The notes: generated by a model not told the origin, from the sequence alone. DNA of 64,000 nucleotides from Candidatus Zixiibacteriota bacterium (GCA_030613505.1 JAUWLW010000002.1:16925-80924); one strand, 5' to 3'. Shown: positions 1 through 64,000, counted from the first letter of the stretch. Numbers and translations are program-made.

Positions 1-12
1 TTTTAAATAGGT

Positions 13-177
13 TTAACCCCAGGGGTTGGGTCGGGTCGATTCGGCCAGTTTTTCGGGGGGTACTAGTTTCTTCGAGGCCGCGACCCAGTAACGGTTGGGG
101 ATTAGTATGAGGGCCGCGGTCAGCAACAACAGTACCGCGACGACGAGGCGGTAAACGATCTTCGATTCGTTCGCCAT
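13..177 (-). CDS. possible small single-TM protein (54 aa)
   Basis: Hand translation MANESKIVYRLVVAVLLLLTAALILIPNRYWVAASKKLVPPEKLAESTRPNPWG; hydrophobic stretch; no recognised homology, no clear RBS. Confidence 0.35.
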   Translation of the reverse strand: MANESKIVYRLVVAVLLLLTAALILIPNRYWVAASKKLVPPEKLAESTRPNPWG

Positions 178-430
178 AAATACGGTAAATTTTTAGTGGG
201 TTAGCCGATATTGTAACATATTTATCTTTGCGAAGCAACAATATATACCGGCTCGTTTAACGGTATCTAGCAGTCCTTCTAGCCTAAATTATTGGTATTT
301 AATGGTTTGTGGTGCCACAATATAGTACGGGTCGGTCGGGTAGTTAGCTTTACGATTTAGTGGTATATATTTTATTGTCGCCCTTATAATGTTAAGACGT
401 AATTTTACTTAATTAAGACGAATTAAAAAT

Positions 431-455
431 AAGCCGGCCTACTGGCCGGCTTTTT
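431..455. terminator. intrinsic terminator hairpin downstream of paralog A
   Basis: AAGCCGGCC-tact-GGCCGGCTT with A-rich sequence on one side and a T-run on the other. Confidence 0.75.
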
Positions 456-476
456 CGTTGGCGTTCCGAGGAGGGG

Positions 477-1106
477 TCAGCGATACAGCGTTTTGACGCG
501 GCCGAGCGAGGTCGGCGCGACGCCGATGCCCTCGAGCGTTATGCGCATGTGGTGCCAGTAGTTGACGAGCGAGATCGAGCCGTTTACGTCGTAGTAGCCG
601 CGGTTTGTTCCGGCCGTCGCGTACGTCGACGTCTGGCCGAGCTTATCCGAGTCCTTCCAATAAACCTCTATTATGAGATTGCGCCGGCCGTCGTATCGGA
701 AGTCGGTATCGAAGGCCCAGCCGAACCAGGCGCCCCGTTCCGCGTAAATATACTGCTGACTCCGGCTGTAGATGTCGACCGGCGTGTTGCCGCCGTAGTT
801 GGCCTCGAAGTTATACGTCAGCTGCGAGAGCGACGTGTGGCACAAGCGCAGTTTGAAGTTGTGATAGGTGCCCGCTTTGTTCTCGGCCCCCGAGAGGTGG
901 CACCGCCACTCCCACTTCGTTATCGTACCCGCGGGGACGGCGTCGGTCGACAGAACCAGGTCCTGGTTCCGAACCCAGTTCTGCCCTCAACAACACCGGA
1001 AGGGGTACAGCGATTGGAGCTCGGTCCCGCCGACCGTTACGGTATCGCCTCGGGCGAGCGGCACGACGGCGGCTAGCGCGCACGCTATTATCAACGCTCT
1101 GGACAT
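477..1106 (-). CDS. secreted paralog A, putative selenoprotein (in-frame TGA 987-989, motif YPFRCC*GQ), 209 aa
   Basis: ATG 1106 with GGGGAAA RBS; signal peptide MSRALIIACALAAVVPLARG; frame continues through TGA into ORF 477..845; C-term VAPTSLGRVKTLYR. Confidence 0.85.
951..971 (-). promoter_or_regulatory. SECIS-like hairpin of paralog A
   Basis: CGGAACCAG-GAC-CTGGTTCTG, +16 to +36 after TGA. Confidence 0.75.
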
Positions 1107-1125
1107 AGAGGTTTCCCCTTTTCCG

Positions 1126-1773
1126 CTACCGGTGCAGCGTTTTGACGCGGCCGAGCGAGGTCGGCGCGACGCCGACGACGCTGATCGTAAGGCGCATATG
1201 GTGCAGGTAATTCATTAACTCGCCCTGGTTCGGGTAGCCGTGTTGGGGGTTGCCGTACCGAATCGACGAGTATAGGCCGCGGGACATGATCTTGGTAATG
1301 TACGTGGGAGCCGCCCCCTCGCCGGCGTCCTCCTCCCACCAAACTTCTATTATAAAGTTATCGCGGCCGTTGTACGCGAAGGGCGTGCCGAAGGGCCAGC
1401 CGAACCACGACTCGGCGGGCGGGTTGACGTTGTGCGAGCTGCGATAGAACACGCGTACCGGCGTGTTGCCGGCGTAATTGGTTTGAAAGGTATTCGTAAG
1501 CGCGTTGAGGTTCGTGTGGCATAGTTTTATCCTGAAATCTTTATAGGTCCCCCCGACTATACTACCGTTCGCGTGCCACTCCAACTTCGTAATCGAACCG
1601 GCGGGCACGGCGTCGCTCTGAAGAACCAGGTCCTGGATCCTCACGGCGCTGTAGTCTCAACACCCGTAGAACGGGAACCCCTCGGTGCTTTGGGTTCCGC
1701 CGACGACGACCTGTACCGCGAAAACCGGGGCGGCGGTCAGAAAGGCGGCGGTAAAAATCGCAAACGTCTTCAT
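1126..1773 (-). CDS. secreted paralog B, putative selenoprotein (in-frame TGA 1657-1659, motif FPFYGC*DY), 215 aa
   Basis: ATG 1773 with GGGAG RBS; signal peptide MKTFAIFTAAFLTAAPVFA; in frame with ORF 1126..1644; C-term VAPTSLGRVKTLHR. Confidence 0.85.
1621..1641 (-). promoter_or_regulatory. SECIS-like hairpin of paralog B
   Basis: AGGATCCAG-GAC-CTGGTTCTT (one U-U mismatch), +16 to +36 after TGA. Confidence 0.7.
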
Positions 1774-1823
1774 TTCGAATCTCCCTGTTGGCGCTACGGC
1801 CATGAATTCAAATTCACGATAAT

Positions 1824-1852
1824 ATGATATCTGAGGTTTGAATACGCGTCAA
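1824..1852 (-). promoter_or_regulatory. sigma70-type promoter for paralogs B-A
   Basis: TTGACG-N17-TATCAT on minus strand. Confidence 0.6.
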
Positions 1853-1921
1853 GTTAATTACTCGTGACAAAACCGGCGTTCCGGCCGGTTCTCTGGACGC
1901 GGGTTCTTTCGGGGAAAATGG

Positions 1922-2626
1922 CTACGAGAGGCCGTATTCGCGCAGTAGACCCTCGTCCGTAAGGATTTCGCGCGCCGGCCCGGCCGCGACGACACGTCCT
2001 CGCGCGAGGACTGCAACGTCGGCGCAAAGCTGCGCGACGAACGCCAGGTCGTGGCTCGCGATTACCTTGGTGCCGCCGAGTGAACCCAGCAGTCCGGCCA
2101 GCTCGCGACGGCCTCGGCCGTCGAGGTTCGCCGTCGGCTCGTCGAGCGCGAGTACGTCCGGTTTCAAGGCCAGCGCCGCGGCGAGCGAAGCGCGCCGCCG
2201 TTCCCCCAGCGACATGTGGTGGGGGGAGCGCTTCTCGTAGCCTTGCAGGCTCGTTGCGGCCAGGGCCTCCCGGACGCGCGCGGTCACTGCTTCGTCCGGC
2301 AGACCTAAGTTCCGCGGGCCGAAGGCGACGTCGTCCTCCAGGCGCGGCATGAAGAGCATATCGTCCGGGTTCTGGAAGACGAGGCCGACGCGGCGCCGTA
2401 TATCTTTAACGTTCCGCTTCGTTATCGGTTCGCCGAATATCTCCACCGCGCCGTCGCCGTTCAATATGCCGTTGAGGTGCAACAGCAGCGTCGATTTGCC
2501 GGCGCCGTTGGCGCCGACGACGCCGACGGTCGCGCCCGCTTCGACCGTGAGGTCTACGCCGTTCAACGCCGACGTACCGTCAGGGTAGGCGTAGCTAAGG
2601 TTTTGTATTTTTATTGCGACGGTCAT
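1922..2626 (-). CDS. cbiO: Ni/Co ECF transporter ATPase
   Basis: Walker [16 protein letters not shown], LSxGE-like MSLGE, LDEPT; operon with cbiM/cbiQ. Confidence 0.92.
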
Positions 2627-3303
2627 ATTTTATTTAAGTCGTAACCGCGGCTGAGCATCGCGGCCCAGATCCGCTCGGCGCGTTCGTAGCTGCGGACGAA
2701 GAGCGCGGCCACCGCGGGCCCGAGCGTCCGGAATTGGGCGAGCCGCCTGCGGCCGAAGTAGCGCGCCGCCCACGCCCGCTGTAGCCGCTCGATTTCTTCC
2801 ACCAGCACGAATATATAGCGATAGGTAAACGAGAGCAGGGATAAAAGAAATACCGGAACGCGGAACCAGGCCAACCCTTTCAGTAAAGATTGGAACGGCG
2901 TTGTCGCGAGTAAAAGAACGACGTACGCGAGGGAAAGGTAAGCTTTAACGATTACCGTCGCGTATAACCGCAGGCCGGCGTCGGAAATTACCGCGGCGTG
3001 GCCGAAGGCAGGCAATTGCCATATGGCCCGGCCTTCCGTGGTAAAGGGGAGGAAAATCCCTATTATAATGGAGAAAGGGAGTACGGCTGCCGCGCGAGCG
3101 AACACGTACCGAAACGGCAACCGGGCCGCGGCGACGGCGGCCACGAGGAGGGCCGCGGCCGCGGCCGGCACGTACCAGGGGGGCGCGCGAAGGGCGTTTA
3201 GGGTAACGATTGCCGCCGCCGCGACTATTATTTTTACCCGGGCGTCGCGGCGGTGAAAGAAGCTGTCGCGTTCGCTGTACTTGTCGAGGAAGCTGTGGCG
3301 CAT
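2623..3303 (-). CDS. cbiQ: Ni/Co ECF transporter T component
   Basis: DARVK N-term, [25 protein letters not shown] motif. Confidence 0.92.
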
Positions 3304-3591
3304 CTAATTACGGCGTTTACGGAGCGTTGCCGCCAACGCGAAGGCTACGGCGAACGTCAGCGCCGTCCCTAAGCCGCCCGCTAAGGCGGTCGCGAGCCGT
3401 TCGCCCCTTACGCCGGGGAACGCGTAGTCCGGAACCGGCGACGAGACGAGGGGTTCGCCCTCGCCCCGGCCCAGGAAACCTTTGGCTTGTGCAACTCGCT
3501 CGAGGCCGTCGAGCCAGCTCGAGGCGAACGGCGAAACGATTACGCCGAGGAATAGCGCCGCGGCCAGCGCAACCCAGGTGAACTTTTTCAC
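3304..3591 (-). CDS. PDGLE-domain (NikN/CbiN-like) accessory membrane protein
   Basis: GTG start overlapping cbiM stop (GTGA); SPFASSWLDGLERVA and PVPDY motifs; two TM segments. Confidence 0.85.
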   Translation of the reverse strand: MKKFTWVALAAALFLGVIVSPFASSWLDGLERVAQAKGFLGRGEGEPLVSSPVPDYAFPGVRGERLATALAGGLGTALTFAVAFALAATLRKRRN

Positions 3592-4235
3592 CGCGCGCCA
3601 CCCCCCGGCGCGAGCTCGAGCAGGTCGGGCCGTGTCGCCCGAAGCGCGCCCAGCGCCAGCGCCGTTATGAGCCCTTCGCCGACGCCGATGACGGCGTGTA
3701 CGACCGTCATCGCCGGGAGGACCACGGCCAACGGTATCGTTCCCGATATGGCAAGCTCCACCGCGCACGTTGACGCCGCCGCCACTACGGCGAGCCAGGC
3801 CGCTGCGAAAGACGCGACGAACCTACCGGCCTCGTTCCGCCACAAGCGCCGTATCAAACGGTATAGGCCGTACCCGACGAAAGGCGTGACGACGGCCATA
3901 TTGAACACGTTGGCGCCCAGCGCCAGGACGCCGCCGTCGCCGAAGACCAGCGCTTGGATGACGAGGACGAGCGTCATTACCAACGTGGCCGCCCAAGGCC
4001 CCAGGATGATGGCTGCCAGCGCGCCGCCGGCGAAGTGTCCCGACGTTCCGCCGGCGACGGGGAAATTCAACATCTGCGAGGCGAAGATGAAGGCCGCGAG
4101 CACCGCCATAAGCGGTACGGCGCGCTCGCTCAACGCGCGGCGGGCGCGCGCGGCCGCGACGGCGACGAAACCTGCTCCGACGACATCGAGTGCTACGAAC
4201 GTCTTGGCGTCCAGGAAACCGTCGGGAATATGCAT
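3588..4235 (-). CDS. cbiM: Ni/Co ECF S component CbiM/NikM
   Basis: MHIPDGFL metal-binding N-terminus, GTSGH, GDGG, HAVIGVGEG. Confidence 0.95.
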   Translation of the reverse strand: MHIPDGFLDAKTFVALDVVGAGFVAVAAARARRALSERAVPLMAVLAAFIFASQMLNFPVAGGTSGHFAGGALAAIILGPWAATLVMTLVLVIQALVFGDGGVLALGANVFNMAVVTPFVGYGLYRLIRRLWRNEAGRFVASFAAAWLAVVAAASTCAVELAISGTIPLAVVLPAMTVVHAVIGVGEGLITALALGALRATRPDLLELAPGGGAR

Positions 4236-4245
4236 GCGCGCTCCT

Positions 4246-4992
4246 TTAGAACACGGCCCACGTCGCGCCTACGGTGGCGCCGAATTCACCTTCCGCGGCG
4301 CCGAAGCCGAACGAAACGCCGGCGTCCAAAACGAGGGCTTTTACGACGGCGTAACTAAACCCGCCGCCGGCCGACATTGCGTACTTACCCGTCTCTTCAT
4401 CTCGGGCGAAGTCGGCCAGTACCTCGGCCGCTACGCCGAGACGTTCCCCGGGGAAAACCTCGGCCGCAACAGCCGCGAATGCGCAACCCTTGGCTTCGCG
4501 GCTCTTAGGAAACGCGTGGCTGTAGCCCACGTTGCCGTGGAGCGTCGCTGCGCCGACGGCGAGACTCGCGGCCGCCAAGGCGGCGACGTCGTTCGAGCCG
4601 CTACCGAGGCCCCGGACCTCGTCCCCCGTGGCGAACTTTATCTCCGGGACGACGGCCAACGTCAGGAGCCTGACCTCCGCCAGCTTGAACTTGGCGCGCG
4701 CCGCGACGTCACCGAAGCCGAAGGCCTTTTCGCCTCCTTCGACCCTAGAGAGGACCACCGGGACTTCCATTGCGGCGTCGAAGACGTCCGCCACGCCGTA
4801 CGTGACGACGAGGCCGTGGCCGTATTGCCGGCACTCTTTCGGCGCGTCGGCGTACTCGAGGCCGAATTCCAGTTCCAACGACCGGCGGCCGACGGTATAA
4901 GCGTCTTCGGTCGCCAGCGGCCGGCCCGCCCAGGAGGGGACGGCGGCCACGTAGAATATCAGTACCGCGTATAATATCCTCATATAACCCAC
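4246..4992 (-). CDS. putative outer-membrane beta-barrel transporter (start may be ATG 4983)
   Basis: Signal peptide, RPLATEDA N-term, GFGD..K motif, alternating beta strands, C-terminal Phe. Confidence 0.7.
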   Translation of the reverse strand: MGYMRILYAVLIFYVAAVPSWAGRPLATEDAYTVGRRSLELEFGLEYADAPKECRQYGHGLVVTYGVADVFDAAMEVPVVLSRVEGGEKAFGFGDVAARAKFKLAEVRLLTLAVVPEIKFATGDEVRGLGSGSNDVAALAAASLAVGAATLHGNVGYSHAFPKSREAKGCAFAAVAAEVFPGERLGVAAEVLADFARDEETGKYAMSAGGGFSYAVVKALVLDAGVSFGFGAAEGEFGATVGATWAVF

Positions 4993-5019
4993 GTAACACT
5001 ATTATAAAATATGTGTTAC
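4993..5019. promoter_or_regulatory. probable NikR operator
   Basis: Perfect inverted repeat GTAACAC-N13-GTGTTAC between nikR and the uptake operon; it contains a minus-strand TATAAT. Confidence 0.75.
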
Positions 5020-5047
5020 TAGAATCTAATAAAAAAAGGCGCTCGTG

Positions 5048-5467
5048 TCAAGGTAATTCTTTACCCGCGGCTACGAGGGTGAGCTTGCCGTGCTTGACGC
5101 CGCGGGCGCCGATAAGGTGGTCCGCCAGGGCTCGGATCTCGCTTGCTTTCCCCCTGACGACGAGGACTTCGAGGCAGCGGTGGCGCTCGAGGTGGACGTG
5201 AAGGGTGGAGACGACGACGCCGGCGTGTTCGTGCTGAATGTCGGTGAGTTTCTCCTGGAGGTCGGGGACGTGGTGGTCGTAAACCAGCGTAACGGTCCCG
5301 ACCGCGGGGCCGCGCCCCGCCTTCCACGCCTCCTCCGCCAGGTAGTCCCGGAGGAGGTCGCGAATGGCCTCCGAACGGGAGGCGTAGCCCTTGCGATCTA
5401 TCAACCGGTCGAACTCGCGCAGGAGCTCTTCCGCCAGCGAAACGCCGAAACGACTCGTTTTTGACAT
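5048..5467 (-). CDS. nikR: nickel-responsive regulator NikR
   Basis: RFGVSL..SRSEAIRD ribbon-helix-helix; YDHH, QH, HVHL..CLE Ni-binding residues. Confidence 0.96.
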   Translation of the reverse strand: MSKTSRFGVSLAEELLREFDRLIDRKGYASRSEAIRDLLRDYLAEEAWKAGRGPAVGTVTLVYDHHVPDLQEKLTDIQHEHAGVVVSTLHVHLERHRCLEVLVVRGKASEIRALADHLIGARGVKHGKLTLVAAGKELP

Positions 5468-5501
5468 ATCTAAGAAATAGTCGTATTGAAAGGTTGCTGC
5501 T

Positions 5502-7004
5502 TCAGAATTTACTCCAGAACAATAGATTATACAACAGGGCTTGTCCTACGTTCAAGACGATGAATATCAACGGCATCGCCGCCGTCCCCCGTTCGCGGCT
5601 AAGACGCGTAAGCTCCGCCGCCGCGGGAACGACGAACATCGGGACGAGGAACGCGCCCACCCGCTCCATTTCGCCCAATACGAGTCCCGAGAAGTTAAAC
5701 GCCAAAAACGCCGCCGCGAACGACAGCGTAATAGCGCCGTAGATAGACCGGCGGACTTCCTTTACGGTGATCGCCCTGAATAATCCCCGCGCATACAGTA
5801 CCGCGGTGGGGATGCCCATCGAGGCCGCCAGCGTGAATAAGTTGGCGAATACGTAGACGCCGTACTGCCGGTGCCCCGAGCCCGGCGCTTCGAATCCGGG
5901 TAGGCCGAGGGTCCTTCCGATGAATTTAACTACGTCGTCGCCGGCGGCGTGTATTCTTTGGGCTTCGGCGAAGCACCGCTTGAAGACGGCGACGTGGTCG
6001 TAGCCGGTTACGAGCTGGAAGGCGGCGAGCGCCGCGAAGGCGACGGCGACCGCCGTAACCCACCATCCGAACGAGCGGAGCCAACCGCGGCCCTTTATCG
6101 CCGCGGCCAGCGCGAACGCTCCCAGGATGGGCACGAGCGCCGCCAGCACGTACGACGTCGTCAGCGCTACCGCCAGGGCGACGCCCGCCGCTACCGCCCA
6201 GGGCCAGGGCCTTTTGGTCGTGGCCGCCAAGAGGCCGAAGGTCATTATCGCTGCCGCGAGCAGGCAGTTAAGGCCGTCGGGTTCCGAGCCGAAAATCAAT
6301 AATATTGGCGCGGTGGCCAGTAGGGCCGCGGCCCAAAGGGCCCGGCGTTTGTCCGTTATGGCTCGCGCGCCGTAGTAGAGGACCGGTACGCTGGCGGCGG
6401 CGATTACCATAAATGCGAGAGCGAGGGCGTACGTATTGCCGCCGAGCAAACGGTCGAGGCCGCCGAGCAGCCAATAGACGAAGGCGGGACGGACGCGGCA
6501 ATGGGCGTGGACGTATACGAGCTCCGTAACGCGTGCGATGTCAACGAGCGGATGGGGTAGGCCGAGTATATTGCGGGCGTCTTCGACGAAGCGCTCGACC
6601 CAGACGAGCGGTAGGTTGCGGCCTACGCCGGGGGCGAAGCTGACGGCGATTATTCCCGCCAAGCCGCCGGCCCCGATAATGAGGGGCTTCCCGGACCGCG
6701 CGCCGTAGAATATCGCCCAGGCCCCGGCCGCGGCGGCCGCGGCGGTCGGCAGCAGGAGCCAAGATACCCTCGGGTCGGAATAAGCGTTGAATGGTAAAAA
6801 CCAGGTCCGCCCTTCGTAGCTCGAAAATTCGAAAATTACGTTCAGGATGAAGACGAGGACCACGGCGGCGTAAGCGGCCGTTATTTGGACGTAGACGTTG
6901 CCGCATATCCGGCGCCATGGCTTCTTCGCCTTGAGGCCGGCTTCCTGGTCGTCGCGCCCCGGACGTGTGCTTTTGCCGTCGGCGTTAGATTTCAACGTCT
7001 CCAC
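5502..7004 (-). CDS. multi-TM GT-C/PMT-like glycosyltransferase-type membrane protein
   Basis: ~11-13 TM; RVRP, GYDHVAVF, GEMER motifs; paralog of 7034..8473. Confidence 0.6.
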   Translation of the reverse strand: METLKSNADGKSTRPGRDDQEAGLKAKKPWRRICGNVYVQITAAYAAVVLVFILNVIFEFSSYEGRTWFLPFNAYSDPRVSWLLLPTAAAAAAGAWAIFYGARSGKPLIIGAGGLAGIIAVSFAPGVGRNLPLVWVERFVEDARNILGLPHPLVDIARVTELVYVHAHCRVRPAFVYWLLGGLDRLLGGNTYALALAFMVIAAASVPVLYYGARAITDKRRALWAAALLATAPILLIFGSEPDGLNCLLAAAIMTFGLLAATTKRPWPWAVAAGVALAVALTTSYVLAALVPILGAFALAAAIKGRGWLRSFGWWVTAVAVAFAALAAFQLVTGYDHVAVFKRCFAEAQRIHAAGDDVVKFIGRTLGLPGFEAPGSGHRQYGVYVFANLFTLAASMGIPTAVLYARGLFRAITVKEVRRSIYGAITLSFAAAFLAFNFSGLVLGEMERVGAFLVPMFVVPAAAELTRLSRERGTAAMPLIFIVLNVGQALLYNLLFWSKF

Positions 7005-7033
7005 GGATTTGCCTTCAACGTAGTCGCCGCGTT

Positions 7034-8473
7034 TTAGAACAAGAAGATCTTGTAAACGAAAGATTGAATCATCATGAGCGCGAAAATACCGGCTACCAAC
7101 TTACCGCCGCCTCGCCGCTTCGCAAGGTCCGCTAACGCCACTCCCGCGGCGACGAAGAACGCCGGATACAGGAAAAGCCACACGCGTTCGACTTCGCCCA
7201 GGACCAATCCGGAAAAGTTGAAGGCCAGAAACACCAGCAAGAAGCCGATAGTAGTCGCGCCGTAAAACGAGCGGCGGGTGCGCTTTTGCCGGATTACCCG
7301 GAATACTTCGCGTACGAATAGGACGCCGACCGGGACGCCGACCGCGACGAAGGCCGTGAAGAGGTTGCCGAACGCGTAGAACCAGTATGGCCGCGCGGCG
7401 GCCTTGCTCGCCGTATCGGCGTGGCGCCCGAATAGCTTGCCTATTAACGCTAATACGTTAGTCCCCGCCGAGGGGAGCTGCTGGTTGGCCCAGCACGCCT
7501 TTTTGAAGACGGCCACGTGGTCGTAGCCGGTGGCGAGCTGGAACGCCGCGAGCGCCGCGGCCGCCACCGCGGGAATGAGCAGCCACGCCAGGCCCGCTCT
7601 CGTCCACCGCCGGCCCGAAACCGCTGCGGCTATGGCGAACGTCACGAAAACGGCCACGTATATCCCGAGCGGGAAGTACGTCAGTAGCGCGACGGCGAGG
7701 ACGACGCCGGCCGCGGCGGCCCAGCGCCAGGGCGTCGCGGAGGAGGCGGCCTTCAATCCCAGCGCCAACAGCGCCGTGCCCAAAAGGCAGTACAGCCCGA
7801 CGGGCCCGGCGCCAAAGAATAGGAGCGATGGCGAGCACGCGAACAACGCCGCCGCTAGTAGCGCCTCCTCCCGTCCGGTTACGACGCGCGCCGCGGCGTA
7901 CAATACCCACACGCAGGCCGCGGCGACCGCGACGTACACGAGCAAGATGGCGTAAATGTTGCTTTCGCACAAACGGTCGACCAGACCGAGGGACCAAAAA
8001 GTGAGGCCCGGGCGCGTGCGGCCCAACGAGCTGAGGTTTTTCATAGCCTCGACGTAACCCGCGAAGACGTTGGGTACGTCGAAGGCCGCGCGCGTATTGA
8101 GGAGGTACCTGTTGAGCGCGAGAAGAGGGTACGTTCGACCGAAGGCGGGGCCGAGGCTTATGGCGGCGACATTTACGAACGCGCCCAGCGGAAGGACCCA
8201 GTGCTTGCGCGCGCGAACGCCCCATACGAGGAGCGCGGTGGCGCCGACGACGGCCGCGGCCGCGGGGAGGAGGCGCCACGAGAAGCGGGGGTCCCAATAC
8301 GTAAAAAGCGGCGAGAGCCAGATTTTGCCCAGATATTCCGAGCGGAAGAGGAAGGCCCGGGCGGCCAAAACCGCGGCGACGAAGCCGTAAGCGACGGCTA
8401 GGTAGACGTAAAAATTCGACGCCCGGCGCGCGGGCGCGGTTTTACCGGCGGCTTCCGGCTGTGGCGCTTCCAC
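7034..8473 (-). CDS. multi-TM GT-C/PMT-like glycosyltransferase-type membrane protein
   Basis: RTRPG, GYDHVAVF, GEVERVW motifs; tandem paralog. Confidence 0.6.
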   Translation of the reverse strand: MEAPQPEAAGKTAPARRASNFYVYLAVAYGFVAAVLAARAFLFRSEYLGKIWLSPLFTYWDPRFSWRLLPAAAAVVGATALLVWGVRARKHWVLPLGAFVNVAAISLGPAFGRTYPLLALNRYLLNTRAAFDVPNVFAGYVEAMKNLSSLGRTRPGLTFWSLGLVDRLCESNIYAILLVYVAVAAACVWVLYAAARVVTGREEALLAAALFACSPSLLFFGAGPVGLYCLLGTALLALGLKAASSATPWRWAAAAGVVLAVALLTYFPLGIYVAVFVTFAIAAAVSGRRWTRAGLAWLLIPAVAAAALAAFQLATGYDHVAVFKKACWANQQLPSAGTNVLALIGKLFGRHADTASKAAARPYWFYAFGNLFTAFVAVGVPVGVLFVREVFRVIRQKRTRRSFYGATTIGFLLVFLAFNFSGLVLGEVERVWLFLYPAFFVAAGVALADLAKRRGGGKLVAGIFALMMIQSFVYKIFLF

Positions 8474-8554
8474 GTCGAAACTATAATTGATTACCCTTGG
8501 AGCCGCAATAAAAAAACCCGCCGGGCGGGCCTTCGAGTCGGCGGCGGTTAATTC

Positions 8555-9322
8555 CTAGCCGCGGGCGAGCAGCGCCGCGCCGAGGGCGCCGACGAACTGG
8601 GGCTCCGGCAGGACCTCCACGTCGCGGCCGAGCGCGGCGGCCAACGCCCGGGCGAAACCCCTGTTTAGCGCTACGCCCCCCGAGAGGACGTAGCGGCTCC
8701 CGCCCAACCGGGAGGCGAGCGACGATACGCGTTCCGCCACCGCGCGCAATACCCCCGCGCCGATGGCGGCCGGTTCTACGTCCTCGTGCAGCAGGCCGAC
8801 GACTTCCGATTCGGCGAAGACGGTGCACATATTGTTGACCTTGGCCGCGTCGGGCCGGGACGCGTCGAGGGCCGCCAGCTCGAGCAGATCCATTTCCAGC
8901 GCCCGGGCCATGATCTCGAGAAAGCGGCCCGTCCCGGCGGCGCAGCGGTCGTTCATCGCGAACTCAGCCACGCCGCCGCGGCCGTTTACTCGTATAGCTT
9001 TAACGTCCTGGCCGCCGACGTCGACGACGGTGACGTCGCCGCCGACGTGTTCGAAGGCGCCGCGGGCGTGGCACATTATTTCGGTTACGGCGCGGTCCGC
9101 GAAAGGTACGCGCGCGCGGCCGTAACCCGTACCGACGACGCGAGCCACCTCCGGTTCGGTTGCCCTTAATTCGGCCAAAGCCTCGTCGAAGGCTTTACGC
9201 GCCGCGACGGCGCCGGCGACGCCGGTGGGGAGGGCCGCTTTGGCGGCGGCCCTCCCGTCGTCGTTAATAACCACGCACTTGGTCGCCAGCGACCCTACGT
9301 CTATGCCGGCGTAATAAGCCAT
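8555..9322 (-). CDS. ATP-dependent activator (HgdC/BadF ASKHA family, DCCP-R-like)
   Basis: GIDVGS, TGYGR, DVGGQD, MNDRCAAGTGRFLE, CTVFAESEV motifs. Confidence 0.92.
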   Translation of the reverse strand: MAYYAGIDVGSLATKCVVINDDGRAAAKAALPTGVAGAVAARKAFDEALAELRATEPEVARVVGTGYGRARVPFADRAVTEIMCHARGAFEHVGGDVTVVDVGGQDVKAIRVNGRGGVAEFAMNDRCAAGTGRFLEIMARALEMDLLELAALDASRPDAAKVNNMCTVFAESEVVGLLHEDVEPAAIGAGVLRAVAERVSSLASRLGGSRYVLSGGVALNRGFARALAAALGRDVEVLPEPQFVGALGAALLARG

Positions 9323-10600
9323 TTACGAGCTCACTTGCTCGAGGAGCGCCTCGACGCGCGTTTTGAGCTGTCCCACGTCGCCGTCGGAGTAGTCGGTCTC
9401 CAGAGCGAGCATCGGGATGCCGAGGTCGTCGGTGAACTTCTTGACGTTACCTTGTTCGACGAGGTACGGTGTGCAGAACGACAGCGTCGCGTGTATTATA
9501 CCCTGGGCGCGGGAATTTTTGTACAGGTAATCGATGTCCTCGAGCCGTTGCTCGTTGGGCGTAAAGCAAGCGCAGTTGATCCCCATGTAGTGGTCGAGCA
9601 ACGCCTCCTTCATCTCCTTCAGCGTCTTGGCGTCCTCGGCGACCGTATTCTTGTAATAACGGAAGCCGGTGCACATCTCCTCGGCGACGACAGCGGCGCC
9701 GGAGGTTTCGACGACCTGGTGGACCTTCCAGTTGGGGATGGCCATCGGCGTCCCGGAGATCATTAGGCGGGGCGTCCCCTTGTCGAAGACGCCCTCGCCG
9801 ACGGCGACCCGTTTCTCGAGCTCGTCCGCGACCTCGTTGGTCTTTTGCGTGAAGCGGTCCATGTCGTCGTAGAAAGATATTTGCATAATGAGCAACGCGT
9901 CCTTACCAGAGATGGGAGCCGGGTCGTTCCAGCGGAGCTCGTGCACCCGCCTTATGGCGCGGCGTTTAGCGTTGACCTTTTTGACGGCCGCGGCGAGGTT
10001 TTCCTCGGTGAGCTTATTGCCCGTAGTCTTCTCCATGGCGGCGATGAAGTCGTCGAGTTCGGCGCGCCACAGCTCGCGGTCCGCGGGGCCCTTTTTGTTG
10101 GGTACTTCCATCACGTATACGGGATGGATCTTGCCGAGCAGCTCGTACGCTTTCTTCTTGCCGTCGCACGTCGTCTCGCCCACCACGACGTCGGCGGACT
10201 CGAAGTAGGGGCAGATCTTACCGAGCTTGAAGCCGTAGAACGACTTGATGAGCGGGCACAGGTTGCGCGGTAGCTCGGCCTCGGCTATGGGAACCGAGAA
10301 GTCCGCGCCGGCGCATAGCCCAACGGCGACGCCGTCCAACGCGACGATGACCTCCTCCGGCACGAACAGGCAGAACGTCCCGACCACCGTGCCGCCCTTC
10401 TCTTTATGGTCCAGGAGTTCCTTGATGCGGAGGCCGTGGACTTGCGAGATTACGAAGTCGTAGTACGCCATAGTTTCGGGGCGGTTGGGTTGGTCCGTGA
10501 ACCACTCTAAGTAGAGTGACCCCAGCGCGCCCATAAGTACGTCGTGCTTTTCCAAGTCGAGCCCCAGGTCTTTCCACATGTCGGTCCAGTCTTCGGCCAT
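9323..10600 (-). CDS. double-cubane-cluster-type reductase / 2-hydroxyacyl-CoA dehydratase family
   Basis: ATG 10600 with AGGAGG RBS; GTFCLFVPEE, GLCAG, RNLCPLIKS, CPYF, GETTCDGKKK, EEMCTG, CACFTPN, FCTPY, ETDYS; Cys-rich single-subunit type with adjacent activator. Confidence 0.85.
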   Translation of the reverse strand: MAEDWTDMWKDLGLDLEKHDVLMGALGSLYLEWFTDQPNRPETMAYYDFVISQVHGLRIKELLDHKEKGGTVVGTFCLFVPEEVIVALDGVAVGLCAGADFSVPIAEAELPRNLCPLIKSFYGFKLGKICPYFESADVVVGETTCDGKKKAYELLGKIHPVYVMEVPNKKGPADRELWRAELDDFIAAMEKTTGNKLTEENLAAAVKKVNAKRRAIRRVHELRWNDPAPISGKDALLIMQISFYDDMDRFTQKTNEVADELEKRVAVGEGVFDKGTPRLMISGTPMAIPNWKVHQVVETSGAAVVAEEMCTGFRYYKNTVAEDAKTLKEMKEALLDHYMGINCACFTPNEQRLEDIDYLYKNSRAQGIIHATLSFCTPYLVEQGNVKKFTDDLGIPMLALETDYSDGDVGQLKTRVEALLEQVSS

Positions 10601-10616
10601 GATCGTCCTCCTATAT

Positions 10617-10651
10617 AAAAAACCAGCGTCCTTTTCCAACGGCGACGCTGG
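10617..10651 (-). terminator. intrinsic terminator in 5' leader of the reductase gene
   Basis: CCAGCGTC-N13-GACGCTGG-TTTTTT immediately before the AGGAGG RBS. Confidence 0.7.
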
Positions 10652-10659
10652 GCGAACAT

Positions 10660-10835
10660 GGCCGAACGCGGTTCGGCACGTACGGGTGTTATGGATTACG
10701 CAACGCCCACGCGTCGTCTCCGTTTAAACGTCGTTGCGGACCCGAACCGGGTCTCGCGGCGCTTTTCGCGCCTCGTACCTCACGTTTTCCAGAACGCGTG
10801 GGCCTTCACGAAGATCACCACCTTGAAAGAAATTT
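10660..10835 (-). ncRNA. structured leader RNA or ncRNA of unknown class
   Basis: 10-bp stem 10705-10714/10794-10803 enclosing further stems and hairpins; lies between promoter and terminator. Confidence 0.5.
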
Positions 10836-10843
10836 AGTACGGA

Positions 10844-10872
10844 ATCCTAAAAGAAATATCGGCGTTTGTCAA
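10844..10872 (-). promoter_or_regulatory. sigma70-type promoter
   Basis: TTGACA-N17-TAGGAT on minus strand. Confidence 0.65.
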
Positions 10873-11093
10873 TAAAAAAGGGTACCGGGGCGGCGGCCGC
10901 GCGGTTGTCAGGCCGCAGCCGCGTGACGTTTGAAGCAGCCGGGCACGCCGGAATGAGCGCGAGAAAACGGCGAAATATTATAGATGACCAATTGCGTTAC
11001 ATAAGGATATTTAATGCTTGACATGGTAAACGTGCTGTGTTAATTAATTACCAAAGTAATAGAAATGAAAATAACTTATAAGGAGGCAGCGCG

Positions 11094-11711
11094 ATGAGGA
11101 TTTTAGGGATCATATCTTTATGTGCTTTAGCTGCCGGCGCCGCGTTCGCGGGTTCCGTTACGGTCGGTAGCCCGAGCATAACGGCCGCGTACCCGTTCCG
11201 GGGGTGTTGAGGCGTCGATTCCGTACGGAGCCAGGACCTGGTTCTGAGCACTGACGCCGTCCCGGCGGGGACCGTTGTGAAGTGGGAGTGGTTCGCCAGC
11301 TCGACGGTAAGTGCCGGTACTTTCAACAATTTTAGCCTTAAACTCTGCCACACCAATAAGACGGCGCTCACGACCGATTTCACCGGCAACTACGGCGGCA
11401 ACACGCCGGTACAGGTCTATTACAAGAGCTCCGAGTACATCGCCGCCACGCCGAACACCTGGTTCGGCTTCGCGTTCGCTACCGGTTTCAACTACAACGG
11501 CAAAGACAACCTGATCGTCGAGGTCGAGTGGAGCGGCGACTCCGGCGGCTACGCGTACAACTACTGGAGCTCGGCCACCGCGCGATGCATGTACAAGTAC
11601 AACAGTTACTCGCCGCGGGTATATAATTACCTGCATTACATGCGTATTACGACCGGGTATTTGGGCGTTACGCCGACGTCGCTGGGACGCGTGAAGTCGT
11701 TGTACCACTAA
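11094..11711 (+). CDS. secreted paralog C, putative selenoprotein (in-frame TGA 11208-11210, motif YPFRGC*GV), 205 aa
   Basis: AAGGAGG RBS, signal peptide MRILGIISLCALAAGAAFA, in frame with ORF 11277..11711; C-term VTPTSLGRVKSLYH. Confidence 0.88.
11226..11246 (+). promoter_or_regulatory. SECIS-like hairpin of paralog C
   Basis: CGGAGCCAG-GAC-CTGGTTCTG, +16 to +36 after TGA. Confidence 0.75.
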
Positions 11712-11733
11712 TTTTCGACCATCCTCGGAAACG

Positions 11734-11762
11734 AAAAGGCCGGCCGCGAGGCCGGCTTTTTT
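11734..11762 (+). terminator. intrinsic terminator
   Basis: GGCCGGCC-gcga-GGCCGGCT followed by T-run. Confidence 0.8.
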
Positions 11763-11811
11763 CGTAGCGTCGCCGCCCGAGGCTGCGTTTCCCCCTTAAA
11801 GGCGTTTTTGC

Positions 11812-11840
11812 TTGACAACCGGCGGCTTACCGTTTAAAAT
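11812..11840 (+). promoter_or_regulatory. sigma70-type promoter of paralog D
   Basis: TTGACA-N17-TAAAAT. Confidence 0.7.
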
Positions 11841-11906
11841 ATTATAAGGAGAAAGGTTTTACTCAGCACATAAATATTCCGGCTATATAATTTAGGAGGT
11901 ACCGTG

Positions 11907-12521
11907 ATGAGAGTATTAGTCGTCGGTTGTCTGTGCGCTATGGCGGTGGGCGCGGCGTTCGCGGACCACTTCGTCATCGGCAGCAAGGGCAGTATGGCGT
12001 ACTACCCGTGGCGGGGCTGTTGAGGCGTCGACTCGGCACGGAGCCAGGACCTGGTTCTTAGTACGGACGCCATCCCGGGCGGCACCATCGAGAAATGGGA
12101 GTGGTGCTGTTATTCCAGCGACCCGGGGACGTACAACAACCTCTCCGTTAAGTTGTGTCACACCAAGGTCACCAAGCTCGTGACCAACTTCGCCGCCAAC
12201 TTCGACGGCAACACGCCCCTCGAGGTATTTAAGAAGAGCTCCTACTACCTCAGCGGCAGCGCCGGTAACTGGTTCGGCTTCGCCTTCGATAAGAAATTCG
12301 AGTACAACGGCAAGGATAACCTGGTCGTCGACGTCTCCTGGAACGGCGACAGCGGCGGCACCTGCTACACCTATTGGAGCCCGGGGACGGCCCGCTGCGT
12401 CTACAACTATAACGGCGGTACGGTGTATTTGACCAACTACGTGCACTACATGCGCATTACGCTCGAGCCGAACGCCGTCGCGCCGACGTCGCTCGGTCGC
12501 GTCAAGTCGTTTTATAGGTAG
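11907..12521 (+). CDS. secreted paralog D, putative selenoprotein (in-frame TGA 12021-12023, motif YPWRGC*GV), 204 aa
   Basis: AGGAGG RBS, signal peptide MRVLVVGCLCAMAVGAAFA, in frame with ORF 12153..12521; C-term VAPTSLGRVKSFYR. Confidence 0.88.
12039..12059 (+). promoter_or_regulatory. SECIS-like hairpin of paralog D
   Basis: cGGAGCCAG-GAC-CTGGTTCTt, +16 to +36 after TGA. Confidence 0.72.
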
Positions 12522-12545
12522 GTTTTCGCGGGCGTGGCGAAAAGA

Positions 12546-12571
12546 ACGGGGCCCGGCGGGCCCCGTTTTTT
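12546..12571 (+). terminator. intrinsic terminator
   Basis: ACGGGGCCC-ggc-GGGCCCCGT followed by T-run. Confidence 0.8.
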
Positions 12572-12688
12572 ATTCCGGCATGGCCGGTATTTCGCCGGCC
12601 GAGAGGGGTTGCGATTGATTTTATAGGATAAATTTGGTAAACTTTAGCGCGCGCGCGGGTAAGCCGTTAGCGCCGCCCGAGGGGAAGT

Positions 12689-13321
12689 ATGAAGACGAAA
12701 ATTTTTGCAGCGATATGTTTCGTGACTTTGGCCGTCGGCGCCGCCTCGGCCGAAAAGGTCGTGATCGGCTACCGTACGTACATGTCATCGTTCCCGTTTT
12801 ACGGCTGTTGAAATACTCGAACGTCGCGGTGCCAGGACCTGGCGCTGAAAGAGGAAGGGCTGACGGCGGGGACCGTCACGCGGTGGGAGTGGTACGCGAG
12901 CTCGATGATTACCGTCGGCGGCTTCAAGGATTTCTGGGTCAAGTTGTGTCACACCTCGCGCGACAAGCTCGTCGCCGATTTCCAGAAGAACTACGACGGC
13001 AATAAACCGGTCCAGGTTTTCGCCGACGAAGAGCTGCGCATAAAGCCGCCGGCGTATACCTGGTTCGGCTTCGACTTCTCGCCCACGTTCGAGTACAACG
13101 GCGAGGACAACCTGATCGTCGAAGTGCACTGGAAGGAGCGGAGCGGCGCGCCGGGGGTCGTCACGTACTGGACGCCGAAGGAGGGCCGGTGCTGCATGTA
13201 CGCCGGGCCGGTGCCGTGCGCACCGGCGGTCTTCGACTTCGTACACTACATGCGGGTGACGATATCGCCCGTCGCCGTGGCGCCGACGTCGCTGGGCCGC
13301 GTCAAGGCGGTATACCGTTAA
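12689..13321 (+). CDS. secreted paralog E, putative selenoprotein (in-frame TGA 12809-12811, motif FPFYGC*NT), 210 aa
   Basis: GAGGGG RBS, signal peptide MKTKIFAAICFVTLAVGAASA, in frame with ORF 12905..13321; C-term VAPTSLGRVKAVYR. Confidence 0.87.
12827..12847 (+). promoter_or_regulatory. SECIS-like hairpin of paralog E
   Basis: CGGTGCCAG-GAC-CTGGCGCTG; compensatory changes relative to A and C. Confidence 0.75.
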
Positions 13322-13352
13322 GGCCGCGCTTAAAGGCCGGGGGCAAACCGAT

Positions 13353-14000
13353 TTGCGGACGATATTGATATTAACCGTTTGCTTCGTCGCGGCCGCCGGC
13401 GCCGACCGTATCCTGGTGGGCGACCCGGCGCAGCGCATCAACTTCCCGTACTACGGCGGCGGCGGGTACGAGGCGATGAGGTGTATGGAGGTCGTCCGCA
13501 AGACCGACGGCCTCGTCGCCGGCGAGATTAGGCGGTGGGAGTGGCAGTCCGGCGAGCTGGACCCAACGACGGGAAAGTTTTATAAGTTCAAGTTGCGGCT
13601 CTGCCACACCACGCGTGCGGACCTGGCGCCTCCCTTCAACGCCAACTACGAGGGCCGCACCCCCGCGGAAGTCTTCAACGCCGACCCCGCGACCATCTCG
13701 ACGCGGATTCGGGAGTGGTTCGGCTTCGATTGCAAGCCCGCTTTTCGGTACAACGGCTCGGACAACTTGCTGGTCGAGGTTTGGTGGGAGGGCGACGACG
13801 ACGGCGGCGGCCTTGTCTTCACCGCCGACGTGCGCGAACAACAACGCTGCCTGCTCGCCTACCGGAAGGACGGCGTCGCGGAGTACGGCTATCCCAACCA
13901 GGGCAAGGCCTTCAACTGGCTCCACTTCATGCGAATAACGCTCGAGCCCGACGCCGTGTGGCCGACGTCGCTCGGGCGCGTTAAGGCCGTCTACCGGTAA
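13353..14000 (+). CDS. secreted paralog F, TGA-free family member (FPYYGGGG), 215 aa
   Basis: Uninterrupted ORF that aligns along its whole length with the TGA-containing paralogs (WEW, LCHT, NY.G.TP, WFGF, YNG.DNL.VEVWW, HFMRIT, PTSLGRVKAVYR). Confidence 0.9.
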   Translation: MRTILILTVCFVAAAGADRILVGDPAQRINFPYYGGGGYEAMRCMEVVRKTDGLVAGEIRRWEWQSGELDPTTGKFYKFKLRLCHTTRADLAPPFNANYEGRTPAEVFNADPATISTRIREWFGFDCKPAFRYNGSDNLLVEVWWEGDDDGGGLVFTADVREQQRCLLAYRKDGVAEYGYPNQGKAFNWLHFMRITLEPDAVWPTSLGRVKAVYR

Positions 14001-14120
14001 CCGGTTCTAAGACGGCGCGGTTATACGCTATCCGCGGGACGGATTATTTTTAACTTCAACCGACCCCCGGTACGCGTGAAAGACGTACCCGTTGTCGGCG
14101 AGAAGCGGCATAAGGTCCAC

Positions 14121-14149
14121 TTGACAAGTAACGTTGATTACCTTAAAAT
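14121..14149 (+). promoter_or_regulatory. sigma70-type promoter of paralog G
   Basis: TTGACA-N17-TAAAAT. Confidence 0.7.
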
Positions 14150-14201
14150 TTTTAACGGCTCGAACGTGACGAAAAAGGGTCAAACCCAAGGGGGTTGATT
14201 T

Positions 14202-14843
14202 ATGCGAAAAGTAGTAATAACGAGTCTCGGCGTCTTGGCCGCGGGCGCGGCCCTGGCGGGCCAAGTTATGGTCGGCGGCCAAGGGACCGCCGTGAATTAC
14301 CCGTATTGCGGCAGTTGAGACAACGCTTATCGGGGCCAGGCGCTGGTCCTGAAAACGGACGCCGTTCCCGCGGGCGATATTACCAAGTGGGAGTGGTACG
14401 CTTCCCAGAACCAACGGCCGGGCGATTTCAATAAATTCAGCCTTAAACTTTGCCACACCTCCCTGACGACCCTCACCGATACCTACACCAAGAATTACGA
14501 CGGCAAGACGCCGGTCCAGGTTTACTACCGCGACCCGGTGCGCATCGCCGCTACGCCTTTCCAGTGGTTCGGCTTCGCATTCGACAAGGCGTTCGCGTAC
14601 AACGGCACCGACAACCTGCTCTTCGAGGTGTGGTGGGTGGGCGATAACAACGGCAACGCGTACACCTACTGGATGCCCAAGACAGGCCGGTACGTGTATT
14701 CGTATATCAAGGGGTCGACGCCTTATAACGGGTACCCCGACAAGGGGCTAGTGGTGAACTACCTTCACTACATGCGGATTACCATTTCCGCGAGCGCTGT
14801 CGAGGCATCGTCGCTGGGTCGCGTCAGGGCGCTTTATCGTTAG
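14202..14843 (+). CDS. secreted paralog G, putative selenoprotein (in-frame TGA 14316-14318, motif YPYCGS*DN = CxxU), 213 aa
   Basis: AAGGGGG RBS, signal peptide MRKVVITSLGVLAAGAALA, in frame with ORF 14538..14843; C-term VEASSLGRVRALYR. Confidence 0.87.
14331..14351 (+). promoter_or_regulatory. SECIS-like hairpin of paralog G
   Basis: CGGGGCCAG-GCG-CTGGTCCTG, +13 to +33 after TGA. Confidence 0.72.
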
Positions 14844-14872
14844 GCCGGAACTTAGGTTTAACTATGAGACTC

Positions 14873-14897
14873 AAGCCGGCCTATAGGCCGGTTTTTT
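14873..14897 (+). terminator. intrinsic terminator
   Basis: GCCGGCC-tata-GGCCGGT followed by T-run. Confidence 0.78.
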
Positions 14898-14922
14898 CTC
14901 GCGGTAGCGCCGATATATCCGC

Positions 14923-14951
14923 TTGACACGCGCGCGAAGACGGTTTAGTAT
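14923..14951 (+). promoter_or_regulatory. sigma70-type promoter of paralogs H-I
   Basis: TTGACA-N17-TAGTAT. Confidence 0.65.
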
Positions 14952-14986
14952 GAAAGGGCCTAAGGGCAACGTCGGGAGGTCGAGCT

Positions 14987-15643
14987 ATGCTACGGAAATT
15001 GGTAATCCTCTTATGTGCGGCCGCGGCCGGCGCCTCGGCGGCGCAGTTCGTCGTCGGCAGCGCGGAGACGGCCGTCAAGGCGCCGTTCTCGGCGTGTTGA
15101 GGCATCGAGGCCTACCGGTACCAGGGCCTGGTGCTGAAGACGGACGCCATCCCCGCCGGCACGATTACGCGGTGGGAGTGGTACGCCGCGTCGGGGACGG
15201 GCAGCGTACGGCATGCTCTACTTAGCAACTTCTCCATAAAAATCTGCCACACGTCGTTCAACGCTCTCACCACGCCGTTCGCGGCCAATTATGACGGCAA
15301 TACGCCGGTGACGGTCTTCTCCGCCAACCCCGTAAGGGTCGACCCGGAGTACAATAACTGGTTCGGTTTCGACTGCAAGCCTACCTTCGCCTACAATGGG
15401 ACCGACAATTTCCTCGTCGAGACGTGGTGGGACGGCGGCAACGACGGCGGCCCCAACTGTTGGATGAAGTACGTCCTGACCTCGAGCCGGGCGTGCATCG
15501 CCTCGCGGGTGCGCGGCGTCTCCCAGCACGGCTACCCGAACGGCGGCAAGGTCGAGGGCTACAACATGTACATGCGCATAACGATGGGCGGAGCGACCGT
15601 CGGCTCGAGCTCGCTGGGCCGAGTTAAAGCGCTCTATCGGTAA
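14987..15643 (+). CDS. secreted paralog H, putative selenoprotein (in-frame TGA 15098-15100, motif APFSAC*GI), 218 aa
   Basis: GGGAGG RBS, signal peptide MLRKLVILLCAAAAGASA, in frame with ORF 15131..15643; C-term VGSSSLGRVKALYR. Confidence 0.87.
15116..15136 (+). promoter_or_regulatory. SECIS-like hairpin of paralog H
   Basis: CGGTACCAG-GGC-CTGGTGCTG, +16 to +36 after TGA. Confidence 0.75.
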
Positions 15644-15661
15644 TTCGGAGGAGGCGGTTTT

Positions 15662-16321
15662 ATGATGAGGACGACCGCGATCGCGGCGCTGTTCCTTATG
15701 GCGGTGTCCTTTGCCGGCGCGGACCTGGTAATCATAGGGAAAGGCCTCGGGGCCCCCGGCGGCTCGACGCCCTGGTCCGGCTGTTGAGGCGTGTCGGCGC
15801 GTAGGCACCAGGTATTGGTGCTCAAATCGGACGGCCTTCCCGCGGGTACGATAACCAAATGGGAGTGGAACGCCGCCCGCGATTTGCTCGCCGGCGGTTT
15901 CTACAACTTCAAACTGACGTTCTGTCATACCTCCCTTACGGCGTTAACCGACACGTACGTCAATAATTACGACGGGAAAACGCCCGTTACGGTCTACAGC
16001 CGCAACCCGGTGAACATCCCTACGGTACCGTCGAACCAGTGGTTCGGCTTCGGCTTCGATAAACCGTTCGCCTACAACGGCCGCGACAACCTCGTCGTCG
16101 AGGTATGGTGGGTAAATGACACCAACGGCGGCGGCAACACGCAGTGGAACTTCCCGGTGAACGGCCGCTGTTGCTTCTCGTATATCGTGAACGGTAACCC
16201 ACAAAGCGGTTACCCGGACAAAGGCCGCGTCTCGTACTTCATGCACTACATGCGCGCGACGGTTTCGCCCTCGGCAGTGGCGCCGACGTCCTTGGGACGC
16301 GTTAAAGCTTTGTTCGGTTAA
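15662..16321 (+). CDS. secreted paralog I, putative selenoprotein (in-frame TGA 15785-15787, motif TPWSGC*GV), 219 aa
   Basis: GGAGGAGG RBS, signal peptide MMRTTAIAALFLMAVSFAGA, in frame with ORF 15791..16321; C-term VAPTSLGRVKALFG. Confidence 0.87.
15803..15823 (+). promoter_or_regulatory. SECIS-like hairpin of paralog I
   Basis: aGGCACCAG-GTA-TTGGTGCTc, +16 to +36 after TGA. Confidence 0.72.
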
Positions 16322-16341
16322 TATTCAAAGGGATATCGACC

Positions 16342-16465
16342 GTAAGAACGACTGTATATCTTTTTACGGTCGTGCTGGGGACGGCGCCGGCCTGGGCCGT
16401 CCAGTACGTCGTCGGCGGTGGACGCCTCGTCGTTCGGCAAGGTCAAGGCGCTTTTAAATAGATAA
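16342..16465 (+). pseudogene. internally deleted remnant of a tenth paralog
   Basis: Signal-peptide-like (V)RTTVYLFTVVLGTAPAWAVQYVVG joined out of frame to C-terminal tag AVDASSFGKVKALLNR*; first codon is GTA. Confidence 0.7.
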
Positions 16466-16483
16466 CGGGTATTTAGGGAAAAT

Positions 16484-16510
16484 AAGGCCGGCCCGCGGGC
16501 CGGCTTTTTC
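16484..16510 (+). terminator. intrinsic terminator
   Basis: GGCCGGCCC-gc-GGGCCGGCT followed by T-run. Confidence 0.75.
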
Positions 16511-16540
16511 TTTTGGAGGCGGTTATATATTTAAAATCCC

Positions 16541-16569
16541 TTGACGGCGATTGCCGGTTATTATAGTAT
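16541..16569 (+). promoter_or_regulatory. sigma70-type promoter of surE-secF
   Basis: TTGACG-N17-TAGTAT. Confidence 0.6.
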
Positions 16570-16575
16570 ACGCTT

Positions 16576-17355
16576 ATTAGTAAGAAGGCCCTCATCCTGG
16601 TAACCAACGACGACGGCGTGAACGCGCCGGGGCTCGCCGCGCTGGCGTCGGCGCTCGACGCTATAGGGGAGGTTGCAGTCGTCGCGCCGGACCGCGAGCG
16701 CTCCGCGGTAGGCCATGCCGTTACGTTGACGGAGCCCTTGCGGGCCTGGCGCGAGACCTGGGCCGATGGCCGAGAGGTCTCCGTCGTCGACGGGACCCCC
16801 GCGGACTGCGTCAAGGTCGCCGTGAAGGCGCTGCTCGAGCGCCGGCCCGATGCCGTCGTCTCGGGTATAAATCTGGGCGGCAACGCCGGCGTCAACGTGA
16901 TATACTCCGGGACCGTCTCCGCGGCGACGGAGGCGACTATTCTCGGCATCCCCGCGGCGGCGGTATCGCTCGACACTTTTACGGACCCGGACTTCGGCCC
17001 GGCGGCGCGCGTCGCGGCGTGGGTGGCGGGGAAGATTCTCGAGAACGGCCTGCCGCCGCGGGTCATGCTTAACGTAAACGTGCCGGCGCTGCCGGAAAAA
17101 GAAATCGCCGGCCTGAAGATAACGCGCCAGAGCAGCGCCGTCCTTGAGGACCGCTACGAGGAGCGGCACGACCCGCGCGGCCGACGCTACTTCTGGCTCG
17201 CCGCGGAGCGCATGAGCGTGCCGGACCCGCGCGACGACGACGACATTGCGGCGCTCGAGGAAGGGTACGTTTCGGTTACGCCCATTCATTACGACCTGAC
17301 TGACGAAGCGGCCCGGGCCGAGCTCGCGCGGTGGGCCGAGGAGTTGAAATTGTAA
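16576..17355 (+). CDS. surE: 5'/3'-nucleotidase SurE (non-canonical start, probably ATT)
   Basis: ILVTNDDG motif upstream of the ORF-track start; GTPADCV, SGINLGGN, YSGTVSAA, VSVTPI. Confidence 0.93.
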   Translation: MSKKALILVTNDDGVNAPGLAALASALDAIGEVAVVAPDRERSAVGHAVTLTEPLRAWRETWADGREVSVVDGTPADCVKVAVKALLERRPDAVVSGINLGGNAGVNVIYSGTVSAATEATILGIPAAAVSLDTFTDPDFGPAARVAAWVAGKILENGLPPRVMLNVNVPALPEKEIAGLKITRQSSAVLEDRYEERHDPRGRRYFWLAAERMSVPDPRDDDDIAALEEGYVSVTPIHYDLTDEAARAELARWAEELKL

Positions 17356-17386
17356 TATAGGCCGCGGCTCAGGAGGGCCTACGACG

Positions 17387-18811
17387 ATGCGCCTATTTCA
17401 AGATACCAACTATAACTTCATAAGCCTGGGTCGGCCCGCGCTGATTTTTTCCGCGGCGTTGATGATAGCGAGCGCCGTGCTGTTGTTTACGAAGGGCCCC
17501 AACTTCGGCATCGACTTCACCGGCGGCGTTAAGATAGACGTTCTGACGAACCGCCGCGTTACGGTCTCGGACCTCGAGAAGATCCGCGGCGCGGCGCCGG
17601 TCGAGATCCACTCCGTAGGGCGCGCCGAGCGCGAGATGCTCATCTCGCAAAAGGGCCTCGAGAAGGCGGACGACTACGCCGCCGCCGTGGTCAAGGCCCG
17701 CCGCCAGGTGGGGAGGTTCAAGAGCCTGGCCGAGGTCGCCGCCATACCGGGCGTGGACCTGACCGAGGATGACCTCGCGACCGTCTTCGCCGTCACGACG
17801 GAGGAGGCCGAGGGGGCAAAGGGCGCGCTCCGCATAGACATCAACAAAGCTGCGCCCGACAACATCCGCGAGCGCATCCAGCAGATCATCGTCGACAAGA
17901 CGGTCACCAACCTCAGCCGCGTGCTGGGCGAGGTCTTCGGCGTGCCGGCGGGCGCCGCGGGAAAGCTGGATATCAACGGCATCGAGGACGCCGAACTTTT
18001 GGAAGAGGAGTTAGCACGCTACATGCCGCCGGCGGACGCCGCGGCTTTGGCGCGCAACGTGGCGCGCCAGCGTAAACTCGGCGCGCAGGCCGAGGCCACG
18101 ACGCTCCTGCCGTCGCTCGAGGCGGCGTACGAGGGCGTCAAGGTCTCCGCCGCGGCCAAGAAAGCGCTGGCGGATAACTTCTACGCCGGGACCTTCGCCA
18201 TCCGCGGTACCGAGAATATAGGCCCGCGCGTCAGCCGCCAGCTCATCGGCCTGGCGATGAAGGCGCTCGGCTTCGCGCTGTTGGCCATGCTGGCCTACAT
18301 CGCCATAAGGTTTAAATTAACCAGCGGCGTCGTCGCCATCATAAGTCTTATCCACGACGTCCTCATTACCATGGGCCTCGCCGTCCTGGTCGGTATCGAG
18401 ATCGACCTCACCGTCGTCGCGGCCTTCCTCACCGTCGTCGGCTACTCCATCAACGACACCGTCGTCACGTACGACCGCATCCGCGAGGACGCGCGCCAGG
18501 GCCGCAAGGAGACCTACCGCGGGCTTCTCAACCGCGCCATCAACGAGAACCTGTCGCGTACCCTCATAACGGGCACGGGCTCGCTCGCCGCGTTGTTGAT
18601 ACTCTACTTCCTGGGCGGCGAGGCGCTGCGCGGTTTCGCGTTTATCCTGTGGGTCGGCATCGTCCTGGGGACCTATTCGTCGATATACGTCTGCGCCGCG
18701 CTCCTCGACGAGATAGATAACTTCCGGACGCGCCGGCGCAAGGGCAAGCTGGAGGCCAAAGTCGCCCGGGTCCAGGTCACGAAGAAAGTCCGCAGGAGGA
18801 AGAAGAGGTAG
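17387..18811 (+). CDS. secF: protein translocase subunit SecF with enlarged periplasmic domain
   Basis: GIDFTGG, IGPRVS, YIAIRF, LIHDV, GYSINDTVVTYDRIRE, GTYSSIY. Confidence 0.92.
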   Translation: MRLFQDTNYNFISLGRPALIFSAALMIASAVLLFTKGPNFGIDFTGGVKIDVLTNRRVTVSDLEKIRGAAPVEIHSVGRAEREMLISQKGLEKADDYAAAVVKARRQVGRFKSLAEVAAIPGVDLTEDDLATVFAVTTEEAEGAKGALRIDINKAAPDNIRERIQQIIVDKTVTNLSRVLGEVFGVPAGAAGKLDINGIEDAELLEEELARYMPPADAAALARNVARQRKLGAQAEATTLLPSLEAAYEGVKVSAAAKKALADNFYAGTFAIRGTENIGPRVSRQLIGLAMKALGFALLAMLAYIAIRFKLTSGVVAIISLIHDVLITMGLAVLVGIEIDLTVVAAFLTVVGYSINDTVVTYDRIREDARQGRKETYRGLLNRAINENLSRTLITGTGSLAALLILYFLGGEALRGFAFILWVGIVLGTYSSIYVCAALLDEIDNFRTRRRKGKLEAKVARVQVTKKVRRRKKR

Positions 18812-18825
18812 GAAGGCTTCGCGTT

Positions 18826-19605
18826 ATGCTGAGCGCCGTTGACCAAGGTATATACATAGCCCTTATCCCGTTGTACGGCTTCCTGGCCGTAACGCACGTG
18901 TTGCGTCGCAACGGCATCCCGCAGCTCAGCTGGGCCGTCCTGTTTCTCAACACGGCCCTCATCATATTGCGATGGGTGGAAGTGGGCCGGACGCCGTTCT
19001 CCACCCTCTACGAGTGTCTGTCGCTCTTCGCCTGGTCCGGCGCGCTGGCATACCTGCTGGTCCAGCGGTTCGGCGGCGAGAAAGTCCGCTGGTCCGGCGT
19101 CGTGCTCTTCGCCATGATGGCCGCGGCGATGGCCTACGGCGCGACGAGGGACCCCACCGTCAAACCCCTCTCGCCGGCGCTCGACTCCATCTGGTTCGAG
19201 GTCCACGTCATCCCGGCCTTCGCCTCCTACGCCCTCTTCGTCGCCGCCTTCGCCTACGCATTCGAGTACCTAGGGACCGGGGCCCGGCGCGAGCGTCTCG
19301 ACTTCTTCTCGCGCAAGCTCATCCTCTTCAGCTTTCCGCTGCTGTCTTTCGGCGTATTCTCCGGCGCCGGCTGGGCCGAGGAGGCGTGGGGGACGTACTG
19401 GTCGTGGGACCCGAAGGAGACGGCGTCGCTGGTGACGTGGTGCGTCTACCTGGCGTACATCCACGCCTCGAGGAGCCCGCGGTTCGCCCGGGTCCCGTCG
19501 CGGGTGCTGAACATCATCGGCTTCGTCTCGATGATGTTCACCTTCCTGGGCTTCAACGTCGTCGCGAAGCTCCTGGGCCTGCCGACCGCGCACGCGTATA
19601 CGTAA
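18826..19605 (+). CDS. ccsA: cytochrome c biogenesis system II heme lyase CcsA/ResC
   Basis: WAEEAWGTYWSWDPKET (WWD domain) with conserved His residues. Confidence 0.93.
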   Translation: MLSAVDQGIYIALIPLYGFLAVTHVLRRNGIPQLSWAVLFLNTALIILRWVEVGRTPFSTLYECLSLFAWSGALAYLLVQRFGGEKVRWSGVVLFAMMAAAMAYGATRDPTVKPLSPALDSIWFEVHVIPAFASYALFVAAFAYAFEYLGTGARRERLDFFSRKLILFSFPLLSFGVFSGAGWAEEAWGTYWSWDPKETASLVTWCVYLAYIHASRSPRFARVPSRVLNIIGFVSMMFTFLGFNVVAKLLGLPTAHAYT

Positions 19606-19626
19606 ACGAGGAAGGGTAGCGGGTGA

Positions 19627-20823
19627 ATGGCTAAAAACAAAAAAAGGCGCGAGGTAAAAACCCGGTCCGATTTGTTTGGGTTCCTCCAAAACCAAATGGA
19701 GGCGACGTACGACGACCTTTTAAAGAAGAAGAAACTTGAATACGAAGGTAATTTAGTAAAAACTTATTTATTTGAAGTAGACGAACCCGAAGACATGGGC
19801 GATAGCAAGGGGGAGAAAAGGTATGAGGAATATTTAAAATATCTATTTTCGGTCGAGAAAAAGGATAGACCAGAATTAAGTATTTACCGCACCGAAGAGT
19901 TGGGTTTTTATGAAGTAGTTTTAAATGATAGAGGAAATGAGTTCGTAATTTATATAGATACGGCGACAAATCCTAGGTTTTGGATGGTGTTTTCTTTAAG
20001 TAAGTCGGAGGGTTTGGATTCGTGGTTTAATGCTATATTAAAGAATAAACCAGATTTCGATTTCGTATGGCTTTGGCCCGATTTCTTAGAATCTTTTCAA
20101 AAACGGGGGGTGGCCCGTGGTTTCGGCCTCGATTATGATTATAGGGTGTTCGAAAAATCGGAAGACGTCGATACTACGCTTTATTTGAAGATGCAGTTAT
20201 GGGGGGGGTCGGATACTGCTGATCTCTACGAACTATTAAGTAGTAGCGAAAAATTTTCTAGTAAAGTAGTTTTATCTAAAATCCGTTTTAAAGAATTCCG
20301 CGAAGATGGAATATTAGATAGGTTCGCTTTGGAAGACATTAAGTATAACGGGAAATTTACCACGCGAGGTACTGATTTCAACACGCATTTGAGTATTGTG
20401 GAATCATTAAGGAAAAGTTACGAAAGAATTATCTTGCAAATAGAAGAAAAATATTCCTTAAAATGGGTTAGTGGTACGGGTGAGGGTTATAATTTGGAAG
20501 GTTATGCCTTGCATTTCGAACCGGCAGAAGGTCAAATTATCCCTATAGATATTTTCTATAAACAAGTATTCAATGGGACGGAGCCTTTCCGGTTAATGGG
20601 GTTCGTTCGGCAAAAAAGTGAGACCAAAATCGTATCGGACGTAGTAGACTTGCACACCGGCGGCGAATTAACTTTCGAGTTATATCCAGATTTAATAACA
20701 CTGTATCTGGGCGAAGGCACGTGCGGTAATAGTATCGCAAGGTTTTTTACTAATATCCAACATTATTTCGACAAATCTTTCTCGGTTTACGCCGATAACG
20801 GTGACCGCCTATTCACTTTGTAG
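19627..20823 (+). CDS. hypothetical protein in low-GC insert
   Basis: 398-aa ORF with AT-rich codon usage unlike its flanks; no family recognised. Confidence 0.8.
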   Translation: MAKNKKRREVKTRSDLFGFLQNQMEATYDDLLKKKKLEYEGNLVKTYLFEVDEPEDMGDSKGEKRYEEYLKYLFSVEKKDRPELSIYRTEELGFYEVVLNDRGNEFVIYIDTATNPRFWMVFSLSKSEGLDSWFNAILKNKPDFDFVWLWPDFLESFQKRGVARGFGLDYDYRVFEKSEDVDTTLYLKMQLWGGSDTADLYELLSSSEKFSSKVVLSKIRFKEFREDGILDRFALEDIKYNGKFTTRGTDFNTHLSIVESLRKSYERIILQIEEKYSLKWVSGTGEGYNLEGYALHFEPAEGQIIPIDIFYKQVFNGTEPFRLMGFVRQKSETKIVSDVVDLHTGGELTFELYPDLITLYLGEGTCGNSIARFFTNIQHYFDKSFSVYADNGDRLFTL

Positions 20824-20829
20824 CCAACT

Positions 20830-21750
20830 ATGCCTATTAACTATTTTAGTTATTATCTACCAAACCTTATTATAGGATTAGCAAAAGGGTCCCGCGTATT
20901 AGGTCCCTATTCCTCCGAGTTTAAAAAACTCGGGTACCAAACCCACAAAATCGAACCTTCTTTCAGGACTACGGGTGGTTACGAAGTAAACCCTGATGCG
21001 ATTGTTATATCGGTTAAAATCGGTAATACGTTGATATTCGAATGGACAAGTTCGACTTCTTTAGGCGATGATAAAAGAAGGCAAATCGAAAGATATTCGA
21101 ATATTACAGTTTCTGATTTAGCTACGCCCGCCGCGGTTCCGACTCGAGCTTTGAAGACATTTGATACGGTTTTAGTTTTAAAACAGGTTGCGATAAGTTC
21201 ATTTGTAGAATATCTAGAACATTTGGGTACGGCTATGCCTATAGTTATATTCCGCAATTTCGAAGAAGACGGCGAATACTCGTTAGAAAAAGAAGCCTTT
21301 GATTTCGCCGAAGCTAATACGGATTCGTTCTTTTCGAATAGAATGGTTTTTAGTAAAATACCAACGGGATATATAAGTTTCTGCATAGACGATATAAATC
21401 AAACGAGTCTCGTGTCTTCGGTAGTTAAACACCTAGTTTCAGCAATTATTAAAAATATTAGGTCTTTCGAAATAACCGATTTTTGCGAACGGGTTATACC
21501 TGTATGGGGGGTTATAGATACGGACAAAAAGAGGGAAATAGCCCGAGTAATTACACAAATATTTAATCGCCTTTCGCGATATGACTACGGCGCGGAATTG
21601 ATTAAAAGGCAAGCCGGGCCCCCTCCAAGGTGGGTAATAATTAGTAAAGAGGATTTTATTAGACGCAAGAGATATTTCCAAACTCGGCTAGATAGTTTTA
21701 TAAGTAGTACGCGCGGTGAGCCTCTTACCGAAGAATTGTTTGGAAGTTAA
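20830..21750 (+). CDS. hypothetical protein in low-GC insert, possible degenerate PD-(D/E)xK fold
   Basis: 306-aa ORF; VNPDAIVIS..TLIFEW resembles a PD-(D/E)xK core without the Lys. Confidence 0.75.
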   Translation: MPINYFSYYLPNLIIGLAKGSRVLGPYSSEFKKLGYQTHKIEPSFRTTGGYEVNPDAIVISVKIGNTLIFEWTSSTSLGDDKRRQIERYSNITVSDLATPAAVPTRALKTFDTVLVLKQVAISSFVEYLEHLGTAMPIVIFRNFEEDGEYSLEKEAFDFAEANTDSFFSNRMVFSKIPTGYISFCIDDINQTSLVSSVVKHLVSAIIKNIRSFEITDFCERVIPVWGVIDTDKKREIARVITQIFNRLSRYDYGAELIKRQAGPPPRWVIISKEDFIRRKRYFQTRLDSFISSTRGEPLTEELFGS

Positions 21751-21932
21751 ACTAAGGTTTCAATTACTTTTATTATATACGCGAATATCGTAATTATATC
21801 CGACCGTTTAGTGTTATTAACGAACGGTTAGGAAGTTTTCTTTTCCGTAGCCACGCGGTTCTGTTTAATACTTAAGCTTTCGGGGATGCTTAAAGTTTTA
21901 CCGGATGCAGAATAGCAAAGCGTTTTAAAACT

Positions 21933-23033
21933 ATGGCTGGTCGTGTATTAAACGGCATTTGGAAACTCTTCACCTCCCTCGAGCTCGGCGTGGTCCTCGT
22001 GGTCATCCTGACCGCGTTCATGGTCGTGGGGGCGCTCTTGCCGCAGGGTATGGACGACGAGTTCTACCTCAAGGCCTGGGACGAGGGGACGTATCACGCC
22101 CTCCGCGACCTGGGCTTCCTCGACATCTTCCACCGGCCCCTTTTCCTCATCCCCGCGGTCCTCCTGGGCCTAAACCTCCTTTGCTGCTCGATAGATATAC
22201 TGCGGAATTTTTTACCGAAGACCATAACGGCGCGCTACGTCGTCTCGGCGCTCTACCATCTCGCGTTGGTGGGGATGTTCGTCGGCTTCTTAGCCACGTA
22301 CCTCTTCTCGTACGGCGGCGAGCTGATTATAAAGCCGGGCGAATCGGTCCACGTCCCGCTGAAGAAGGGCGAGACGGCGTGGGCGAGGCTCGCGCCGCGC
22401 CTCGGCCTTGCGGCGCCGGTCAACGAGGATACGCCCTACGAGCTGCATCTCAAGAGCTTCGAGACGACGTACGTCGAGAAGGACGGCCGGATATTCATTA
22501 AGGATTGGATAAGCGACCTCGAGGTCGTCGACGGCGGCGCCGTCGTCGCGGCCAAGCGCATAGAGGTCAACGACCCGCTGGTTTACGGCGGCATGAAGTA
22601 CTACCAGGCGTTCTTCGACCAGAAGATGAAGTTCGACGTGGACGGGGAGGAACAGGAGCTAGGCCCGGGCGAGCCGCTCGCGGTCGGCGACGAGATGCTG
22701 ATGGTTTCCACCGTCAAGAGCGGGACGCTGCTCGGCGACGACGGCCCGACGCCGCTGGGGCCGTACGTAGAGCTCAAGGAGATGTCCAAAGACAAGTGGC
22801 ACCGCGTCACTAAGGACGTCCGGCCCGGGAGGCGGCTGGACCGCGGCCAACCGGTCGACGTCGGCACCTGCCGCGTCACGTTCGTCTCGTTCGAAGAATC
22901 GAGCGGCCTTACGTACAAGCGCGACCCGGCGGTGAAGTTCTTGTGGGTATTGTGGATCACCTTTACCGCTTTAATAGCCGTGCGGATATACGTCCAGGAA
23001 TCGGTGCTTACGTGGTTCCGAAAGGAGGGTTAG
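21933..23033 (+). CDS. resB: cytochrome c biogenesis protein ResB/CcsB
   Basis: GALLPQ, NLLCCS, YHLALV, SDL..IEVNDPL.YGG.KYYQ, SGLTYKRDP. Confidence 0.85.
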   Translation: MAGRVLNGIWKLFTSLELGVVLVVILTAFMVVGALLPQGMDDEFYLKAWDEGTYHALRDLGFLDIFHRPLFLIPAVLLGLNLLCCSIDILRNFLPKTITARYVVSALYHLALVGMFVGFLATYLFSYGGELIIKPGESVHVPLKKGETAWARLAPRLGLAAPVNEDTPYELHLKSFETTYVEKDGRIFIKDWISDLEVVDGGAVVAAKRIEVNDPLVYGGMKYYQAFFDQKMKFDVDGEEQELGPGEPLAVGDEMLMVSTVKSGTLLGDDGPTPLGPYVELKEMSKDKWHRVTKDVRPGRRLDRGQPVDVGTCRVTFVSFEESSGLTYKRDPAVKFLWVLWITFTALIAVRIYVQESVLTWFRKEG

Positions 23034-23042
23034 GTAAGCGGC

Positions 23043-23067
23043 GGCCCGCGACGCGGGCTTTTTTTTC
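23043..23067 (+). terminator. intrinsic terminator
   Basis: GGCCCGCG-a-CGCGGGCT followed by T-run. Confidence 0.7.
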
Positions 23068-23141
23068 GATAAAACCTTGCATATTAGGGCCTAACGATAT
23101 ATTATATAAGGGGTTAGCTTATATGCCGTTGGAGGACCCGG

Positions 23142-23756
23142 GTGGCTCGGAAGAGGAAAATTGACGAGAAGATAGAGGCCCGCATCGTGGAGCTCGAGGA
23201 CGAGCTGCTATCGTTGAAGGCGGATTACGTCGGCGCCGCCATCGACGAGCTGCGCCGGCCCAAGGGCCCGTTTGCGGTCGTTACTTTTCAAGTCGGCGGG
23301 AAAACCTTCGCGCTTCCGCTTTGGTCGGTGAAGAGTATTTCGCGCGCCGTGGCGATCGTCGATAAGGGCGAGCTCGGCCCCGGCTTTACCGGCGTCATAA
23401 CTTACCACGGCGAGCTCGTCCCGGTTTTGGACGGGGCGGCGTTGGGGGTCGAAGGCCGCGAGATGGACGTTGGCGACCACGTCATCTACTTCACCGCCGC
23501 CGGCCGTCGCGTAGCGCTCGTCGTCTCGGCGGTGTTCGACGTCGAGACCTTCGATAGCGAGAAGATCGTCTCGGCGGGCGACGCCGGGTTGCCGAGGCGG
23601 CCTTTTCTCGGCGTCTACGAAGAGAACGGGGGCCTTACGCGCATCCTCGAGCCCTCCGCCCTGCTCCCGGACGTCACCGCGAAGGCCGGCGCAGACGACA
23701 GCGAAGCCGTACCGGACGTCACGCTGGAGGCCGAAGGCGACGAATCCGCGGAATGA
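23142..23756 (+). CDS. cheW: CheW-domain protein
   Basis: FQVGGKTFALP, GVITYHGELVPVLD, VALVVSAV. Confidence 0.85.
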   Translation: MARKRKIDEKIEARIVELEDELLSLKADYVGAAIDELRRPKGPFAVVTFQVGGKTFALPLWSVKSISRAVAIVDKGELGPGFTGVITYHGELVPVLDGAALGVEGREMDVGDHVIYFTAAGRRVALVVSAVFDVETFDSEKIVSAGDAGLPRRPFLGVYEENGGLTRILEPSALLPDVTAKAGADDSEAVPDVTLEAEGDESAE

Positions 23757-25138
23757 GTAAAGCGTTCGAATTAGGCGAGAGGGAATTCCAAACGCTGAGC
23801 GGCCTCCTTCGGGATCGCTTCGGCCTCGATTACCCGCTCCAGAAAAAGGTAGAGCTCGAGAAGGCGTGCGCTTCGGTGAGCGACGGCCTCGACGCCGCCG
23901 AGTTCTGCTGCGAGGTGGGTTCACCTTCGGGGGAAGGGTTGTTCCAACGGTTTATTAACCGGCTGACGGTGGGCGAGACGTATTTTTTCCGAATCCAGGC
24001 CCACTTCGACGCCCTCAAGAGCGTTATCCTGCCGGGCATATTTAAAAAGCGCGCGGGGGAGAAGCGTTTGCGTATATGGAGCGCGGGATGCGCCACCGGG
24101 GAGGAGCCGTACTCCGTCGCGATGCTTATTTTAGAGACGCTGCCGGACCCGGGGGGCTGGGAAATCGAGTTCCTCGCTACCGACGTCAATACCGATTTTC
24201 TCTCGTCGGCGCGCAGGGGTCGTTACCGCGAGTGGTCGTTCCGCAAAGTGGACGATTATTGGCGGAAGAAGTATTTCGAGCCGGCCGACGGCGAGTGGCA
24301 AGTTGCGGCCGACGTCCGGGCGATGGTGAAGTTCGTACGCGCCAACCTCATCGACGAGCGAGATAACGTAGTAGCCGTAGGGCCGGGGTCTTTCGATCTT
24401 ATTCTTTGCCGCAACGTGTTTATTTATTTTGGCGACGAGGGCATCGAACGGGCGTCGGCGTTATTCCGCCGGTACCTGGCGCCCGGCGGCTGGTTCGTCG
24501 GCGGCCACGCCGAGCCTTTCGTTTACGACGACGGTTTCGAGGCGGTGAATTTCCCGGGGGCGTTCGTCTACCGCAAGTTGACGGCGGAGGATGTCGCGGC
24601 CGCCAAGAAGCGGCGCCTTCCTGCGGAACGGCCGCGTAAGGCCGTACGCGTGCGGCCGGCCGCGGGCGGGGTCGAACGGGCCGACCGTCTGGTGGCCGTC
24701 GGGAAGGACTCGCGGGCGCTGGAACAGCTCACCGAGCTCGTCGCGGCGCGCGAGGACGCCGAGTTGTATTGGCGTATGGGGCGCGTACTCGGGAACCTGG
24801 GCCGGTACGAGGAGGGTCTCGAGTGGTGTCGCCGGGGCGCGGCGCTCGATAAAACGAACCCGTACTGCTACTACATAGCGGCTCTCATCCAAGAGGAGAT
24901 GGGAAAAAACGACGAGGCGTTCGACAATCTCCGCCGCTCGCTGTACGTAGAAAAAAGTTTCGTCCTGGGGCACTTTTCGATGGCGAGTTACCATCGCTGG
25001 CGGCGGGACGAGGAACGCGCGGCGCGGTCGTATCGTAACGTGCTCAAGTTGCTCGACGGTCGCGGGGAAGACGAGGAGATATCGGGCGACGGTTTAACCG
25101 TCGGACGTTTGCGGGAAATAGTGAATCAAATCTTATAA
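23753..25138 (+). CDS. cheR: CheR methyltransferase with C-terminal TPRs (WspC-like)
   Basis: LTVGETYFFR, IWSAGCATGEEPYS, DLILCRNVFIYF, GHAE; TPR-like tail. Confidence 0.92.
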   Translation: MSKAFELGEREFQTLSGLLRDRFGLDYPLQKKVELEKACASVSDGLDAAEFCCEVGSPSGEGLFQRFINRLTVGETYFFRIQAHFDALKSVILPGIFKKRAGEKRLRIWSAGCATGEEPYSVAMLILETLPDPGGWEIEFLATDVNTDFLSSARRGRYREWSFRKVDDYWRKKYFEPADGEWQVAADVRAMVKFVRANLIDERDNVVAVGPGSFDLILCRNVFIYFGDEGIERASALFRRYLAPGGWFVGGHAEPFVYDDGFEAVNFPGAFVYRKLTAEDVAAAKKRRLPAERPRKAVRVRPAAGGVERADRLVAVGKDSRALEQLTELVAAREDAELYWRMGRVLGNLGRYEEGLEWCRRGAALDKTNPYCYYIAALIQEEMGKNDEAFDNLRRSLYVEKSFVLGHFSMASYHRWRRDEERAARSYRNVLKLLDGRGEDEEISGDGLTVGRLREIVNQIL

Positions 25139-25148
25139 CCCGGTCGAT

Positions 25149-25751
25149 ATGAAAGAGGAGAAGTTCAAACTGCCGGAGCCCGAGGGGCAATCCCCTCAGG
25201 AACAGGTCGATTGGTCGGCGCTCTTCGACGCCATGGGGGATATGGTGGAAGATGAGAAGGTGGCCGACGTGTTATCGATCCGCGCCCGTGCCCTAGCCGA
25301 GGCCGAAGAAGACGTTGCCGCGGAAGCCGGCGACGTTTACACCTTGTTCTCGCTGGGTTCGGAGCGGTACGCTTTGTCGGCGGCCGCGGCGCGGGAAGTC
25401 ATCGAGCTGCCGACGATAATGCCCGTGCCGAAGGCGCCCGACGTGATCGCGGGCCTGTTTCACCGCCGCGGCGGCATATACGTAGCGTTGGACACGAAGA
25501 GACTCCTGGGGCTCGGAGAGGACGGCCGATACGGTAACGCCGTCGTGCTCACCGGCGAGCCGGCGCGCGTGGCCTTGCTCGTAGACGACGTGGAGGCGGC
25601 GCGAACCATACCGCCGGCCGAAATATACCCGGGCGACGTCGGCAGCCGCGCCATTGCCGGCATTACGCCCGGCCGTTATATCGTATTGGACGTCGAGGAG
25701 CTTCGGGCGGCGATCAGGGGGGCCGTGGGTACCGAACCGAGGGGTGTTTAG
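25149..25751 (+). CDS. cheW: CheW-domain protein (WspD-like)
   Basis: RARALA, FSLGSERYAL, PVPKAPDVIAGL..RRG, ALLVDDV. Confidence 0.85.
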   Translation: MKEEKFKLPEPEGQSPQEQVDWSALFDAMGDMVEDEKVADVLSIRARALAEAEEDVAAEAGDVYTLFSLGSERYALSAAAAREVIELPTIMPVPKAPDVIAGLFHRRGGIYVALDTKRLLGLGEDGRYGNAVVLTGEPARVALLVDDVEAARTIPPAEIYPGDVGSRAIAGITPGRYIVLDVEELRAAIRGAVGTEPRGV

Positions 25752-25753
25752 TA

Positions 25754-27370
25754 TTGGCGCTTAAGGGAAAACTGGAAGACATGCCGGTCGTGGACGTGTT
25801 GCAATTCATCTACGCCAGCCGGCGCAGCGGCACCCTTCACCTCGAGAGTCGGGACCGGCGGGGGTTCGTCGTTTTCCGCGACGGCAACATCGTCCAGGCG
25901 TTGACCAACGCCGCCGAAAACAACCTGGGTAACATTCTCCTCGCCCGAGGGCTTATCGAGGAAGGCGACCTGGCGCGGGCCGTCGAGACCCAGCGCTCGG
26001 AGTATAACGACGTGCCGCTGGGGCGGGTCCTGGTAAAGACGGGCCTTTTGAGCGAGGAAGATGCAAAGGCCGCCGTCGAGGAGCAAATCGAGGGGGCCAT
26101 ACGCGACTTCGTCCTCTGGCTCGACGGCGATTTCATCTTCGAGTTGGGGACGGCCGCTGAGCCGGCGGACGACGTAGCCGTACCGGTCGAAGGGATCTTG
26201 CCGGGCGTTAACGTCGATACCCAACATCTCCTCTTGGAATGCATAAGGATTTTCGACGAGCGCGATAGAGTATCCGCGGAAGCCGCCGCTGCGCCGGGCG
26301 CGGCCGAACGGGGAGAAGAAGTTACGCCGCCCGAAGAGGTGGAAGCGCCGGCGCCGCTCGCGCATACCCTTTACCTGTACTCGGACAACGAGTCCCTTTA
26401 CGCGCTGCTCGCTTCGGTTGCCGCGAAGAAGAAGGTCGAGTGCCGCGCGTTTCAATCGTTCGCCGCGCTGACGTTGGCCGTAGAGGGAACGGTGCTCGCC
26501 GATCGCTTGCCGGTCGTCGTCCTCGACGTCGACTTCAGCGCCGGCGACCAGCAGCAAGGTCGCGCGCGGCGCGCCGCGGCGTTGATGGCCAAGTTGAAAC
26601 GCGCCGCGAGCGCGATGGAGGTAATTTGCGTCTCGACGAGCGCCGGGTACGCGCTCCGCGTCGCACTCCTCGAGCGCCACGCCCGCGCCATCGTCGCTAT
26701 GCCGCCGAAGATCCTTTTAAGCGAGTCGCCGCCCGGGGTCGAGGTTAGGCATTTCCTCCGCGAGCTTTGGACCGTCATCGTCGAGGCGTTCCGCAACTAC
26801 GAGAACGTCTACGTGAGGAGGAAGTGGCGGGAGCGGATCAGCTCCCTCGAAGCCTATCTGTTGAAGCTCAAGAGGTTCGTCCGCGAAGCCCAGAAATCGA
26901 GCTTCACGTTTATGGTCTCGCTCGATCTCCTCAACCTCATCTCCGAAAGCTACGAGCGGGCGCTGTTGTTCGTCGTGAGGGAAGGCGTGGCCGGCGGAAT
27001 CGGCGGTTTCGGCGACGCCGGCGACGGCACGCCGCTGGGCATCATGGCCAAGAACGTCGAGGTCCCCCTCGACGAGCCTTCCGTCTTCCGGACGGTCGCG
27101 GACCGGAAGACGACGTACCGCGGCAAGCCGGACCCGGGCCAACCGGTCCACCGTCGCCTTTTCGAGCAGATAGGGAAGCCCAAGAGCGGCGAGGCGGTAG
27201 TGGTCCCGTTGCTGTCCGGCGGCCAAATGCTCGCCATGATATATTGCGACAACGGCGCCTCCGACGCGCCGCTCGTCTACGATGAGCTGTTGGACCTACT
27301 CTCCAACCAAACGAACATATTGTACGAGCGAATGTTGGCGGAGACGTTGCCCCAGGCCGCCGGCGATTAA
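25754..27370 (+). CDS. DUF4388/PATAN-type signalling protein with MshEN-like, receiver-like and GAF-like regions
   Basis: LKGKLEDM..DVLQ..RRSGTL..G.I; LGNILL and LGRVLV repeats; W.DG.F.F; C-terminal VVVPL..MIYCDN. Confidence 0.75.
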   Translation: MALKGKLEDMPVVDVLQFIYASRRSGTLHLESRDRRGFVVFRDGNIVQALTNAAENNLGNILLARGLIEEGDLARAVETQRSEYNDVPLGRVLVKTGLLSEEDAKAAVEEQIEGAIRDFVLWLDGDFIFELGTAAEPADDVAVPVEGILPGVNVDTQHLLLECIRIFDERDRVSAEAAAAPGAAERGEEVTPPEEVEAPAPLAHTLYLYSDNESLYALLASVAAKKKVECRAFQSFAALTLAVEGTVLADRLPVVVLDVDFSAGDQQQGRARRAAALMAKLKRAASAMEVICVSTSAGYALRVALLERHARAIVAMPPKILLSESPPGVEVRHFLRELWTVIVEAFRNYENVYVRRKWRERISSLEAYLLKLKRFVREAQKSSFTFMVSLDLLNLISESYERALLFVVREGVAGGIGGFGDAGDGTPLGIMAKNVEVPLDEPSVFRTVADRKTTYRGKPDPGQPVHRRLFEQIGKPKSGEAVVVPLLSGGQMLAMIYCDNGASDAPLVYDELLDLLSNQTNILYERMLAETLPQAAGD

Positions 27371-27491
27371 AACCCCGGCCTCGAGACGCTTGCGGCCGCT
27401 CGAAAAATTTAGTATAATTGCCGCGTTAAACGAAAGGCCCGGGTAAAGGGTCGAAAGGTTGAATGCGCGAATTACGCGGGAGGTCCCTACT

Positions 27492-28010
27492 ATGTATAGA
27501 TGGCTAGGAATTATCGTCGTAATAGTAACCGTCGCTTTCGCGGCCGGGTGCCGGCGAACCGGCGGCGGTCCGGCTTACTACGGCGGCGGCGAGGAGGAGA
27601 ACGTCGTCGAAGGGTCCGTCGTCGTGGGCGAGATCGTCCCGGCGGATAAGGACGTCGGCGAGGAGATAGACGAGTTCGCCGGCGGCGGCGAGTTCTCGAC
27701 TACCGCGGCCGGCTCGGTCGAGGTCGCGGAGACGCCCGCCGGCGTCGCCGCCCCCTATACCGGCGCCGTAATAGACGGTTACCGGGTCCAGGTCATCGCG
27801 AGCTCGTACCAGGATAACGCCAACGGCGTCGCGGACCAGGTCCGCGCGGCCTACCCGGGCACCGGCGTCTACGTCGAGCACATCCAGGGGTTGTACAAGG
27901 TCCGCGTGGGCGACTACGGCGACCGCGCCGGGGCGGAGGCCATGCGCGACCGCCTGCGCAACGCCGGCTACCCCGACGCCTGGATCGTCAAGGAAGCGGT
28001 GAACCAGTAA
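27492..28010 (+). CDS. SPOR-domain lipoprotein
   Basis: GGAGG RBS; lipobox AAGC; GYRVQV..YKVRVG..AWIV SPOR pattern. Confidence 0.85.
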   Translation: MYRWLGIIVVIVTVAFAAGCRRTGGGPAYYGGGEEENVVEGSVVVGEIVPADKDVGEEIDEFAGGGEFSTTAAGSVEVAETPAGVAAPYTGAVIDGYRVQVIASSYQDNANGVADQVRAAYPGTGVYVEHIQGLYKVRVGDYGDRAGAEAMRDRLRNAGYPDAWIVKEAVNQ

Positions 28011-28033
28011 CGGCTAAGTCTTCCGGAAATAAG

Positions 28034-28059
28034 AAACCCGCTCGAAAGGGCGGGTTTTT
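28034..28059 (+). terminator. intrinsic terminator
   Basis: AAACCCGCTC-gaaa-GGGCGGGTTT plus T-run. Confidence 0.78.
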
Positions 28060-28093
28060 ACGTCGTTAACGCTAAGGTTTTAGGAGGCGCGGT

Positions 28094-28318
28094 ATGGATA
28101 TCAATATCAAGTATTGACACGCGTCAGGCCAAGGGCCCCGCGCCGCCGGCCTGGCGGCCGCGATCAAAGAAGAGCTCGGCCTGGATGCGACGTTGATAGA
28201 GGGGAGCGGCGGCGCCTTCGACGTGGAGGTCGACGGCGACGTCGTGTTCTCGAAGGCCGGAGCGGGCCGTTTCCCGGAGGTGGGGGAGGTAATCGAACTG
28301 CTCAAGGGTTATGTCTGA
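28094..28318 (+). CDS. SelT/SelW/SelH (Rdx) family selenoprotein, in-frame TGA 28115-28117, 74 aa
   Basis: AGGAGG RBS; MDINIKY*HASGQGPRAAGLAAAIKEELGLDATLIEGSGGAFDVEVDGDVVFSKAGAGRFPEVGEVIELLKGYV matches the Rdx pattern (GG.F.V..DG...FSK....RFP); absent from ORF track. Confidence 0.85.
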
Positions 28319-28482
28319 ACGTATCGACCCGAATAACATGACGCGGTAAACGAAAAACGATTCCGCAGGGAACCGGCTTCTTTGTTAATGGCGGCGGCCG
28401 CTTTCCCGAAACCGAAGAGATCTTACAAAAGATTAAGGATAGTAAAATCGTTAAGTTGCCGTTTCCAGCGTAGTTAGATTCA

Positions 28483-30051
28483 TCATATCTTGTAGAGCAG
28501 GTCGATGTACCGTACGAGTACGTCGCTCAACACGCCTTTGATCGGGATAGTAGCGGCCAAACCGTATATAGGTGCCAGGCCGCCCTTTTCGTCGGGATTT
28601 CTTTTTACGTGCTCAATAGCTTCTTTGAGGTCGTTGACGAACTTGTCGACTACGCCGGGTTGGGTGTGCCTTAAAGTTACGCAGATGTGTACGGCGGGCG
28701 GGGCGAGCAGGCCGTTAAGGTTCCAGTTGCGCTTAGTCATGACATCCATAACCTTGTAGATGTCCAGGGAATCCGAAGTAAAAGCGATGCAGAATAGGGG
28801 GTCGCCGAGTATGTACAGCTCCGGGGTCGTGCGGATCGCCGCTTTTATGGCAGAAGCCGTATCGAGTATTTTCTCGCTGGCCTCTAAATAGCCCTTCTCG
28901 CCCATAGAGAGCATCGCGGCCCAGCACATGGCGCTCAGGGCCCCCGACCGGCTTCCGGCAAATGTGGGGGAGAAATAGAGGCCACCCGGCCAGTCGGTTG
29001 CCGTGTAGTATTGATATCGGCGCAGCTCCAAACCGCGATATAGCACTACCGATGTACCCTTGGCCGCGTACCCGTATTTGTGTGTATCAGCGGACATGGA
29101 AGTTACGCCCGGCAGTTGGAAATCAAATGGAGGGACGTCGTATCCAAGCTTCTTAGCAAAGGGGAGGATGAAACCGCCTAAACAGGCATCGGTGTGAAAG
29201 GCGACGCCTCTTCCCCTTGCCAGTTCGGACAGCTCTTCGACGGGATCGACAATGCCGTGAGGAAAGTCCGGCGCTGATCCGACAATAACGATGGTGTTCT
29301 TGGTAATCGCCTTTTTAGTTTCAGCTACATCGGCCCTAAAATCGGGACCGACCGGCACGCGGATCATTTTGATGTTGAAATACTGAGATGCTTTGTCAAA
29401 GGCGGCGTGGACCGTGGAAGGCACTATCATCTCGGGTTTGGTAATCCCCTTCAAATCCCGAGCCCGGTCACGATAGGTCTTCATGGCGAGCAAAATACTT
29501 TCGGTACCGCCTGACGAAACGACGCCGCAGATCTGATTTTCGGGGTCTGAGTTTTTAGCGATCTCTGCTCCGCCCAGCATGGCTGCGGTCATCGACACTA
29601 CCTCGGCTTCGTACTTGGTCGTGCTAGGCCAAATGTCAGAGTGCAGCGGGTTGCTCTGGGAGTTGATAGCGTACACCTTGTTTAAAAAATTTATGTGGTC
29701 GTCATCGCCGTGGTACACAGCTCCGGAGGTAAAGCCGTCTTTCCATCTCGACTCCTCCCGGGACTTCAAATTAGCCATCTCCTCGATAATATCATTTCTG
29801 GCGCGGCCGGCATTAGGAAGACAGGAAAAGGCCTCGAACTCATTCCGATACGGCTTAATCGAGTTCTCGAGATCCGCCAGCATCGAGTTGTATTCCCCTT
29901 CGAGTTTCTCCTTTACGAAAGGGATTGAGGTAACGCGCTTTTCTACAGCCGCAATAATCCGTGGATCGAATCGCTCAATAGTTTTTTTCATAACCGAAAC
30001 AACGCGCGGATCCAGTCTTTTGACCAAATTTCGTAAGCTAGAGAGATCCAT
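28483..30051 (-). CDS. sphingosine-1-phosphate lyase-like PLP-dependent enzyme
   Basis: [58 protein letters not shown]. Confidence 0.9.
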
Positions 30052-30066
30052 CTTTTCCTCCCGGAA

Positions 30067-31677
30067 TCATCTTCGACTATAGCGCTTAACCTTTTTAGGT
30101 CTGTTCAACCTCGCATGGTATCCTTTGGTGCTCGAGTATATTCTGGTAAATTCTTTGAATAGCTCGTCGTAGATATCGCGATTTTCGGGTGTTGGCTCGA
30201 AGGTATTAGCGATGTGAGTACGTTCTGCGATTTCGTCGACAGTTACCCTTCCAAGCGCCATCGAAGCTAATAAAGCAGCGCCGCGCGCATTTGCCTGGAT
30301 AGGGTGTTTTACTTGCCTGATGGGGCGATCGAAAACGTCAGCGCAAATCTGACACCATACTTTAGATTGGGCGCCGCCGCCGATTATATTGATTGCGTCT
30401 AGTTGCCGCTTGACGAATTTTTCCGCGTAGCCGAGTAGCCACCTGCCGTTGTATGCTACTCCTTCGAACACCGCTCTTATGAGATGCTCACGTGTTGTGT
30501 TGAGGGATAGGTTGTGAAATCCCCCTCGGATATGATGATCATCGACCGGGGTCCGCTCTCCTAAAAGCCACGGGGTGAAGATTACCTTGCCGCTGCCGGC
30601 AGGGACCCCTTGAGCGATCCGGTTTAAAACTTCAAAGACGTCTTGGGGCTCGGTTTCTTTTTGCAATTCGTCTTGGTGGTAAAAAATATTGTCCTTTAAG
30701 AAATTCAGGCAGGCACCTGCGCATTCCTGTTCGGTGGCGAGCAAGTACTTTCCCGGAAGTGCGGATGGAATTGATGCCATGTTGTGAAATAGATCTGTTT
30801 TCTTAAAAGGAACGTGACATATCAACCACGACGAGGTCCCTATGTAGAAATGACTCTCAAAATCCCTCACGGCGCCGGAACCGATAGCAGCTGATTGGAT
30901 GTCAGGGGTCCCTATTACCACTGAAAGGTTCTCAGGGAGACCCCACTCGACGGCGACCTCCTTTTTGATAGGCCCGAGTATTTCGACAGTGGGCAAGAGG
31001 TCAGGAAGTTTTTGCCTGTCGATGGTAGAAATCTTGACCAACTTATCGTCGTATTTAACGTTGGAAATGTCCCGGTTGTCGGTCACCCAATGGAGTGTAA
31101 TAGAATCGAACGAAGCGGCGAATCTGCCGGTTAGTTTTAAATTAATATAGTCTTTGGGTTCGAGGAATTTGTATGACTTATTATAGATTTCCGGCAATTC
31201 GTTCTTTATGTAAAGGATATGGGCGATAGAATCTTTGCCCGAATGTGACGGAGCTCCGCCGGTAAGCCGAAGCCATCTAATCAGTTTCGGGATGCTATAG
31301 CCTTTGAACATAATTGGCCCGGAGGTGATGCGCTTTATGTGCTCGGCGCCCCGGGAGTCCAACCAGATGACGCAATTCATAAGATTATTACCGTCTTCGT
31401 CGACAGGGACGGTCCCGGACCATTGGGCGGTGCAGTTAATGGCGATTATCGCGTCGGTTGGAACAGTTCTCTTGGTCAATAGTCTCTTAGCGGCTTTCGT
31501 TATGGCGCTCCACCAGTCTTCCGGCCTTTGCTCGGCTCCGCCGTTGGGAAAGAGCAACAACGGCACGTTTTCAAACTCGGAATCCACGAACTGTCCATTA
31601 GTGTCGAACAGCGACACCTTGGGGCCGGAAGTGCCCAAGTCTATGGCTATGATGTATTCGGTTTTACCGTACGGCAC
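30067..31677 (-). CDS. FGGY-family carbohydrate kinase (xylulokinase-like)
   Basis: IDLGTSGPK, EQ.PEDWW, WLDSR, GTSSW, PWLLGERTP, RAVFEGVA, GGGAQS. Confidence 0.9.
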   Translation of the reverse strand: MPYGKTEYIIAIDLGTSGPKVSLFDTNGQFVDSEFENVPLLLFPNGGAEQRPEDWWSAITKAAKRLLTKRTVPTDAIIAINCTAQWSGTVPVDEDGNNLMNCVIWLDSRGAEHIKRITSGPIMFKGYSIPKLIRWLRLTGGAPSHSGKDSIAHILYIKNELPEIYNKSYKFLEPKDYINLKLTGRFAASFDSITLHWVTDNRDISNVKYDDKLVKISTIDRQKLPDLLPTVEILGPIKKEVAVEWGLPENLSVVIGTPDIQSAAIGSGAVRDFESHFYIGTSSWLICHVPFKKTDLFHNMASIPSALPGKYLLATEQECAGACLNFLKDNIFYHQDELQKETEPQDVFEVLNRIAQGVPAGSGKVIFTPWLLGERTPVDDHHIRGGFHNLSLNTTREHLIRAVFEGVAYNGRWLLGYAEKFVKRQLDAINIIGGGAQSKVWCQICADVFDRPIRQVKHPIQANARGAALLASMALGRVTVDEIAERTHIANTFEPTPENRDIYDELFKEFTRIYSSTKGYHARLNRPKKVKRYSRR

Positions 31678-31829
31678 TGCGGTGCTTTCTTCCGATGTCC
31701 GTAACGGACGGTTCGATGCTGACTGGGTTCAGTATCTTCTGGGAATATCATTCTACTTTGATCTTCGGGCGATTACATATCGAAAGGGCGTATCTAGCCG
31801 CGGGTGCAAAGATAGCGTTCGCGTTAAGC

Positions 31830-31860
31830 AAAAGGCCGGTTCCTAAAGGAACCGGTCTTC
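31830..31860 (-). terminator. terminator downstream of tmRNA
   Basis: GACCGGTTCC-ttta-GGAACCGGCC-TTTT on minus strand. Confidence 0.65.
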
Positions 31861-31931
31861 GAACTTTTAAACCACGGCAATCGTCGCTATTAGTTTATGC
31901 GTTGCCACTTCAAACTACTCCGTAAAATATT

Positions 31932-32285
31932 TGGAGGCGGCGGGAATCGAACCCGCGTCCGGAAGTGCGGCTGCCAGGCCTCTACACGCTTGTCCCGCGT
32001 ATTAATCTCGCGTAAGGCTTGGCCCGCGGGCGGGTCGGCCTTACGCCAGCCCCCTTGAGAATTTTCGTCCTCGGCGGAAGGGGCCCCCGCTTTGGCTTAT
32101 CCCGCTATTCCGACGGCCTACCGGGGCGCCGCGGGAAGGCTCCGCCGGCGGCCGGCTCGCTAACTAATTAGCAAGCGTACGCGTAGTTATCCGCGTTTAT
32201 TTTTCCCCGCCTTTGTAACGCGGTGACGGGAAGCCGCGACGTGCCACCTGGTTACCGTCCACCCCCGTCGAAACCGATCGCCCCC
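31932..32285 (-). ncRNA. ssrA: transfer-messenger RNA
   Basis: 5' GGGGGCGATCGGTTTCGAC; 3' GACGCGGGTTCGATTCCCGCCGCCTCCA; acceptor stem with G3:U wobble; tag frame ADNYAYAC* at 32194-32168; CCA not encoded. Confidence 0.95.
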
Positions 32286-32307
32286 TACATTTATATTATA
32301 ACATATT

Positions 32308-32907
32308 TTATCGGTATAGCGTCTTCACGCGCCCCAAACTGGTCGGTTCCACGCCCGGGAAGCTCGCGCCGTAATAGGCCCGTATCATCAGGTCGCCGTT
32401 GACGAGCTCGAAGGGGTACCACTTGGTTTTGAAGTAGCTCCAGTTGGGGTTGGGCTCGGTCCGCTTCGGGTCGCAAAAGATCGTATCGCATTTCGGGTAC
32501 CCTTGCCGCTGCTTCGCCAAGATGACGAAGGGCTCGGTGTCTTTCCACCAGTAGTCGATGCCTTTGTAGCTCACCCAGCCGCCGTGGTCGTACGTGAATG
32601 TCTTGGGGCCCCATACGCGCTTGCCTGGGGCCGGCGGCGTCGAGGTGGCGTCCCAATTCCAGATCTCAAGATTGAAGCCTTCCCAGCCGGTATGCCCCGG
32701 GGGGTTGCCGACGTATAGCCTGACGCGCTGGATGTAGCCCGGCAGCGGCGGCACGAACTTCACCGCCCAGCCGTCGTTCGCGCTCTCGCGGTATACCGGC
32801 TGGTAGGGGGTGCCGTCGTCGTATTGGAGCCACGCCGGCGGCGGCGACGCCGCGGCCGTGCAGACGAATATTAGAAAAGCTACGGTCAAACCAAGCGGTC
32901 GCAACAT
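32308..32907 (-). CDS. secreted protein (199 aa) with the same C-terminal tag
   Basis: ATG 32907 with GAGG RBS; signal peptide; LQYDDG..WAVKF..DLMIRA domain; ends GVEPTSLGRVKTLYR. Confidence 0.8.
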   Translation of the reverse strand: MLRPLGLTVAFLIFVCTAAASPPPAWLQYDDGTPYQPVYRESANDGWAVKFVPPLPGYIQRVRLYVGNPPGHTGWEGFNLEIWNWDATSTPPAPGKRVWGPKTFTYDHGGWVSYKGIDYWWKDTEPFVILAKQRQGYPKCDTIFCDPKRTEPNPNWSYFKTKWYPFELVNGDLMIRAYYGASFPGVEPTSLGRVKTLYR

Positions 32908-33039
32908 GGCCTCTTTCCTCCATGGAAGGTTTGAAACCAAGGCTTTGACGGCAATATTATAATACTGGTTTAACGTATCGTCAATAATTTTATGGAAAAA
33001 AGGGTTTTTGGGAGCTGGGGCCGGGGGTTCATTTTTTAC

Positions 33040-33068
33040 TTGACTACTCAACACCTGTTGAGTATAAT
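33040..33068 (+). promoter_or_regulatory. lexA promoter with embedded palindromic operator
   Basis: TTGACT-N17-TATAAT; palindrome TACTCAACA-CC-TGTTGAGTA at 33045-33064. Confidence 0.8.
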
Positions 33069-33106
33069 GGTAGCGGCGGCTCGAGCCGCCGGAAGAGGTG
33101 ATGGCG

Positions 33107-33706
33107 ATGGAGAAGCTTACGAACAGGCAGCGCGAGGTTTTGGCCGCGGTGCGGGAGTTGACCGGCCGGCACGGCTTCCCGCCGACGGTGCGGGAGCTGG
33201 CGGAGTTTCTGGAGATAGGGCCCCGCGCGGCCTTCGAGCACCTGGCGGCGCTGGTCCGCAAGGGGCATCTGGAGAAGGAGGACGGCAGGCCGCGGGCGCT
33301 GGCGGTCGCGGGGTACGTGCCGGCGCTCGAGCTGCCGGTGGTGGGCCGGGTAGCCGCCGGGCCGCCCATCACGGCGCTGGAGGAGGCCGAGGAGACGATG
33401 GCGGTCGACCGCTCGCTGGGCGCCGCGGAGGGGGACTTCCTGCTGCGCGTCAAGGGCGACAGCATGGATGGCGAGCACATCGTCGACGGCGACATGGTGA
33501 TCGTGAGGCCGCAGCCGGTGGCGGAGAACGGCGCCGTCGTCGTGGTGTTGGTGGGCGACGAGGCCACGGTAAAGCGGATGTACCTGCGCGGCGACCGCGT
33601 CATCCTGCGCGCCGCCAACCCGGCCTATGCGGACCTGGTGCTGGGCGAAGAAGAGGACGTGGCGGTGATAGGCCGCGTCGTGGGCGTTATACGGCGTTAT
33701 AAGTAG
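33107..33706 (+). CDS. lexA: SOS repressor LexA
   Basis: LT.RQ..PPTVRELA wHTH; VAAG cleavage site; GDSM catalytic Ser; EATVK catalytic Lys. Confidence 0.95.
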   Translation: MEKLTNRQREVLAAVRELTGRHGFPPTVRELAEFLEIGPRAAFEHLAALVRKGHLEKEDGRPRALAVAGYVPALELPVVGRVAAGPPITALEEAEETMAVDRSLGAAEGDFLLRVKGDSMDGEHIVDGDMVIVRPQPVAENGAVVVVLVGDEATVKRMYLRGDRVILRAANPAYADLVLGEEEDVAVIGRVVGVIRRYK

Positions 33707-33714
33707 GAGCGGCC

Positions 33715-33966
33715 ATGGACGTCGTGGATTTGGGCGACAGCGTCCGCGTGGGCGCCATCTTCGAGGAGTCGGGCCGGCTGAAGCCGGTGTGGTTCGCCTA
33801 CGACGGCCGGCGCCTCGCCGTGGAGCGCGTTACGTACAGCTGGCGCGACCGCGACGGCGACGTGAAAATTTTGCACTACGCCGTGAAGGTGGGCGGGACC
33901 GTCTACGAGCTGGCGCTCGACACCTCCACCCTCAGCTGGCGCCTCGAGCGCAGCTACGTGGAGTAG
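33715..33966 (+). CDS. small conserved-looking protein in lexA-dinB cassette
   Basis: AGGAG RBS; 83 aa beta-rich (P.WF.YDGRR..VERV..W...LHYAV...YEL..D...WRL). Confidence 0.8.
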   Translation: MDVVDLGDSVRVGAIFEESGRLKPVWFAYDGRRLAVERVTYSWRDRDGDVKILHYAVKVGGTVYELALDTSTLSWRLERSYVE

Positions 33967-34025
33967 GGAGGAGGGTTGTTAAGCCTCGGGGCCTGCGGGC
34001 CCCGTTCTAATCTCGGCCGATAAAA

Positions 34026-35333
34026 ATGTGGGCATCGACGACAGGACTGGCGCACGGCAGGCCGCTGTTGGGCGGCGAGCGGCCCGGGCCCGTGGGCCTG
34101 GGCCCCGGCGCCGAGGCCTACGGCGAGCGCTGGGAGCGCGTCGTCATCTTCCTGGACATGAACGCGTTCTTCGTCAACGTCGAGGCGCGGGCCAAGCCGT
34201 GGCTCCGCGGCAAGCCGGTGTTGGTGGTCGGCTCGCGCAAGGCGCGCTCCGTCGTCGCGGCCTGCTCCTACGAGACGCGCAAGTTCGGCGTCAAGTCCGG
34301 CATGCCCTCCGAGGAGGCGCGGCGCCTCTGCCGCGACGCCATAGTCGTCCCCGCCGACATTCCCAAGTACACCCACGCCATCCGCGAGGTCGTCGCCCGC
34401 GCGCACAACTACACCCCCGTCGTCGAGATCACCTCCATCGACGAGCTGGCCCTCGACGCCACGACGACGTTCCGCCGGTGGGGGACGCCGCGCGACTGCG
34501 CCGCGGCCTTCGCCCGCGAGGTCCGCGAGGACCTTGGCCTCCCGTGTTCGCTGGGCGTGGCGCCCAACAAGATGATGGCCAAGGTGGCCGCCGGCCTCGA
34601 GAAGCCCAACGGCCTCACGGTCCTCAGGCCCTCCCAGCTCGAGCCCTTCCTGGAGGAGCTGCCGGCGACGGAGCTGCCCGGCATCGGCGACAAGCTGGGC
34701 GAACACCTGCGGCGGCTGGGAGCGAGCACGTGCGGCCAGCTCGGCCGGCTGCCCTTGTCGCGCCTGAAGGCGCGCTTCGGCATCGTCGGCGACGTCTTAC
34801 AAGACATGGGGCGGGGGATAGACCGCCGGCCGCTGATGGCGCACTACGACTACGAGGAGGCCAAGTCCGTCGGCAACACCATCACGCTCAACCGCGACAC
34901 CTACGACGCCGCGGAGCTCCGGCGGACGTTCCTGTGGCTGTGCGAGCGGGTGGCGCGGCGGCTACGCGGCGAGGGGTACTGCGGCCGGTGCGTCTACGCC
35001 GTCGCGCGCTACCCGGACTTCTACACCGTGGGCCGCTCGCACCGGTTGTCGCATTACGTGGACGAGGGGATGGACGTCTTCCGGGCGGCGTGGCCTCTCC
35101 TGCCGAAGGATTTAGGCGAGCGCGGCGTGCGGATGCTGGGGGTCTCGGTCTCGATGCTGCTGTACCACTGCAAGCCGGGCAACCTCTTCGAGATAAGGCG
35201 CGACCGCTTCACGGCGACGCTGGACGAGCTGAACCGGAGGTATGGCCGCGGCGCGCTCGAGCGGGCGGAGCTGCTGCCCGGCCTCCCCGGCGGCCTCTAC
35301 GAGACCGTCAAGGCGGGCTGGCACCCGGGGTAG
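34026..35333 (+). CDS. dinB: Y-family DNA polymerase IV
   Basis: DMNAFF, SYETRKFGVKSGMP, SIDE, NKMMAK, KPNG, LPGIG, KSVG. Confidence 0.93.
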   Translation: MWASTTGLAHGRPLLGGERPGPVGLGPGAEAYGERWERVVIFLDMNAFFVNVEARAKPWLRGKPVLVVGSRKARSVVAACSYETRKFGVKSGMPSEEARRLCRDAIVVPADIPKYTHAIREVVARAHNYTPVVEITSIDELALDATTTFRRWGTPRDCAAAFAREVREDLGLPCSLGVAPNKMMAKVAAGLEKPNGLTVLRPSQLEPFLEELPATELPGIGDKLGEHLRRLGASTCGQLGRLPLSRLKARFGIVGDVLQDMGRGIDRRPLMAHYDYEEAKSVGNTITLNRDTYDAAELRRTFLWLCERVARRLRGEGYCGRCVYAVARYPDFYTVGRSHRLSHYVDEGMDVFRAAWPLLPKDLGERGVRMLGVSVSMLLYHCKPGNLFEIRRDRFTATLDELNRRYGRGALERAELLPGLPGGLYETVKAGWHPG

Positions 35334-35343
35334 CTTTTCCAAT

Positions 35344-35375
35344 AAAAAAGCCGGGCTTTGCGCCCGGCGTTTTTT
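35344..35375. terminator. bidirectional terminator between dinB and MFS gene
   Basis: A6-GCCGGGC-tttgc-GCCCGGC-g-T6. Confidence 0.7.
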
Positions 35376-36636
35376 ACCTCACCCCACGCAGGCGCGGGAA
35401 ACGCCAGGCGACCAGGGCGGCCCAGACGAGCGAGGCCGAGGCGCCGATGAGCAGCGCCGCCTGAACGTCGACGTACCGCGCGACGTACCCCGCCTGCAGC
35501 GAGCCCAACCGCATCGCCCCCATAAACGCCAGGAAGTAGATGCTCATCACGCGGCCGCGCAGCCGGTCCGGCACGTTTAGCTGGATAAGCGTGTTGGCGA
35601 GCGAGTTCTGGACGACGAAACAGAACCCGACCGCCGCCAACACCGCCGCCGCGAGCCAGAACGTCCGGATAAACGTGAACGAGAAGACGAGCGCCGCGAA
35701 CGCGACGTTTGCCCCGGAGAGCAGCAGGCCCCGCGGGCTCTTCGGCCCCAGGCTCGCCACCGTGAGCGCGCCCACCAGCGCCCCCAGGCCGACGAACGTC
35801 ATCAAGTAACCGTATACGTCGGCGCCGCCGCGGAAGACCTGCTTCGCGAATACCGGCAACAGTATCGAGTACGGCATAACGAAGAACGCCGAGACGCCGA
35901 CCAGCGAGATTACCACCCACACCAGCGTGTTCCGGCCGGCGTATTGGATCCCCTCGGCGATTTGGCGGTGAGCCGGGCCCTTCACCTCCCGGCGGGTGGA
36001 GGACGTTCGGATGGCCAGCAGCGCGGCGAGAGCGGGGAGGAACGTCGCCGCGTTGACGACGAAGGCGAGCCCCTCGCCGACGGCTACGATCAGCAGGCCG
36101 GCGACGGCCGGGCCCGCGCTCCGGGCTACGTTGAAAATTGTGGAGTTGAGCGCTATGGCGTTGGTGAGGTCTTCCTTGCCGACCATCTCGACGACGAACG
36201 CCTGCCGCGCCGGGACGTCGAGCGCGCGCCCTACGCCGAAGACGAAGGCCAGCGCCATTACGTGCCACACCTGGACGAGGCCGGTGACGGTGAGGGTCGC
36301 GAGGATCGCGGCCTGGATGAACAGCAGCGTTTGCGCGATGAGGACGAGGCGCTTTTTATCGAAGCGGTCCGCGAGCGAACCGGCCCATAGGCCCATCGGC
36401 AGCGCCGGCACGAGCGCGACGAAGTTGACCAGGCCCAGCATCGCCGGCGAGCCGGTAAGGCGGTATATCAGCCAGTTCTGCGCGACGAACTGAATCCACG
36501 TGCCGACGAGCGACACCATCTGGCCGAACCACCACAGCCGGAAGTCGCGATGGCGGAGCGCGCTGAAAGTCCGCGGTAGCGTTACGCGGCGCCGCAGGTA
36601 CTCGCCTACGGAGTTGCTTTTGGGGTGTTTACGCAT
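35374..36636 (-). CDS. MFS transporter (MFS_3/H+ antiporter-like)
   Basis: FSALRHRDFRL, GSLADRFDKKR, PARQAFV, NAIALNS, RGRVMS. Confidence 0.9.
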   Translation of the reverse strand: MRKHPKSNSVGEYLRRRVTLPRTFSALRHRDFRLWWFGQMVSLVGTWIQFVAQNWLIYRLTGSPAMLGLVNFVALVPALPMGLWAGSLADRFDKKRLVLIAQTLLFIQAAILATLTVTGLVQVWHVMALAFVFGVGRALDVPARQAFVVEMVGKEDLTNAIALNSTIFNVARSAGPAVAGLLIVAVGEGLAFVVNAATFLPALAALLAIRTSSTRREVKGPAHRQIAEGIQYAGRNTLVWVVISLVGVSAFFVMPYSILLPVFAKQVFRGGADVYGYLMTFVGLGALVGALTVASLGPKSPRGLLLSGANVAFAALVFSFTFIRTFWLAAAVLAAVGFCFVVQNSLANTLIQLNVPDRLRGRVMSIYFLAFMGAMRLGSLQAGYVARYVDVQAALLIGASASLVWAALVAWRFPRLRGVR

Positions 36637-37804
36637 TACGCAACTTACGGCCGGCGGGCTGTCGGGTCCGCGTGAAATCGTAATAAAGGATGCCGACGGC
36701 GGCAAGAGCCGCGCACGCCGCGCCGAAGGCGAACGTCCCGGCGCCCTGCCAGCGGTCCCATATCAAACCGGCCACGATAGAACCGGGCAAGATGGCGAGG
36801 CCGCTTGCCATATGGAGGAGGCCCAACGCGGCGCCGCGCCGTTCGGCCGGTACCGCGTTCGAGACGAAGGCCGGCGGCAGCGCCATGAAAGCTTGGTAGT
36901 AGAGAGCGTAGAGGGCGAAAAGGGGCCAAAGGGTCCACATGTGATCCAGAGTCCCGGCTACGATTAGGACCGCCGCCTGGAAGAAGTAAATGCCGGCGAG
37001 CACCGGTAGTATCCGTAACCGGTCCGCGAGCCAGCCGATCGGGAAAGGCCAGACGACTTGCGCGACGGTGAAGCTAAGGTAGACCAGCGGGAGCGTGGCC
37101 AGCGGCAAACCGAGTTCGTTTGCCCGGAGTATGTAGAACGCGTACGAGAGCATGCCGAAGGAGTATAAAGTATGGCATATTAAAAACGGCCACCACGGCG
37201 CTGCCGCGGCCCGGTCGAATATCTTGGGGGGACTTTCCCGAGGCGCCCGTTTAGGTTGGCGGACGAGTAGCGCGATGACCAAAGCTACCGCTATGCCCGG
37301 GACGATGGTCCACTTGAAGATACCGCGCGTCGTGAGGTCGGTGTAGTTTAATAGAAAGTATAATATCAGCACGCCGCCCACCGCTCCCGCGGAATCGAGC
37401 ACGCGATGAAGGCCGAAGGCGCGGGCGCGTTGTTTTTCGGTAACGTAACCGGCCAGTAGCGCGTCTCGCGGCGACGTACGGACGCCTTTGCCGAGACGGT
37501 CGGCGACGCGGAGGGCGAGTACCGCGGGCCCCGAGCGGGCGAAGGCCATCAACGGTTTGCTGATTACCGACAGCGCGTACCCGGCGAACATGAGCCATTT
37601 GTGCCGGCCCGCCCGGTCGCAGATATACCCCGAGAGGTATTTAAAGACGGCGGCGGTCGCTTCGGCCGCCCCTTCGATAAGGCCCAGGAAGGCGGCGGCC
37701 AGGCCGAGGTCTAGCGTTATGAAAATCGGCAGTAGGGGGAATATTATTTCGGATTGGAGGTCTGCGAAGAACGAGACGACGCCGAGTAACAGTACGTTTA
37801 GCAT
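36629..37804 (-). CDS. MFS transporter
   Basis: LGLIEG, DRLGKGVRTSPRDALL, AFGLHR.LDSAGA. Confidence 0.9.
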   Translation of the reverse strand: MLNVLLLGVVSFFADLQSEIIFPLLPIFITLDLGLAAAFLGLIEGAAEATAAVFKYLSGYICDRAGRHKWLMFAGYALSVISKPLMAFARSGPAVLALRVADRLGKGVRTSPRDALLAGYVTEKQRARAFGLHRVLDSAGAVGGVLILYFLLNYTDLTTRGIFKWTIVPGIAVALVIALLVRQPKRAPRESPPKIFDRAAAAPWWPFLICHTLYSFGMLSYAFYILRANELGLPLATLPLVYLSFTVAQVVWPFPIGWLADRLRILPVLAGIYFFQAAVLIVAGTLDHMWTLWPLFALYALYYQAFMALPPAFVSNAVPAERRGAALGLLHMASGLAILPGSIVAGLIWDRWQGAGTFAFGAACAALAAVGILYYDFTRTRQPAGRKLRNA

Positions 37805-37896
37805 GTTAGTTTAACATTTTAAATGATTAACCTGCCGCGCGCAAGGCCGATATTCCTTGAAGGGTTGCCCGCCCGGACTTATAATACGAATTAAAT

Positions 37897-39231
37897 ATGT
37901 CCGGTGGCGTGCCGAGGCGCCGGCGGGTATGGCTTCGCCGGTTAATATTTATAGTCGTCGTTGCGGCGACCCTTACCGGCTCCTACTTTTGGGGTCGGCA
38001 CGTCGAACCGCCGCCCAGGGAGCTCGACGCCGAACGCGTGGCGTTGCTCACCGGCGCGACCGAGCCTCCGGAGAGGGTCGACGGGGAGATTACCTATTGG
38101 CGCATAAGGCGCGGCGACGAGACGCTCTACGCCGCCGAGAGCGCATCGTCCGCGCCGGAGGTGGTCGGTTACGGCGGCCGATTCGACCTCCTGGTGGTCG
38201 TAGACGGCTCGGGGAACGTCGAACGCGTCGTCTTGGTGCGGCACGACGAAACGCCGTCGTACGTCGAGAACGTCGCCGATTTTCTCTCGTCTTTCGTCGG
38301 CCTTCCGGCGACCGCGCCGCTCGAACCCGGCCGCGACGTCGACGCCATAACGCGGGCGACGGTAACGAGCCAGGCCTTCGCCGCCGCTACGCGGGTAACG
38401 AGTAGGAAGATATTAAACGCGGCTCTCGGCCGCGACGTCGGGCTCGACGGCGAGCGAGAGGGTTGGGATTGGCGCTGGGCGTTAGTAGTGGCGGCGTTCT
38501 TCGGCGCCGCGATTTGGGTGAGGCGGCGGCCTGCGGAGTGGGTGCGCGTATTATTCGCGGCCGCGGCGTTCGGGGTATTGGGTCTTTGGGCCGGTCGGTT
38601 CGTTTCCGTCGGCGACGTAGGCCGGCTGGTTTTGTGGAAGTTCCCGCCGTTCGGACCGCGCCTTTCGGTCTATTTACTGTTGGGGGGCGGCGCGGCGCTG
38701 GCGCTGTTTTTCGGTAACGTATATTGCGGGTGGCTTTGTCCCTTTGGCGCGCTGACGGAACTGTTGTATAAAATACCGATTCGGAAATTAAAAGTAGCAC
38801 CTGAGTTCGCGCGGCGCCTTGGCGGCCTGCGGTTCATTATATTATGCGTCGTCGTAGCGGCCTTCGTGGCGAATTGGGACCTGGGCGTCGCGCGGTACGA
38901 ACCTTTTGACGACTTGTTCGCGTACGCGGCGGCGGGGATATCGCTCCTGTTTCTGGTAGCAGTCTTGGCGGTTTCCGCGTTCCATTATCGGTTCTTTTGC
39001 CGATATCTGTGTGCGGCCGGCGCGTTATTGGGCGAGGTGGCCGCGGTGGGGCGGCCGCCGCCTAGGCTCGAGTGCCGGGAGTGCGGCGAGTGCGCGAAAG
39101 TTTGCCCGACGGCGGCGATAATCGTGAACCGTGAGGTCATAGACGCGGCGTTGTGCATAGAATGCGGCCGATGCCGGCGCGATTGCGAGGCCGAGAAACA
39201 AGCCGCGCAGGCGCGAAGCGGGAATATTTAG
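37897..39231 (+). CDS. FMN-binding / 4Fe-4S membrane protein (NosR/RnfG-like)
   Basis: GYGG, ETP.Y, DAITRATVTS flavinylation-like motif; YCGWLCPFG, FCRYLC; CxxCxxCxxxCP and CxxCxxCxxxC. Confidence 0.85.
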   Translation: MSGGVPRRRRVWLRRLIFIVVVAATLTGSYFWGRHVEPPPRELDAERVALLTGATEPPERVDGEITYWRIRRGDETLYAAESASSAPEVVGYGGRFDLLVVVDGSGNVERVVLVRHDETPSYVENVADFLSSFVGLPATAPLEPGRDVDAITRATVTSQAFAAATRVTSRKILNAALGRDVGLDGEREGWDWRWALVVAAFFGAAIWVRRRPAEWVRVLFAAAAFGVLGLWAGRFVSVGDVGRLVLWKFPPFGPRLSVYLLLGGGAALALFFGNVYCGWLCPFGALTELLYKIPIRKLKVAPEFARRLGGLRFIILCVVVAAFVANWDLGVARYEPFDDLFAYAAAGISLLFLVAVLAVSAFHYRFFCRYLCAAGALLGEVAAVGRPPPRLECRECGECAKVCPTAAIIVNREVIDAALCIECGRCRRDCEAEKQAAQARSGNI

Positions 39232-39279
39232 TTTGGCCGCGCGCCCTCCCTATGGTATAAGATTGCCGATTTTCACGTT

Positions 39280-41571
39280 ATGAAAAAACGCAGACTGCTT
39301 ACTTTCGTATCCGTTTTCGCGCTAGTCGCGCTGGGCGTCTTCTACTACGCGGCGGTGGCGCCGGCGGTCGTGGGGAAAGAGCGCGTGGCGAAGGCGTTTG
39401 CGCAGGTCGTGAAGGACGGCCCCGGCCTCGACGTTAAATACGCGAAAGCGCGCTTCAAACTCTTACCCCGGCCGGCGGTTACGCTGGGCGACGTCGTCTT
39501 CGTTAATGGAGCCGGCAAAGAGGTCGTCCGCGCCGACGAGGTTAGCCTGGGGTTGTCGTACGTCGGCTTCGTAACCCTCAATCCGAGCGTCGCCGTTGTG
39601 GCGTTCGTCCGGCCGCGGGTCGACCTGGCGCCGGGCGACGTGGCGTTCGGCGAGGCGGGGGAGGGGTCGCCGTTCCGCGGGACCGTCGCCGTGGCGGAGG
39701 GGTTCGTCCGGTACGCCGGTAAAACGCGGACGGTGCTTGTAGACGGCCTTAGCGGCCGCCTCCGCTGCAGGGCTTTGTGGGGCGAGGAGTTCGACGTACG
39801 CGGCAAACTGCACGCCGACAAGTTCAGGTTTGCAGCGGGGGCGGGGGAGGCCGGCGGCGGGATGGCCGTCGCGGCCGAGGGCGGGATACGCTACCGGCCC
39901 GAGGCCCCGGGCGGTCGCGTCTTCTTCGAGGAGCTCGACTTTCTGTTCGGCAAAGCCCGCTTGACCGTCGCCGGCGAGCTGCAAACCGGCCCGGGCGAGA
40001 ACGACGTCGACCTGGCCGTTAAAGGTAAACGGATGGCGCTCGACCAGGTCCTCCCGGCGCTCGCGCCGCGCTTCTGCGACGCCGACGTAGAAGGCGAGAT
40101 GGACCTGAACCTGACGGTCAAAGGTAAATGGGGCGAGGGCCGTAACCCGGACGTGCGGGGCGAGCTCGAGGTGAGAAAGGGCGCGCTGAAACCGTTCGAG
40201 GGGAACGGAATATCGAGCGTTGCCGCCAAAGTACGTTTCGAGGGCGAGAAGTACGTGGTCGAGAACTTCCGGGGCCAGACTAAGAAGGGCGGTTTCAAAG
40301 GATACGCGACGATAAGACCCGACAGAAACTGGCCGTACCAACTCAGGTTCGAGGGCGCTATGCCTCTTGAGGTGGCGGCCGTCATGCTCGCCGTGCCCGA
40401 CGCCTATATGCTCGCGGGCCCGGCGCGGCTAAACGTCGACGTCGACGGCGAATTATCTTCGCTTGGGCGGACGTCGGTCGACGGGACGGTCGAGCTCCTG
40501 GGTTGTCAGGTACGGCTTAAGCCGTTCGTATCCCCCTTCCAGGATCTCGCCGGCACGGCGTACTGCGAGGGTTATAAAATAAAGGTCGGCAAGTTGAAGG
40601 GGCAACTGGCGGGTCACGATTTCGAGATCGGCGGCAGTTGGCAAGGGTTCGAGACGCCGCGGCTGGACTTCGTCGCCGTCGCCGACGAGCTGGACCTCGA
40701 CGCGGCGTTGCCCACCGGGGAGATGCGGCGCCGCCACGCCGAGCGCGGCTCGTCGCCGCTGGGCCTACCGGGCAAAGATATTACGGCGAAGGGCCGGGTA
40801 CGCTTCAAGAAGTTCAAGCTCCTTTCCGTGACCGGTAAAAAATTGGAATCGGATTTCGAATACGGCGGCGGTATACTAAACGTCAAAAAGCTCGACTTCG
40901 CGGCGTACGACGGCAAGGTGCGGGCGCAGCTAACGGTGTACCTCGGCGCCCGGCCGCGGTACACTTGTTCGGCGGCCGTTCGAGGCGCGCGGCTGGGCGT
41001 CTTCCTAACCGAAAACGAATACTCGGAGAACGTCCTTACCGGACGCTTCTCGGCCGACGTCACTTTCTCTGCCGAGGGGACGGCGTACGACGACGTAAAG
41101 CGGTCGTTCGGCGGCAAGGGCTCGCTCGAGTTGGAGGGAGGCCGCGTCGCCGAACTGGCCCTTCTTGCCGAATTGGTGAAGTGGTCGCGCATAGACTTAT
41201 TCGAGCCGCTGCAGGTGTCCAAGTTATGGGTTATGTGTAACGCGCGGGACGGCGTGATCCGGACCGCCGACCTGAAGCTCGAGAACCCGGATATGGTTAT
41301 CGAAGCAGCCGGAGAGGTCACGCTCGAGAAAAAGCTGGATTTCGTCGTACGAACGACTTTTAGTAAAAAGGCCGCCGAACGCCTGGCTCGGGACGGTAAA
41401 GCGCTCGCGCTCGTCCGGGACGAGGACGGCCGGGGCCGCTTCAACTTCGTCGTTACGGGCGAGGCCGCCACACCGGCGTTCCGGCTCGACGCCGGGTCCA
41501 TGTTGAGAGCCGCGGGGGAGGGGCTGCCGGGCGGCGAGGAAGAATTCGGCGGCCCGGGCGACCTGTTTTAA
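39280..41571 (+). CDS. AsmA-family protein
   Basis: N-terminal TM anchor; repeated beta-groove segments; C-terminal G.....P.F pattern. Confidence 0.75.
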   Translation: MKKRRLLTFVSVFALVALGVFYYAAVAPAVVGKERVAKAFAQVVKDGPGLDVKYAKARFKLLPRPAVTLGDVVFVNGAGKEVVRADEVSLGLSYVGFVTLNPSVAVVAFVRPRVDLAPGDVAFGEAGEGSPFRGTVAVAEGFVRYAGKTRTVLVDGLSGRLRCRALWGEEFDVRGKLHADKFRFAAGAGEAGGGMAVAAEGGIRYRPEAPGGRVFFEELDFLFGKARLTVAGELQTGPGENDVDLAVKGKRMALDQVLPALAPRFCDADVEGEMDLNLTVKGKWGEGRNPDVRGELEVRKGALKPFEGNGISSVAAKVRFEGEKYVVENFRGQTKKGGFKGYATIRPDRNWPYQLRFEGAMPLEVAAVMLAVPDAYMLAGPARLNVDVDGELSSLGRTSVDGTVELLGCQVRLKPFVSPFQDLAGTAYCEGYKIKVGKLKGQLAGHDFEIGGSWQGFETPRLDFVAVADELDLDAALPTGEMRRRHAERGSSPLGLPGKDITAKGRVRFKKFKLLSVTGKKLESDFEYGGGILNVKKLDFAAYDGKVRAQLTVYLGARPRYTCSAAVRGARLGVFLTENEYSENVLTGRFSADVTFSAEGTAYDDVKRSFGGKGSLELEGGRVAELALLAELVKWSRIDLFEPLQVSKLWVMCNARDGVIRTADLKLENPDMVIEAAGEVTLEKKLDFVVRTTFSKKAAERLARDGKALALVRDEDGRGRFNFVVTGEAATPAFRLDAGSMLRAAGEGLPGGEEEFGGPGDLF

Positions 41572-41586
41572 AGGAGGTCAATTGCT

Positions 41587-41940
41587 ATGAAGCTACTCGT
41601 CGTAACGTACCGCGACCCGTACGACGGCGGCGACGTCGTTTGGAACGCGCTACGGGTCGCCACGTTCCAAAAAGAACTCGGCGACGAAGTGAACGTTTTT
41701 TTGATGTCGGACGCCGTAACGTTAGCGCACGAGAACACCCCTCAACCCGAGAATCCCGAGTACGACGCCGATACGGAGTTCGAGGTCGCCGTACACGCCG
41801 GCGCGACGTTTAAGACTTGCGGTACCTGTCTGAAGAACCGCGACCTTCCCGCGGACAAAGTACATACCCAGGCGCCGGCGGCGACGTTGAAGGACCTGGC
41901 CGATTGGCTCCACTGGGCGGATAAGGTGTTGACCTTTTAG
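41587..41940 (+). CDS. DsrE/YchN-family protein
   Basis: PY..WNALR, VFLMSDAV, CGTC, ADKVLTF. Confidence 0.88.
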   Translation: MKLLVVTYRDPYDGGDVVWNALRVATFQKELGDEVNVFLMSDAVTLAHENTPQPENPEYDADTEFEVAVHAGATFKTCGTCLKNRDLPADKVHTQAPAATLKDLADWLHWADKVLTF

Positions 41941-41954
41941 AGAAGCGGAAGGCT

Positions 41955-42632
41955 ATGGCGGCGCCTATGATAAAGATGTTAAACGTCACCAAAGTTTTCG
42001 AGAACGGCGTCGTCGCGCTCGACGACGTCTCGGTGGAAATCGGCAAGGGCGAACTGGCTTTCCTCACCGGTCCTTCGGGAGCCGGCAAGTCGACGTTTCT
42101 CAAGTTGATAACCGTGGAGGAAAAGCCTACCGACGGGTTGGTGGAAGTCGCCGGGCACGACGTCGGCGCGCTCAGGAGGCGCGACATTCCGTACTTACGC
42201 CGGCGCATCGGCGTCGTCTTCCAGGATTTTCGGCTCTTGAGCGAACGGACCGTTTTGGAAAACGTAATGCTGCCGTTGACGATCCTGGGTTTGACGCCTT
42301 CGGAACAGCGACGCCGGGCGCTGCAAGTTCTTACGGTTGTCGGCCTGGCCCAGCGCAAGGACGCGAAGCCGCTCGAGCTTTCGGGGGGCGAGCAGCAGCG
42401 CGTCGCCATCGCCCGGGCCATAGCGCTCGACCCCGCTATATTGCTCGCCGACGAGCCTACCGGCAACCTCGACCCGGACATAACCTGGCACGTAATGAAG
42501 CTCTTCCGCGTCATCAACGCCCGAGGCACCGCGGTAATCATAGCGACCCACGACTACGACGTCGTCAAGAGGATGGACGCCCGAATAATAAAGATCCTCG
42601 ACGGGAAAGTACACCGGGAGACGGCGGAGTGA
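41955..42632 (+). CDS. ftsE: cell division ATP-binding protein FtsE
   Basis: GPSGAGKST, IPYLRRRIGVVFQDFRLL, LSGGEQQR, ADEPTGNLD. Confidence 0.95.
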   Translation: MAAPMIKMLNVTKVFENGVVALDDVSVEIGKGELAFLTGPSGAGKSTFLKLITVEEKPTDGLVEVAGHDVGALRRRDIPYLRRRIGVVFQDFRLLSERTVLENVMLPLTILGLTPSEQRRRALQVLTVVGLAQRKDAKPLELSGGEQQRVAIARAIALDPAILLADEPTGNLDPDITWHVMKLFRVINARGTAVIIATHDYDVVKRMDARIIKILDGKVHRETAE

Positions 42633-43492
42633 AAAACGTCGGCTTTTTCCTTCGAGAGGCTTTTAAAAATATAGGCCGCGGCGGGATCCTTACCGCGGCG
42701 GCGGTACTAGCGATAACGTTCGCGGCGCTCATCGCCGGGATATTCGCCACGGCGTATTATAATCTCCGGACGATATACGAGGAGGTTAGGAGCGAGCTTT
42801 ACGTCGACGTTTATTTGAAATATGAGGTTGACGAGGAACGGGCCGGGGCCGTCGGCGAGCACCTCCGGAAGTTGCCGGGGGTAGTGCGCGTCGATTACAT
42901 ATCGCGCGAGAAGGCCGCGGAGGAATTCGTCGGCCTATTCCCCGAGGATAGCAACCTATTGGACGCGTTGGGCGAGAACCCTTTGCCGGCGTCGTACCGG
43001 GTGTACCTGGTCGGCGAAGAGGAGGCGTCCGAAGAGGTCGCGACGTTGGTAGAGGAAATGAAAACCGTAGACGGCGTGGACGACGCCGTATACGCCCAAG
43101 AGTGGCTATCCAATTTGGAGCGAGCGGGGCGCGTCGTCGGCGTTGTAGGGGCAGCGGTGGGTGTAGTGCTCGGCGCCGCGGCGATATTGGTCGTTATCAG
43201 TACTATAGGGCTGGCGGTGTACGCCCGTCGCGATACTATAACGATTATGAAGATGGTCGGCGCCACGGACGGGTTCGTACGGGCGCCCTTCGTTGTGGAG
43301 GGTTTTTTAATAGGCGTCTTCGGCGGCCTGCTCGCGTTGGCCGCGTTATACGGCGGCGTCCAGTTTTTACAAACGTACGACGTGGTGGTCCGTTTTTTAC
43401 CGGGGACGTACGTCGGCGCGGGCTTGGCCGTATTCGCTCTCGGCGGCGGGTTGGGCTCGAGCGTAGCGGTGCGACGTTTCTTGAAGGTTTAA
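42629..43492 (+). CDS. ftsX: cell division permease FtsX
   Basis: ENPLPAS, RR..I.IMKMVGAT..FVRAPF.VEG; coupled to ftsE. Confidence 0.92.
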   Translation: MKNVGFFLREAFKNIGRGGILTAAAVLAITFAALIAGIFATAYYNLRTIYEEVRSELYVDVYLKYEVDEERAGAVGEHLRKLPGVVRVDYISREKAAEEFVGLFPEDSNLLDALGENPLPASYRVYLVGEEEASEEVATLVEEMKTVDGVDDAVYAQEWLSNLERAGRVVGVVGAAVGVVLGAAAILVVISTIGLAVYARRDTITIMKMVGATDGFVRAPFVVEGFLIGVFGGLLALAALYGGVQFLQTYDVVVRFLPGTYVGAGLAVFALGGGLGSSVAVRRFLKV

Positions 43493-43581
43493 ATCCCCCG
43501 AAATAAAGGCGAATTAAGACGGCGGCAACCTAGCGGCCGGATTTACGTATTTATCTATACAAATTCACGTCGAGGTAGTTT

Positions 43582-45696
43582 GTGGCACGGGTTCAAATAG
43601 TTATTAATTTAATCCTGTTCGTCGCCGCGGCGGCCTGCGGGGCCGACGACGGCGAGTGGGTTATGCGCGCGCGCCGTGCCGAGACGCCGCCCGTAATCGA
43701 CGGCGTGATGGAGGAATTATGGTTCGAGGCGGACCCGGGGAGCGGGTTCAAGCAATTCCGGCCTACGTCGAACCAACCGGCTTTGAAGGACACCGAGGTC
43801 TACGTCCTGTACGACGACGAAGCGCTGTACGTGGGATGGGTATGTTACGAAGAAGACGTGTCCCGTTTGGTAGCGGGTGCGACGGTGCGCGATATGTTTA
43901 TGAACGACGACGATTGCGTAGACCTCATGCTCGACGCCAACAACGACCGCCAATCGGCGTACGACTTCATGGTCAATTGGCGGGGCGTGCGGTACGACGG
44001 GAGCATTGCGAAGGACGGTTCGGTAGGGGGGCCGGCGTGGGACGGGTACTGGGAGGCGGCGACGTCCGTCGGCGACGACGCTTGGTATTGCGAGATGGCG
44101 ATACCGTGGTCGACGCTGCGTTACGACCGGGACGCGGGTTACTTCGGCATCCAGTTCTTGAGGTTCCGCAAGCCGACGTACGAGGAGACGTACTGGGCCG
44201 GCGACGGCAGCTTCATCAACCGCGTTTCGACCTTCGGCCGCGTCGAGGGTTTAGAAGACTTACCCCGGCCGCGGCGGTGGAAGTTTACGCCGTACGTAAC
44301 GGGGCGCGGCGAAGAAAAATTCGATACGCCCGCCTACGACTTCGAGGCCACCGACGGGTGGGAATTCAAACCGCGCTACGGCCTGGATTTCGAGTACCGG
44401 GCCGGCGCTAAGGCGAGCGTCCTCGCTACGGTTTGGCCCGATTACGCGTACATCGAGGCCGACCCCGCCCAAATAAACCTGGAGCCCACCGAAATATGGC
44501 TGGAGGAGAAGCGGCCTTTCTTCACCGAGGGATACGAGCTTTTCGATACTCACACCGACTTCGTGTACACGCGGCGTCTTACGGAAATCGCGGGCGGCGC
44601 GAAAGTAACGGGCCGCGCGGGTCCCATTAACTACGGCGTCCTGGACGCGGCGTTGACGGGCGACGACCCGCTTTACCCCCACAACAATTTCGGCGTGGCC
44701 CGGGCGACGTACGATACGGCGGGCGGTTCGTCGTTAGGTATTATGGCCGTCGACCGGCGCGAGTTCGGCCGGGAGGCCTCCGCCGGGGAGGGGGGTAACG
44801 GTTTACCGCGGTACAACGACGTCGTCATGGCGGACGGCAGGGTGGTGTTACCGGCGAGGTTCGGTTTTAGTTTCGAGGGCGCCAGGTCCTATACCGCGGG
44901 CGAAGGGGGCGACGACTACGCGGTTCTCCTGGGCTTCGGCAGGTACGGCATAACGGAGAATTTCGACGTGTGGGGTTTTGGGATCGGCGAGGATTTCCGG
45001 GCGGATATGGGTTTCCTGCAGCCGGAAGATTTGGGTAAACGCGAGCTCGGCTGTTCGGCGTTGAAGGAGTTGCAGATTAACCGGGGCGGCGTGCGTGCGC
45101 TCAGGATAAACGGGTATTACGAGCACGAGCGTAACCTAGCCGGCGAAACGGTGAGCAATTTCATGTCGTCCACGGCCAGGTTGGTTTCCGAGAACGATTA
45201 TTACGTAACGTTGAATTACCGAGGCGGGAGGGATTTACGCTACGTCCCTTCCGGATACCCGGACTTCCACAACGGCATCTTCGACTTGGCGGTAGGCCGC
45301 ACCCCTGCGTCTTGGGGTAGCTTCCGCCTGGGTCACTGGCGCGGGATGTGGTACGGATACTTCTACCACTACTATACGTTGGGGGGCAGCATAATACCGG
45401 TTCCCGTTCTAGTCATTAACGGCAACGTGGAGGTGGGCGACCGTCGGCCCGCGGACCGCTTTGTCGTGGGGAACTTGAAGGTTACGTACAATTTGACCGA
45501 CGCCCTCTTCTGGAGGATTATCGTACAGGGCAATTCGGACGTCGAGATGAATTCCGTGAGTACGCTGTGGGGTTGGGACTTCCTCCCGGGCAGCACGGCC
45601 TACCTCGCGTACGAGCAACGCCGCGATTCCACCGGCCAGTTCCTATTGGCTGAACAGGTGGCGTTCCTGAAAGTATCCTATATGATCCCGCTGTAA
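43582..45696 (+). CDS. CBM9-like / DUF5916 outer-membrane protein
   Basis: Signal peptide; P.IDG, YDDEALY, EMAIPW..LRY, PD...IEAD, EKRPFF.EG; beta-barrel C-terminus. Confidence 0.8.
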   Translation: MARVQIVINLILFVAAAACGADDGEWVMRARRAETPPVIDGVMEELWFEADPGSGFKQFRPTSNQPALKDTEVYVLYDDEALYVGWVCYEEDVSRLVAGATVRDMFMNDDDCVDLMLDANNDRQSAYDFMVNWRGVRYDGSIAKDGSVGGPAWDGYWEAATSVGDDAWYCEMAIPWSTLRYDRDAGYFGIQFLRFRKPTYEETYWAGDGSFINRVSTFGRVEGLEDLPRPRRWKFTPYVTGRGEEKFDTPAYDFEATDGWEFKPRYGLDFEYRAGAKASVLATVWPDYAYIEADPAQINLEPTEIWLEEKRPFFTEGYELFDTHTDFVYTRRLTEIAGGAKVTGRAGPINYGVLDAALTGDDPLYPHNNFGVARATYDTAGGSSLGIMAVDRREFGREASAGEGGNGLPRYNDVVMADGRVVLPARFGFSFEGARSYTAGEGGDDYAVLLGFGRYGITENFDVWGFGIGEDFRADMGFLQPEDLGKRELGCSALKELQINRGGVRALRINGYYEHERNLAGETVSNFMSSTARLVSENDYYVTLNYRGGRDLRYVPSGYPDFHNGIFDLAVGRTPASWGSFRLGHWRGMWYGYFYHYYTLGGSIIPVPVLVINGNVEVGDRRPADRFVVGNLKVTYNLTDALFWRIIVQGNSDVEMNSVSTLWGWDFLPGSTAYLAYEQRRDSTGQFLLAEQVAFLKVSYMIPL

Positions 45697-45713
45697 AGGA
45701 AGCGGTTGACCAA

Positions 45714-45742
45714 AAAGAAGCGGCCCCGGCGGGCCGCTTTTT
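45714..45742. terminator. bidirectional terminator
   Basis: AAGCGGCCC-cggc-GGGCCGCTT with A/T runs. Confidence 0.7.
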
Positions 45743-48700
45743 TATTCGTTTTCGGCGGGGGGTTCGGTCCGAAGCGGCAGGAAGATGGTAAAGGTCGAAC
45801 CGACGCCTACTTCCGACGAGACGTCGATGCGGCCGCCGTGGGATTCGATAGCCCTTTTGGCGATGGTAAGGCCGAGGCCGGTTCCGCCTACCGCGCGCGT
45901 ACTGGAGCCGTCTACTTGGTAGAACGTGGAGAAGATAGTATCCAGTTGGTCCTGGGAGATGCCGGGGCCGTCGTCGGCGACGGCGAGCGCTACGTCGCCG
46001 TCCTGGACCTTCGTCGATACGCGGACGCGCCCTCCCGCCGAGTTGAACTGGATGGCGTTCTTAATCAGGTTCGCGAGGGCGCTTTGCACCAGGTTCGGGT
46101 CGGCGTACGTACCGGGGATATCCGAACCCGCGTCGAATTCGAGCGAAATGCCGTTCCGGTCCGCCATTTGTTGGTACTTGCGCGTCGTCTCCGCGGCCAG
46201 ATCGTTGACGTCGACGGGCTCGAGTTTCAGCTCCAGCCGTCTCGTTTCCAAGAGGGAGAAATCGAGGATGCTGTCAACCAGCTCGCGCAGCCGGCGCGCC
46301 TCTTTATCGATGATGCGTACGAATTGGGAGTAGGGAAAAGTGCCGGCTTTATCGTCGGCTATTATTAGCTCGGCGCTCCCGATTATCGAGGTGAGCGGCG
46401 TCCGCAACTCGTGGCTCACGTTGGCGATGAAGTTCTCCTTGAGGAACGTCAGCTCTTTGGATTCCGTAACGTCTCGGAACGTGGCGACGTATCCGACCCG
46501 TTCGCCGGCCGGGTTGGCGACGGCGTTGGCCAACACGCGATAATAACCCGTCTTGCCGGCCCCGCCGGGAGGATTAACCGCGAGTTCGAATTCCGCCACG
46601 TCCTTGTCCTGGAGCATGTTGCTTGCTTTTTCGAACGTCTCGTGGAGCGTCGGGGTCTCGATTATAGAACGTACGTGGCGGTTGATAATGCTCTCCGCCT
46701 GCCGCCCCAACATTTTCTCGGCCGCGGGGTTGACTTCGACTACCCGTAGGCCCATATCGGTAACGACGATGGCGTCGGCGATGCTCGCGAAGATGGCGTC
46801 CAATTTGCGCCGGTGCTCTTCGGCAATCGATATCGACGACAGTACGCGGTCGAAGAGGCGGGCGTTCTCGATCGAACCCGCCACCTGCCCCGCGAAGAGC
46901 GTGACGAGTTGTAGGTCGCGGTCGGTGAAGATCTCGCCCCTCAGACGGCCCAGCGTCATGACCCCTATGGCTTCTTCGCGGGCAATCAACGGTACGCACA
47001 ACAGCGATTCCGATTCCTCGTACGGCGTCCCAGGGACTTCCAACGAGCGATGGTCCAGAACGGCGTCGTTGACGTATTCGCCAACGCCGGTTAACGCCAC
47101 GTGGCCGGTAATACCTTCTCCCAACTTCAACCTTATTTTCATTACCTCCTCGGGGTACGCAGTCAAGCTGACTATGGGCTCGAGGATGCCGGCGTCCCGG
47201 TCCAGCAGGAATACGGTGCACGCGTCCGCGCCGATCAGATCTTTGACTTTCTGGGCGATGTTGTAGATGATTTCCTCGGTATCCAGCGAAGAGGATAACG
47301 TTTTGGAAGTATCCAGCAAAGTTACCAACTCTTCCATGCGGCTGACGTTTTGGGAGAATAGTTGGGTGTTTTCAAGGAAGATGGATAGTTGGTCGCATAT
47401 AGTTTTGAGGAGGTCCGCGTCCTCGGCGCGGAACGTTCTTCCCTTCCGGGAGAACAACGTCAGCCGGCCGAGCACTTGTTGTTTGGCGACCAGGGGGAAC
47501 GAGACGTACGACGCCGGTCCCTCGGCGTCGGCGAGCGGGAGGCCGAAGGGGTCGGCGTCGACCGGCTTTTCCCTCACTATGACGGCGTCCGTCAGAAGAG
47601 CCGAGGCACGCTCGCCGCCGATATCGGCGAAACCCTCCCAGCGTTTTTTCATTCCTTCGTCGGCGCCTGCGGTCGCGGTCAGGACCAGCGATCGACGTTT
47701 CGCGTCGTGAAGGTGGATGGCGCCGGCGTCCAGTTCGGCGAAGGCGCGGATCTCTTCGAGCGCGGCGCCGAGCAATTCGTCGAGCGGCGGCAGGCGGGCG
47801 GCGTCGGCCGCGATCGAGCCGATGATGGCGAGGTAGTCCGTTTGGCGCTTGACGTTTTCGAGATACAGTAAATTTTCGACGCCGATGGCTGTTTGGAAAG
47901 CGATGCCTTCGAACAACGCGAGATCCGATTCCGAAACGGTCGGCCGGGGCGTTTGCCAAATCGACAGGAGAAAGCCGAGGACGCGGTTTTTCTTTCGTAT
48001 GGCCGCGACGGCTAGCGAACGGGCGGTCAGCCCCGGCAGCAAGTCGCCTTTAACCTCGTCGTCCTTTGGGCCGACGTCGGCCAGGAATACCGGTTTACTT
48101 CGGGTCGCCGCCTCTTCGAATATCGGGTGACGTCCCACGTCGAGTTTGCCCGAGCGAAGGAGTTTTTCGGTTTCTTCAGGTAAACGGGCGGAAGCTATAA
48201 ATTGCTTCGTTCCTTTCCCGTCGTCGAGGAGTATTAACGCCGACGCGTCGGCGTCCATAATGGTCCTCGTCTCTTCGACGAGGAACTCGAGAGATTTTTC
48301 CAAATCAGGCGTCTGACTTACTATATGGCCGATGTGGAGGAGGACCTCGGCGTTGTGGGTGGCGGTTTGTTCGTCGGCAAGTAGGTTTACGTTTTGGATG
48401 GCGACGGCGAGTTGGTCGGCGAAGGTCCGTAGGAGTTCCAGGTCGTGTTTGGTCAACGCGTCCTTGGCGTTTTCCTGGACGTCGAGGACGCCGAGGACGC
48501 GATCGCCGATTTTAATGGGGACGGCGATTTCGGAGCGGGCTTCGCCGGGGATGGGATCGGGCGCATAGCGCGGGTCGTTGGTGGCGTCGTTGGAGAATGC
48601 GACGTCACCCTTCTCGGCGGCCCAGCCGATGAAGCCCTCACCGAGTTTAATGCGGGGCGGGCTATCGATCGCTTTCTCGTATGCGCCCTCGATGACGCTG

Positions 48701-50421
48701 CCGATAATCGTCTGAACGTCGTTCGGGTCTACCAGGAAAACCGACACGTTGAAATATTTGAAATGTCTCCTTATGGCCGCCGATGCCGTCCGCAACAAGG
48801 CCGGCACGTCCTGCGCGGCGAGTATTTCTTTACCCAGGTCCCCGATTAATGCTATCTCGCTCGCCCGTTGCCGTTCTTCGCGTAGCAGGACGGCGTTTTC
48901 GATTATTACGCCGACTTGGTCGGCCAGCGTCTCGAGTACCAGCGTGTCGCCTTCCTCGAAAGCGCCGGTACGTCTGCTTTGGACGTCGATTACCGCCGCT
49001 ACGCCCCCGCGGCTGATTACCGGTACGCACAACTCGGACTTCGTTTCCATCAACGCTGGGTTGGCCGCGAAGAATCGATCGTCTTTAGTCACGTCGTTGA
49101 TTAGTATAGTGCGTTTCGCCTCGACCGCGGCGCCGACAAGACCGGCGCCGCGGCGCTGGCGGTAACCAACAGGAAGGTGGTCGGCGTAACCCCCCACTAT
49201 AGTTTCGAGGAACAGCTCGTCTTCACGCGCGTCGACCGAAAATATGGCGACGTTGTAATAATTGAATTTGTCCTTTATAGCGGCCGCGAGCTCTTTGTAT
49301 AGCTCGCGAGTCGACGTGCTGAGCAGCGCTTTCTTGCCGATCTCATTTATGAGACTTAGTTGGAGGGCGCGCTTCCGTTCGCCCTCCAAGCGGCGGGCGT
49401 TTTCGACCGCGGCGGCTGCACAAGCCGCGAGCGCTTTTACGAAAGCGACGTCTTCTTTTTCGAAGGCGTCTCGCACGTCGCTCCCCAAGGTGATGACGCC
49501 GAAGGCGTTTTCGCCGACGGCGATGGGGACGGCGAGGGATGAACCGACGCTGGTTTCGGCGGTCATTAGGCCGCCGGCCGCGGCCGATACGTCGGCGACG
49601 TAGACCGTTTCGTTGTCTTGCAGGGCTTGGTTGGCCAGGCTCTCGCGGAAAGTCTCGCTTACGAGTTGAGCCTCTTCGGGAGCGTAGCCGATAGTAGCCA
49701 ATTGTTTTACGGCGTCGCTTCTCTCGTCGTAAAAATAGACGGCGCCTTTGTCGAACGAGATGCCCTTTCTCGTTTCTTCCAGGAGCCGTTCCAAAGGCGT
49801 CTGTAGGTCTTGGGCCGAGGATAGGGCGGGAGCGGACTCTATGACGAGGCGTAGTTGTTTGTTCTCCCATTTCAGGCGGTCGAGTTCGGCGGACAACTTC
49901 TCGCGCCCGCTAATCGCGGCCAGCGTCGCCGCTATTTCGTCTGCGAAGGACCGACCTAGGGCTTCGTCTTCCGGCGAAAACGCGCCGGCCTCGGCGCCTT
50001 TCACTAAGACGGTTACACCGGTCACGCCGTCTCCCGATTTTAACGGCACGGCCAATACCGAAGCACCAGCGTAACCCTCGAGAAGGGGAAGGCCGGCGAG
50101 GTCGTCCGCGGACGCCGACGGGAGGTTCAGAACGCGACCGGATCGCAGGGCTCGGGTGGCGACGTTTTCATCCGCGGCCGGCGAAAAGAGCTGACGGTAT
50201 TTTCCGGACGGCTTGGTTGAGAGCGCGATTTCGAGTTTGTCGTCGCTTTCGCGTGACACTATAGCGCACACTTCTGCGCCGAAATATTCGGCCAGCCCGT
50301 TCGTCGCTAGCGGCAGTAATTCAGCCCGCGAAGTGGTCCCGTGAAGCCGTATTTTTAAAGCCCGAGCGGCTTTTTCGCGAGTTGCGTCCGCGGGTCCGTT
50401 ATTTTGGGAGGGCAAAACCAT
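45742..50421 (-). CDS. multi-GAF, PAS sensor histidine kinase (1559 aa, cytoplasmic)
   Basis: About seven GAF repeats (SE..VP..., F...D..L...LA.Q..I.IEN), PAS (VNPAAE), H-box SHELRTPL, N/G1/F/G2 boxes. Confidence 0.92.
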   Translation of the reverse strand: MVLPSQNNGPADATREKAARALKIRLHGTTSRAELLPLATNGLAEYFGAEVCAIVSRESDDKLEIALSTKPSGKYRQLFSPAADENVATRALRSGRVLNLPSASADDLAGLPLLEGYAGASVLAVPLKSGDGVTGVTVLVKGAEAGAFSPEDEALGRSFADEIAATLAAISGREKLSAELDRLKWENKQLRLVIESAPALSSAQDLQTPLERLLEETRKGISFDKGAVYFYDERSDAVKQLATIGYAPEEAQLVSETFRESLANQALQDNETVYVADVSAAAGGLMTAETSVGSSLAVPIAVGENAFGVITLGSDVRDAFEKEDVAFVKALAACAAAAVENARRLEGERKRALQLSLINEIGKKALLSTSTRELYKELAAAIKDKFNYYNVAIFSVDAREDELFLETIVGGYADHLPVGYRQRRGAGLVGAAVEAKRTILINDVTKDDRFFAANPALMETKSELCVPVISRGGVAAVIDVQSRRTGAFEEGDTLVLETLADQVGVIIENAVLLREERQRASEIALIGDLGKEILAAQDVPALLRTASAAIRRHFKYFNVSVFLVDPNDVQTIIGSVIEGAYEKAIDSPPRIKLGEGFIGWAAEKGDVAFSNDATNDPRYAPDPIPGEARSEIAVPIKIGDRVLGVLDVQENAKDALTKHDLELLRTFADQLAVAIQNVNLLADEQTATHNAEVLLHIGHIVSQTPDLEKSLEFLVEETRTIMDADASALILLDDGKGTKQFIASARLPEETEKLLRSGKLDVGRHPIFEEAATRSKPVFLADVGPKDDEVKGDLLPGLTARSLAVAAIRKKNRVLGFLLSIWQTPRPTVSESDLALFEGIAFQTAIGVENLLYLENVKRQTDYLAIIGSIAADAARLPPLDELLGAALEEIRAFAELDAGAIHLHDAKRRSLVLTATAGADEGMKKRWEGFADIGGERASALLTDAVIVREKPVDADPFGLPLADAEGPASYVSFPLVAKQQVLGRLTLFSRKGRTFRAEDADLLKTICDQLSIFLENTQLFSQNVSRMEELVTLLDTSKTLSSSLDTEEIIYNIAQKVKDLIGADACTVFLLDRDAGILEPIVSLTAYPEEVMKIRLKLGEGITGHVALTGVGEYVNDAVLDHRSLEVPGTPYEESESLLCVPLIAREEAIGVMTLGRLRGEIFTDRDLQLVTLFAGQVAGSIENARLFDRVLSSISIAEEHRRKLDAIFASIADAIVVTDMGLRVVEVNPAAEKMLGRQAESIINRHVRSIIETPTLHETFEKASNMLQDKDVAEFELAVNPPGGAGKTGYYRVLANAVANPAGERVGYVATFRDVTESKELTFLKENFIANVSHELRTPLTSIIGSAELIIADDKAGTFPYSQFVRIIDKEARRLRELVDSILDFSLLETRRLELKLEPVDVNDLAAETTRKYQQMADRNGISLEFDAGSDIPGTYADPNLVQSALANLIKNAIQFNSAGGRVRVSTKVQDGDVALAVADDGPGISQDQLDTIFSTFYQVDGSSTRAVGGTGLGLTIAKRAIESHGGRIDVSSEVGVGSTFTIFLPLRTEPPAENE

Positions 50422-50743
50422 AACTCAAGCACACCAATATATTATATTTTAACCTCGCATAGATAAATATCAAGGTTAATTTTAGGTTGAGGCGGCGCTT
50501 TTCTAACGTAGCCCCACGATGCCGATGACGCCGGCGCCCGTATACGGCCGGAGGCGGCGGCCCCCTCCGGGGTTGGCGTACGCCTTCGCCCGCCGTCGTC
50601 GCATAATCCGCGCCTATCAAAGGTGCTGCGGGCCCGAAGTGGCCCCGCGATTTCTTAAAAAACTTGATTTCTATTGCCTAAGACTATAACATATGGAAAG
50701 GGTCAATTACCGATAGGGTGTTTTTAAACGGAGGAGCGCTACG

Positions 50744-52231
50744 ATGTCTCATCACTTCCAAAATTACGTGGCCGGCAAATGGGTACCGGCGAAATCCGGT
50801 AAAACGGTCGAGAATCGTAATCCGGCCGATGATGGTCTGGTCGGCGTATTTCCCGACTCGGCGGCGGAAGATTTGAACGAAGCGGTAGCTGCCGCCCGCG
50901 ACGCTTACGGCCGTTGGCGGAAGGTCCCGGCGCCGGCCCGGGCGCTAAAAATACAGCGGGCGGGCGAACTTATGCGCGAGCGTAAGGAAGAGATATCCCG
51001 CCAGATGACGCGCGAAATGGGTAAGGTCGTCGCCGAAACGCGCGGCGATACGCAGGAGGGGATAGACACCGCGTTCTATATGGCGGGCGAGGGTAGGCGG
51101 CTCTTCGGCGTGACGACGCCGGTCGAGTTACCGGATAAATTCGGCATGGCGGTCCGGCGGCCTATCGGCGTGGCGGGCCTCATTACGCCGTGGAACTTCC
51201 CAATGGCGATTCCCACCTGGAAAGTCTTTCCGGCTTTAGTCGCCGGCGATACGGTGGTCATAAAGCCGGCTACCTATACGCCGGCGACGGTATGCGAATT
51301 GGGCCTGATATTGGAGGAGGCCGGCGTACCGCCGGGCGTCTTCAATATCGTGTGCGGCTCCGGGGGGACGGTGGGCGAAGCGATACTGGGCCATCCGGAC
51401 GTCGACGTCATATCGTTCACCGGCTCGAGTGCGGTAGGCCGCCGCATCAACGAGGTGGGCGGAAAGAACCTCAAGCGCGTGTCGCTTGAGCTTGGGGGCA
51501 AGAACGCGCAAATAGTCCTCGCCGACGCGGACTTGGACCTCGCTCTCGAGGGCGTGCTATGGGGCGCCTATGGTACGACGGGACAGCGGTGCACCGCCAC
51601 CAGCCGCCTGATACTCGAGGAAAAAATTCACGACGAGTTCGTGAATATGCTTGTCGGCGCCGCCGCGGCGTTGAAACTCGGTAACGGCCTGGACGAATCG
51701 TTCCAGGTGGGGCCGCTGGTGAGCGCCGCGCAACGCGAGACGGTCCATTCGTACGTTGACGTGGGTAAGGAAGAAGGAGCTGAGCTCGCGCTGGGCGGTG
51801 AATTCTACGAGGAGGGCGAGTGCAAAAAGGGCTTCTTCTACAAGCCGACCGTCTTCTTGGGCGTAAAGCCTACGATGAGGATAGCCCGCGAGGAGATCTT
51901 CGGGCCCGTACTGTCGGTCCTCAAGGTTGGGGACGCGGACGAGGCTATCCGCGTTCTGAACGATTCTTCGTACGGCCTCTCGAGCTCTATATACACGCGC
52001 GACGTCAATCTGGCCTTTAGGGCCGTCGAAGACATAGAGGCCGGCATCACGTACGTCAACGGCCCCACCATCGGCGCGGAAGTCCACCTGCCGTTCGGCG
52101 GCGTCAAGGATACCGGCAACGGCCACCGCGAGGGTTCCTTTACGGTGTTCGACATCTTCACGGAGTGGAAATCGGTTTACTTCGACTATTCGGGTAAGTT
52201 GCAGCGGGCGCAGATAGACGTCGAGGAATAG
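50744..52231 (+). CDS. aldehyde dehydrogenase family protein
   Basis: ITPWNFP, FTGS, LELGGKN, GQRCTA, EEIFGPV, PFGGVK. Confidence 0.95.
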   Translation: MSHHFQNYVAGKWVPAKSGKTVENRNPADDGLVGVFPDSAAEDLNEAVAAARDAYGRWRKVPAPARALKIQRAGELMRERKEEISRQMTREMGKVVAETRGDTQEGIDTAFYMAGEGRRLFGVTTPVELPDKFGMAVRRPIGVAGLITPWNFPMAIPTWKVFPALVAGDTVVIKPATYTPATVCELGLILEEAGVPPGVFNIVCGSGGTVGEAILGHPDVDVISFTGSSAVGRRINEVGGKNLKRVSLELGGKNAQIVLADADLDLALEGVLWGAYGTTGQRCTATSRLILEEKIHDEFVNMLVGAAAALKLGNGLDESFQVGPLVSAAQRETVHSYVDVGKEEGAELALGGEFYEEGECKKGFFYKPTVFLGVKPTMRIAREEIFGPVLSVLKVGDADEAIRVLNDSSYGLSSSIYTRDVNLAFRAVEDIEAGITYVNGPTIGAEVHLPFGGVKDTGNGHREGSFTVFDIFTEWKSVYFDYSGKLQRAQIDVEE

Positions 52232-52486
52232 TCGGAAGGGTCGCGAGCCGTGGCGTTACGTGCGGGGCGGCCGCGACCGCCCCGTTTAACTTAGAAGTTG
52301 GTGCGGCGATGGACGTCTTCATCTTCATGACCGATATAATCGGCAAGGCGTTGCGCGCGTGCCGTGGCGGTAGGATTTCCGCTTGCGACGGCTGCTCATA
52401 TCGCCTCTTACCGGGGCGTAACCTGGGCAGCTGCGGTGCTGACGGCATTATCCGTCACCATAGTAGTTGTTTCGGTTTTATAGGCC

Positions 52487-53512
52487 GTGGCGGATTTCCC
52501 CCAAAACCTGCCTAAAAACTCGGCGGCGAATTTCAGGGCCGACCCGGCGCGGTGGCTCTTGAAAGCGCGGTCGCCGCTCGTCCGGTACCGCGCCGCGGTA
52601 GACCTCCTGAGGTGGCCGGCCGATTGCGGCGAGGCGGCGGCCTTGTGGGAGCGGCGGTACGAAGACCCGAACCTGGCCGCTATAAAGGACGCGCAGGCCC
52701 CGGACGGCCTTTGGTACCCGCCGGGGCCGTTTTACCGGCGGCGGCCGAGTTTATATGTACCGAAGTACCTGGCGGCGATTTGGCAGCTGCCGGTTCTAGC
52801 GGACTTGGGTATCGGCTTGGAAGACCCGGTAGCGGCGCGGGCGGCGGAGGCCGTACTCGCGCGGCGGACCGGGGACGGTTTCTTCGAGTTGGGCCCGGGC
52901 GGCCCTTTCGTCGTTGCCAACGCGTTGGCCGTGAGCTCGCTCGCGGCGTGGGGCGTCGGCGGCGCGGCTTTGGCATCGGCGCGGGCTTGGTTGTACGGCC
53001 GCCAACGTAGCGACGGCGGATGGGCGGACGAATTCGAGGTGGAAGATAACGCGGCGCTCAGCGCGGTGGGTACGACGGCCGAGGTCGTCCGAGCGCTGGC
53101 CGGCGGCGCCGCCGGCCCCGAGGAACGGGCCCTCGCCAAGGGGAAGGCGTACCTCCTCTCTAATCTATTTACGGATTACAACGGCCGCTTTCCGCGCTCG
53201 AGCCGGGGGTGGCGGCGGCTGAGCTGGCCTCAGTACCGATACGACGCGTTGACGGTAGCGTCGGCGCTCGCGGCGGCGGGCGCGTCCCGGCTCGACGTTG
53301 CGCCCCTCGCCCAGGCCGTTCGCGCGTTGCAGATGCGGCGCGGCTTCTGGCGGCAGCAGGTGCCGTTCGGCGAGCGGTGTTGGCTCGAGCCGGTCCGAGC
53401 GGGCCGGGCGTCGCGGTGGGTCACGTACCGCGCGGCTAAGTTCCTTTTATGGTATTACAGCGCCGGCAGCCCTCAGGAAAGTGATTGCGATGTTAGCTGT
53501 TATCAATTATAA
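52487..53512 (+). CDS. hypothetical alpha/alpha-toroid (prenyltransferase/squalene-cyclase repeat-like) protein
   Basis: Q.PDG.W and Q..DGGW repeats; WLL...P.VRY; SRWVT. Confidence 0.6.
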   Translation: MADFPQNLPKNSAANFRADPARWLLKARSPLVRYRAAVDLLRWPADCGEAAALWERRYEDPNLAAIKDAQAPDGLWYPPGPFYRRRPSLYVPKYLAAIWQLPVLADLGIGLEDPVAARAAEAVLARRTGDGFFELGPGGPFVVANALAVSSLAAWGVGGAALASARAWLYGRQRSDGGWADEFEVEDNAALSAVGTTAEVVRALAGGAAGPEERALAKGKAYLLSNLFTDYNGRFPRSSRGWRRLSWPQYRYDALTVASALAAAGASRLDVAPLAQAVRALQMRRGFWRQQVPFGERCWLEPVRAGRASRWVTYRAAKFLLWYYSAGSPQESDCDVSCYQL

Positions 53513-53536
53513 TCGCGTCAAGCGAGTGGAGCCCGT

Positions 53537-54427
53537 TTGATGATTGCGGCAGTTATAAAGTTAATGAGGCCTCGGCAGTGGACGAAGAACCTAATCGTCT
53601 TCGTGGCGGTAGTTTTTTCGGGTCGCGCTTTGATATTGGCGGACGGTTTCCATGCCGTACTGGGTTTCGTTTTGTTTTGTTTTCTTTCCAGTAGCGTTTA
53701 CATTTTAAACGACGTCTTGGACGCGCCCTACGACCGGCGGCACCCGGAGAAGAGGAACCGCCCCATAGCTTCCCGTAAGATTTCGCCGACCGCCGGCGTG
53801 TTGCTATTTACGGCCTTCGCCGCGGCGTCGCTCGCGGGGTCGTTCTGGTGGTTGGGTTGGAAGTTCGGCGTATGCGCGACGACGTACTTCGTCATTAACC
53901 TCTTCTATTCGTTCGGCGTAAAGAGAGTCGTCATCCTCGATTCCGTGACCATCGCGTTGGGTTTCGTATTGCGGGCCATCGCCGGCATCTACGCCATAGT
54001 TGCCGAGCCGGGCCAACTATCGGAGTGGCTACTGATATGTACCTTCTTCCTGGCGTTGTTTTTGGCGTTTTCGAAGCGGCGCGGCGAAATTACGGACCTC
54101 TCGGGGAATGCGGCGGATCACCGCCCGATTCTGGCCTCCTATTCCCCCAAGTTAATCGACGAGATGATAGGCGTCACCACCGCGTCGTCGGTGATGTCCT
54201 ATTCCCTCTACACCATTTGGCCCGGGACGGTCGCGCGTTTGGGTACCAACAAAATGATCTATACCATCCCGTTTGTGGTATACGGGATATTTCGCTACCT
54301 GTACCTCATATATAAGAAAGGACAAGGCGCGCAGCCGTCCGCGATTTTGATTACCGACCGGCCGTTGCAGGTGAACATTCTGCTATACGTAGCGGCGGTC
54401 TTCTTCATTCTGTACGTCGTTAAATAA
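53537..54427 (+). CDS. UbiA-family decaprenyl-phosphate phosphoribosyltransferase-like protein
   Basis: RPRQWTKN, YILND..D...DRRHPEKRNRPIAS, KRRGE. Confidence 0.9.
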   Translation: MMIAAVIKLMRPRQWTKNLIVFVAVVFSGRALILADGFHAVLGFVLFCFLSSSVYILNDVLDAPYDRRHPEKRNRPIASRKISPTAGVLLFTAFAAASLAGSFWWLGWKFGVCATTYFVINLFYSFGVKRVVILDSVTIALGFVLRAIAGIYAIVAEPGQLSEWLLICTFFLALFLAFSKRRGEITDLSGNAADHRPILASYSPKLIDEMIGVTTASSVMSYSLYTIWPGTVARLGTNKMIYTIPFVVYGIFRYLYLIYKKGQGAQPSAILITDRPLQVNILLYVAAVFFILYVVK

Positions 54428-54446
54428 CTGCGGCCGGCCGCTGGGC

Positions 54447-55490
54447 GTGAAGATAACCAAAAAAGCGCGGATATTGTTGGGGTTGGGCGTCAGCCTGGTC
54501 TCGGCCGTCGTGTTGGCGGCCGTGATCGACTGGCGCGAGTTCGTAGCATTACTCGCCCGCGTCAACTACTGGTATTTAATCCCTGCCACTTGTTGTATCG
54601 TGGCTTCGTATTACTGCCGGGCGCTGCAATGGCGGTACGTCCTCGGCGGCGTCCGGCGGCTGCCCGTCTATCCCCTTTTTCGCATTACGATGTTGGGGTT
54701 TTTGGCCAATACGCTCCTGCCGGCGAGGTTGGGCGAAGTCGTGCGGGCGTACATCCTGGCCCGTAAGCAACGATTATCAAAGGGGACCGCTTTCGGTTCC
54801 GTTATCGTAACGCGCCTTCTGGACGGCGCTATATTATTCTTGATATTGGGCGGCTTCGCGATTTTGATACCGGCAAAAATCGCGGGCTTCAAAGCCGGCG
54901 GGACGACCGGTTTCATAATTTACGCCGCCATCGTGAGCTTCTTCGTGTTATTCTATTTCAAACGCGAAACGGCGACGTCCATCGTCAAGTTCGTATTCGG
55001 GCCGTTCTCGAAAAGGCTCGCCGTAAAGATCGTCCGGTCTTTGGATAAATTCATCCACGGCTTTAGCTGCTTCAGGAGCCCGGCGGATTTGGGGAAGGCA
55101 TTCCTCTACTCGTGTGCGATTTGGTTGCTCGTAGCGTTATCGTACTATTTCGTTAACCTCGGCTTTGAATTTACGTCGTCTCTGCCGCTCTACGCGCCGT
55201 TTCTACTCGTTGCCATCGTCAGCCTCGCGATATCCATACCGTCGTCGCCCGGCTTCATAGGGACGATGGAACTCGGCGTATTGGCCGCGCTACACATAAT
55301 CGAACCGGCGCTTACCCGCAACGAGGGGTTATCGTACGCCATCGTCGTTCACGTCGTCCAAGTTCTACCCGCGGTCGGGATCGGCCTTTTTTACCTGTGG
55401 ACGGAACACCTGACCATTGCCGAGTTGGTAAAACCAGAGGAAATCCAAACGGAGGCCGCGTATACCGAGAAGGGAGTAGGCTATGAATGA
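54447..55490 (+). CDS. lysylphosphatidylglycerol-synthase-TM / flippase-like membrane protein
   Basis: N..LPARLGEVVR, R.LD, PSSPGFIG. Confidence 0.85.
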   Translation: MKITKKARILLGLGVSLVSAVVLAAVIDWREFVALLARVNYWYLIPATCCIVASYYCRALQWRYVLGGVRRLPVYPLFRITMLGFLANTLLPARLGEVVRAYILARKQRLSKGTAFGSVIVTRLLDGAILFLILGGFAILIPAKIAGFKAGGTTGFIIYAAIVSFFVLFYFKRETATSIVKFVFGPFSKRLAVKIVRSLDKFIHGFSCFRSPADLGKAFLYSCAIWLLVALSYYFVNLGFEFTSSLPLYAPFLLVAIVSLAISIPSSPGFIGTMELGVLAALHIIEPALTRNEGLSYAIVVHVVQVLPAVGIGLFYLWTEHLTIAELVKPEEIQTEAAYTEKGVGYE

Positions 55491-55863
55491 TACCTTTATC
55501 GAGCGCCGCCGGTACCCCCGCGCCGACGTAGACTACAAAGCCGTTTTGGAGACGGCCTCCGGCGACAAGGTCAACTTGCGCACCCAGAATATTTCCGGCT
55601 CCGGGATTTACTTTTACACCGATAAGAGGCTTACGGAGTTCACGGAGGTGTCGCTCACGGTGTCGTTACCGGCCGTAGGGAAGATGAAAGAGCTTTCCTT
55701 CTGTTGCCCAGGCGTGATAGTCCGCGTTGAAGGGGGGGCGGATATATCGGATTGGCCGTTCGCCGCGGCGATACATTTCGCCGGGATCGACGACAGCCAC
55801 CGTGCAGCTATATGCGCTTACGTCGACGCGGTGTTGGCGGAGCGGAAGAAAGAGAGCCGGTAG
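55483..55863 (+). CDS. PilZ-domain protein
   Basis: ERRRYPR (RxxxR) and NISGSG motifs. Confidence 0.88.
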   Translation: MNDTFIERRRYPRADVDYKAVLETASGDKVNLRTQNISGSGIYFYTDKRLTEFTEVSLTVSLPAVGKMKELSFCCPGVIVRVEGGADISDWPFAAAIHFAGIDDSHRAAICAYVDAVLAERKKESR

Positions 55864-55875
55864 TAGAGCTTCGAA

Positions 55876-56277
55876 GTGAAGGCCGGGTTTAGATACGGCA
55901 TATCGGTGGCGCTGTGTGCGGCGTTGGCGGTTTCGGCTTGCAGCTTCTCCAGGCGCTACCCGCGAAGTTACAGCCGACCCGGCGCTTATCGCGAGGTCGG
56001 CGAGGCTTCGTATTACGGCCGCGAAGCGCACGGGAAGGCCACGGCCTCCGGCGAGAAATTTAACATGAACGCCTACACCGCGGCCCACAAGACGTTGCCA
56101 TTTGGGACCAAAGTCCGCGTTACCAACTTAACCAACAATAAGAGCGTCGTCGTGCGCATCAACGACCGCGGCCCCTTCGTCGCCGGTCGCATAATCGACT
56201 TGTCGTACGCCGCCGCTAAATATATTAAAATGCTCGACGCCGGCATCACCGACGTCGAGCTCGTCGTCGTAAAATAA
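55876..56277 (+). CDS. rlpA: septal ring lytic transglycosylase RlpA-family lipoprotein
   Basis: Lipobox VSAC; [33 protein letters not shown]. Confidence 0.93.
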
Positions 56278-56279
56278 CC

Positions 56280-57386
56280 TTAGTGCGTTTGGGCCAAGGC
56301 CGTCGCGAGCTCCGCCAGCTTGTAGAGTGAGGCGACGGCGATTCTTTCCTCGGTGGTGTGCGGTTTTTCCATGCCGCAGCCGAGGACGACGGCAGCGATG
56401 CCGCGCTCGTTGAAGACGTTGGCGTCCGAGCCGCCGCCCCCCGCGACGAATTTCGGTTTCAGCCGTACGGCTCGAGCGGCGCGTGAGAACAACGCTACCG
56501 GCGCGGCGTCTTCAGTAAGGTGGTAGGAAAAGTAAGCTTTTTCCCACGTGATGTCGACGTCGCCGCCGAATTCCGCGGCGGCTTTTTTCGCGACGTCGGT
56601 TACGTGGGCGACTTGGGCCGCTAATTTCGAAGCGTCGTGAGAACGTACTTCGCCTTCGATCCGGGCGCTCTCCGACACGATGTTCGTCGCCCGGCCGCCG
56701 GAGATAAGGCCGATGTTGGCCGTGGTTTCGTGGTCTATCCGCCCCAACCGCATGCCGGCTACGGCCGAGGCCGCCATTTGGATGGCGTTGATGCCTTTTT
56801 CGGGCTCTATGCCGGCGTGGGCGGCGCGGCCGCGAAAGGTCGCCTTTACGATTTCCGATCCGGGGGCGGCGTTGACGGCGTACCCGGGCGGTTCCGACGC
56901 GTCGAGGACGAAGGCCGTTTTACTAACTATGGGGCCGTAGTCGGCGTGTTTCGCCCCCAGAAGGCCGATCTCTTCGGCGACGGTGAACAATATCTCGAGC
57001 GGCCGGGGCTTAATTAGGCCGTCGGCGACTTCGGCCAACTCGAGCAGCACGGCGACCGCGGCGCGGTCGTCGGCGCCGAGTATCGTATCGCCCTTACTGT
57101 AGACGTAGCCGTTCCTGACCCGGGGCTGAACGCCGACGCACGGCTCAACCGTGTCCAGATGCGCCACCAGTAGAATGGGTTCCCCCCGGCCGTCTATTTT
57201 TACGAGTACGTTGCCGGCGTCGCCGCCTATGGCGTCGCCCGCGCCGTCTTCGGCGACGGGTATATTGCCGTCGAGCCGTTCTAAGATATAATCGGCTACG
57301 TCGCGTTCCCTTTTGCCCGGGCCGTAGAGAGCGGCGAGTTCTTTAAACGTCCGGAGGAGTTTGCGCCGGTTTATCTTGGCTGCCAT
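56280..57386 (-). CDS. M20 peptidase T-like metallopeptidase
   Basis: AHLDTV, LGADD, EEIG, AHAG..PEKG, GGSDAN, H..EE. Confidence 0.9.
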   Translation of the reverse strand: MAAKINRRKLLRTFKELAALYGPGKRERDVADYILERLDGNIPVAEDGAGDAIGGDAGNVLVKIDGRGEPILLVAHLDTVEPCVGVQPRVRNGYVYSKGDTILGADDRAAVAVLLELAEVADGLIKPRPLEILFTVAEEIGLLGAKHADYGPIVSKTAFVLDASEPPGYAVNAAPGSEIVKATFRGRAAHAGIEPEKGINAIQMAASAVAGMRLGRIDHETTANIGLISGGRATNIVSESARIEGEVRSHDASKLAAQVAHVTDVAKKAAAEFGGDVDITWEKAYFSYHLTEDAAPVALFSRAARAVRLKPKFVAGGGGSDANVFNERGIAAVVLGCGMEKPHTTEERIAVASLYKLAELATALAQTH

Positions 57387-57389
57387 AAC

Positions 57390-58433
57390 TCAGTTTTCGC
57401 TCCAAACGGCCAGCGCCGCGGGGCCGCTAAACCCCGAAATCGTATTTACTAGTTTTCCGTCGCGGTCGTATATTTTTACGTTACCGCCGCCCATCTCGGC
57501 GACGCATATCCGGCCGGTCTTCTCGTCGACGAAGACGTCCTCGGGGTGGGCGAGGCCGGACACGACGAAGGTCGCTACAGCGGCGTAATTTTTATGCGTA
57601 CCCGTTACGCCCCGCGGCAAAGCCACAAGTAAGCCTTTGCCCGTATCCACGACGTACACCACTTTCGCCGTCTCGGCCACGGCCAGGGCGACCGGCGCGT
57701 CGAAACCCTCTACCGACGCGAGCTCGGCGGCGTTGACGGAGAGCCGAACGACGCGTCCTTCCACGCGGCTGCTAGCCCAACCTTTGCCGTCGGCGTCCGC
57801 CGCGACCGCCCACGGGTTTTCCATACCCGTGAAGCGCCCTACCTCCACCGTCCTGACCGAGATATTACCTGTCGCCGTCGCCGCCACTTTCACGACGGCG
57901 TCGTTACCTTCGTCCGCTACCCACACGTCGCCGGCGGCGGGGTCGGCCGAAATGCCGCGCGGGTACTTAAAACCCGAGACCTTGGCCAGTACGTTGCCGT
58001 CGGCGTCGAGGCGCAATACGCGGTTGTTGCCGCGGTCCGAGATCCAACATTCGGCGGACGATTGAGATACCGAGAGGTCCGCGGCGTTGAGAACGAGGGC
58101 TTCCACCTCCGGGTCGGGAGAAGCGTAGAGCGGGTTGCCGCCGGCGTCGAACTTCCGGATCCGGTTAGTGTAGAAGTCGCATACCCACGCCGCGCCGTCT
58201 TTCGCGTATACGTCTATGGCGTTGGGCTTGCTGAAGATGCCCGGGCCGCCGACGAATTTGAGGAGGTTTCCCGTGTCGTCGTATATGACTACTTCTGAGT
58301 CCGGTTGGTCGGCGATCCAAATCCTCGTACCGGCGATTGGGCCGCCGTTGCCTTCCGTGTCCGGGCCGCAGCCGGCCAGGACGCCGGCTAAGGTCAGGAC
58401 AGCGGCGCAGAGTATCAATTTTTTCGAAAGCAT
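57390..58433 (-). CDS. NHL-repeat beta-propeller lipoprotein
   Basis: Lipobox LAGC; repeated F..P..(I/L).V...G..WVAD..N.RV units. Confidence 0.85.
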   Translation of the reverse strand: MLSKKLILCAAVLTLAGVLAGCGPDTEGNGGPIAGTRIWIADQPDSEVVIYDDTGNLLKFVGGPGIFSKPNAIDVYAKDGAAWVCDFYTNRIRKFDAGGNPLYASPDPEVEALVLNAADLSVSQSSAECWISDRGNNRVLRLDADGNVLAKVSGFKYPRGISADPAAGDVWVADEGNDAVVKVAATATGNISVRTVEVGRFTGMENPWAVAADADGKGWASSRVEGRVVRLSVNAAELASVEGFDAPVALAVAETAKVVYVVDTGKGLLVALPRGVTGTHKNYAAVATFVVSGLAHPEDVFVDEKTGRICVAEMGGGNVKIYDRDGKLVNTISGFSGPAALAVWSEN

Positions 58434-58527
58434 TTTTTATCCTTCTATGCGCGTAGATTAACCGCGACTTTTTAATGGTGAGACTTAAATTACGATCCCG
58501 GCTAACGATAATATACGTCGCCGCTTT

Positions 58528-59826
58528 TCACAATACGGCTTTCGCCGCGCCCGGCTTTGGGGGCGATTTAATTGAGGCGAATACAAAGGCCGCGGCGACT
58601 TCCAACACCGCGAGGGAAGCGACGGCGAGGCGGTACTTCCCGACGGGCCACGCCGCGGCGAAATATACGATTGTGCCCCACAATAGCGGCCCGATTATGG
58701 CGGCGACGCGGCTGGAGAGCGAGTACAAACCGAAAAATTCTCCTTGTTCGTGCTCGCCGACCAGGCTGGCCAAAAAAGGCCTGGCCGCGGTCCAGGTGAA
58801 ACCCAGGCCCACGCCCACCAACGCGCCGCCGACCCAAAATAGAACAGGGTGATTTGCGACAGCGATAAAGATAAAAGTCGCCGCCCAACCCACAGCCGTC
58901 GCGATGGTCGTCTTGCGGGGGCCCCACCGGTCCGTTACGAACCCCGCGACCGCTGCCCCCGCTACCGCGAACGTCGTCGCGACGATGAAAAACGGGATCT
59001 TGGCGGCGTCGGGCATGCCGAAGACGACGTTGGCGTACACCGCCATGAAGATTATCGCCGTAGCCACCGGGTCCTGTAGGAGTACGTTTCCGATCAAGAA
59101 CCTAAATACGTCGGGCCGTTCGCGCGCCCGTTTGAACGTATTTACGACTTTACGCAGACCCCACCACGCGGACCGGCGTTCCGCCCCCGCCGCGGCTTCT
59201 TTTACCAAAAGGAAGGTCGGTATCGAAAAAATCAGGAATATAAGAGCGGTCGGTACAAAAGCCGACGTCCGGCCCTCCGCGAAGCCCGGTATCCACCCTT
59301 TGACGAACGGCCACACGAGTAGAAGGCCGGCGATGGCGCCGACGTACCCCAACGCCGTCCCGAGCCCAGAGACGCGGCCGATTTGCCCGCGCGGCGCCGC
59401 GCCGCGAAGAAGCGCGTTGTAGAACGTCTGGCCACCGATGTAAAAGTAGTTAGCCAGCGCAAACGCGGCGAGTGCCAATACCCCTTTCCAGTAGATAGGG
59501 CGGATAAACGTTGCGACGTTGCCTATGGTTATCGTGAAGGCGACGCAGGCGCCGGTATAGACGAGTAGGCAGCGCAGCCGGTTTTTACGCGCGTCGGCGA
59601 GCGCGCCCAGCGCGGGCATCGTCAAGCCTACCGCCACCATCGACGCGGCGTAAGCTATGCTGTACGATATGTCCTCGAACCCCAGGTCTACGATTATCCA
59701 CTGGGCGAAGTACATCGTTATGATGTTCATCGAGAAGATCGTGTTGGCGAAGTCGTACGTCGCCCACGCCCACGCTCGCCTGGGGAGCGAGAGGTATAAC
59801 GCGTCGGCTATGCGGCGCCAAAACAT
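58528..59826 (-). CDS. MFS transporter (UMF1/Atg22-like)
   Basis: AWATYDFANT, FYNALL, GRVSG.G.ALGY.G, GEFFGLY; ATG 59826. Confidence 0.88.
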   Translation of the reverse strand: MFWRRIADALYLSLPRRAWAWATYDFANTIFSMNIITMYFAQWIIVDLGFEDISYSIAYAASMVAVGLTMPALGALADARKNRLRCLLVYTGACVAFTITIGNVATFIRPIYWKGVLALAAFALANYFYIGGQTFYNALLRGAAPRGQIGRVSGLGTALGYVGAIAGLLLVWPFVKGWIPGFAEGRTSAFVPTALIFLIFSIPTFLLVKEAAAGAERRSAWWGLRKVVNTFKRARERPDVFRFLIGNVLLQDPVATAIIFMAVYANVVFGMPDAAKIPFFIVATTFAVAGAAVAGFVTDRWGPRKTTIATAVGWAATFIFIAVANHPVLFWVGGALVGVGLGFTWTAARPFLASLVGEHEQGEFFGLYSLSSRVAAIIGPLLWGTIVYFAAAWPVGKYRLAVASLAVLEVAAAFVFASIKSPPKPGAAKAVL

Positions 59827-59828
59827 TT

Positions 59829-61094
59829 TTAAGGATTGAAACGAGGCGGGGCGTCGCGGTATACGACTTTTCCGTCCGCGACCGTGGCCCAGGCGCGCGT
59901 AGGTCCCCAGTCGTAGAATAGTTCGTCGACGTCGGCCGCGTCGAAGACGGCGACGTCCGCGGCCTTGCCCGGCTCGAGGGAACCGAGCCGGTCCGCGCGC
60001 CCCAGCGAATAGGCCGCGTTTATAGTAACGGCGTGGAGCATCTCGGTCGGCGTCATCTTCAAATAAGTCGTCCCGGGCGTGAGTATCGTGCGCAGCGACG
60101 CGGCGTGGCACGAGCCCGGGTTGTGGTCGCTCGCGACCGCTACCAACGCGCCGGCATCTATCAGTTTCCGCGCCGGCGCGAAATGGCTCGAGCCCAGGAA
60201 GACGGTCGTCCCGGGAAGCAAAACCGCCACCGTATCCGAGCCGGCCAACGCGTCAATCCCGGCCGTCGTCACGACCGCCAGGTGGTCGACGGACGCCGCG
60301 CCCATCTCGACGGCCAACTCCGTGCCGCCCAGGGGCTCGAATTCGTCGGCGTGGAGGCGCAGCTTCAGGCCGGCGTCGCGGGCCGCGGCGAGGACGGCAC
60401 GCGTCTCGTCGACGTTGAAGGCGCCGCGGTCGCAGAAGACGTCGGCATATTCGGCGAGGCCTTCCGCGGTTACGGCTGGAATCATTTCGTCTGTCAATAA
60501 CGCGACGAAGTCGTCGCGGCGGTCTGCGTACTCGGACGGTATCGCGTGGGCCCCCAGGAAGGTGGGGATAATTTTTAGCGGGAGTTCTTTACCCAAACGC
60601 GCCGCGGCCCGGAGCATTTTGAGTTCGTCCTCGGTCGTCAGGCCGTAGCCGCTCTTTACTTCCGCGGCCGTGGTCCCGTGGCTTAAAAATACTTCGGCAC
60701 GGCGGCGGGCCGACGATAGGAGGTCGTCTTCGCTCGCGGCACGCGTATCTCGGACCGTGGCGTGGATGCCGCCGCCGCCCTCGAATATCTCCAAGTAAGA
60801 AGCGCCGGCCAGGCGGCGTTCGTACTCGTCGGCCCGGGAGCCGCCGTAAACCAGGTGGGTGTGGCAGTCGACCAGGCCCGGGGTGACGAGGCGGCCGCCG
60901 CAGTCGAGGACTTCGCAATCGGCGCCCGCTAGCTTCTCGACGTCGGTCCGGGGCCCGGCGGCGACTATAAGGCCGTCCCGCGCGAGCAGCGCGTCGCCCG
61001 CGGCAACCGTCTTTTCGGCCAGCGCGGCGCCGCGCCTCGGCCCGCCCGCCGCTGTGAATATCTGGCCGGCGTTATATATTAACAATTCGCCCAT
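59829..61094 (-). CDS. hutI: imidazolonepropionase
   Basis: PGLVDCHTH, GGGI, EVKSGYGL, FLGAH, DVFC, HADE, DHL, DHNPG. Confidence 0.95.
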   Translation of the reverse strand: MGELLIYNAGQIFTAAGGPRRGAALAEKTVAAGDALLARDGLIVAAGPRTDVEKLAGADCEVLDCGGRLVTPGLVDCHTHLVYGGSRADEYERRLAGASYLEIFEGGGGIHATVRDTRAASEDDLLSSARRRAEVFLSHGTTAAEVKSGYGLTTEDELKMLRAAARLGKELPLKIIPTFLGAHAIPSEYADRRDDFVALLTDEMIPAVTAEGLAEYADVFCDRGAFNVDETRAVLAAARDAGLKLRLHADEFEPLGGTELAVEMGAASVDHLAVVTTAGIDALAGSDTVAVLLPGTTVFLGSSHFAPARKLIDAGALVAVASDHNPGSCHAASLRTILTPGTTYLKMTPTEMLHAVTINAAYSLGRADRLGSLEPGKAADVAVFDAADVDELFYDWGPTRAWATVADGKVVYRDAPPRFNP

Positions 61095-61096
61095 CG

Positions 61097-62059
61097 TTAG
61101 AAGTTGGGTACGCCCTCCTCCAATATGGTCGCGCCGCCGTCGGTGACGAGCGTCGGCGACAGGATTACGCCGTCGACGTGCACGGCGACGTCGTTGGCGC
61201 CGCCGAAGCCGACGTTGTTTCCGAGCGCGAGGTGGACAGTGCCGGCGATTTTTTCGTCCTCCAGGACTACGCCCGTGAGTTGGGCCGTGGGGTGGGTGCC
61301 GATGCCTATTTCGGCCAGTACCCTTCCGCCCTTGCCGAAGGGCTCGAGCAAAGCGCGGAGGGCGTCGGCCTTCTCGCCGCCCTCGATAAACGTCGCGACG
61401 CCGTCCTCGAAGGTAATTCTAATCGGTTCGGTCATAAGGCCCAGGCCGGCGAACGAGCCGTCGAATACCGCCACGCCCGTGCTGCCTTCCGAGGCCGGCC
61501 CCGCGCATACTTCGCCCGCCGGTAAGTTGCCGAAATCGCCCGGGTCGTAGTACGTGCCGGTATCGGCGAAGTATTCGAGGTCCGTGGCGTTAATCGTCAT
61601 GTCTGTCCCGGCCGGCGACGTAAGGCGGAAGTGTTTTACGCCCGCGAGCGAATCGGCCAGTTTACGGCTTCGGGCGGCGACGTCGCGGTAGTCGACGGCC
61701 ATCGTGCGGACCATTATGTCTTCGGTTATGCCGGGCATGGACGCGCAGCGGGCGCCCGCTTTGCTGGCGGCCTTGCGGGCGCGGGTGTGCGACAACGAAG
61801 CTTTCGTCGCCAGCAATAAAACTTGGCTCTCACGCATAAGGGCCGCGACCGGCTCCGGCGGCTCCTCACCGCTGACGCGCCGAGGTTTCATAATATTGAG
61901 TATTGGGTCCGCCCCCAGTTCGCCCGCTTCGCGCGCCAACGCTTCGCCTACGGCGCGGACGACGTCGTCGGTTACGACCGTTACGACCTCGCCGGCGCGG
62001 ACGCCCATGCAATCCGACAGCGTGCGTCGCGCGGCATCCTTCAAGTTGAAGTTACCCAT
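61097..62059 (-). CDS. M29-like (leucyl) aminopeptidase family protein
   Basis: GEEPP, SLSHT, GNLPAGE, AEIGIG, LEDEK..GTVHLALG, HVD. Confidence 0.85.
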   Translation of the reverse strand: MGNFNLKDAARRTLSDCMGVRAGEVVTVVTDDVVRAVGEALAREAGELGADPILNIMKPRRVSGEEPPEPVAALMRESQVLLLATKASLSHTRARKAASKAGARCASMPGITEDIMVRTMAVDYRDVAARSRKLADSLAGVKHFRLTSPAGTDMTINATDLEYFADTGTYYDPGDFGNLPAGEVCAGPASEGSTGVAVFDGSFAGLGLMTEPIRITFEDGVATFIEGGEKADALRALLEPFGKGGRVLAEIGIGTHPTAQLTGVVLEDEKIAGTVHLALGNNVGFGGANDVAVHVDGVILSPTLVTDGGATILEEGVPNF

Positions 62060-62078
62060 ATCGTTCCTCCGGCCGGGC

Positions 62079-63872
62079 TTATAGGTACCCTAGGCTGTGC
62101 AGTTTCTTCATCATATCGGCGTCGGCGGGGGCGCCCGCCGGCAGCGGCGGTTGGGCCGCAAAATGTTCCTCCAGCCGCTTGAGCAGCGCGCGCGTGATAT
62201 CCAAACTGGCCCGCGCCAGATTTTGCGTTTCTCCCGGGTCGGCTTCCAGGTCGTATAGTTCAACCGCGCCGGTGCCGGCGTCGAGGACGAGTTTGTATAG
62301 CGGGCTCGAGCCGTCGGCGCGGGAGATTACCATTCGATAGTTGAGGTCTCCCTCCAACGATTCGCCGAAGACGACGTCGCCGGCCATAAGGGTTGACTCG
62401 TCCCCGCCACGTGCCGGGTCGGAGGAATCAGCCGCGAGATTGTCCAATAAGAAATCGTACAACGTTCCCAGCGCAACCAAGTCATGTTCGATTTTGATTG
62501 CTGCGCGGGTTAGGCCGCCGAACCCGGGCGGCGCGGCGACGAGCAGCGGTACGCGCATGCACGGCTCGTAGACGTAACGGCCGTGGTCGTAGTAATAGTC
62601 ATGCTCGCCCAAACTCTCGCCGTGGTCGGCGACGGCGACGACGACCGTATTTTCGCGCAGGCCCAAATCGTGAAGGGCTGCGAGCAGTTGCCCTACGTGG
62701 GCGTCCATAAACGCGACCTCGCCGTCGTATAGTCGGACCTGGGCGCTTTCGGCGTCGGTTAAGCCCCGGTACGCGTCCGGCGGTTCGTACGGCGTATGCG
62801 GGTCGAAGTAATGGACCCACAGGAAGAACGGCCTGTTTACTGGATTTTCGAGCCAACGGATCGCCGGCGGCGTTACTTCGTCGGCGGGGCGTTGGAGGCG
62901 CGCTTTGGCGTCGATAACCCCGAGCGAGCCGGCGAGACGTAGGAAGGTAAGGCGGCTCAACGCGTCGGCCGCGGCGAAGTCGTCGTCGAAAAACTCGAAT
63001 CCCCGAGCGAAACCGAGCTTCGACGAGACGGTGAAAGCCGCGACGACGGCTCCGGTCCGATAGCCGCGGGACCGGAGGACCTCGGCCATAGTAGGCGGGT
63101 CTGCCCCCAGCGGCACGCCGTTTTGGACTACGCCGTTCTCGCGCGGCGTTAGGCCGGTAAGAAGCGCCGCGTGGCTTGGCCCCGTCAGCGGCATGGGGCA
63201 GTACGCACGGGCGAAGGTCACGCTCGAGGCGGCCAAGCGGTCGAGGTTAGGGGTGAGGCCGGGCGGGCCGCCGTACGTGCCCAGGCGGTCGGCGCGGGTG
63301 GTATCCATGGTGATGAGTAATAAGTTTGCGGCGTCTTTGGGGGGCGATGTTTCGGGGGGGCCGAGGCGCAGGCTCGAGCCGGCCGCGGCTACGCTTACGG
63401 CTACGGCGCCGGCGAGAAGTAACGCGAACGCCGCCGCCGGCCAGCGACGGCGGACCTTGATGGGCGGCGCGAACCGCACCAGGAGCCAACATACCGCGAG
63501 CAACGCGGCGTCGGCGCCAAGGCTCGCCGGGTGGAGTTTAGCCGGGAGGACGTTGGCGTTTAAGTAGTACCCGCCGTAGAACAGAAGGGCCGCGGCGACG
63601 GCGAACGTAACGCCGGCGGTGCGTTCGCCTAGTATAAACCGCCCGGGCCGCGTCCGACGGGCCAGCGCGAATACTAACCCCGCCAGAAGCGCGGCCGCCC
63701 CGGCGAAAGCGAACGCGGCGAGTACGAGTAGGACGACGCCTATCCGTGAAGTCGTCAGCTCAACGTCGAAAGCCGCGAGGGCCGCGGCCTCCCAAGCGCC
63801 GATAAGGCCCCCTGTCAAGGAGGCCCCCAAGGCGAACATAATTATGGACGGTTGGTGCGTACCAGTATTCAT
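62079..63872 (-). CDS. membrane-anchored sulfatase/alkaline-phosphatase superfamily protein
   Basis: N-terminal TMs; DTTRAD, TPNLD, TGPSH..LLTG, H..DPH.PY, ADHGE, LYDL.ADPGE. Confidence 0.85.
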   Translation of the reverse strand: MNTGTHQPSIIMFALGASLTGGLIGAWEAAALAAFDVELTTSRIGVVLLVLAAFAFAGAAALLAGLVFALARRTRPGRFILGERTAGVTFAVAAALLFYGGYYLNANVLPAKLHPASLGADAALLAVCWLLVRFAPPIKVRRRWPAAAFALLLAGAVAVSVAAAGSSLRLGPPETSPPKDAANLLLITMDTTRADRLGTYGGPPGLTPNLDRLAASSVTFARAYCPMPLTGPSHAALLTGLTPRENGVVQNGVPLGADPPTMAEVLRSRGYRTGAVVAAFTVSSKLGFARGFEFFDDDFAAADALSRLTFLRLAGSLGVIDAKARLQRPADEVTPPAIRWLENPVNRPFFLWVHYFDPHTPYEPPDAYRGLTDAESAQVRLYDGEVAFMDAHVGQLLAALHDLGLRENTVVVAVADHGESLGEHDYYYDHGRYVYEPCMRVPLLVAAPPGFGGLTRAAIKIEHDLVALGTLYDFLLDNLAADSSDPARGGDESTLMAGDVVFGESLEGDLNYRMVISRADGSSPLYKLVLDAGTGAVELYDLEADPGETQNLARASLDITRALLKRLEEHFAAQPPLPAGAPADADMMKKLHSLGYL

Positions 63873-63873
63873 A

Positions 63874-64000
63874 TTATCCGAACTCCACGTAGAATTCCGT
63901 GGTTACCTTTATAAGTTCGTCGAGCTCCGCCCGGCGCGTTTCCCGGTCGGCCGCTTCGGCGAATTTCTCGACGCCGTCGTAGACTTTATCTTTAAGGTCG
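63874..64000 (-). CDS. C-terminal end of a CDS running off the window
   Basis: Open frame ...DLKDKVYDGVEKFAEAADRETRRAELDELIKVTTEFYVEFG* ending 1 nt before the sulfatase start. Confidence 0.6.
   Translation of the reverse strand, partial: DLKDKVYDGVEKFAEAADRETRRAELDELIKVTTEFYVEFG

Follow-up and report, generated by a model that had tools for sequence, protein, structure and literature searches.

A cluster of neighbouring genes in an uncultured sediment bacterium, Candidatus Zixiibacteriota bacterium, raises the question of whether the in-frame TGA carried by each of them is read as selenocysteine (Sec, U), and whether the short hairpin which follows each TGA is the element that directs this. 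The window, the whole stretch of DNA analysed, is 64,000 nt long (GCA_030613505.1 JAUWLW010000002.1:16925-80924). It contains eight paralogs encoding small secreted proteins which, when read with TGA as U, form ORFs of 205-225 aa (typically ~210 aa), each with a single in-frame TGA and a signal-peptide-like N-terminal segment encoded 5' of it. Public annotation calls only C-terminal pieces of these proteins. The eight hairpins are very probably functional bacterial SECIS elements within the ORFs of secreted ~210-aa beta-sandwich proteins, in which the UGA would specify Sec beside a Cys. The genes and hairpins are listed in Table 1.

Table 1. Paralogs of the secreted family and their hairpins, in window positions
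Feature	Position	Strand	Description	Basis
Paralog A gene, 209 aa	477..1106	-	Sec TGA 987-989, motif CC-U; true stop TGA 477-479	TGA=U ORF, family alignment
Hairpin A	951..971	-	9 bp, loop GAC, 15 nt past TGA, encodes R-N-Q-D-L-V-L	stem -11.1 kcal/mol
Paralog B gene, 225 aa	1126..1803	-	Sec TGA 1657-1659, GC-U	TGA=U ORF, family alignment
Hairpin B	1621..1641	-	8 bp, one internal U.U, loop GAC	stem -8.8 kcal/mol
Paralog C gene, 205 aa	11094..11711	+	Sec TGA 11208-11210, GC-U	TGA=U ORF
Hairpin C	11226..11246	+	9 bp, loop GAC	stem -11.1 kcal/mol
Paralog D gene, 205 aa	11904..12521	+	Sec TGA 12021-12023, GC-U	TGA=U ORF
Hairpin D	12039..12059	+	8 bp, terminal C/U mismatch, loop GAC	stem -9.8 kcal/mol
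Paralog E gene, 210 aa	12689..13321	+	Sec TGA 12809-12811, GC-U	TGA=U ORF
Hairpin E	12827..12847	+	9 bp, loop GAC, middle triplets TGC/GCG	stem -12.9 kcal/mol
Paralog F, 215 aa, natural control	13353..14000	+	no TGA (GGGG at site), peptide R-C-M-E-V-V-R, no hairpin	3/9 pairs, +9.3 kcal/mol
Paralog G gene, 213 aa	14202..14843	+	Sec TGA 14316-14318, ancestral-type motif C-G-S-U	TGA=U ORF
Hairpin G	14331..14351	+	9 bp, loop GCG, just 12 nt past TGA	stem -12.9 kcal/mol
Paralog H gene, 218 aa	14987..15643	+	Sec TGA 15098-15100, AC-U	TGA=U ORF
Hairpin H	15116..15136	+	9 bp, loop GGC	stem -11.3 kcal/mol
Paralog I gene, 219 aa	15662..16321	+	Sec TGA 15785-15787, GC-U	TGA=U ORF
Hairpin I	15803..15823	+	8 bp, terminal A/C mismatch, loop GUA, G.U closing pair	stem -10.1 kcal/mol

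The gene family and its predicted fold

The family comprises 11 Sec and 16 non-Sec paralogs in the 2.86-Mb genome and is present in 21 of 25 genomes of the phylum, across which the frame, the signal peptide 5' of the UGA and the folded domain 3' of it are kept, with exactly one TGA in the same column. A Cys invariably lies 1 or 3 residues ahead of the UGA (CU or CxxU), the motif being either C-G-x-U, which is the ancestral form, or (G/C/A)-C-U. The cluster is also spanned by assemblies from a separate metagenome study, and no difference in a TGA or a hairpin was seen among the 40 of 88 differences listed.

The protein consists of a signal peptide, a domain and a C-terminal sorting-like tail. 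Four paralogs compared with the NCBIfam and Pfam models gave no match above noise. The AlphaFold model of paralog C (pLDDT 85.7) is a beta-sandwich, and VIA-align against solved carbohydrate-binding-module (CBM), PHR and lectin-like beta-sandwiches gave Z scores of 9-10.9 over 143-177 residues at 4-11% identity, with a best Foldseek E of 1e-3 for the same comparison, values which denote likeness of fold only. On this model the proteins would have the fold of a secreted lectin/CBM/PHR-like beta-sandwich.

Geometry of the hairpin and its fit to known bacterial SECIS elements

Each of the eight window hairpins lies inside the ORF, directly 3' of the in-frame UGA, and is a 21-nt element made of 9 nt, a 3-nt loop and a further 9 nt. 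The original prediction had these eight sequences right letter for letter, and the stem of 8-9 bp with a 3-nt loop starting with G that it described after every TGA was seen in all eight genes: nine pairs form in A, C, E, G and H and eight in B, D and I, with stem-alone energies of -8.8 to -12.9 kcal/mol. It had also placed the stem 13-16 nt after the TGA; the short spacing stands, but measured from the A of the TGA to the start of the stem it is 15 nt in seven of the genes and only 12 nt in G, so that the apical loop lies 24 nt, or in G 21 nt, from the UGA. The 20-nt consensus pattern MGGNNCCAGGNNYTGGNNCT has eight matches in the window, compared with none in 100 shuffles, and ten in the whole 2.86-Mb genome, all of them within members of the secreted gene family. 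When the Rfam covariance models were run across the window at gathering score, the sole match was to tmRNA; to our knowledge that library has no general bacterial SECIS model.

The general bacterial SECIS (bSECIS) model, as given in PMC13188914, has an apical loop of 3-9 nt with at least one G in its first two positions, an upper stem of 4-16 bp, 16-37 nt between UGA and apical loop, and a folding energy of -7.5 kcal/mol or lower. All eight window hairpins fall within these ranges of loop, stem, spacing and energy. By the same four measures so do 72 of 78 distinct Sec-member segments from relatives, a set whose paralogs and congeneric genomes cannot be treated as statistically independent, and six do not; loop base 1 is G in 72 of the 78 and another base in six, and the stem (its R codon) begins 15, 18 or, once, 21 nt from the first TGA base. 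The ranges are permissive in a GC-rich genome, with 25% of 2000 random TGA triplets passing the enumerator, and falling within them is therefore weak evidence when taken alone.

Against the model as set out in PMC13188914, the element is alike in its position in the ORF, its 3-nt loop with G first, its spacing, stem and energy, and shows no difference in kind, the 3-nt loop being at the short end of the permitted range. Approximately half of the family loops are G-A-N, as opposed to the commoner bSECIS loop G-[G/U]-N, and the window hairpins have no bulged nucleotide, whereas distant relatives carry a bulged U. A structural study of SelB (PMC4605307) describes a stem of 6-8 bp with a conserved loop G ~20 nt past the UGA, bound by winged-helix domains 3 and 4, and the genome examined here also encodes a cognate SelB with winged-helix domains.

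Selection on the RNA structure

The hairpin is under selection at the RNA level. In a codon-aware null for the eight window genes, in which each peptide was held and synonymous codons were resampled from genome usage, the peptide alone yielded a mean of 4.6-6.3 of nine pairs; the observed number lay above this null in every gene (P of at least as many pairs, 0.0014-0.089 per gene), with codon choice contributing ~3 base pairs beyond the peptide's own. The joint change of the middle triplets described in the original prediction is real, as base 1 of codon 2 and the synonymous base 3 of codon 6 stay paired as A-U, U-G, G-C or C-G. Pairing in the window's register, at 8-9 pairs, is seen in 55 of the 78 relatives' segments. 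In an alignment of 74 rows, 85.7% of cells were paired, compared with 78.7 +/- 0.8 in shuffles, and the covariation score was 0.225 compared with 0.116, with 0/500 shuffles reaching the observed value in either case; slid registers reached no more than 51.5%. At columns 25-39 the pair is AU in 22 rows, GC in 14, UG in 14, UA in six, CG in four and other combinations in 14. Two measures on this alignment were not clearly above shuffles, namely further pair types (325/500 reach the observed value) and pairs with a change on both sides (14/500), and unpaired rows were found at the terminal pair (28/74) and at columns 26-38 (27/74). RNAalifold, proposed alongside the original prediction as a check, gave a divided answer: the hairpin was recovered only under RIBOSUM scoring or relaxed penalties, and default settings returned no consensus structure for the 74-row alignment or a 62-row subset.

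Tree parsimony on 76 genes placed 17 events of change at the pair of columns 25-39. Ten of these altered both sides on one branch, all from paired to paired, and one altered the 5' side only; were the synonymous third base drawn from Val codon usage, 10 or more of the 11 new 5' bases would be matched by a pairing base with a probability of 4.5e-4. No compensation was seen at the terminal pair on this tree. The fraction of synonymous differences (seven orthogroups, 37 of the 76 genes) was 0.151 in the seven hairpin codons and 0.286 elsewhere, the hairpin being the lowest of 94 seven-codon windows, and the loop codon was unconstrained (0.31).

Association with the UGA and structural turnover

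An in-register stem is present in 10 of the 11 Sec paralogs and in none of the 16 non-Sec paralogs of the same genome. Mean values are 8.1/9 pairs and -9.1 kcal/mol for the 11 Sec genes, compared with 4.5/9 pairs and +5.9 kcal/mol for the 16 non-Sec genes (Mann-Whitney p = 1e-4). Three of three ex-Sec paralogs with the identical peptide R-C-Q-D-L-V-L have decayed stems (-0.7 to -3.4 kcal/mol), whereas stem energies are about -10 to -13 kcal/mol in the Sec genes that encode it. Orthologues of paralog F behave like F itself.

The one Sec paralog without an in-register stem, of the C7 type, has instead a 12-bp hairpin with loop GGA, 4 nt past the UGA. The CCAG-GNN-CUGG apex is retained in distant families of the phylum, where it has a bulged U or a 4-nt loop and stands on a shifted lower stem that itself co-varies; no convincing hairpin was found in the distant members L035 and L036. 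Relatives that lack Sec also conserve the R and Q codons of the 5' arm, and that part of the consensus is therefore a protein constraint. With two further architectures within the family, the consensus did not hold as the motif of the lineage that it had been proposed to be.

Of 382 domain instances, drawn from 165 representatives, none has Cys at the Sec column and only 11 have any Cys within six columns; homologues have S, A, T, G or N there, and the Sec-less paralogs of this genome G, S or A. Such absence of a Cys homologue is unusual among selenoproteins. As no Cys counterpart occurs in >2000 domain relatives, Sec would be an innovation rather than a replacement of Cys.

Selenocysteine machinery and other selenoproteins

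The genome encodes a tRNA-Sec (66.7 bits, anticodon TCA), SelB (319 bits, with SelB-wing_2 and SelB-wing_3 domains), SelA and SelD, the SelD gene itself carrying one TGA. Other Sec genes of the genome include selD, two hdrA and a NiFe hydrogenase large subunit. Their hairpins share the general plan of the family's, lying ~20-27 nt past the UGA with loops AGGCGC (or GCG), GGUA and AGGC, and the selD apex (..GGCCAAG-GCG-CUGGCC..) is similar to that of paralog G, but their stem sequences and loop sizes are unlike those of the secreted family. The CCAG-GNN-CUGG consensus is therefore specific to the family and is not a lineage-wide SelB recognition motif; common descent and the R/Q/L codons account for it within this gene family, and it is not organism-wide. 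The 'lineage-specific minimal SECIS' of the original prediction is thus not supported, given the fit to the general model and the different hairpins of the other Sec genes; the element is an ordinary member of the general bSECIS class and not a special type. A putative second exported Sec family, a beta-helix with a CPGU motif, is also present in this organism.

Alternative explanations

That the hairpins are SECIS elements directing Sec at these UGAs is a predicted function, supported by the codon-aware null, the compensatory changes, the synonymous constraint localised to the stem, the disappearance of the stem from paralogs without Sec, among them some with the same peptide, and the full Sec machinery. 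The hairpin might instead have no RNA function and be a by-product of the peptide R-x-Q-x-L-V-L, codon bias and the recent common descent of the paralogs. The peptide alone does supply ~5-6 of the nine pairs, its R and Q are also kept throughout the wider domain family that lacks Sec, the paralogs share their ancestry, and RNAalifold found no structure at default; however, the synonymous null was exceeded in all eight genes, ten compensatory double changes involve a synonymous third base, synonymous divergence is minimal on the stem codons and not on the loop codon, an identical peptide without Sec goes with a decayed stem, and one Sec paralog has swapped its hairpin for a different one. We consider a by-product very improbable.

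It is also improbable, to a slightly lesser degree, that the UGA is not Sec at all and is a real stop (in a pseudogene or split gene) or is read through by a standard tRNA, with the hairpin stimulating read-through or pausing independently of SelB. The lack of a Cys homologue at the site in 382 domain instances and a public annotation of C-terminal pieces only would agree with this, but frame, signal peptide, downstream domain and the single TGA in the same column are kept in 21/25 genomes of the phylum, Cys is always 1 or 3 residues before the UGA, the genome has the full Sec machinery, TGA acts as a stop at other sites, the terminus of paralog A (477-479) being one, the hairpin is placed as a SECIS would be and has its loop G, and it is gone whenever the TGA is lost. 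Least credible is some other role in the mRNA, with the UGA coincidental, such as a pause ~45 codons in for co-translational targeting of the signal peptide, or mRNA stability or attenuation. The hairpin would lie where the signal peptide has just left the ribosome; against this, the 16 non-Sec paralogs share the same signal peptides and domain and have no hairpin, the window hairpins have no U-tract for a terminator, and the conserved distance in the window genes (12 or 15 nt) is to the UGA and not to the start codon.

Proposed mechanism and significance

If the hairpins act as SECIS elements, they would do so by the established bacterial pathway, in which the ribosome arrives at the UGA and SelB-GTP carrying Sec-tRNA(Sec) would be anchored at the hairpin apex by its C-terminal winged-helix domains, the loop G lying 22-25 nt 3' of the UGA. 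SelB would then compete with RF2 in bringing Sec to the A site, after which the hairpin would be melted by the ribosome and translated as the conserved strand R-x-Q-x-L-(V/A)-L. SelB binding and Sec insertion here are presumed by analogy with that pathway.

What looks new is the protein family, with its CGxU or GCU motif and without a Pfam or NCBIfam match or Cys homologues. It resembles the CxxU/CU hypothetical-protein selenoprotein families tabulated in PMC13188914 in its Cys-Sec pair (CGxU or GCU) and in-ORF SECIS, and both were found solely by reading through TGA. Compared with those families, as far as that table describes them, it is set apart by its signal peptide, sorting-like tail, beta-sandwich and lack of NCBIfam/Pfam matches, and by the absence of Cys homologues at the Sec column and the 11 Sec copies in a single 2.9-Mb genome. 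We lean, by a small degree, towards a joint reading in which this is an undescribed exported, lectin-like selenoprotein family with Cys-Sec in a surface loop, where Sec is the innovation and the SECIS was built onto the codons of a pre-existing R-x-Q strand, with 11 Sec genes here and roughly a hundred across the genus. The SECIS would have been remodelled at least twice, as the C7-type upstream hairpin and as the bulged form in other families of the phylum.

The observation suggests that this uncultured sediment bacterium has an expanded selenoprotein family which annotation has missed. If the joint reading is true, searches based on Sec/Cys homology would systematically overlook such families, and, together with the beta-helix CPGU family, most of the selenoproteome of this organism would be extracellular.

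Paralogs and hairpins

With TGA read as selenocysteine (Sec, U), adjoining short ORFs join into nine paralogous genes of 205-225 aa (A to I, see table), and in eight of the nine there is a single in-frame TGA approximately 40 codons in, right behind a signal-peptide-like N-terminus. A Cys adjoins this TGA (GC-U, CC-U, AC-U) or lies three residues before it in paralog G (C-G-S-U). The hairpin follows the TGA after 15 nt (12 nt in G) and is laid out as 9 nt, a 3-nt loop and 9 nt, the first loop base being G in all eight; nine pairs are formed in A, C, E, G and H and eight in B, D and I, and RNAfold adds a lower helix around the hairpins of C, D and I. It translates as R-x-Q-x-L-(V/A)-L, in which codon 4 forms the loop and the other six the stem.

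The original prediction described a lineage-specific minimal SECIS with a 20-nt consensus. All eight hairpin sequences it quoted were correct on recheck and the consensus was confirmed as an observation, with 8 matches in the window, 0 in 100 dinucleotide-preserving shuffles and 10 in the whole genome (2.86 Mb), each within one gene family. Metagenome contigs from an independent study cover the cluster with 1-8 differences, and among the 40 differences listed none falls in a TGA or hairpin site (48 further differences lie outside that list). DNA nearly identical to the window also turns up in metagenomes that several studies obtained from cold seeps and marine sediment. No RNA data set was listed with this stretch, and one run that may be RNA contributed short contigs of relatives; neither result was counted as evidence. 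An Rfam scan of the window at gathering thresholds matched only a tmRNA (145.9 bits, tag peptide ADNYAYAC).

Features of the window and other Sec genes of the genome (window positions unless a contig is named; G000 denotes this genome)
Feature	Location	Strand	Observation
Paralog A	477-1106	-	ORF with TGA=U
Paralog B	1126-1803	-	ORF with TGA=U
Paralog C	11094-11711		ORF with TGA=U
Paralog D	11904-12521		ORF with TGA=U
Paralog E	12689-13321		ORF with TGA=U
Paralog F	13353-14000		GGGG at site, no TGA
Paralog G	14202-14843		ORF with TGA=U
Paralog H	14987-15643		ORF with TGA=U
Paralog I	15662-16321		ORF with TGA=U
Ni/Co uptake stretch	1922-5467	-	Between paralog clusters
PMT_2 glycosyltransferases (two)	5502-8473		
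HgdC/HGD-D pair	8555-10639		
Low-G+C stretch	20001-22000		39.5% G+C
tmRNA	31929-32285	-	Rfam match
selD			In-frame TGA, hairpin downstream
hdrA-like genes (two)			In-frame TGA, hairpin downstream; one fused to MvhD/FlpD domain
NiFe hydrogenase large subunit (PF00374)	L083, G000:C7:13300-14900	-	In-frame TGA and hairpin
Secreted beta-helix proteins, three genes	L084, G000:C39:41500-44300	-	In-frame TGA, hairpin downstream
Secreted beta-helix protein, fourth gene	G000:C62:23456		In-frame TGA, hairpin downstream

Selection on the stem

As the hairpin is encoded within a conserved heptapeptide, its pairing has to be weighed against conservation of the peptide, and five independent tests agree that the hairpin exceeds it. 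When the heptapeptide of each gene was fixed and synonymous codons were redrawn from genome usage, the mean was 4.6-6.3 pairs compared with the 8-9 observed (P = 0.0014-0.089 per gene). The Arg codon is always NGG and that of Leu-5 always YTG, the preferred codons in a crude usage table being CGC and CTC.

A pool of 78 distinct segments of Sec members was drawn from 54 fetched loci and four contigs of the same genome, and 74 rows were aligned. In this alignment 85.7% of the cells of the 9-bp stem are paired, compared with 78.7 +/- 0.8 after shuffling (0/500), and the covariation score is 0.225 compared with 0.116 (0/500); slid registers give 23-51% paired. The pair between codon 2 base 1 and the synonymous base 3 of codon 6 occurs as AU in 22 rows, GC in 14, UG in 14, UA in 6 and CG in 4, and is unpaired in 14, mostly distant families using another register and two rows with a replaced hairpin of the type found on contig C7. 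On a FastTree gene tree of 76 genes (two short rows left out, hairpin columns kept in), parsimony places 17 changes of this pair, of which 10 are two-sided on one branch and all paired to paired; one is on the 5' side only and six on the 3' side only, three of these being wobble switches. Even if each event drew its third base afresh from Val codon usage, the probability of at least 10 of 11 being paired is 4.5e-4.

Synonymous constraint was measured in the seven orthogroups of at least three members, which together cover 37 of the 76 genes (39 were left out). The synonymous-difference fraction is 0.151 on the seven hairpin codons compared with 0.286 elsewhere, and none of the 94 complete seven-codon windows is lower than the one that begins with the R codon. 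Across the six codons of the stem the fraction runs from 0.00 to 0.21, and the loop codon, at 0.31, lies at background.

Members without Sec served as controls. The genome has 27 family members. Mean pairing is 8.1 of 9 at -9.1 kcal/mol among the 11 with TGA, compared with 4.5 of 9 at +5.9 kcal/mol among the 16 without. In a paralog on contig C79 and two orthologues Sec has been lost, with N-S or N-A replacing C-U; the peptide R-C-Q-D-L-V-L is kept in these genes and its codons are unpaired (-0.7 to -3.4 kcal/mol).

The RNAalifold check proposed with the original prediction gave a divided answer. Default runs of two implementations, including ViennaRNA, returned no consensus pairs because of the penalty for non-compatible rows, and with RIBOSUM scoring the hairpin was recovered at -15.9; the mean energy of the proposed stem is -10.9 kcal/mol.

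Variation among relatives

The family was found in 21 of 25 genomes of the phylum examined, at 11-29 copies per genome in the genus of the window, and most family rows have exactly one TGA (approximately 150 listed, 41 with none, by hand count). In the Sec paralog on C7 and its orthologue (L052), only four of nine pairs are in register; a different hairpin of 12 bp, in which an A is bulged and the loop is GGA, starts 4 nt after the UGA instead (shuffle z = -2.6 to -2.8). Other families of the phylum have one or two copies per genome, all C-G-x-U, and keep the apex CCAG-GNN-CUGG with a lower stem shifted through a bulged U or a 4-nt loop. This shifted stem also co-varies, with G.U, A-U, G-C and C-G at one pair, and some of the changes run through amino-acid replacement, Leu to Pro or Arg. 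No convincing hairpin was found in two distant members (L035, L036).

Class of the element

The general bacterial SECIS model, as outlined in a 2026 review (PMC13188914), has a loop of 3-9 nt with at least one G in its first two positions, a stem of 4-16 bp, a spacing of 16-37 nt to the UGA and a folding energy no higher than -7.5 kcal/mol. All eight window elements lie within these limits, as do 72 of the relatives' 78 segments; the model is permissive, as 25% of 2000 random TGAs pass here, and SECIS membership therefore rests on the selection tests. The hairpins also fit the geometry given in PMC4605307, where a SECIS has a stem of 6-8 bp, carries a conserved loop G approximately 20 nt past the UGA and is bound close to the mRNA entrance by winged-helix domains 3 and 4.

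That the hairpins are SECIS directing Sec at these UGAs is very likely, judged on the sequence evidence of the codon null, covariation, tree, synonymous constraint and Sec-less controls. The label of a lineage-specific minimal SECIS is unwarranted, given the generic fit and the lack of the consensus in hairpins of other Sec genes. The fit to the general model and to the SelB geometry therefore places the element among ordinary bacterial SECIS, and its sequence consensus is specific to this gene family.

Sec machinery and other Sec genes

The genome encodes tRNA-Sec (66.7 bits, anticodon TCA), SelA, SelB (319 bits, 646 aa, with GTPase, beta-barrel, SelB-wing_2 and SelB-wing_3 domains) and SelD, the last with one TGA of its own. 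The hairpins of the other Sec genes (see table) share generic features only, a loop with G approximately 20-27 nt from the UGA, and the family consensus is absent. Our selenoprotein-gene finders were crude, the first recovering 3 of 11 family members, and the list is therefore a minimum.

A covariance model built from the 74-row alignment and run over the whole genome recovered its 11 source members and the ex-Sec paralog on C79. The original prediction had proposed such a scan for further hidden selenoproteins; it found no other selenoprotein gene in the genome, as is to be expected of a sequence-heavy model. One candidate on contig C83 (E = 0.07) was rejected, its TGA being out of frame in an unrelated gene.

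The four beta-helix proteins form a second secreted Sec family. They are approximately 245 aa long and combine a signal peptide with a NosD/beta-helix domain, the motif C-P-G-U-G-G-G (in one, C-V-G-U) and the C-terminal tail of the window paralogs. The hydrogenase TGA lies in an N-terminal R-I-C-G-V-U motif with an AGGC-loop hairpin approximately 20 nt downstream; Sec of NiFeSe enzymes is usually in a C-terminal motif.

Use of TGA as a genome-wide sense codon was rejected, as paralog A and one more of the 27 family genes have it as their stop. Across the 27 genes TGA is largely avoided as terminator (TAG 13, TAA 12, TGA 2). In 58 of 78 Sec members T is the last base of the codon that precedes the Sec UGA (e.g. 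window 11205-11207), and Cys at this position is TGT in 43 compared with TGC in 2, TGC being approximately 81% of genome Cys codons in the crude table. A G directly follows the UGA in 61 of 78. These preferences may be a recoding context effect or a trace of TGT-to-TGA origin.

The protein and its surroundings

Four of the nine paralogs were searched against Pfam and NCBIfam, with no match above noise. AlphaFold, given the nine-row alignment, predicts a beta-sandwich with confidence (pLDDT 85.7), leaving signal peptide and C-terminal tail disordered, and the hairpin-encoded heptapeptide is a core strand of this model. Among solved structures the model comes closest to CBM, PHR and lectin-like domains and to phage tail-tip modules (Z 9-10.9, 4-11% identity). 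A profile search returned 2031 representatives at E <= 1e-3, many of them giant proteins with 2-8 domain copies. These relatives preserve the strand's R and Q, but in 382 domain instances from 165 representatives the column of Sec is occupied by S, A, T, G or N and in no case by Cys; Sec and its partner Cys therefore seem to have arisen as a novelty within this phylum. The family also has an invariant Cys-His in an L-C-H-T motif. We propose that the protein is a binding module carrying a surface-exposed redox or metal/chalcogen-binding site.

All nine paralogs end in a tail of approximately V-A-P-T-S-L-G-R-V-K-A-L-F-R-stop (e.g. window 11667-11708), and 114 ORFs of the 2.86-Mb genome share this ending, among them NHL-repeat and beta-helix proteins that are unrelated. 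The search with four paralogs gave no NCBIfam or Pfam model for it. The tail looks like an abundant C-terminal sorting signal.

The Ni/Co uptake stretch holds a CbiO/CbiQ/CbiM-type system, a Phenol_MetA_deg outer-membrane-channel-like protein and NikR. The low-G+C stretch, in a window otherwise at approximately 50-69%, could be of foreign origin or non-coding.

Significance

The RNA element is a textbook kind of signal, and its main value is that it certifies approximately 11 hidden selenoprotein genes here and about a hundred in relatives. Annotation pipelines truncate these genes, and in public databases the paralogs are 'hypothetical protein' fragments of 124-171 aa beginning after the TGA. 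The exported family is apparently undescribed so far; nothing on it was found among the papers listed for Coatesbacteria with selenoproteins or Sec, and supplementary tables of selenoproteome studies may list it. It is unusual in three ways, being secreted, having a predicted lectin/CBM-like fold and lacking Cys homologues. Most selenoproteome surveys, as described in PMC12013277, rely on Sec/Cys-pair methods, and these would accordingly overlook it. In addition, the paralogs provide a natural mutagenesis series of a SECIS coexisting with coding constraints, which covers compensation through synonymous sites, stem-strengthening amino-acid changes (Leu to Pro or Arg), decay upon Sec loss and the swap to a new hairpin.
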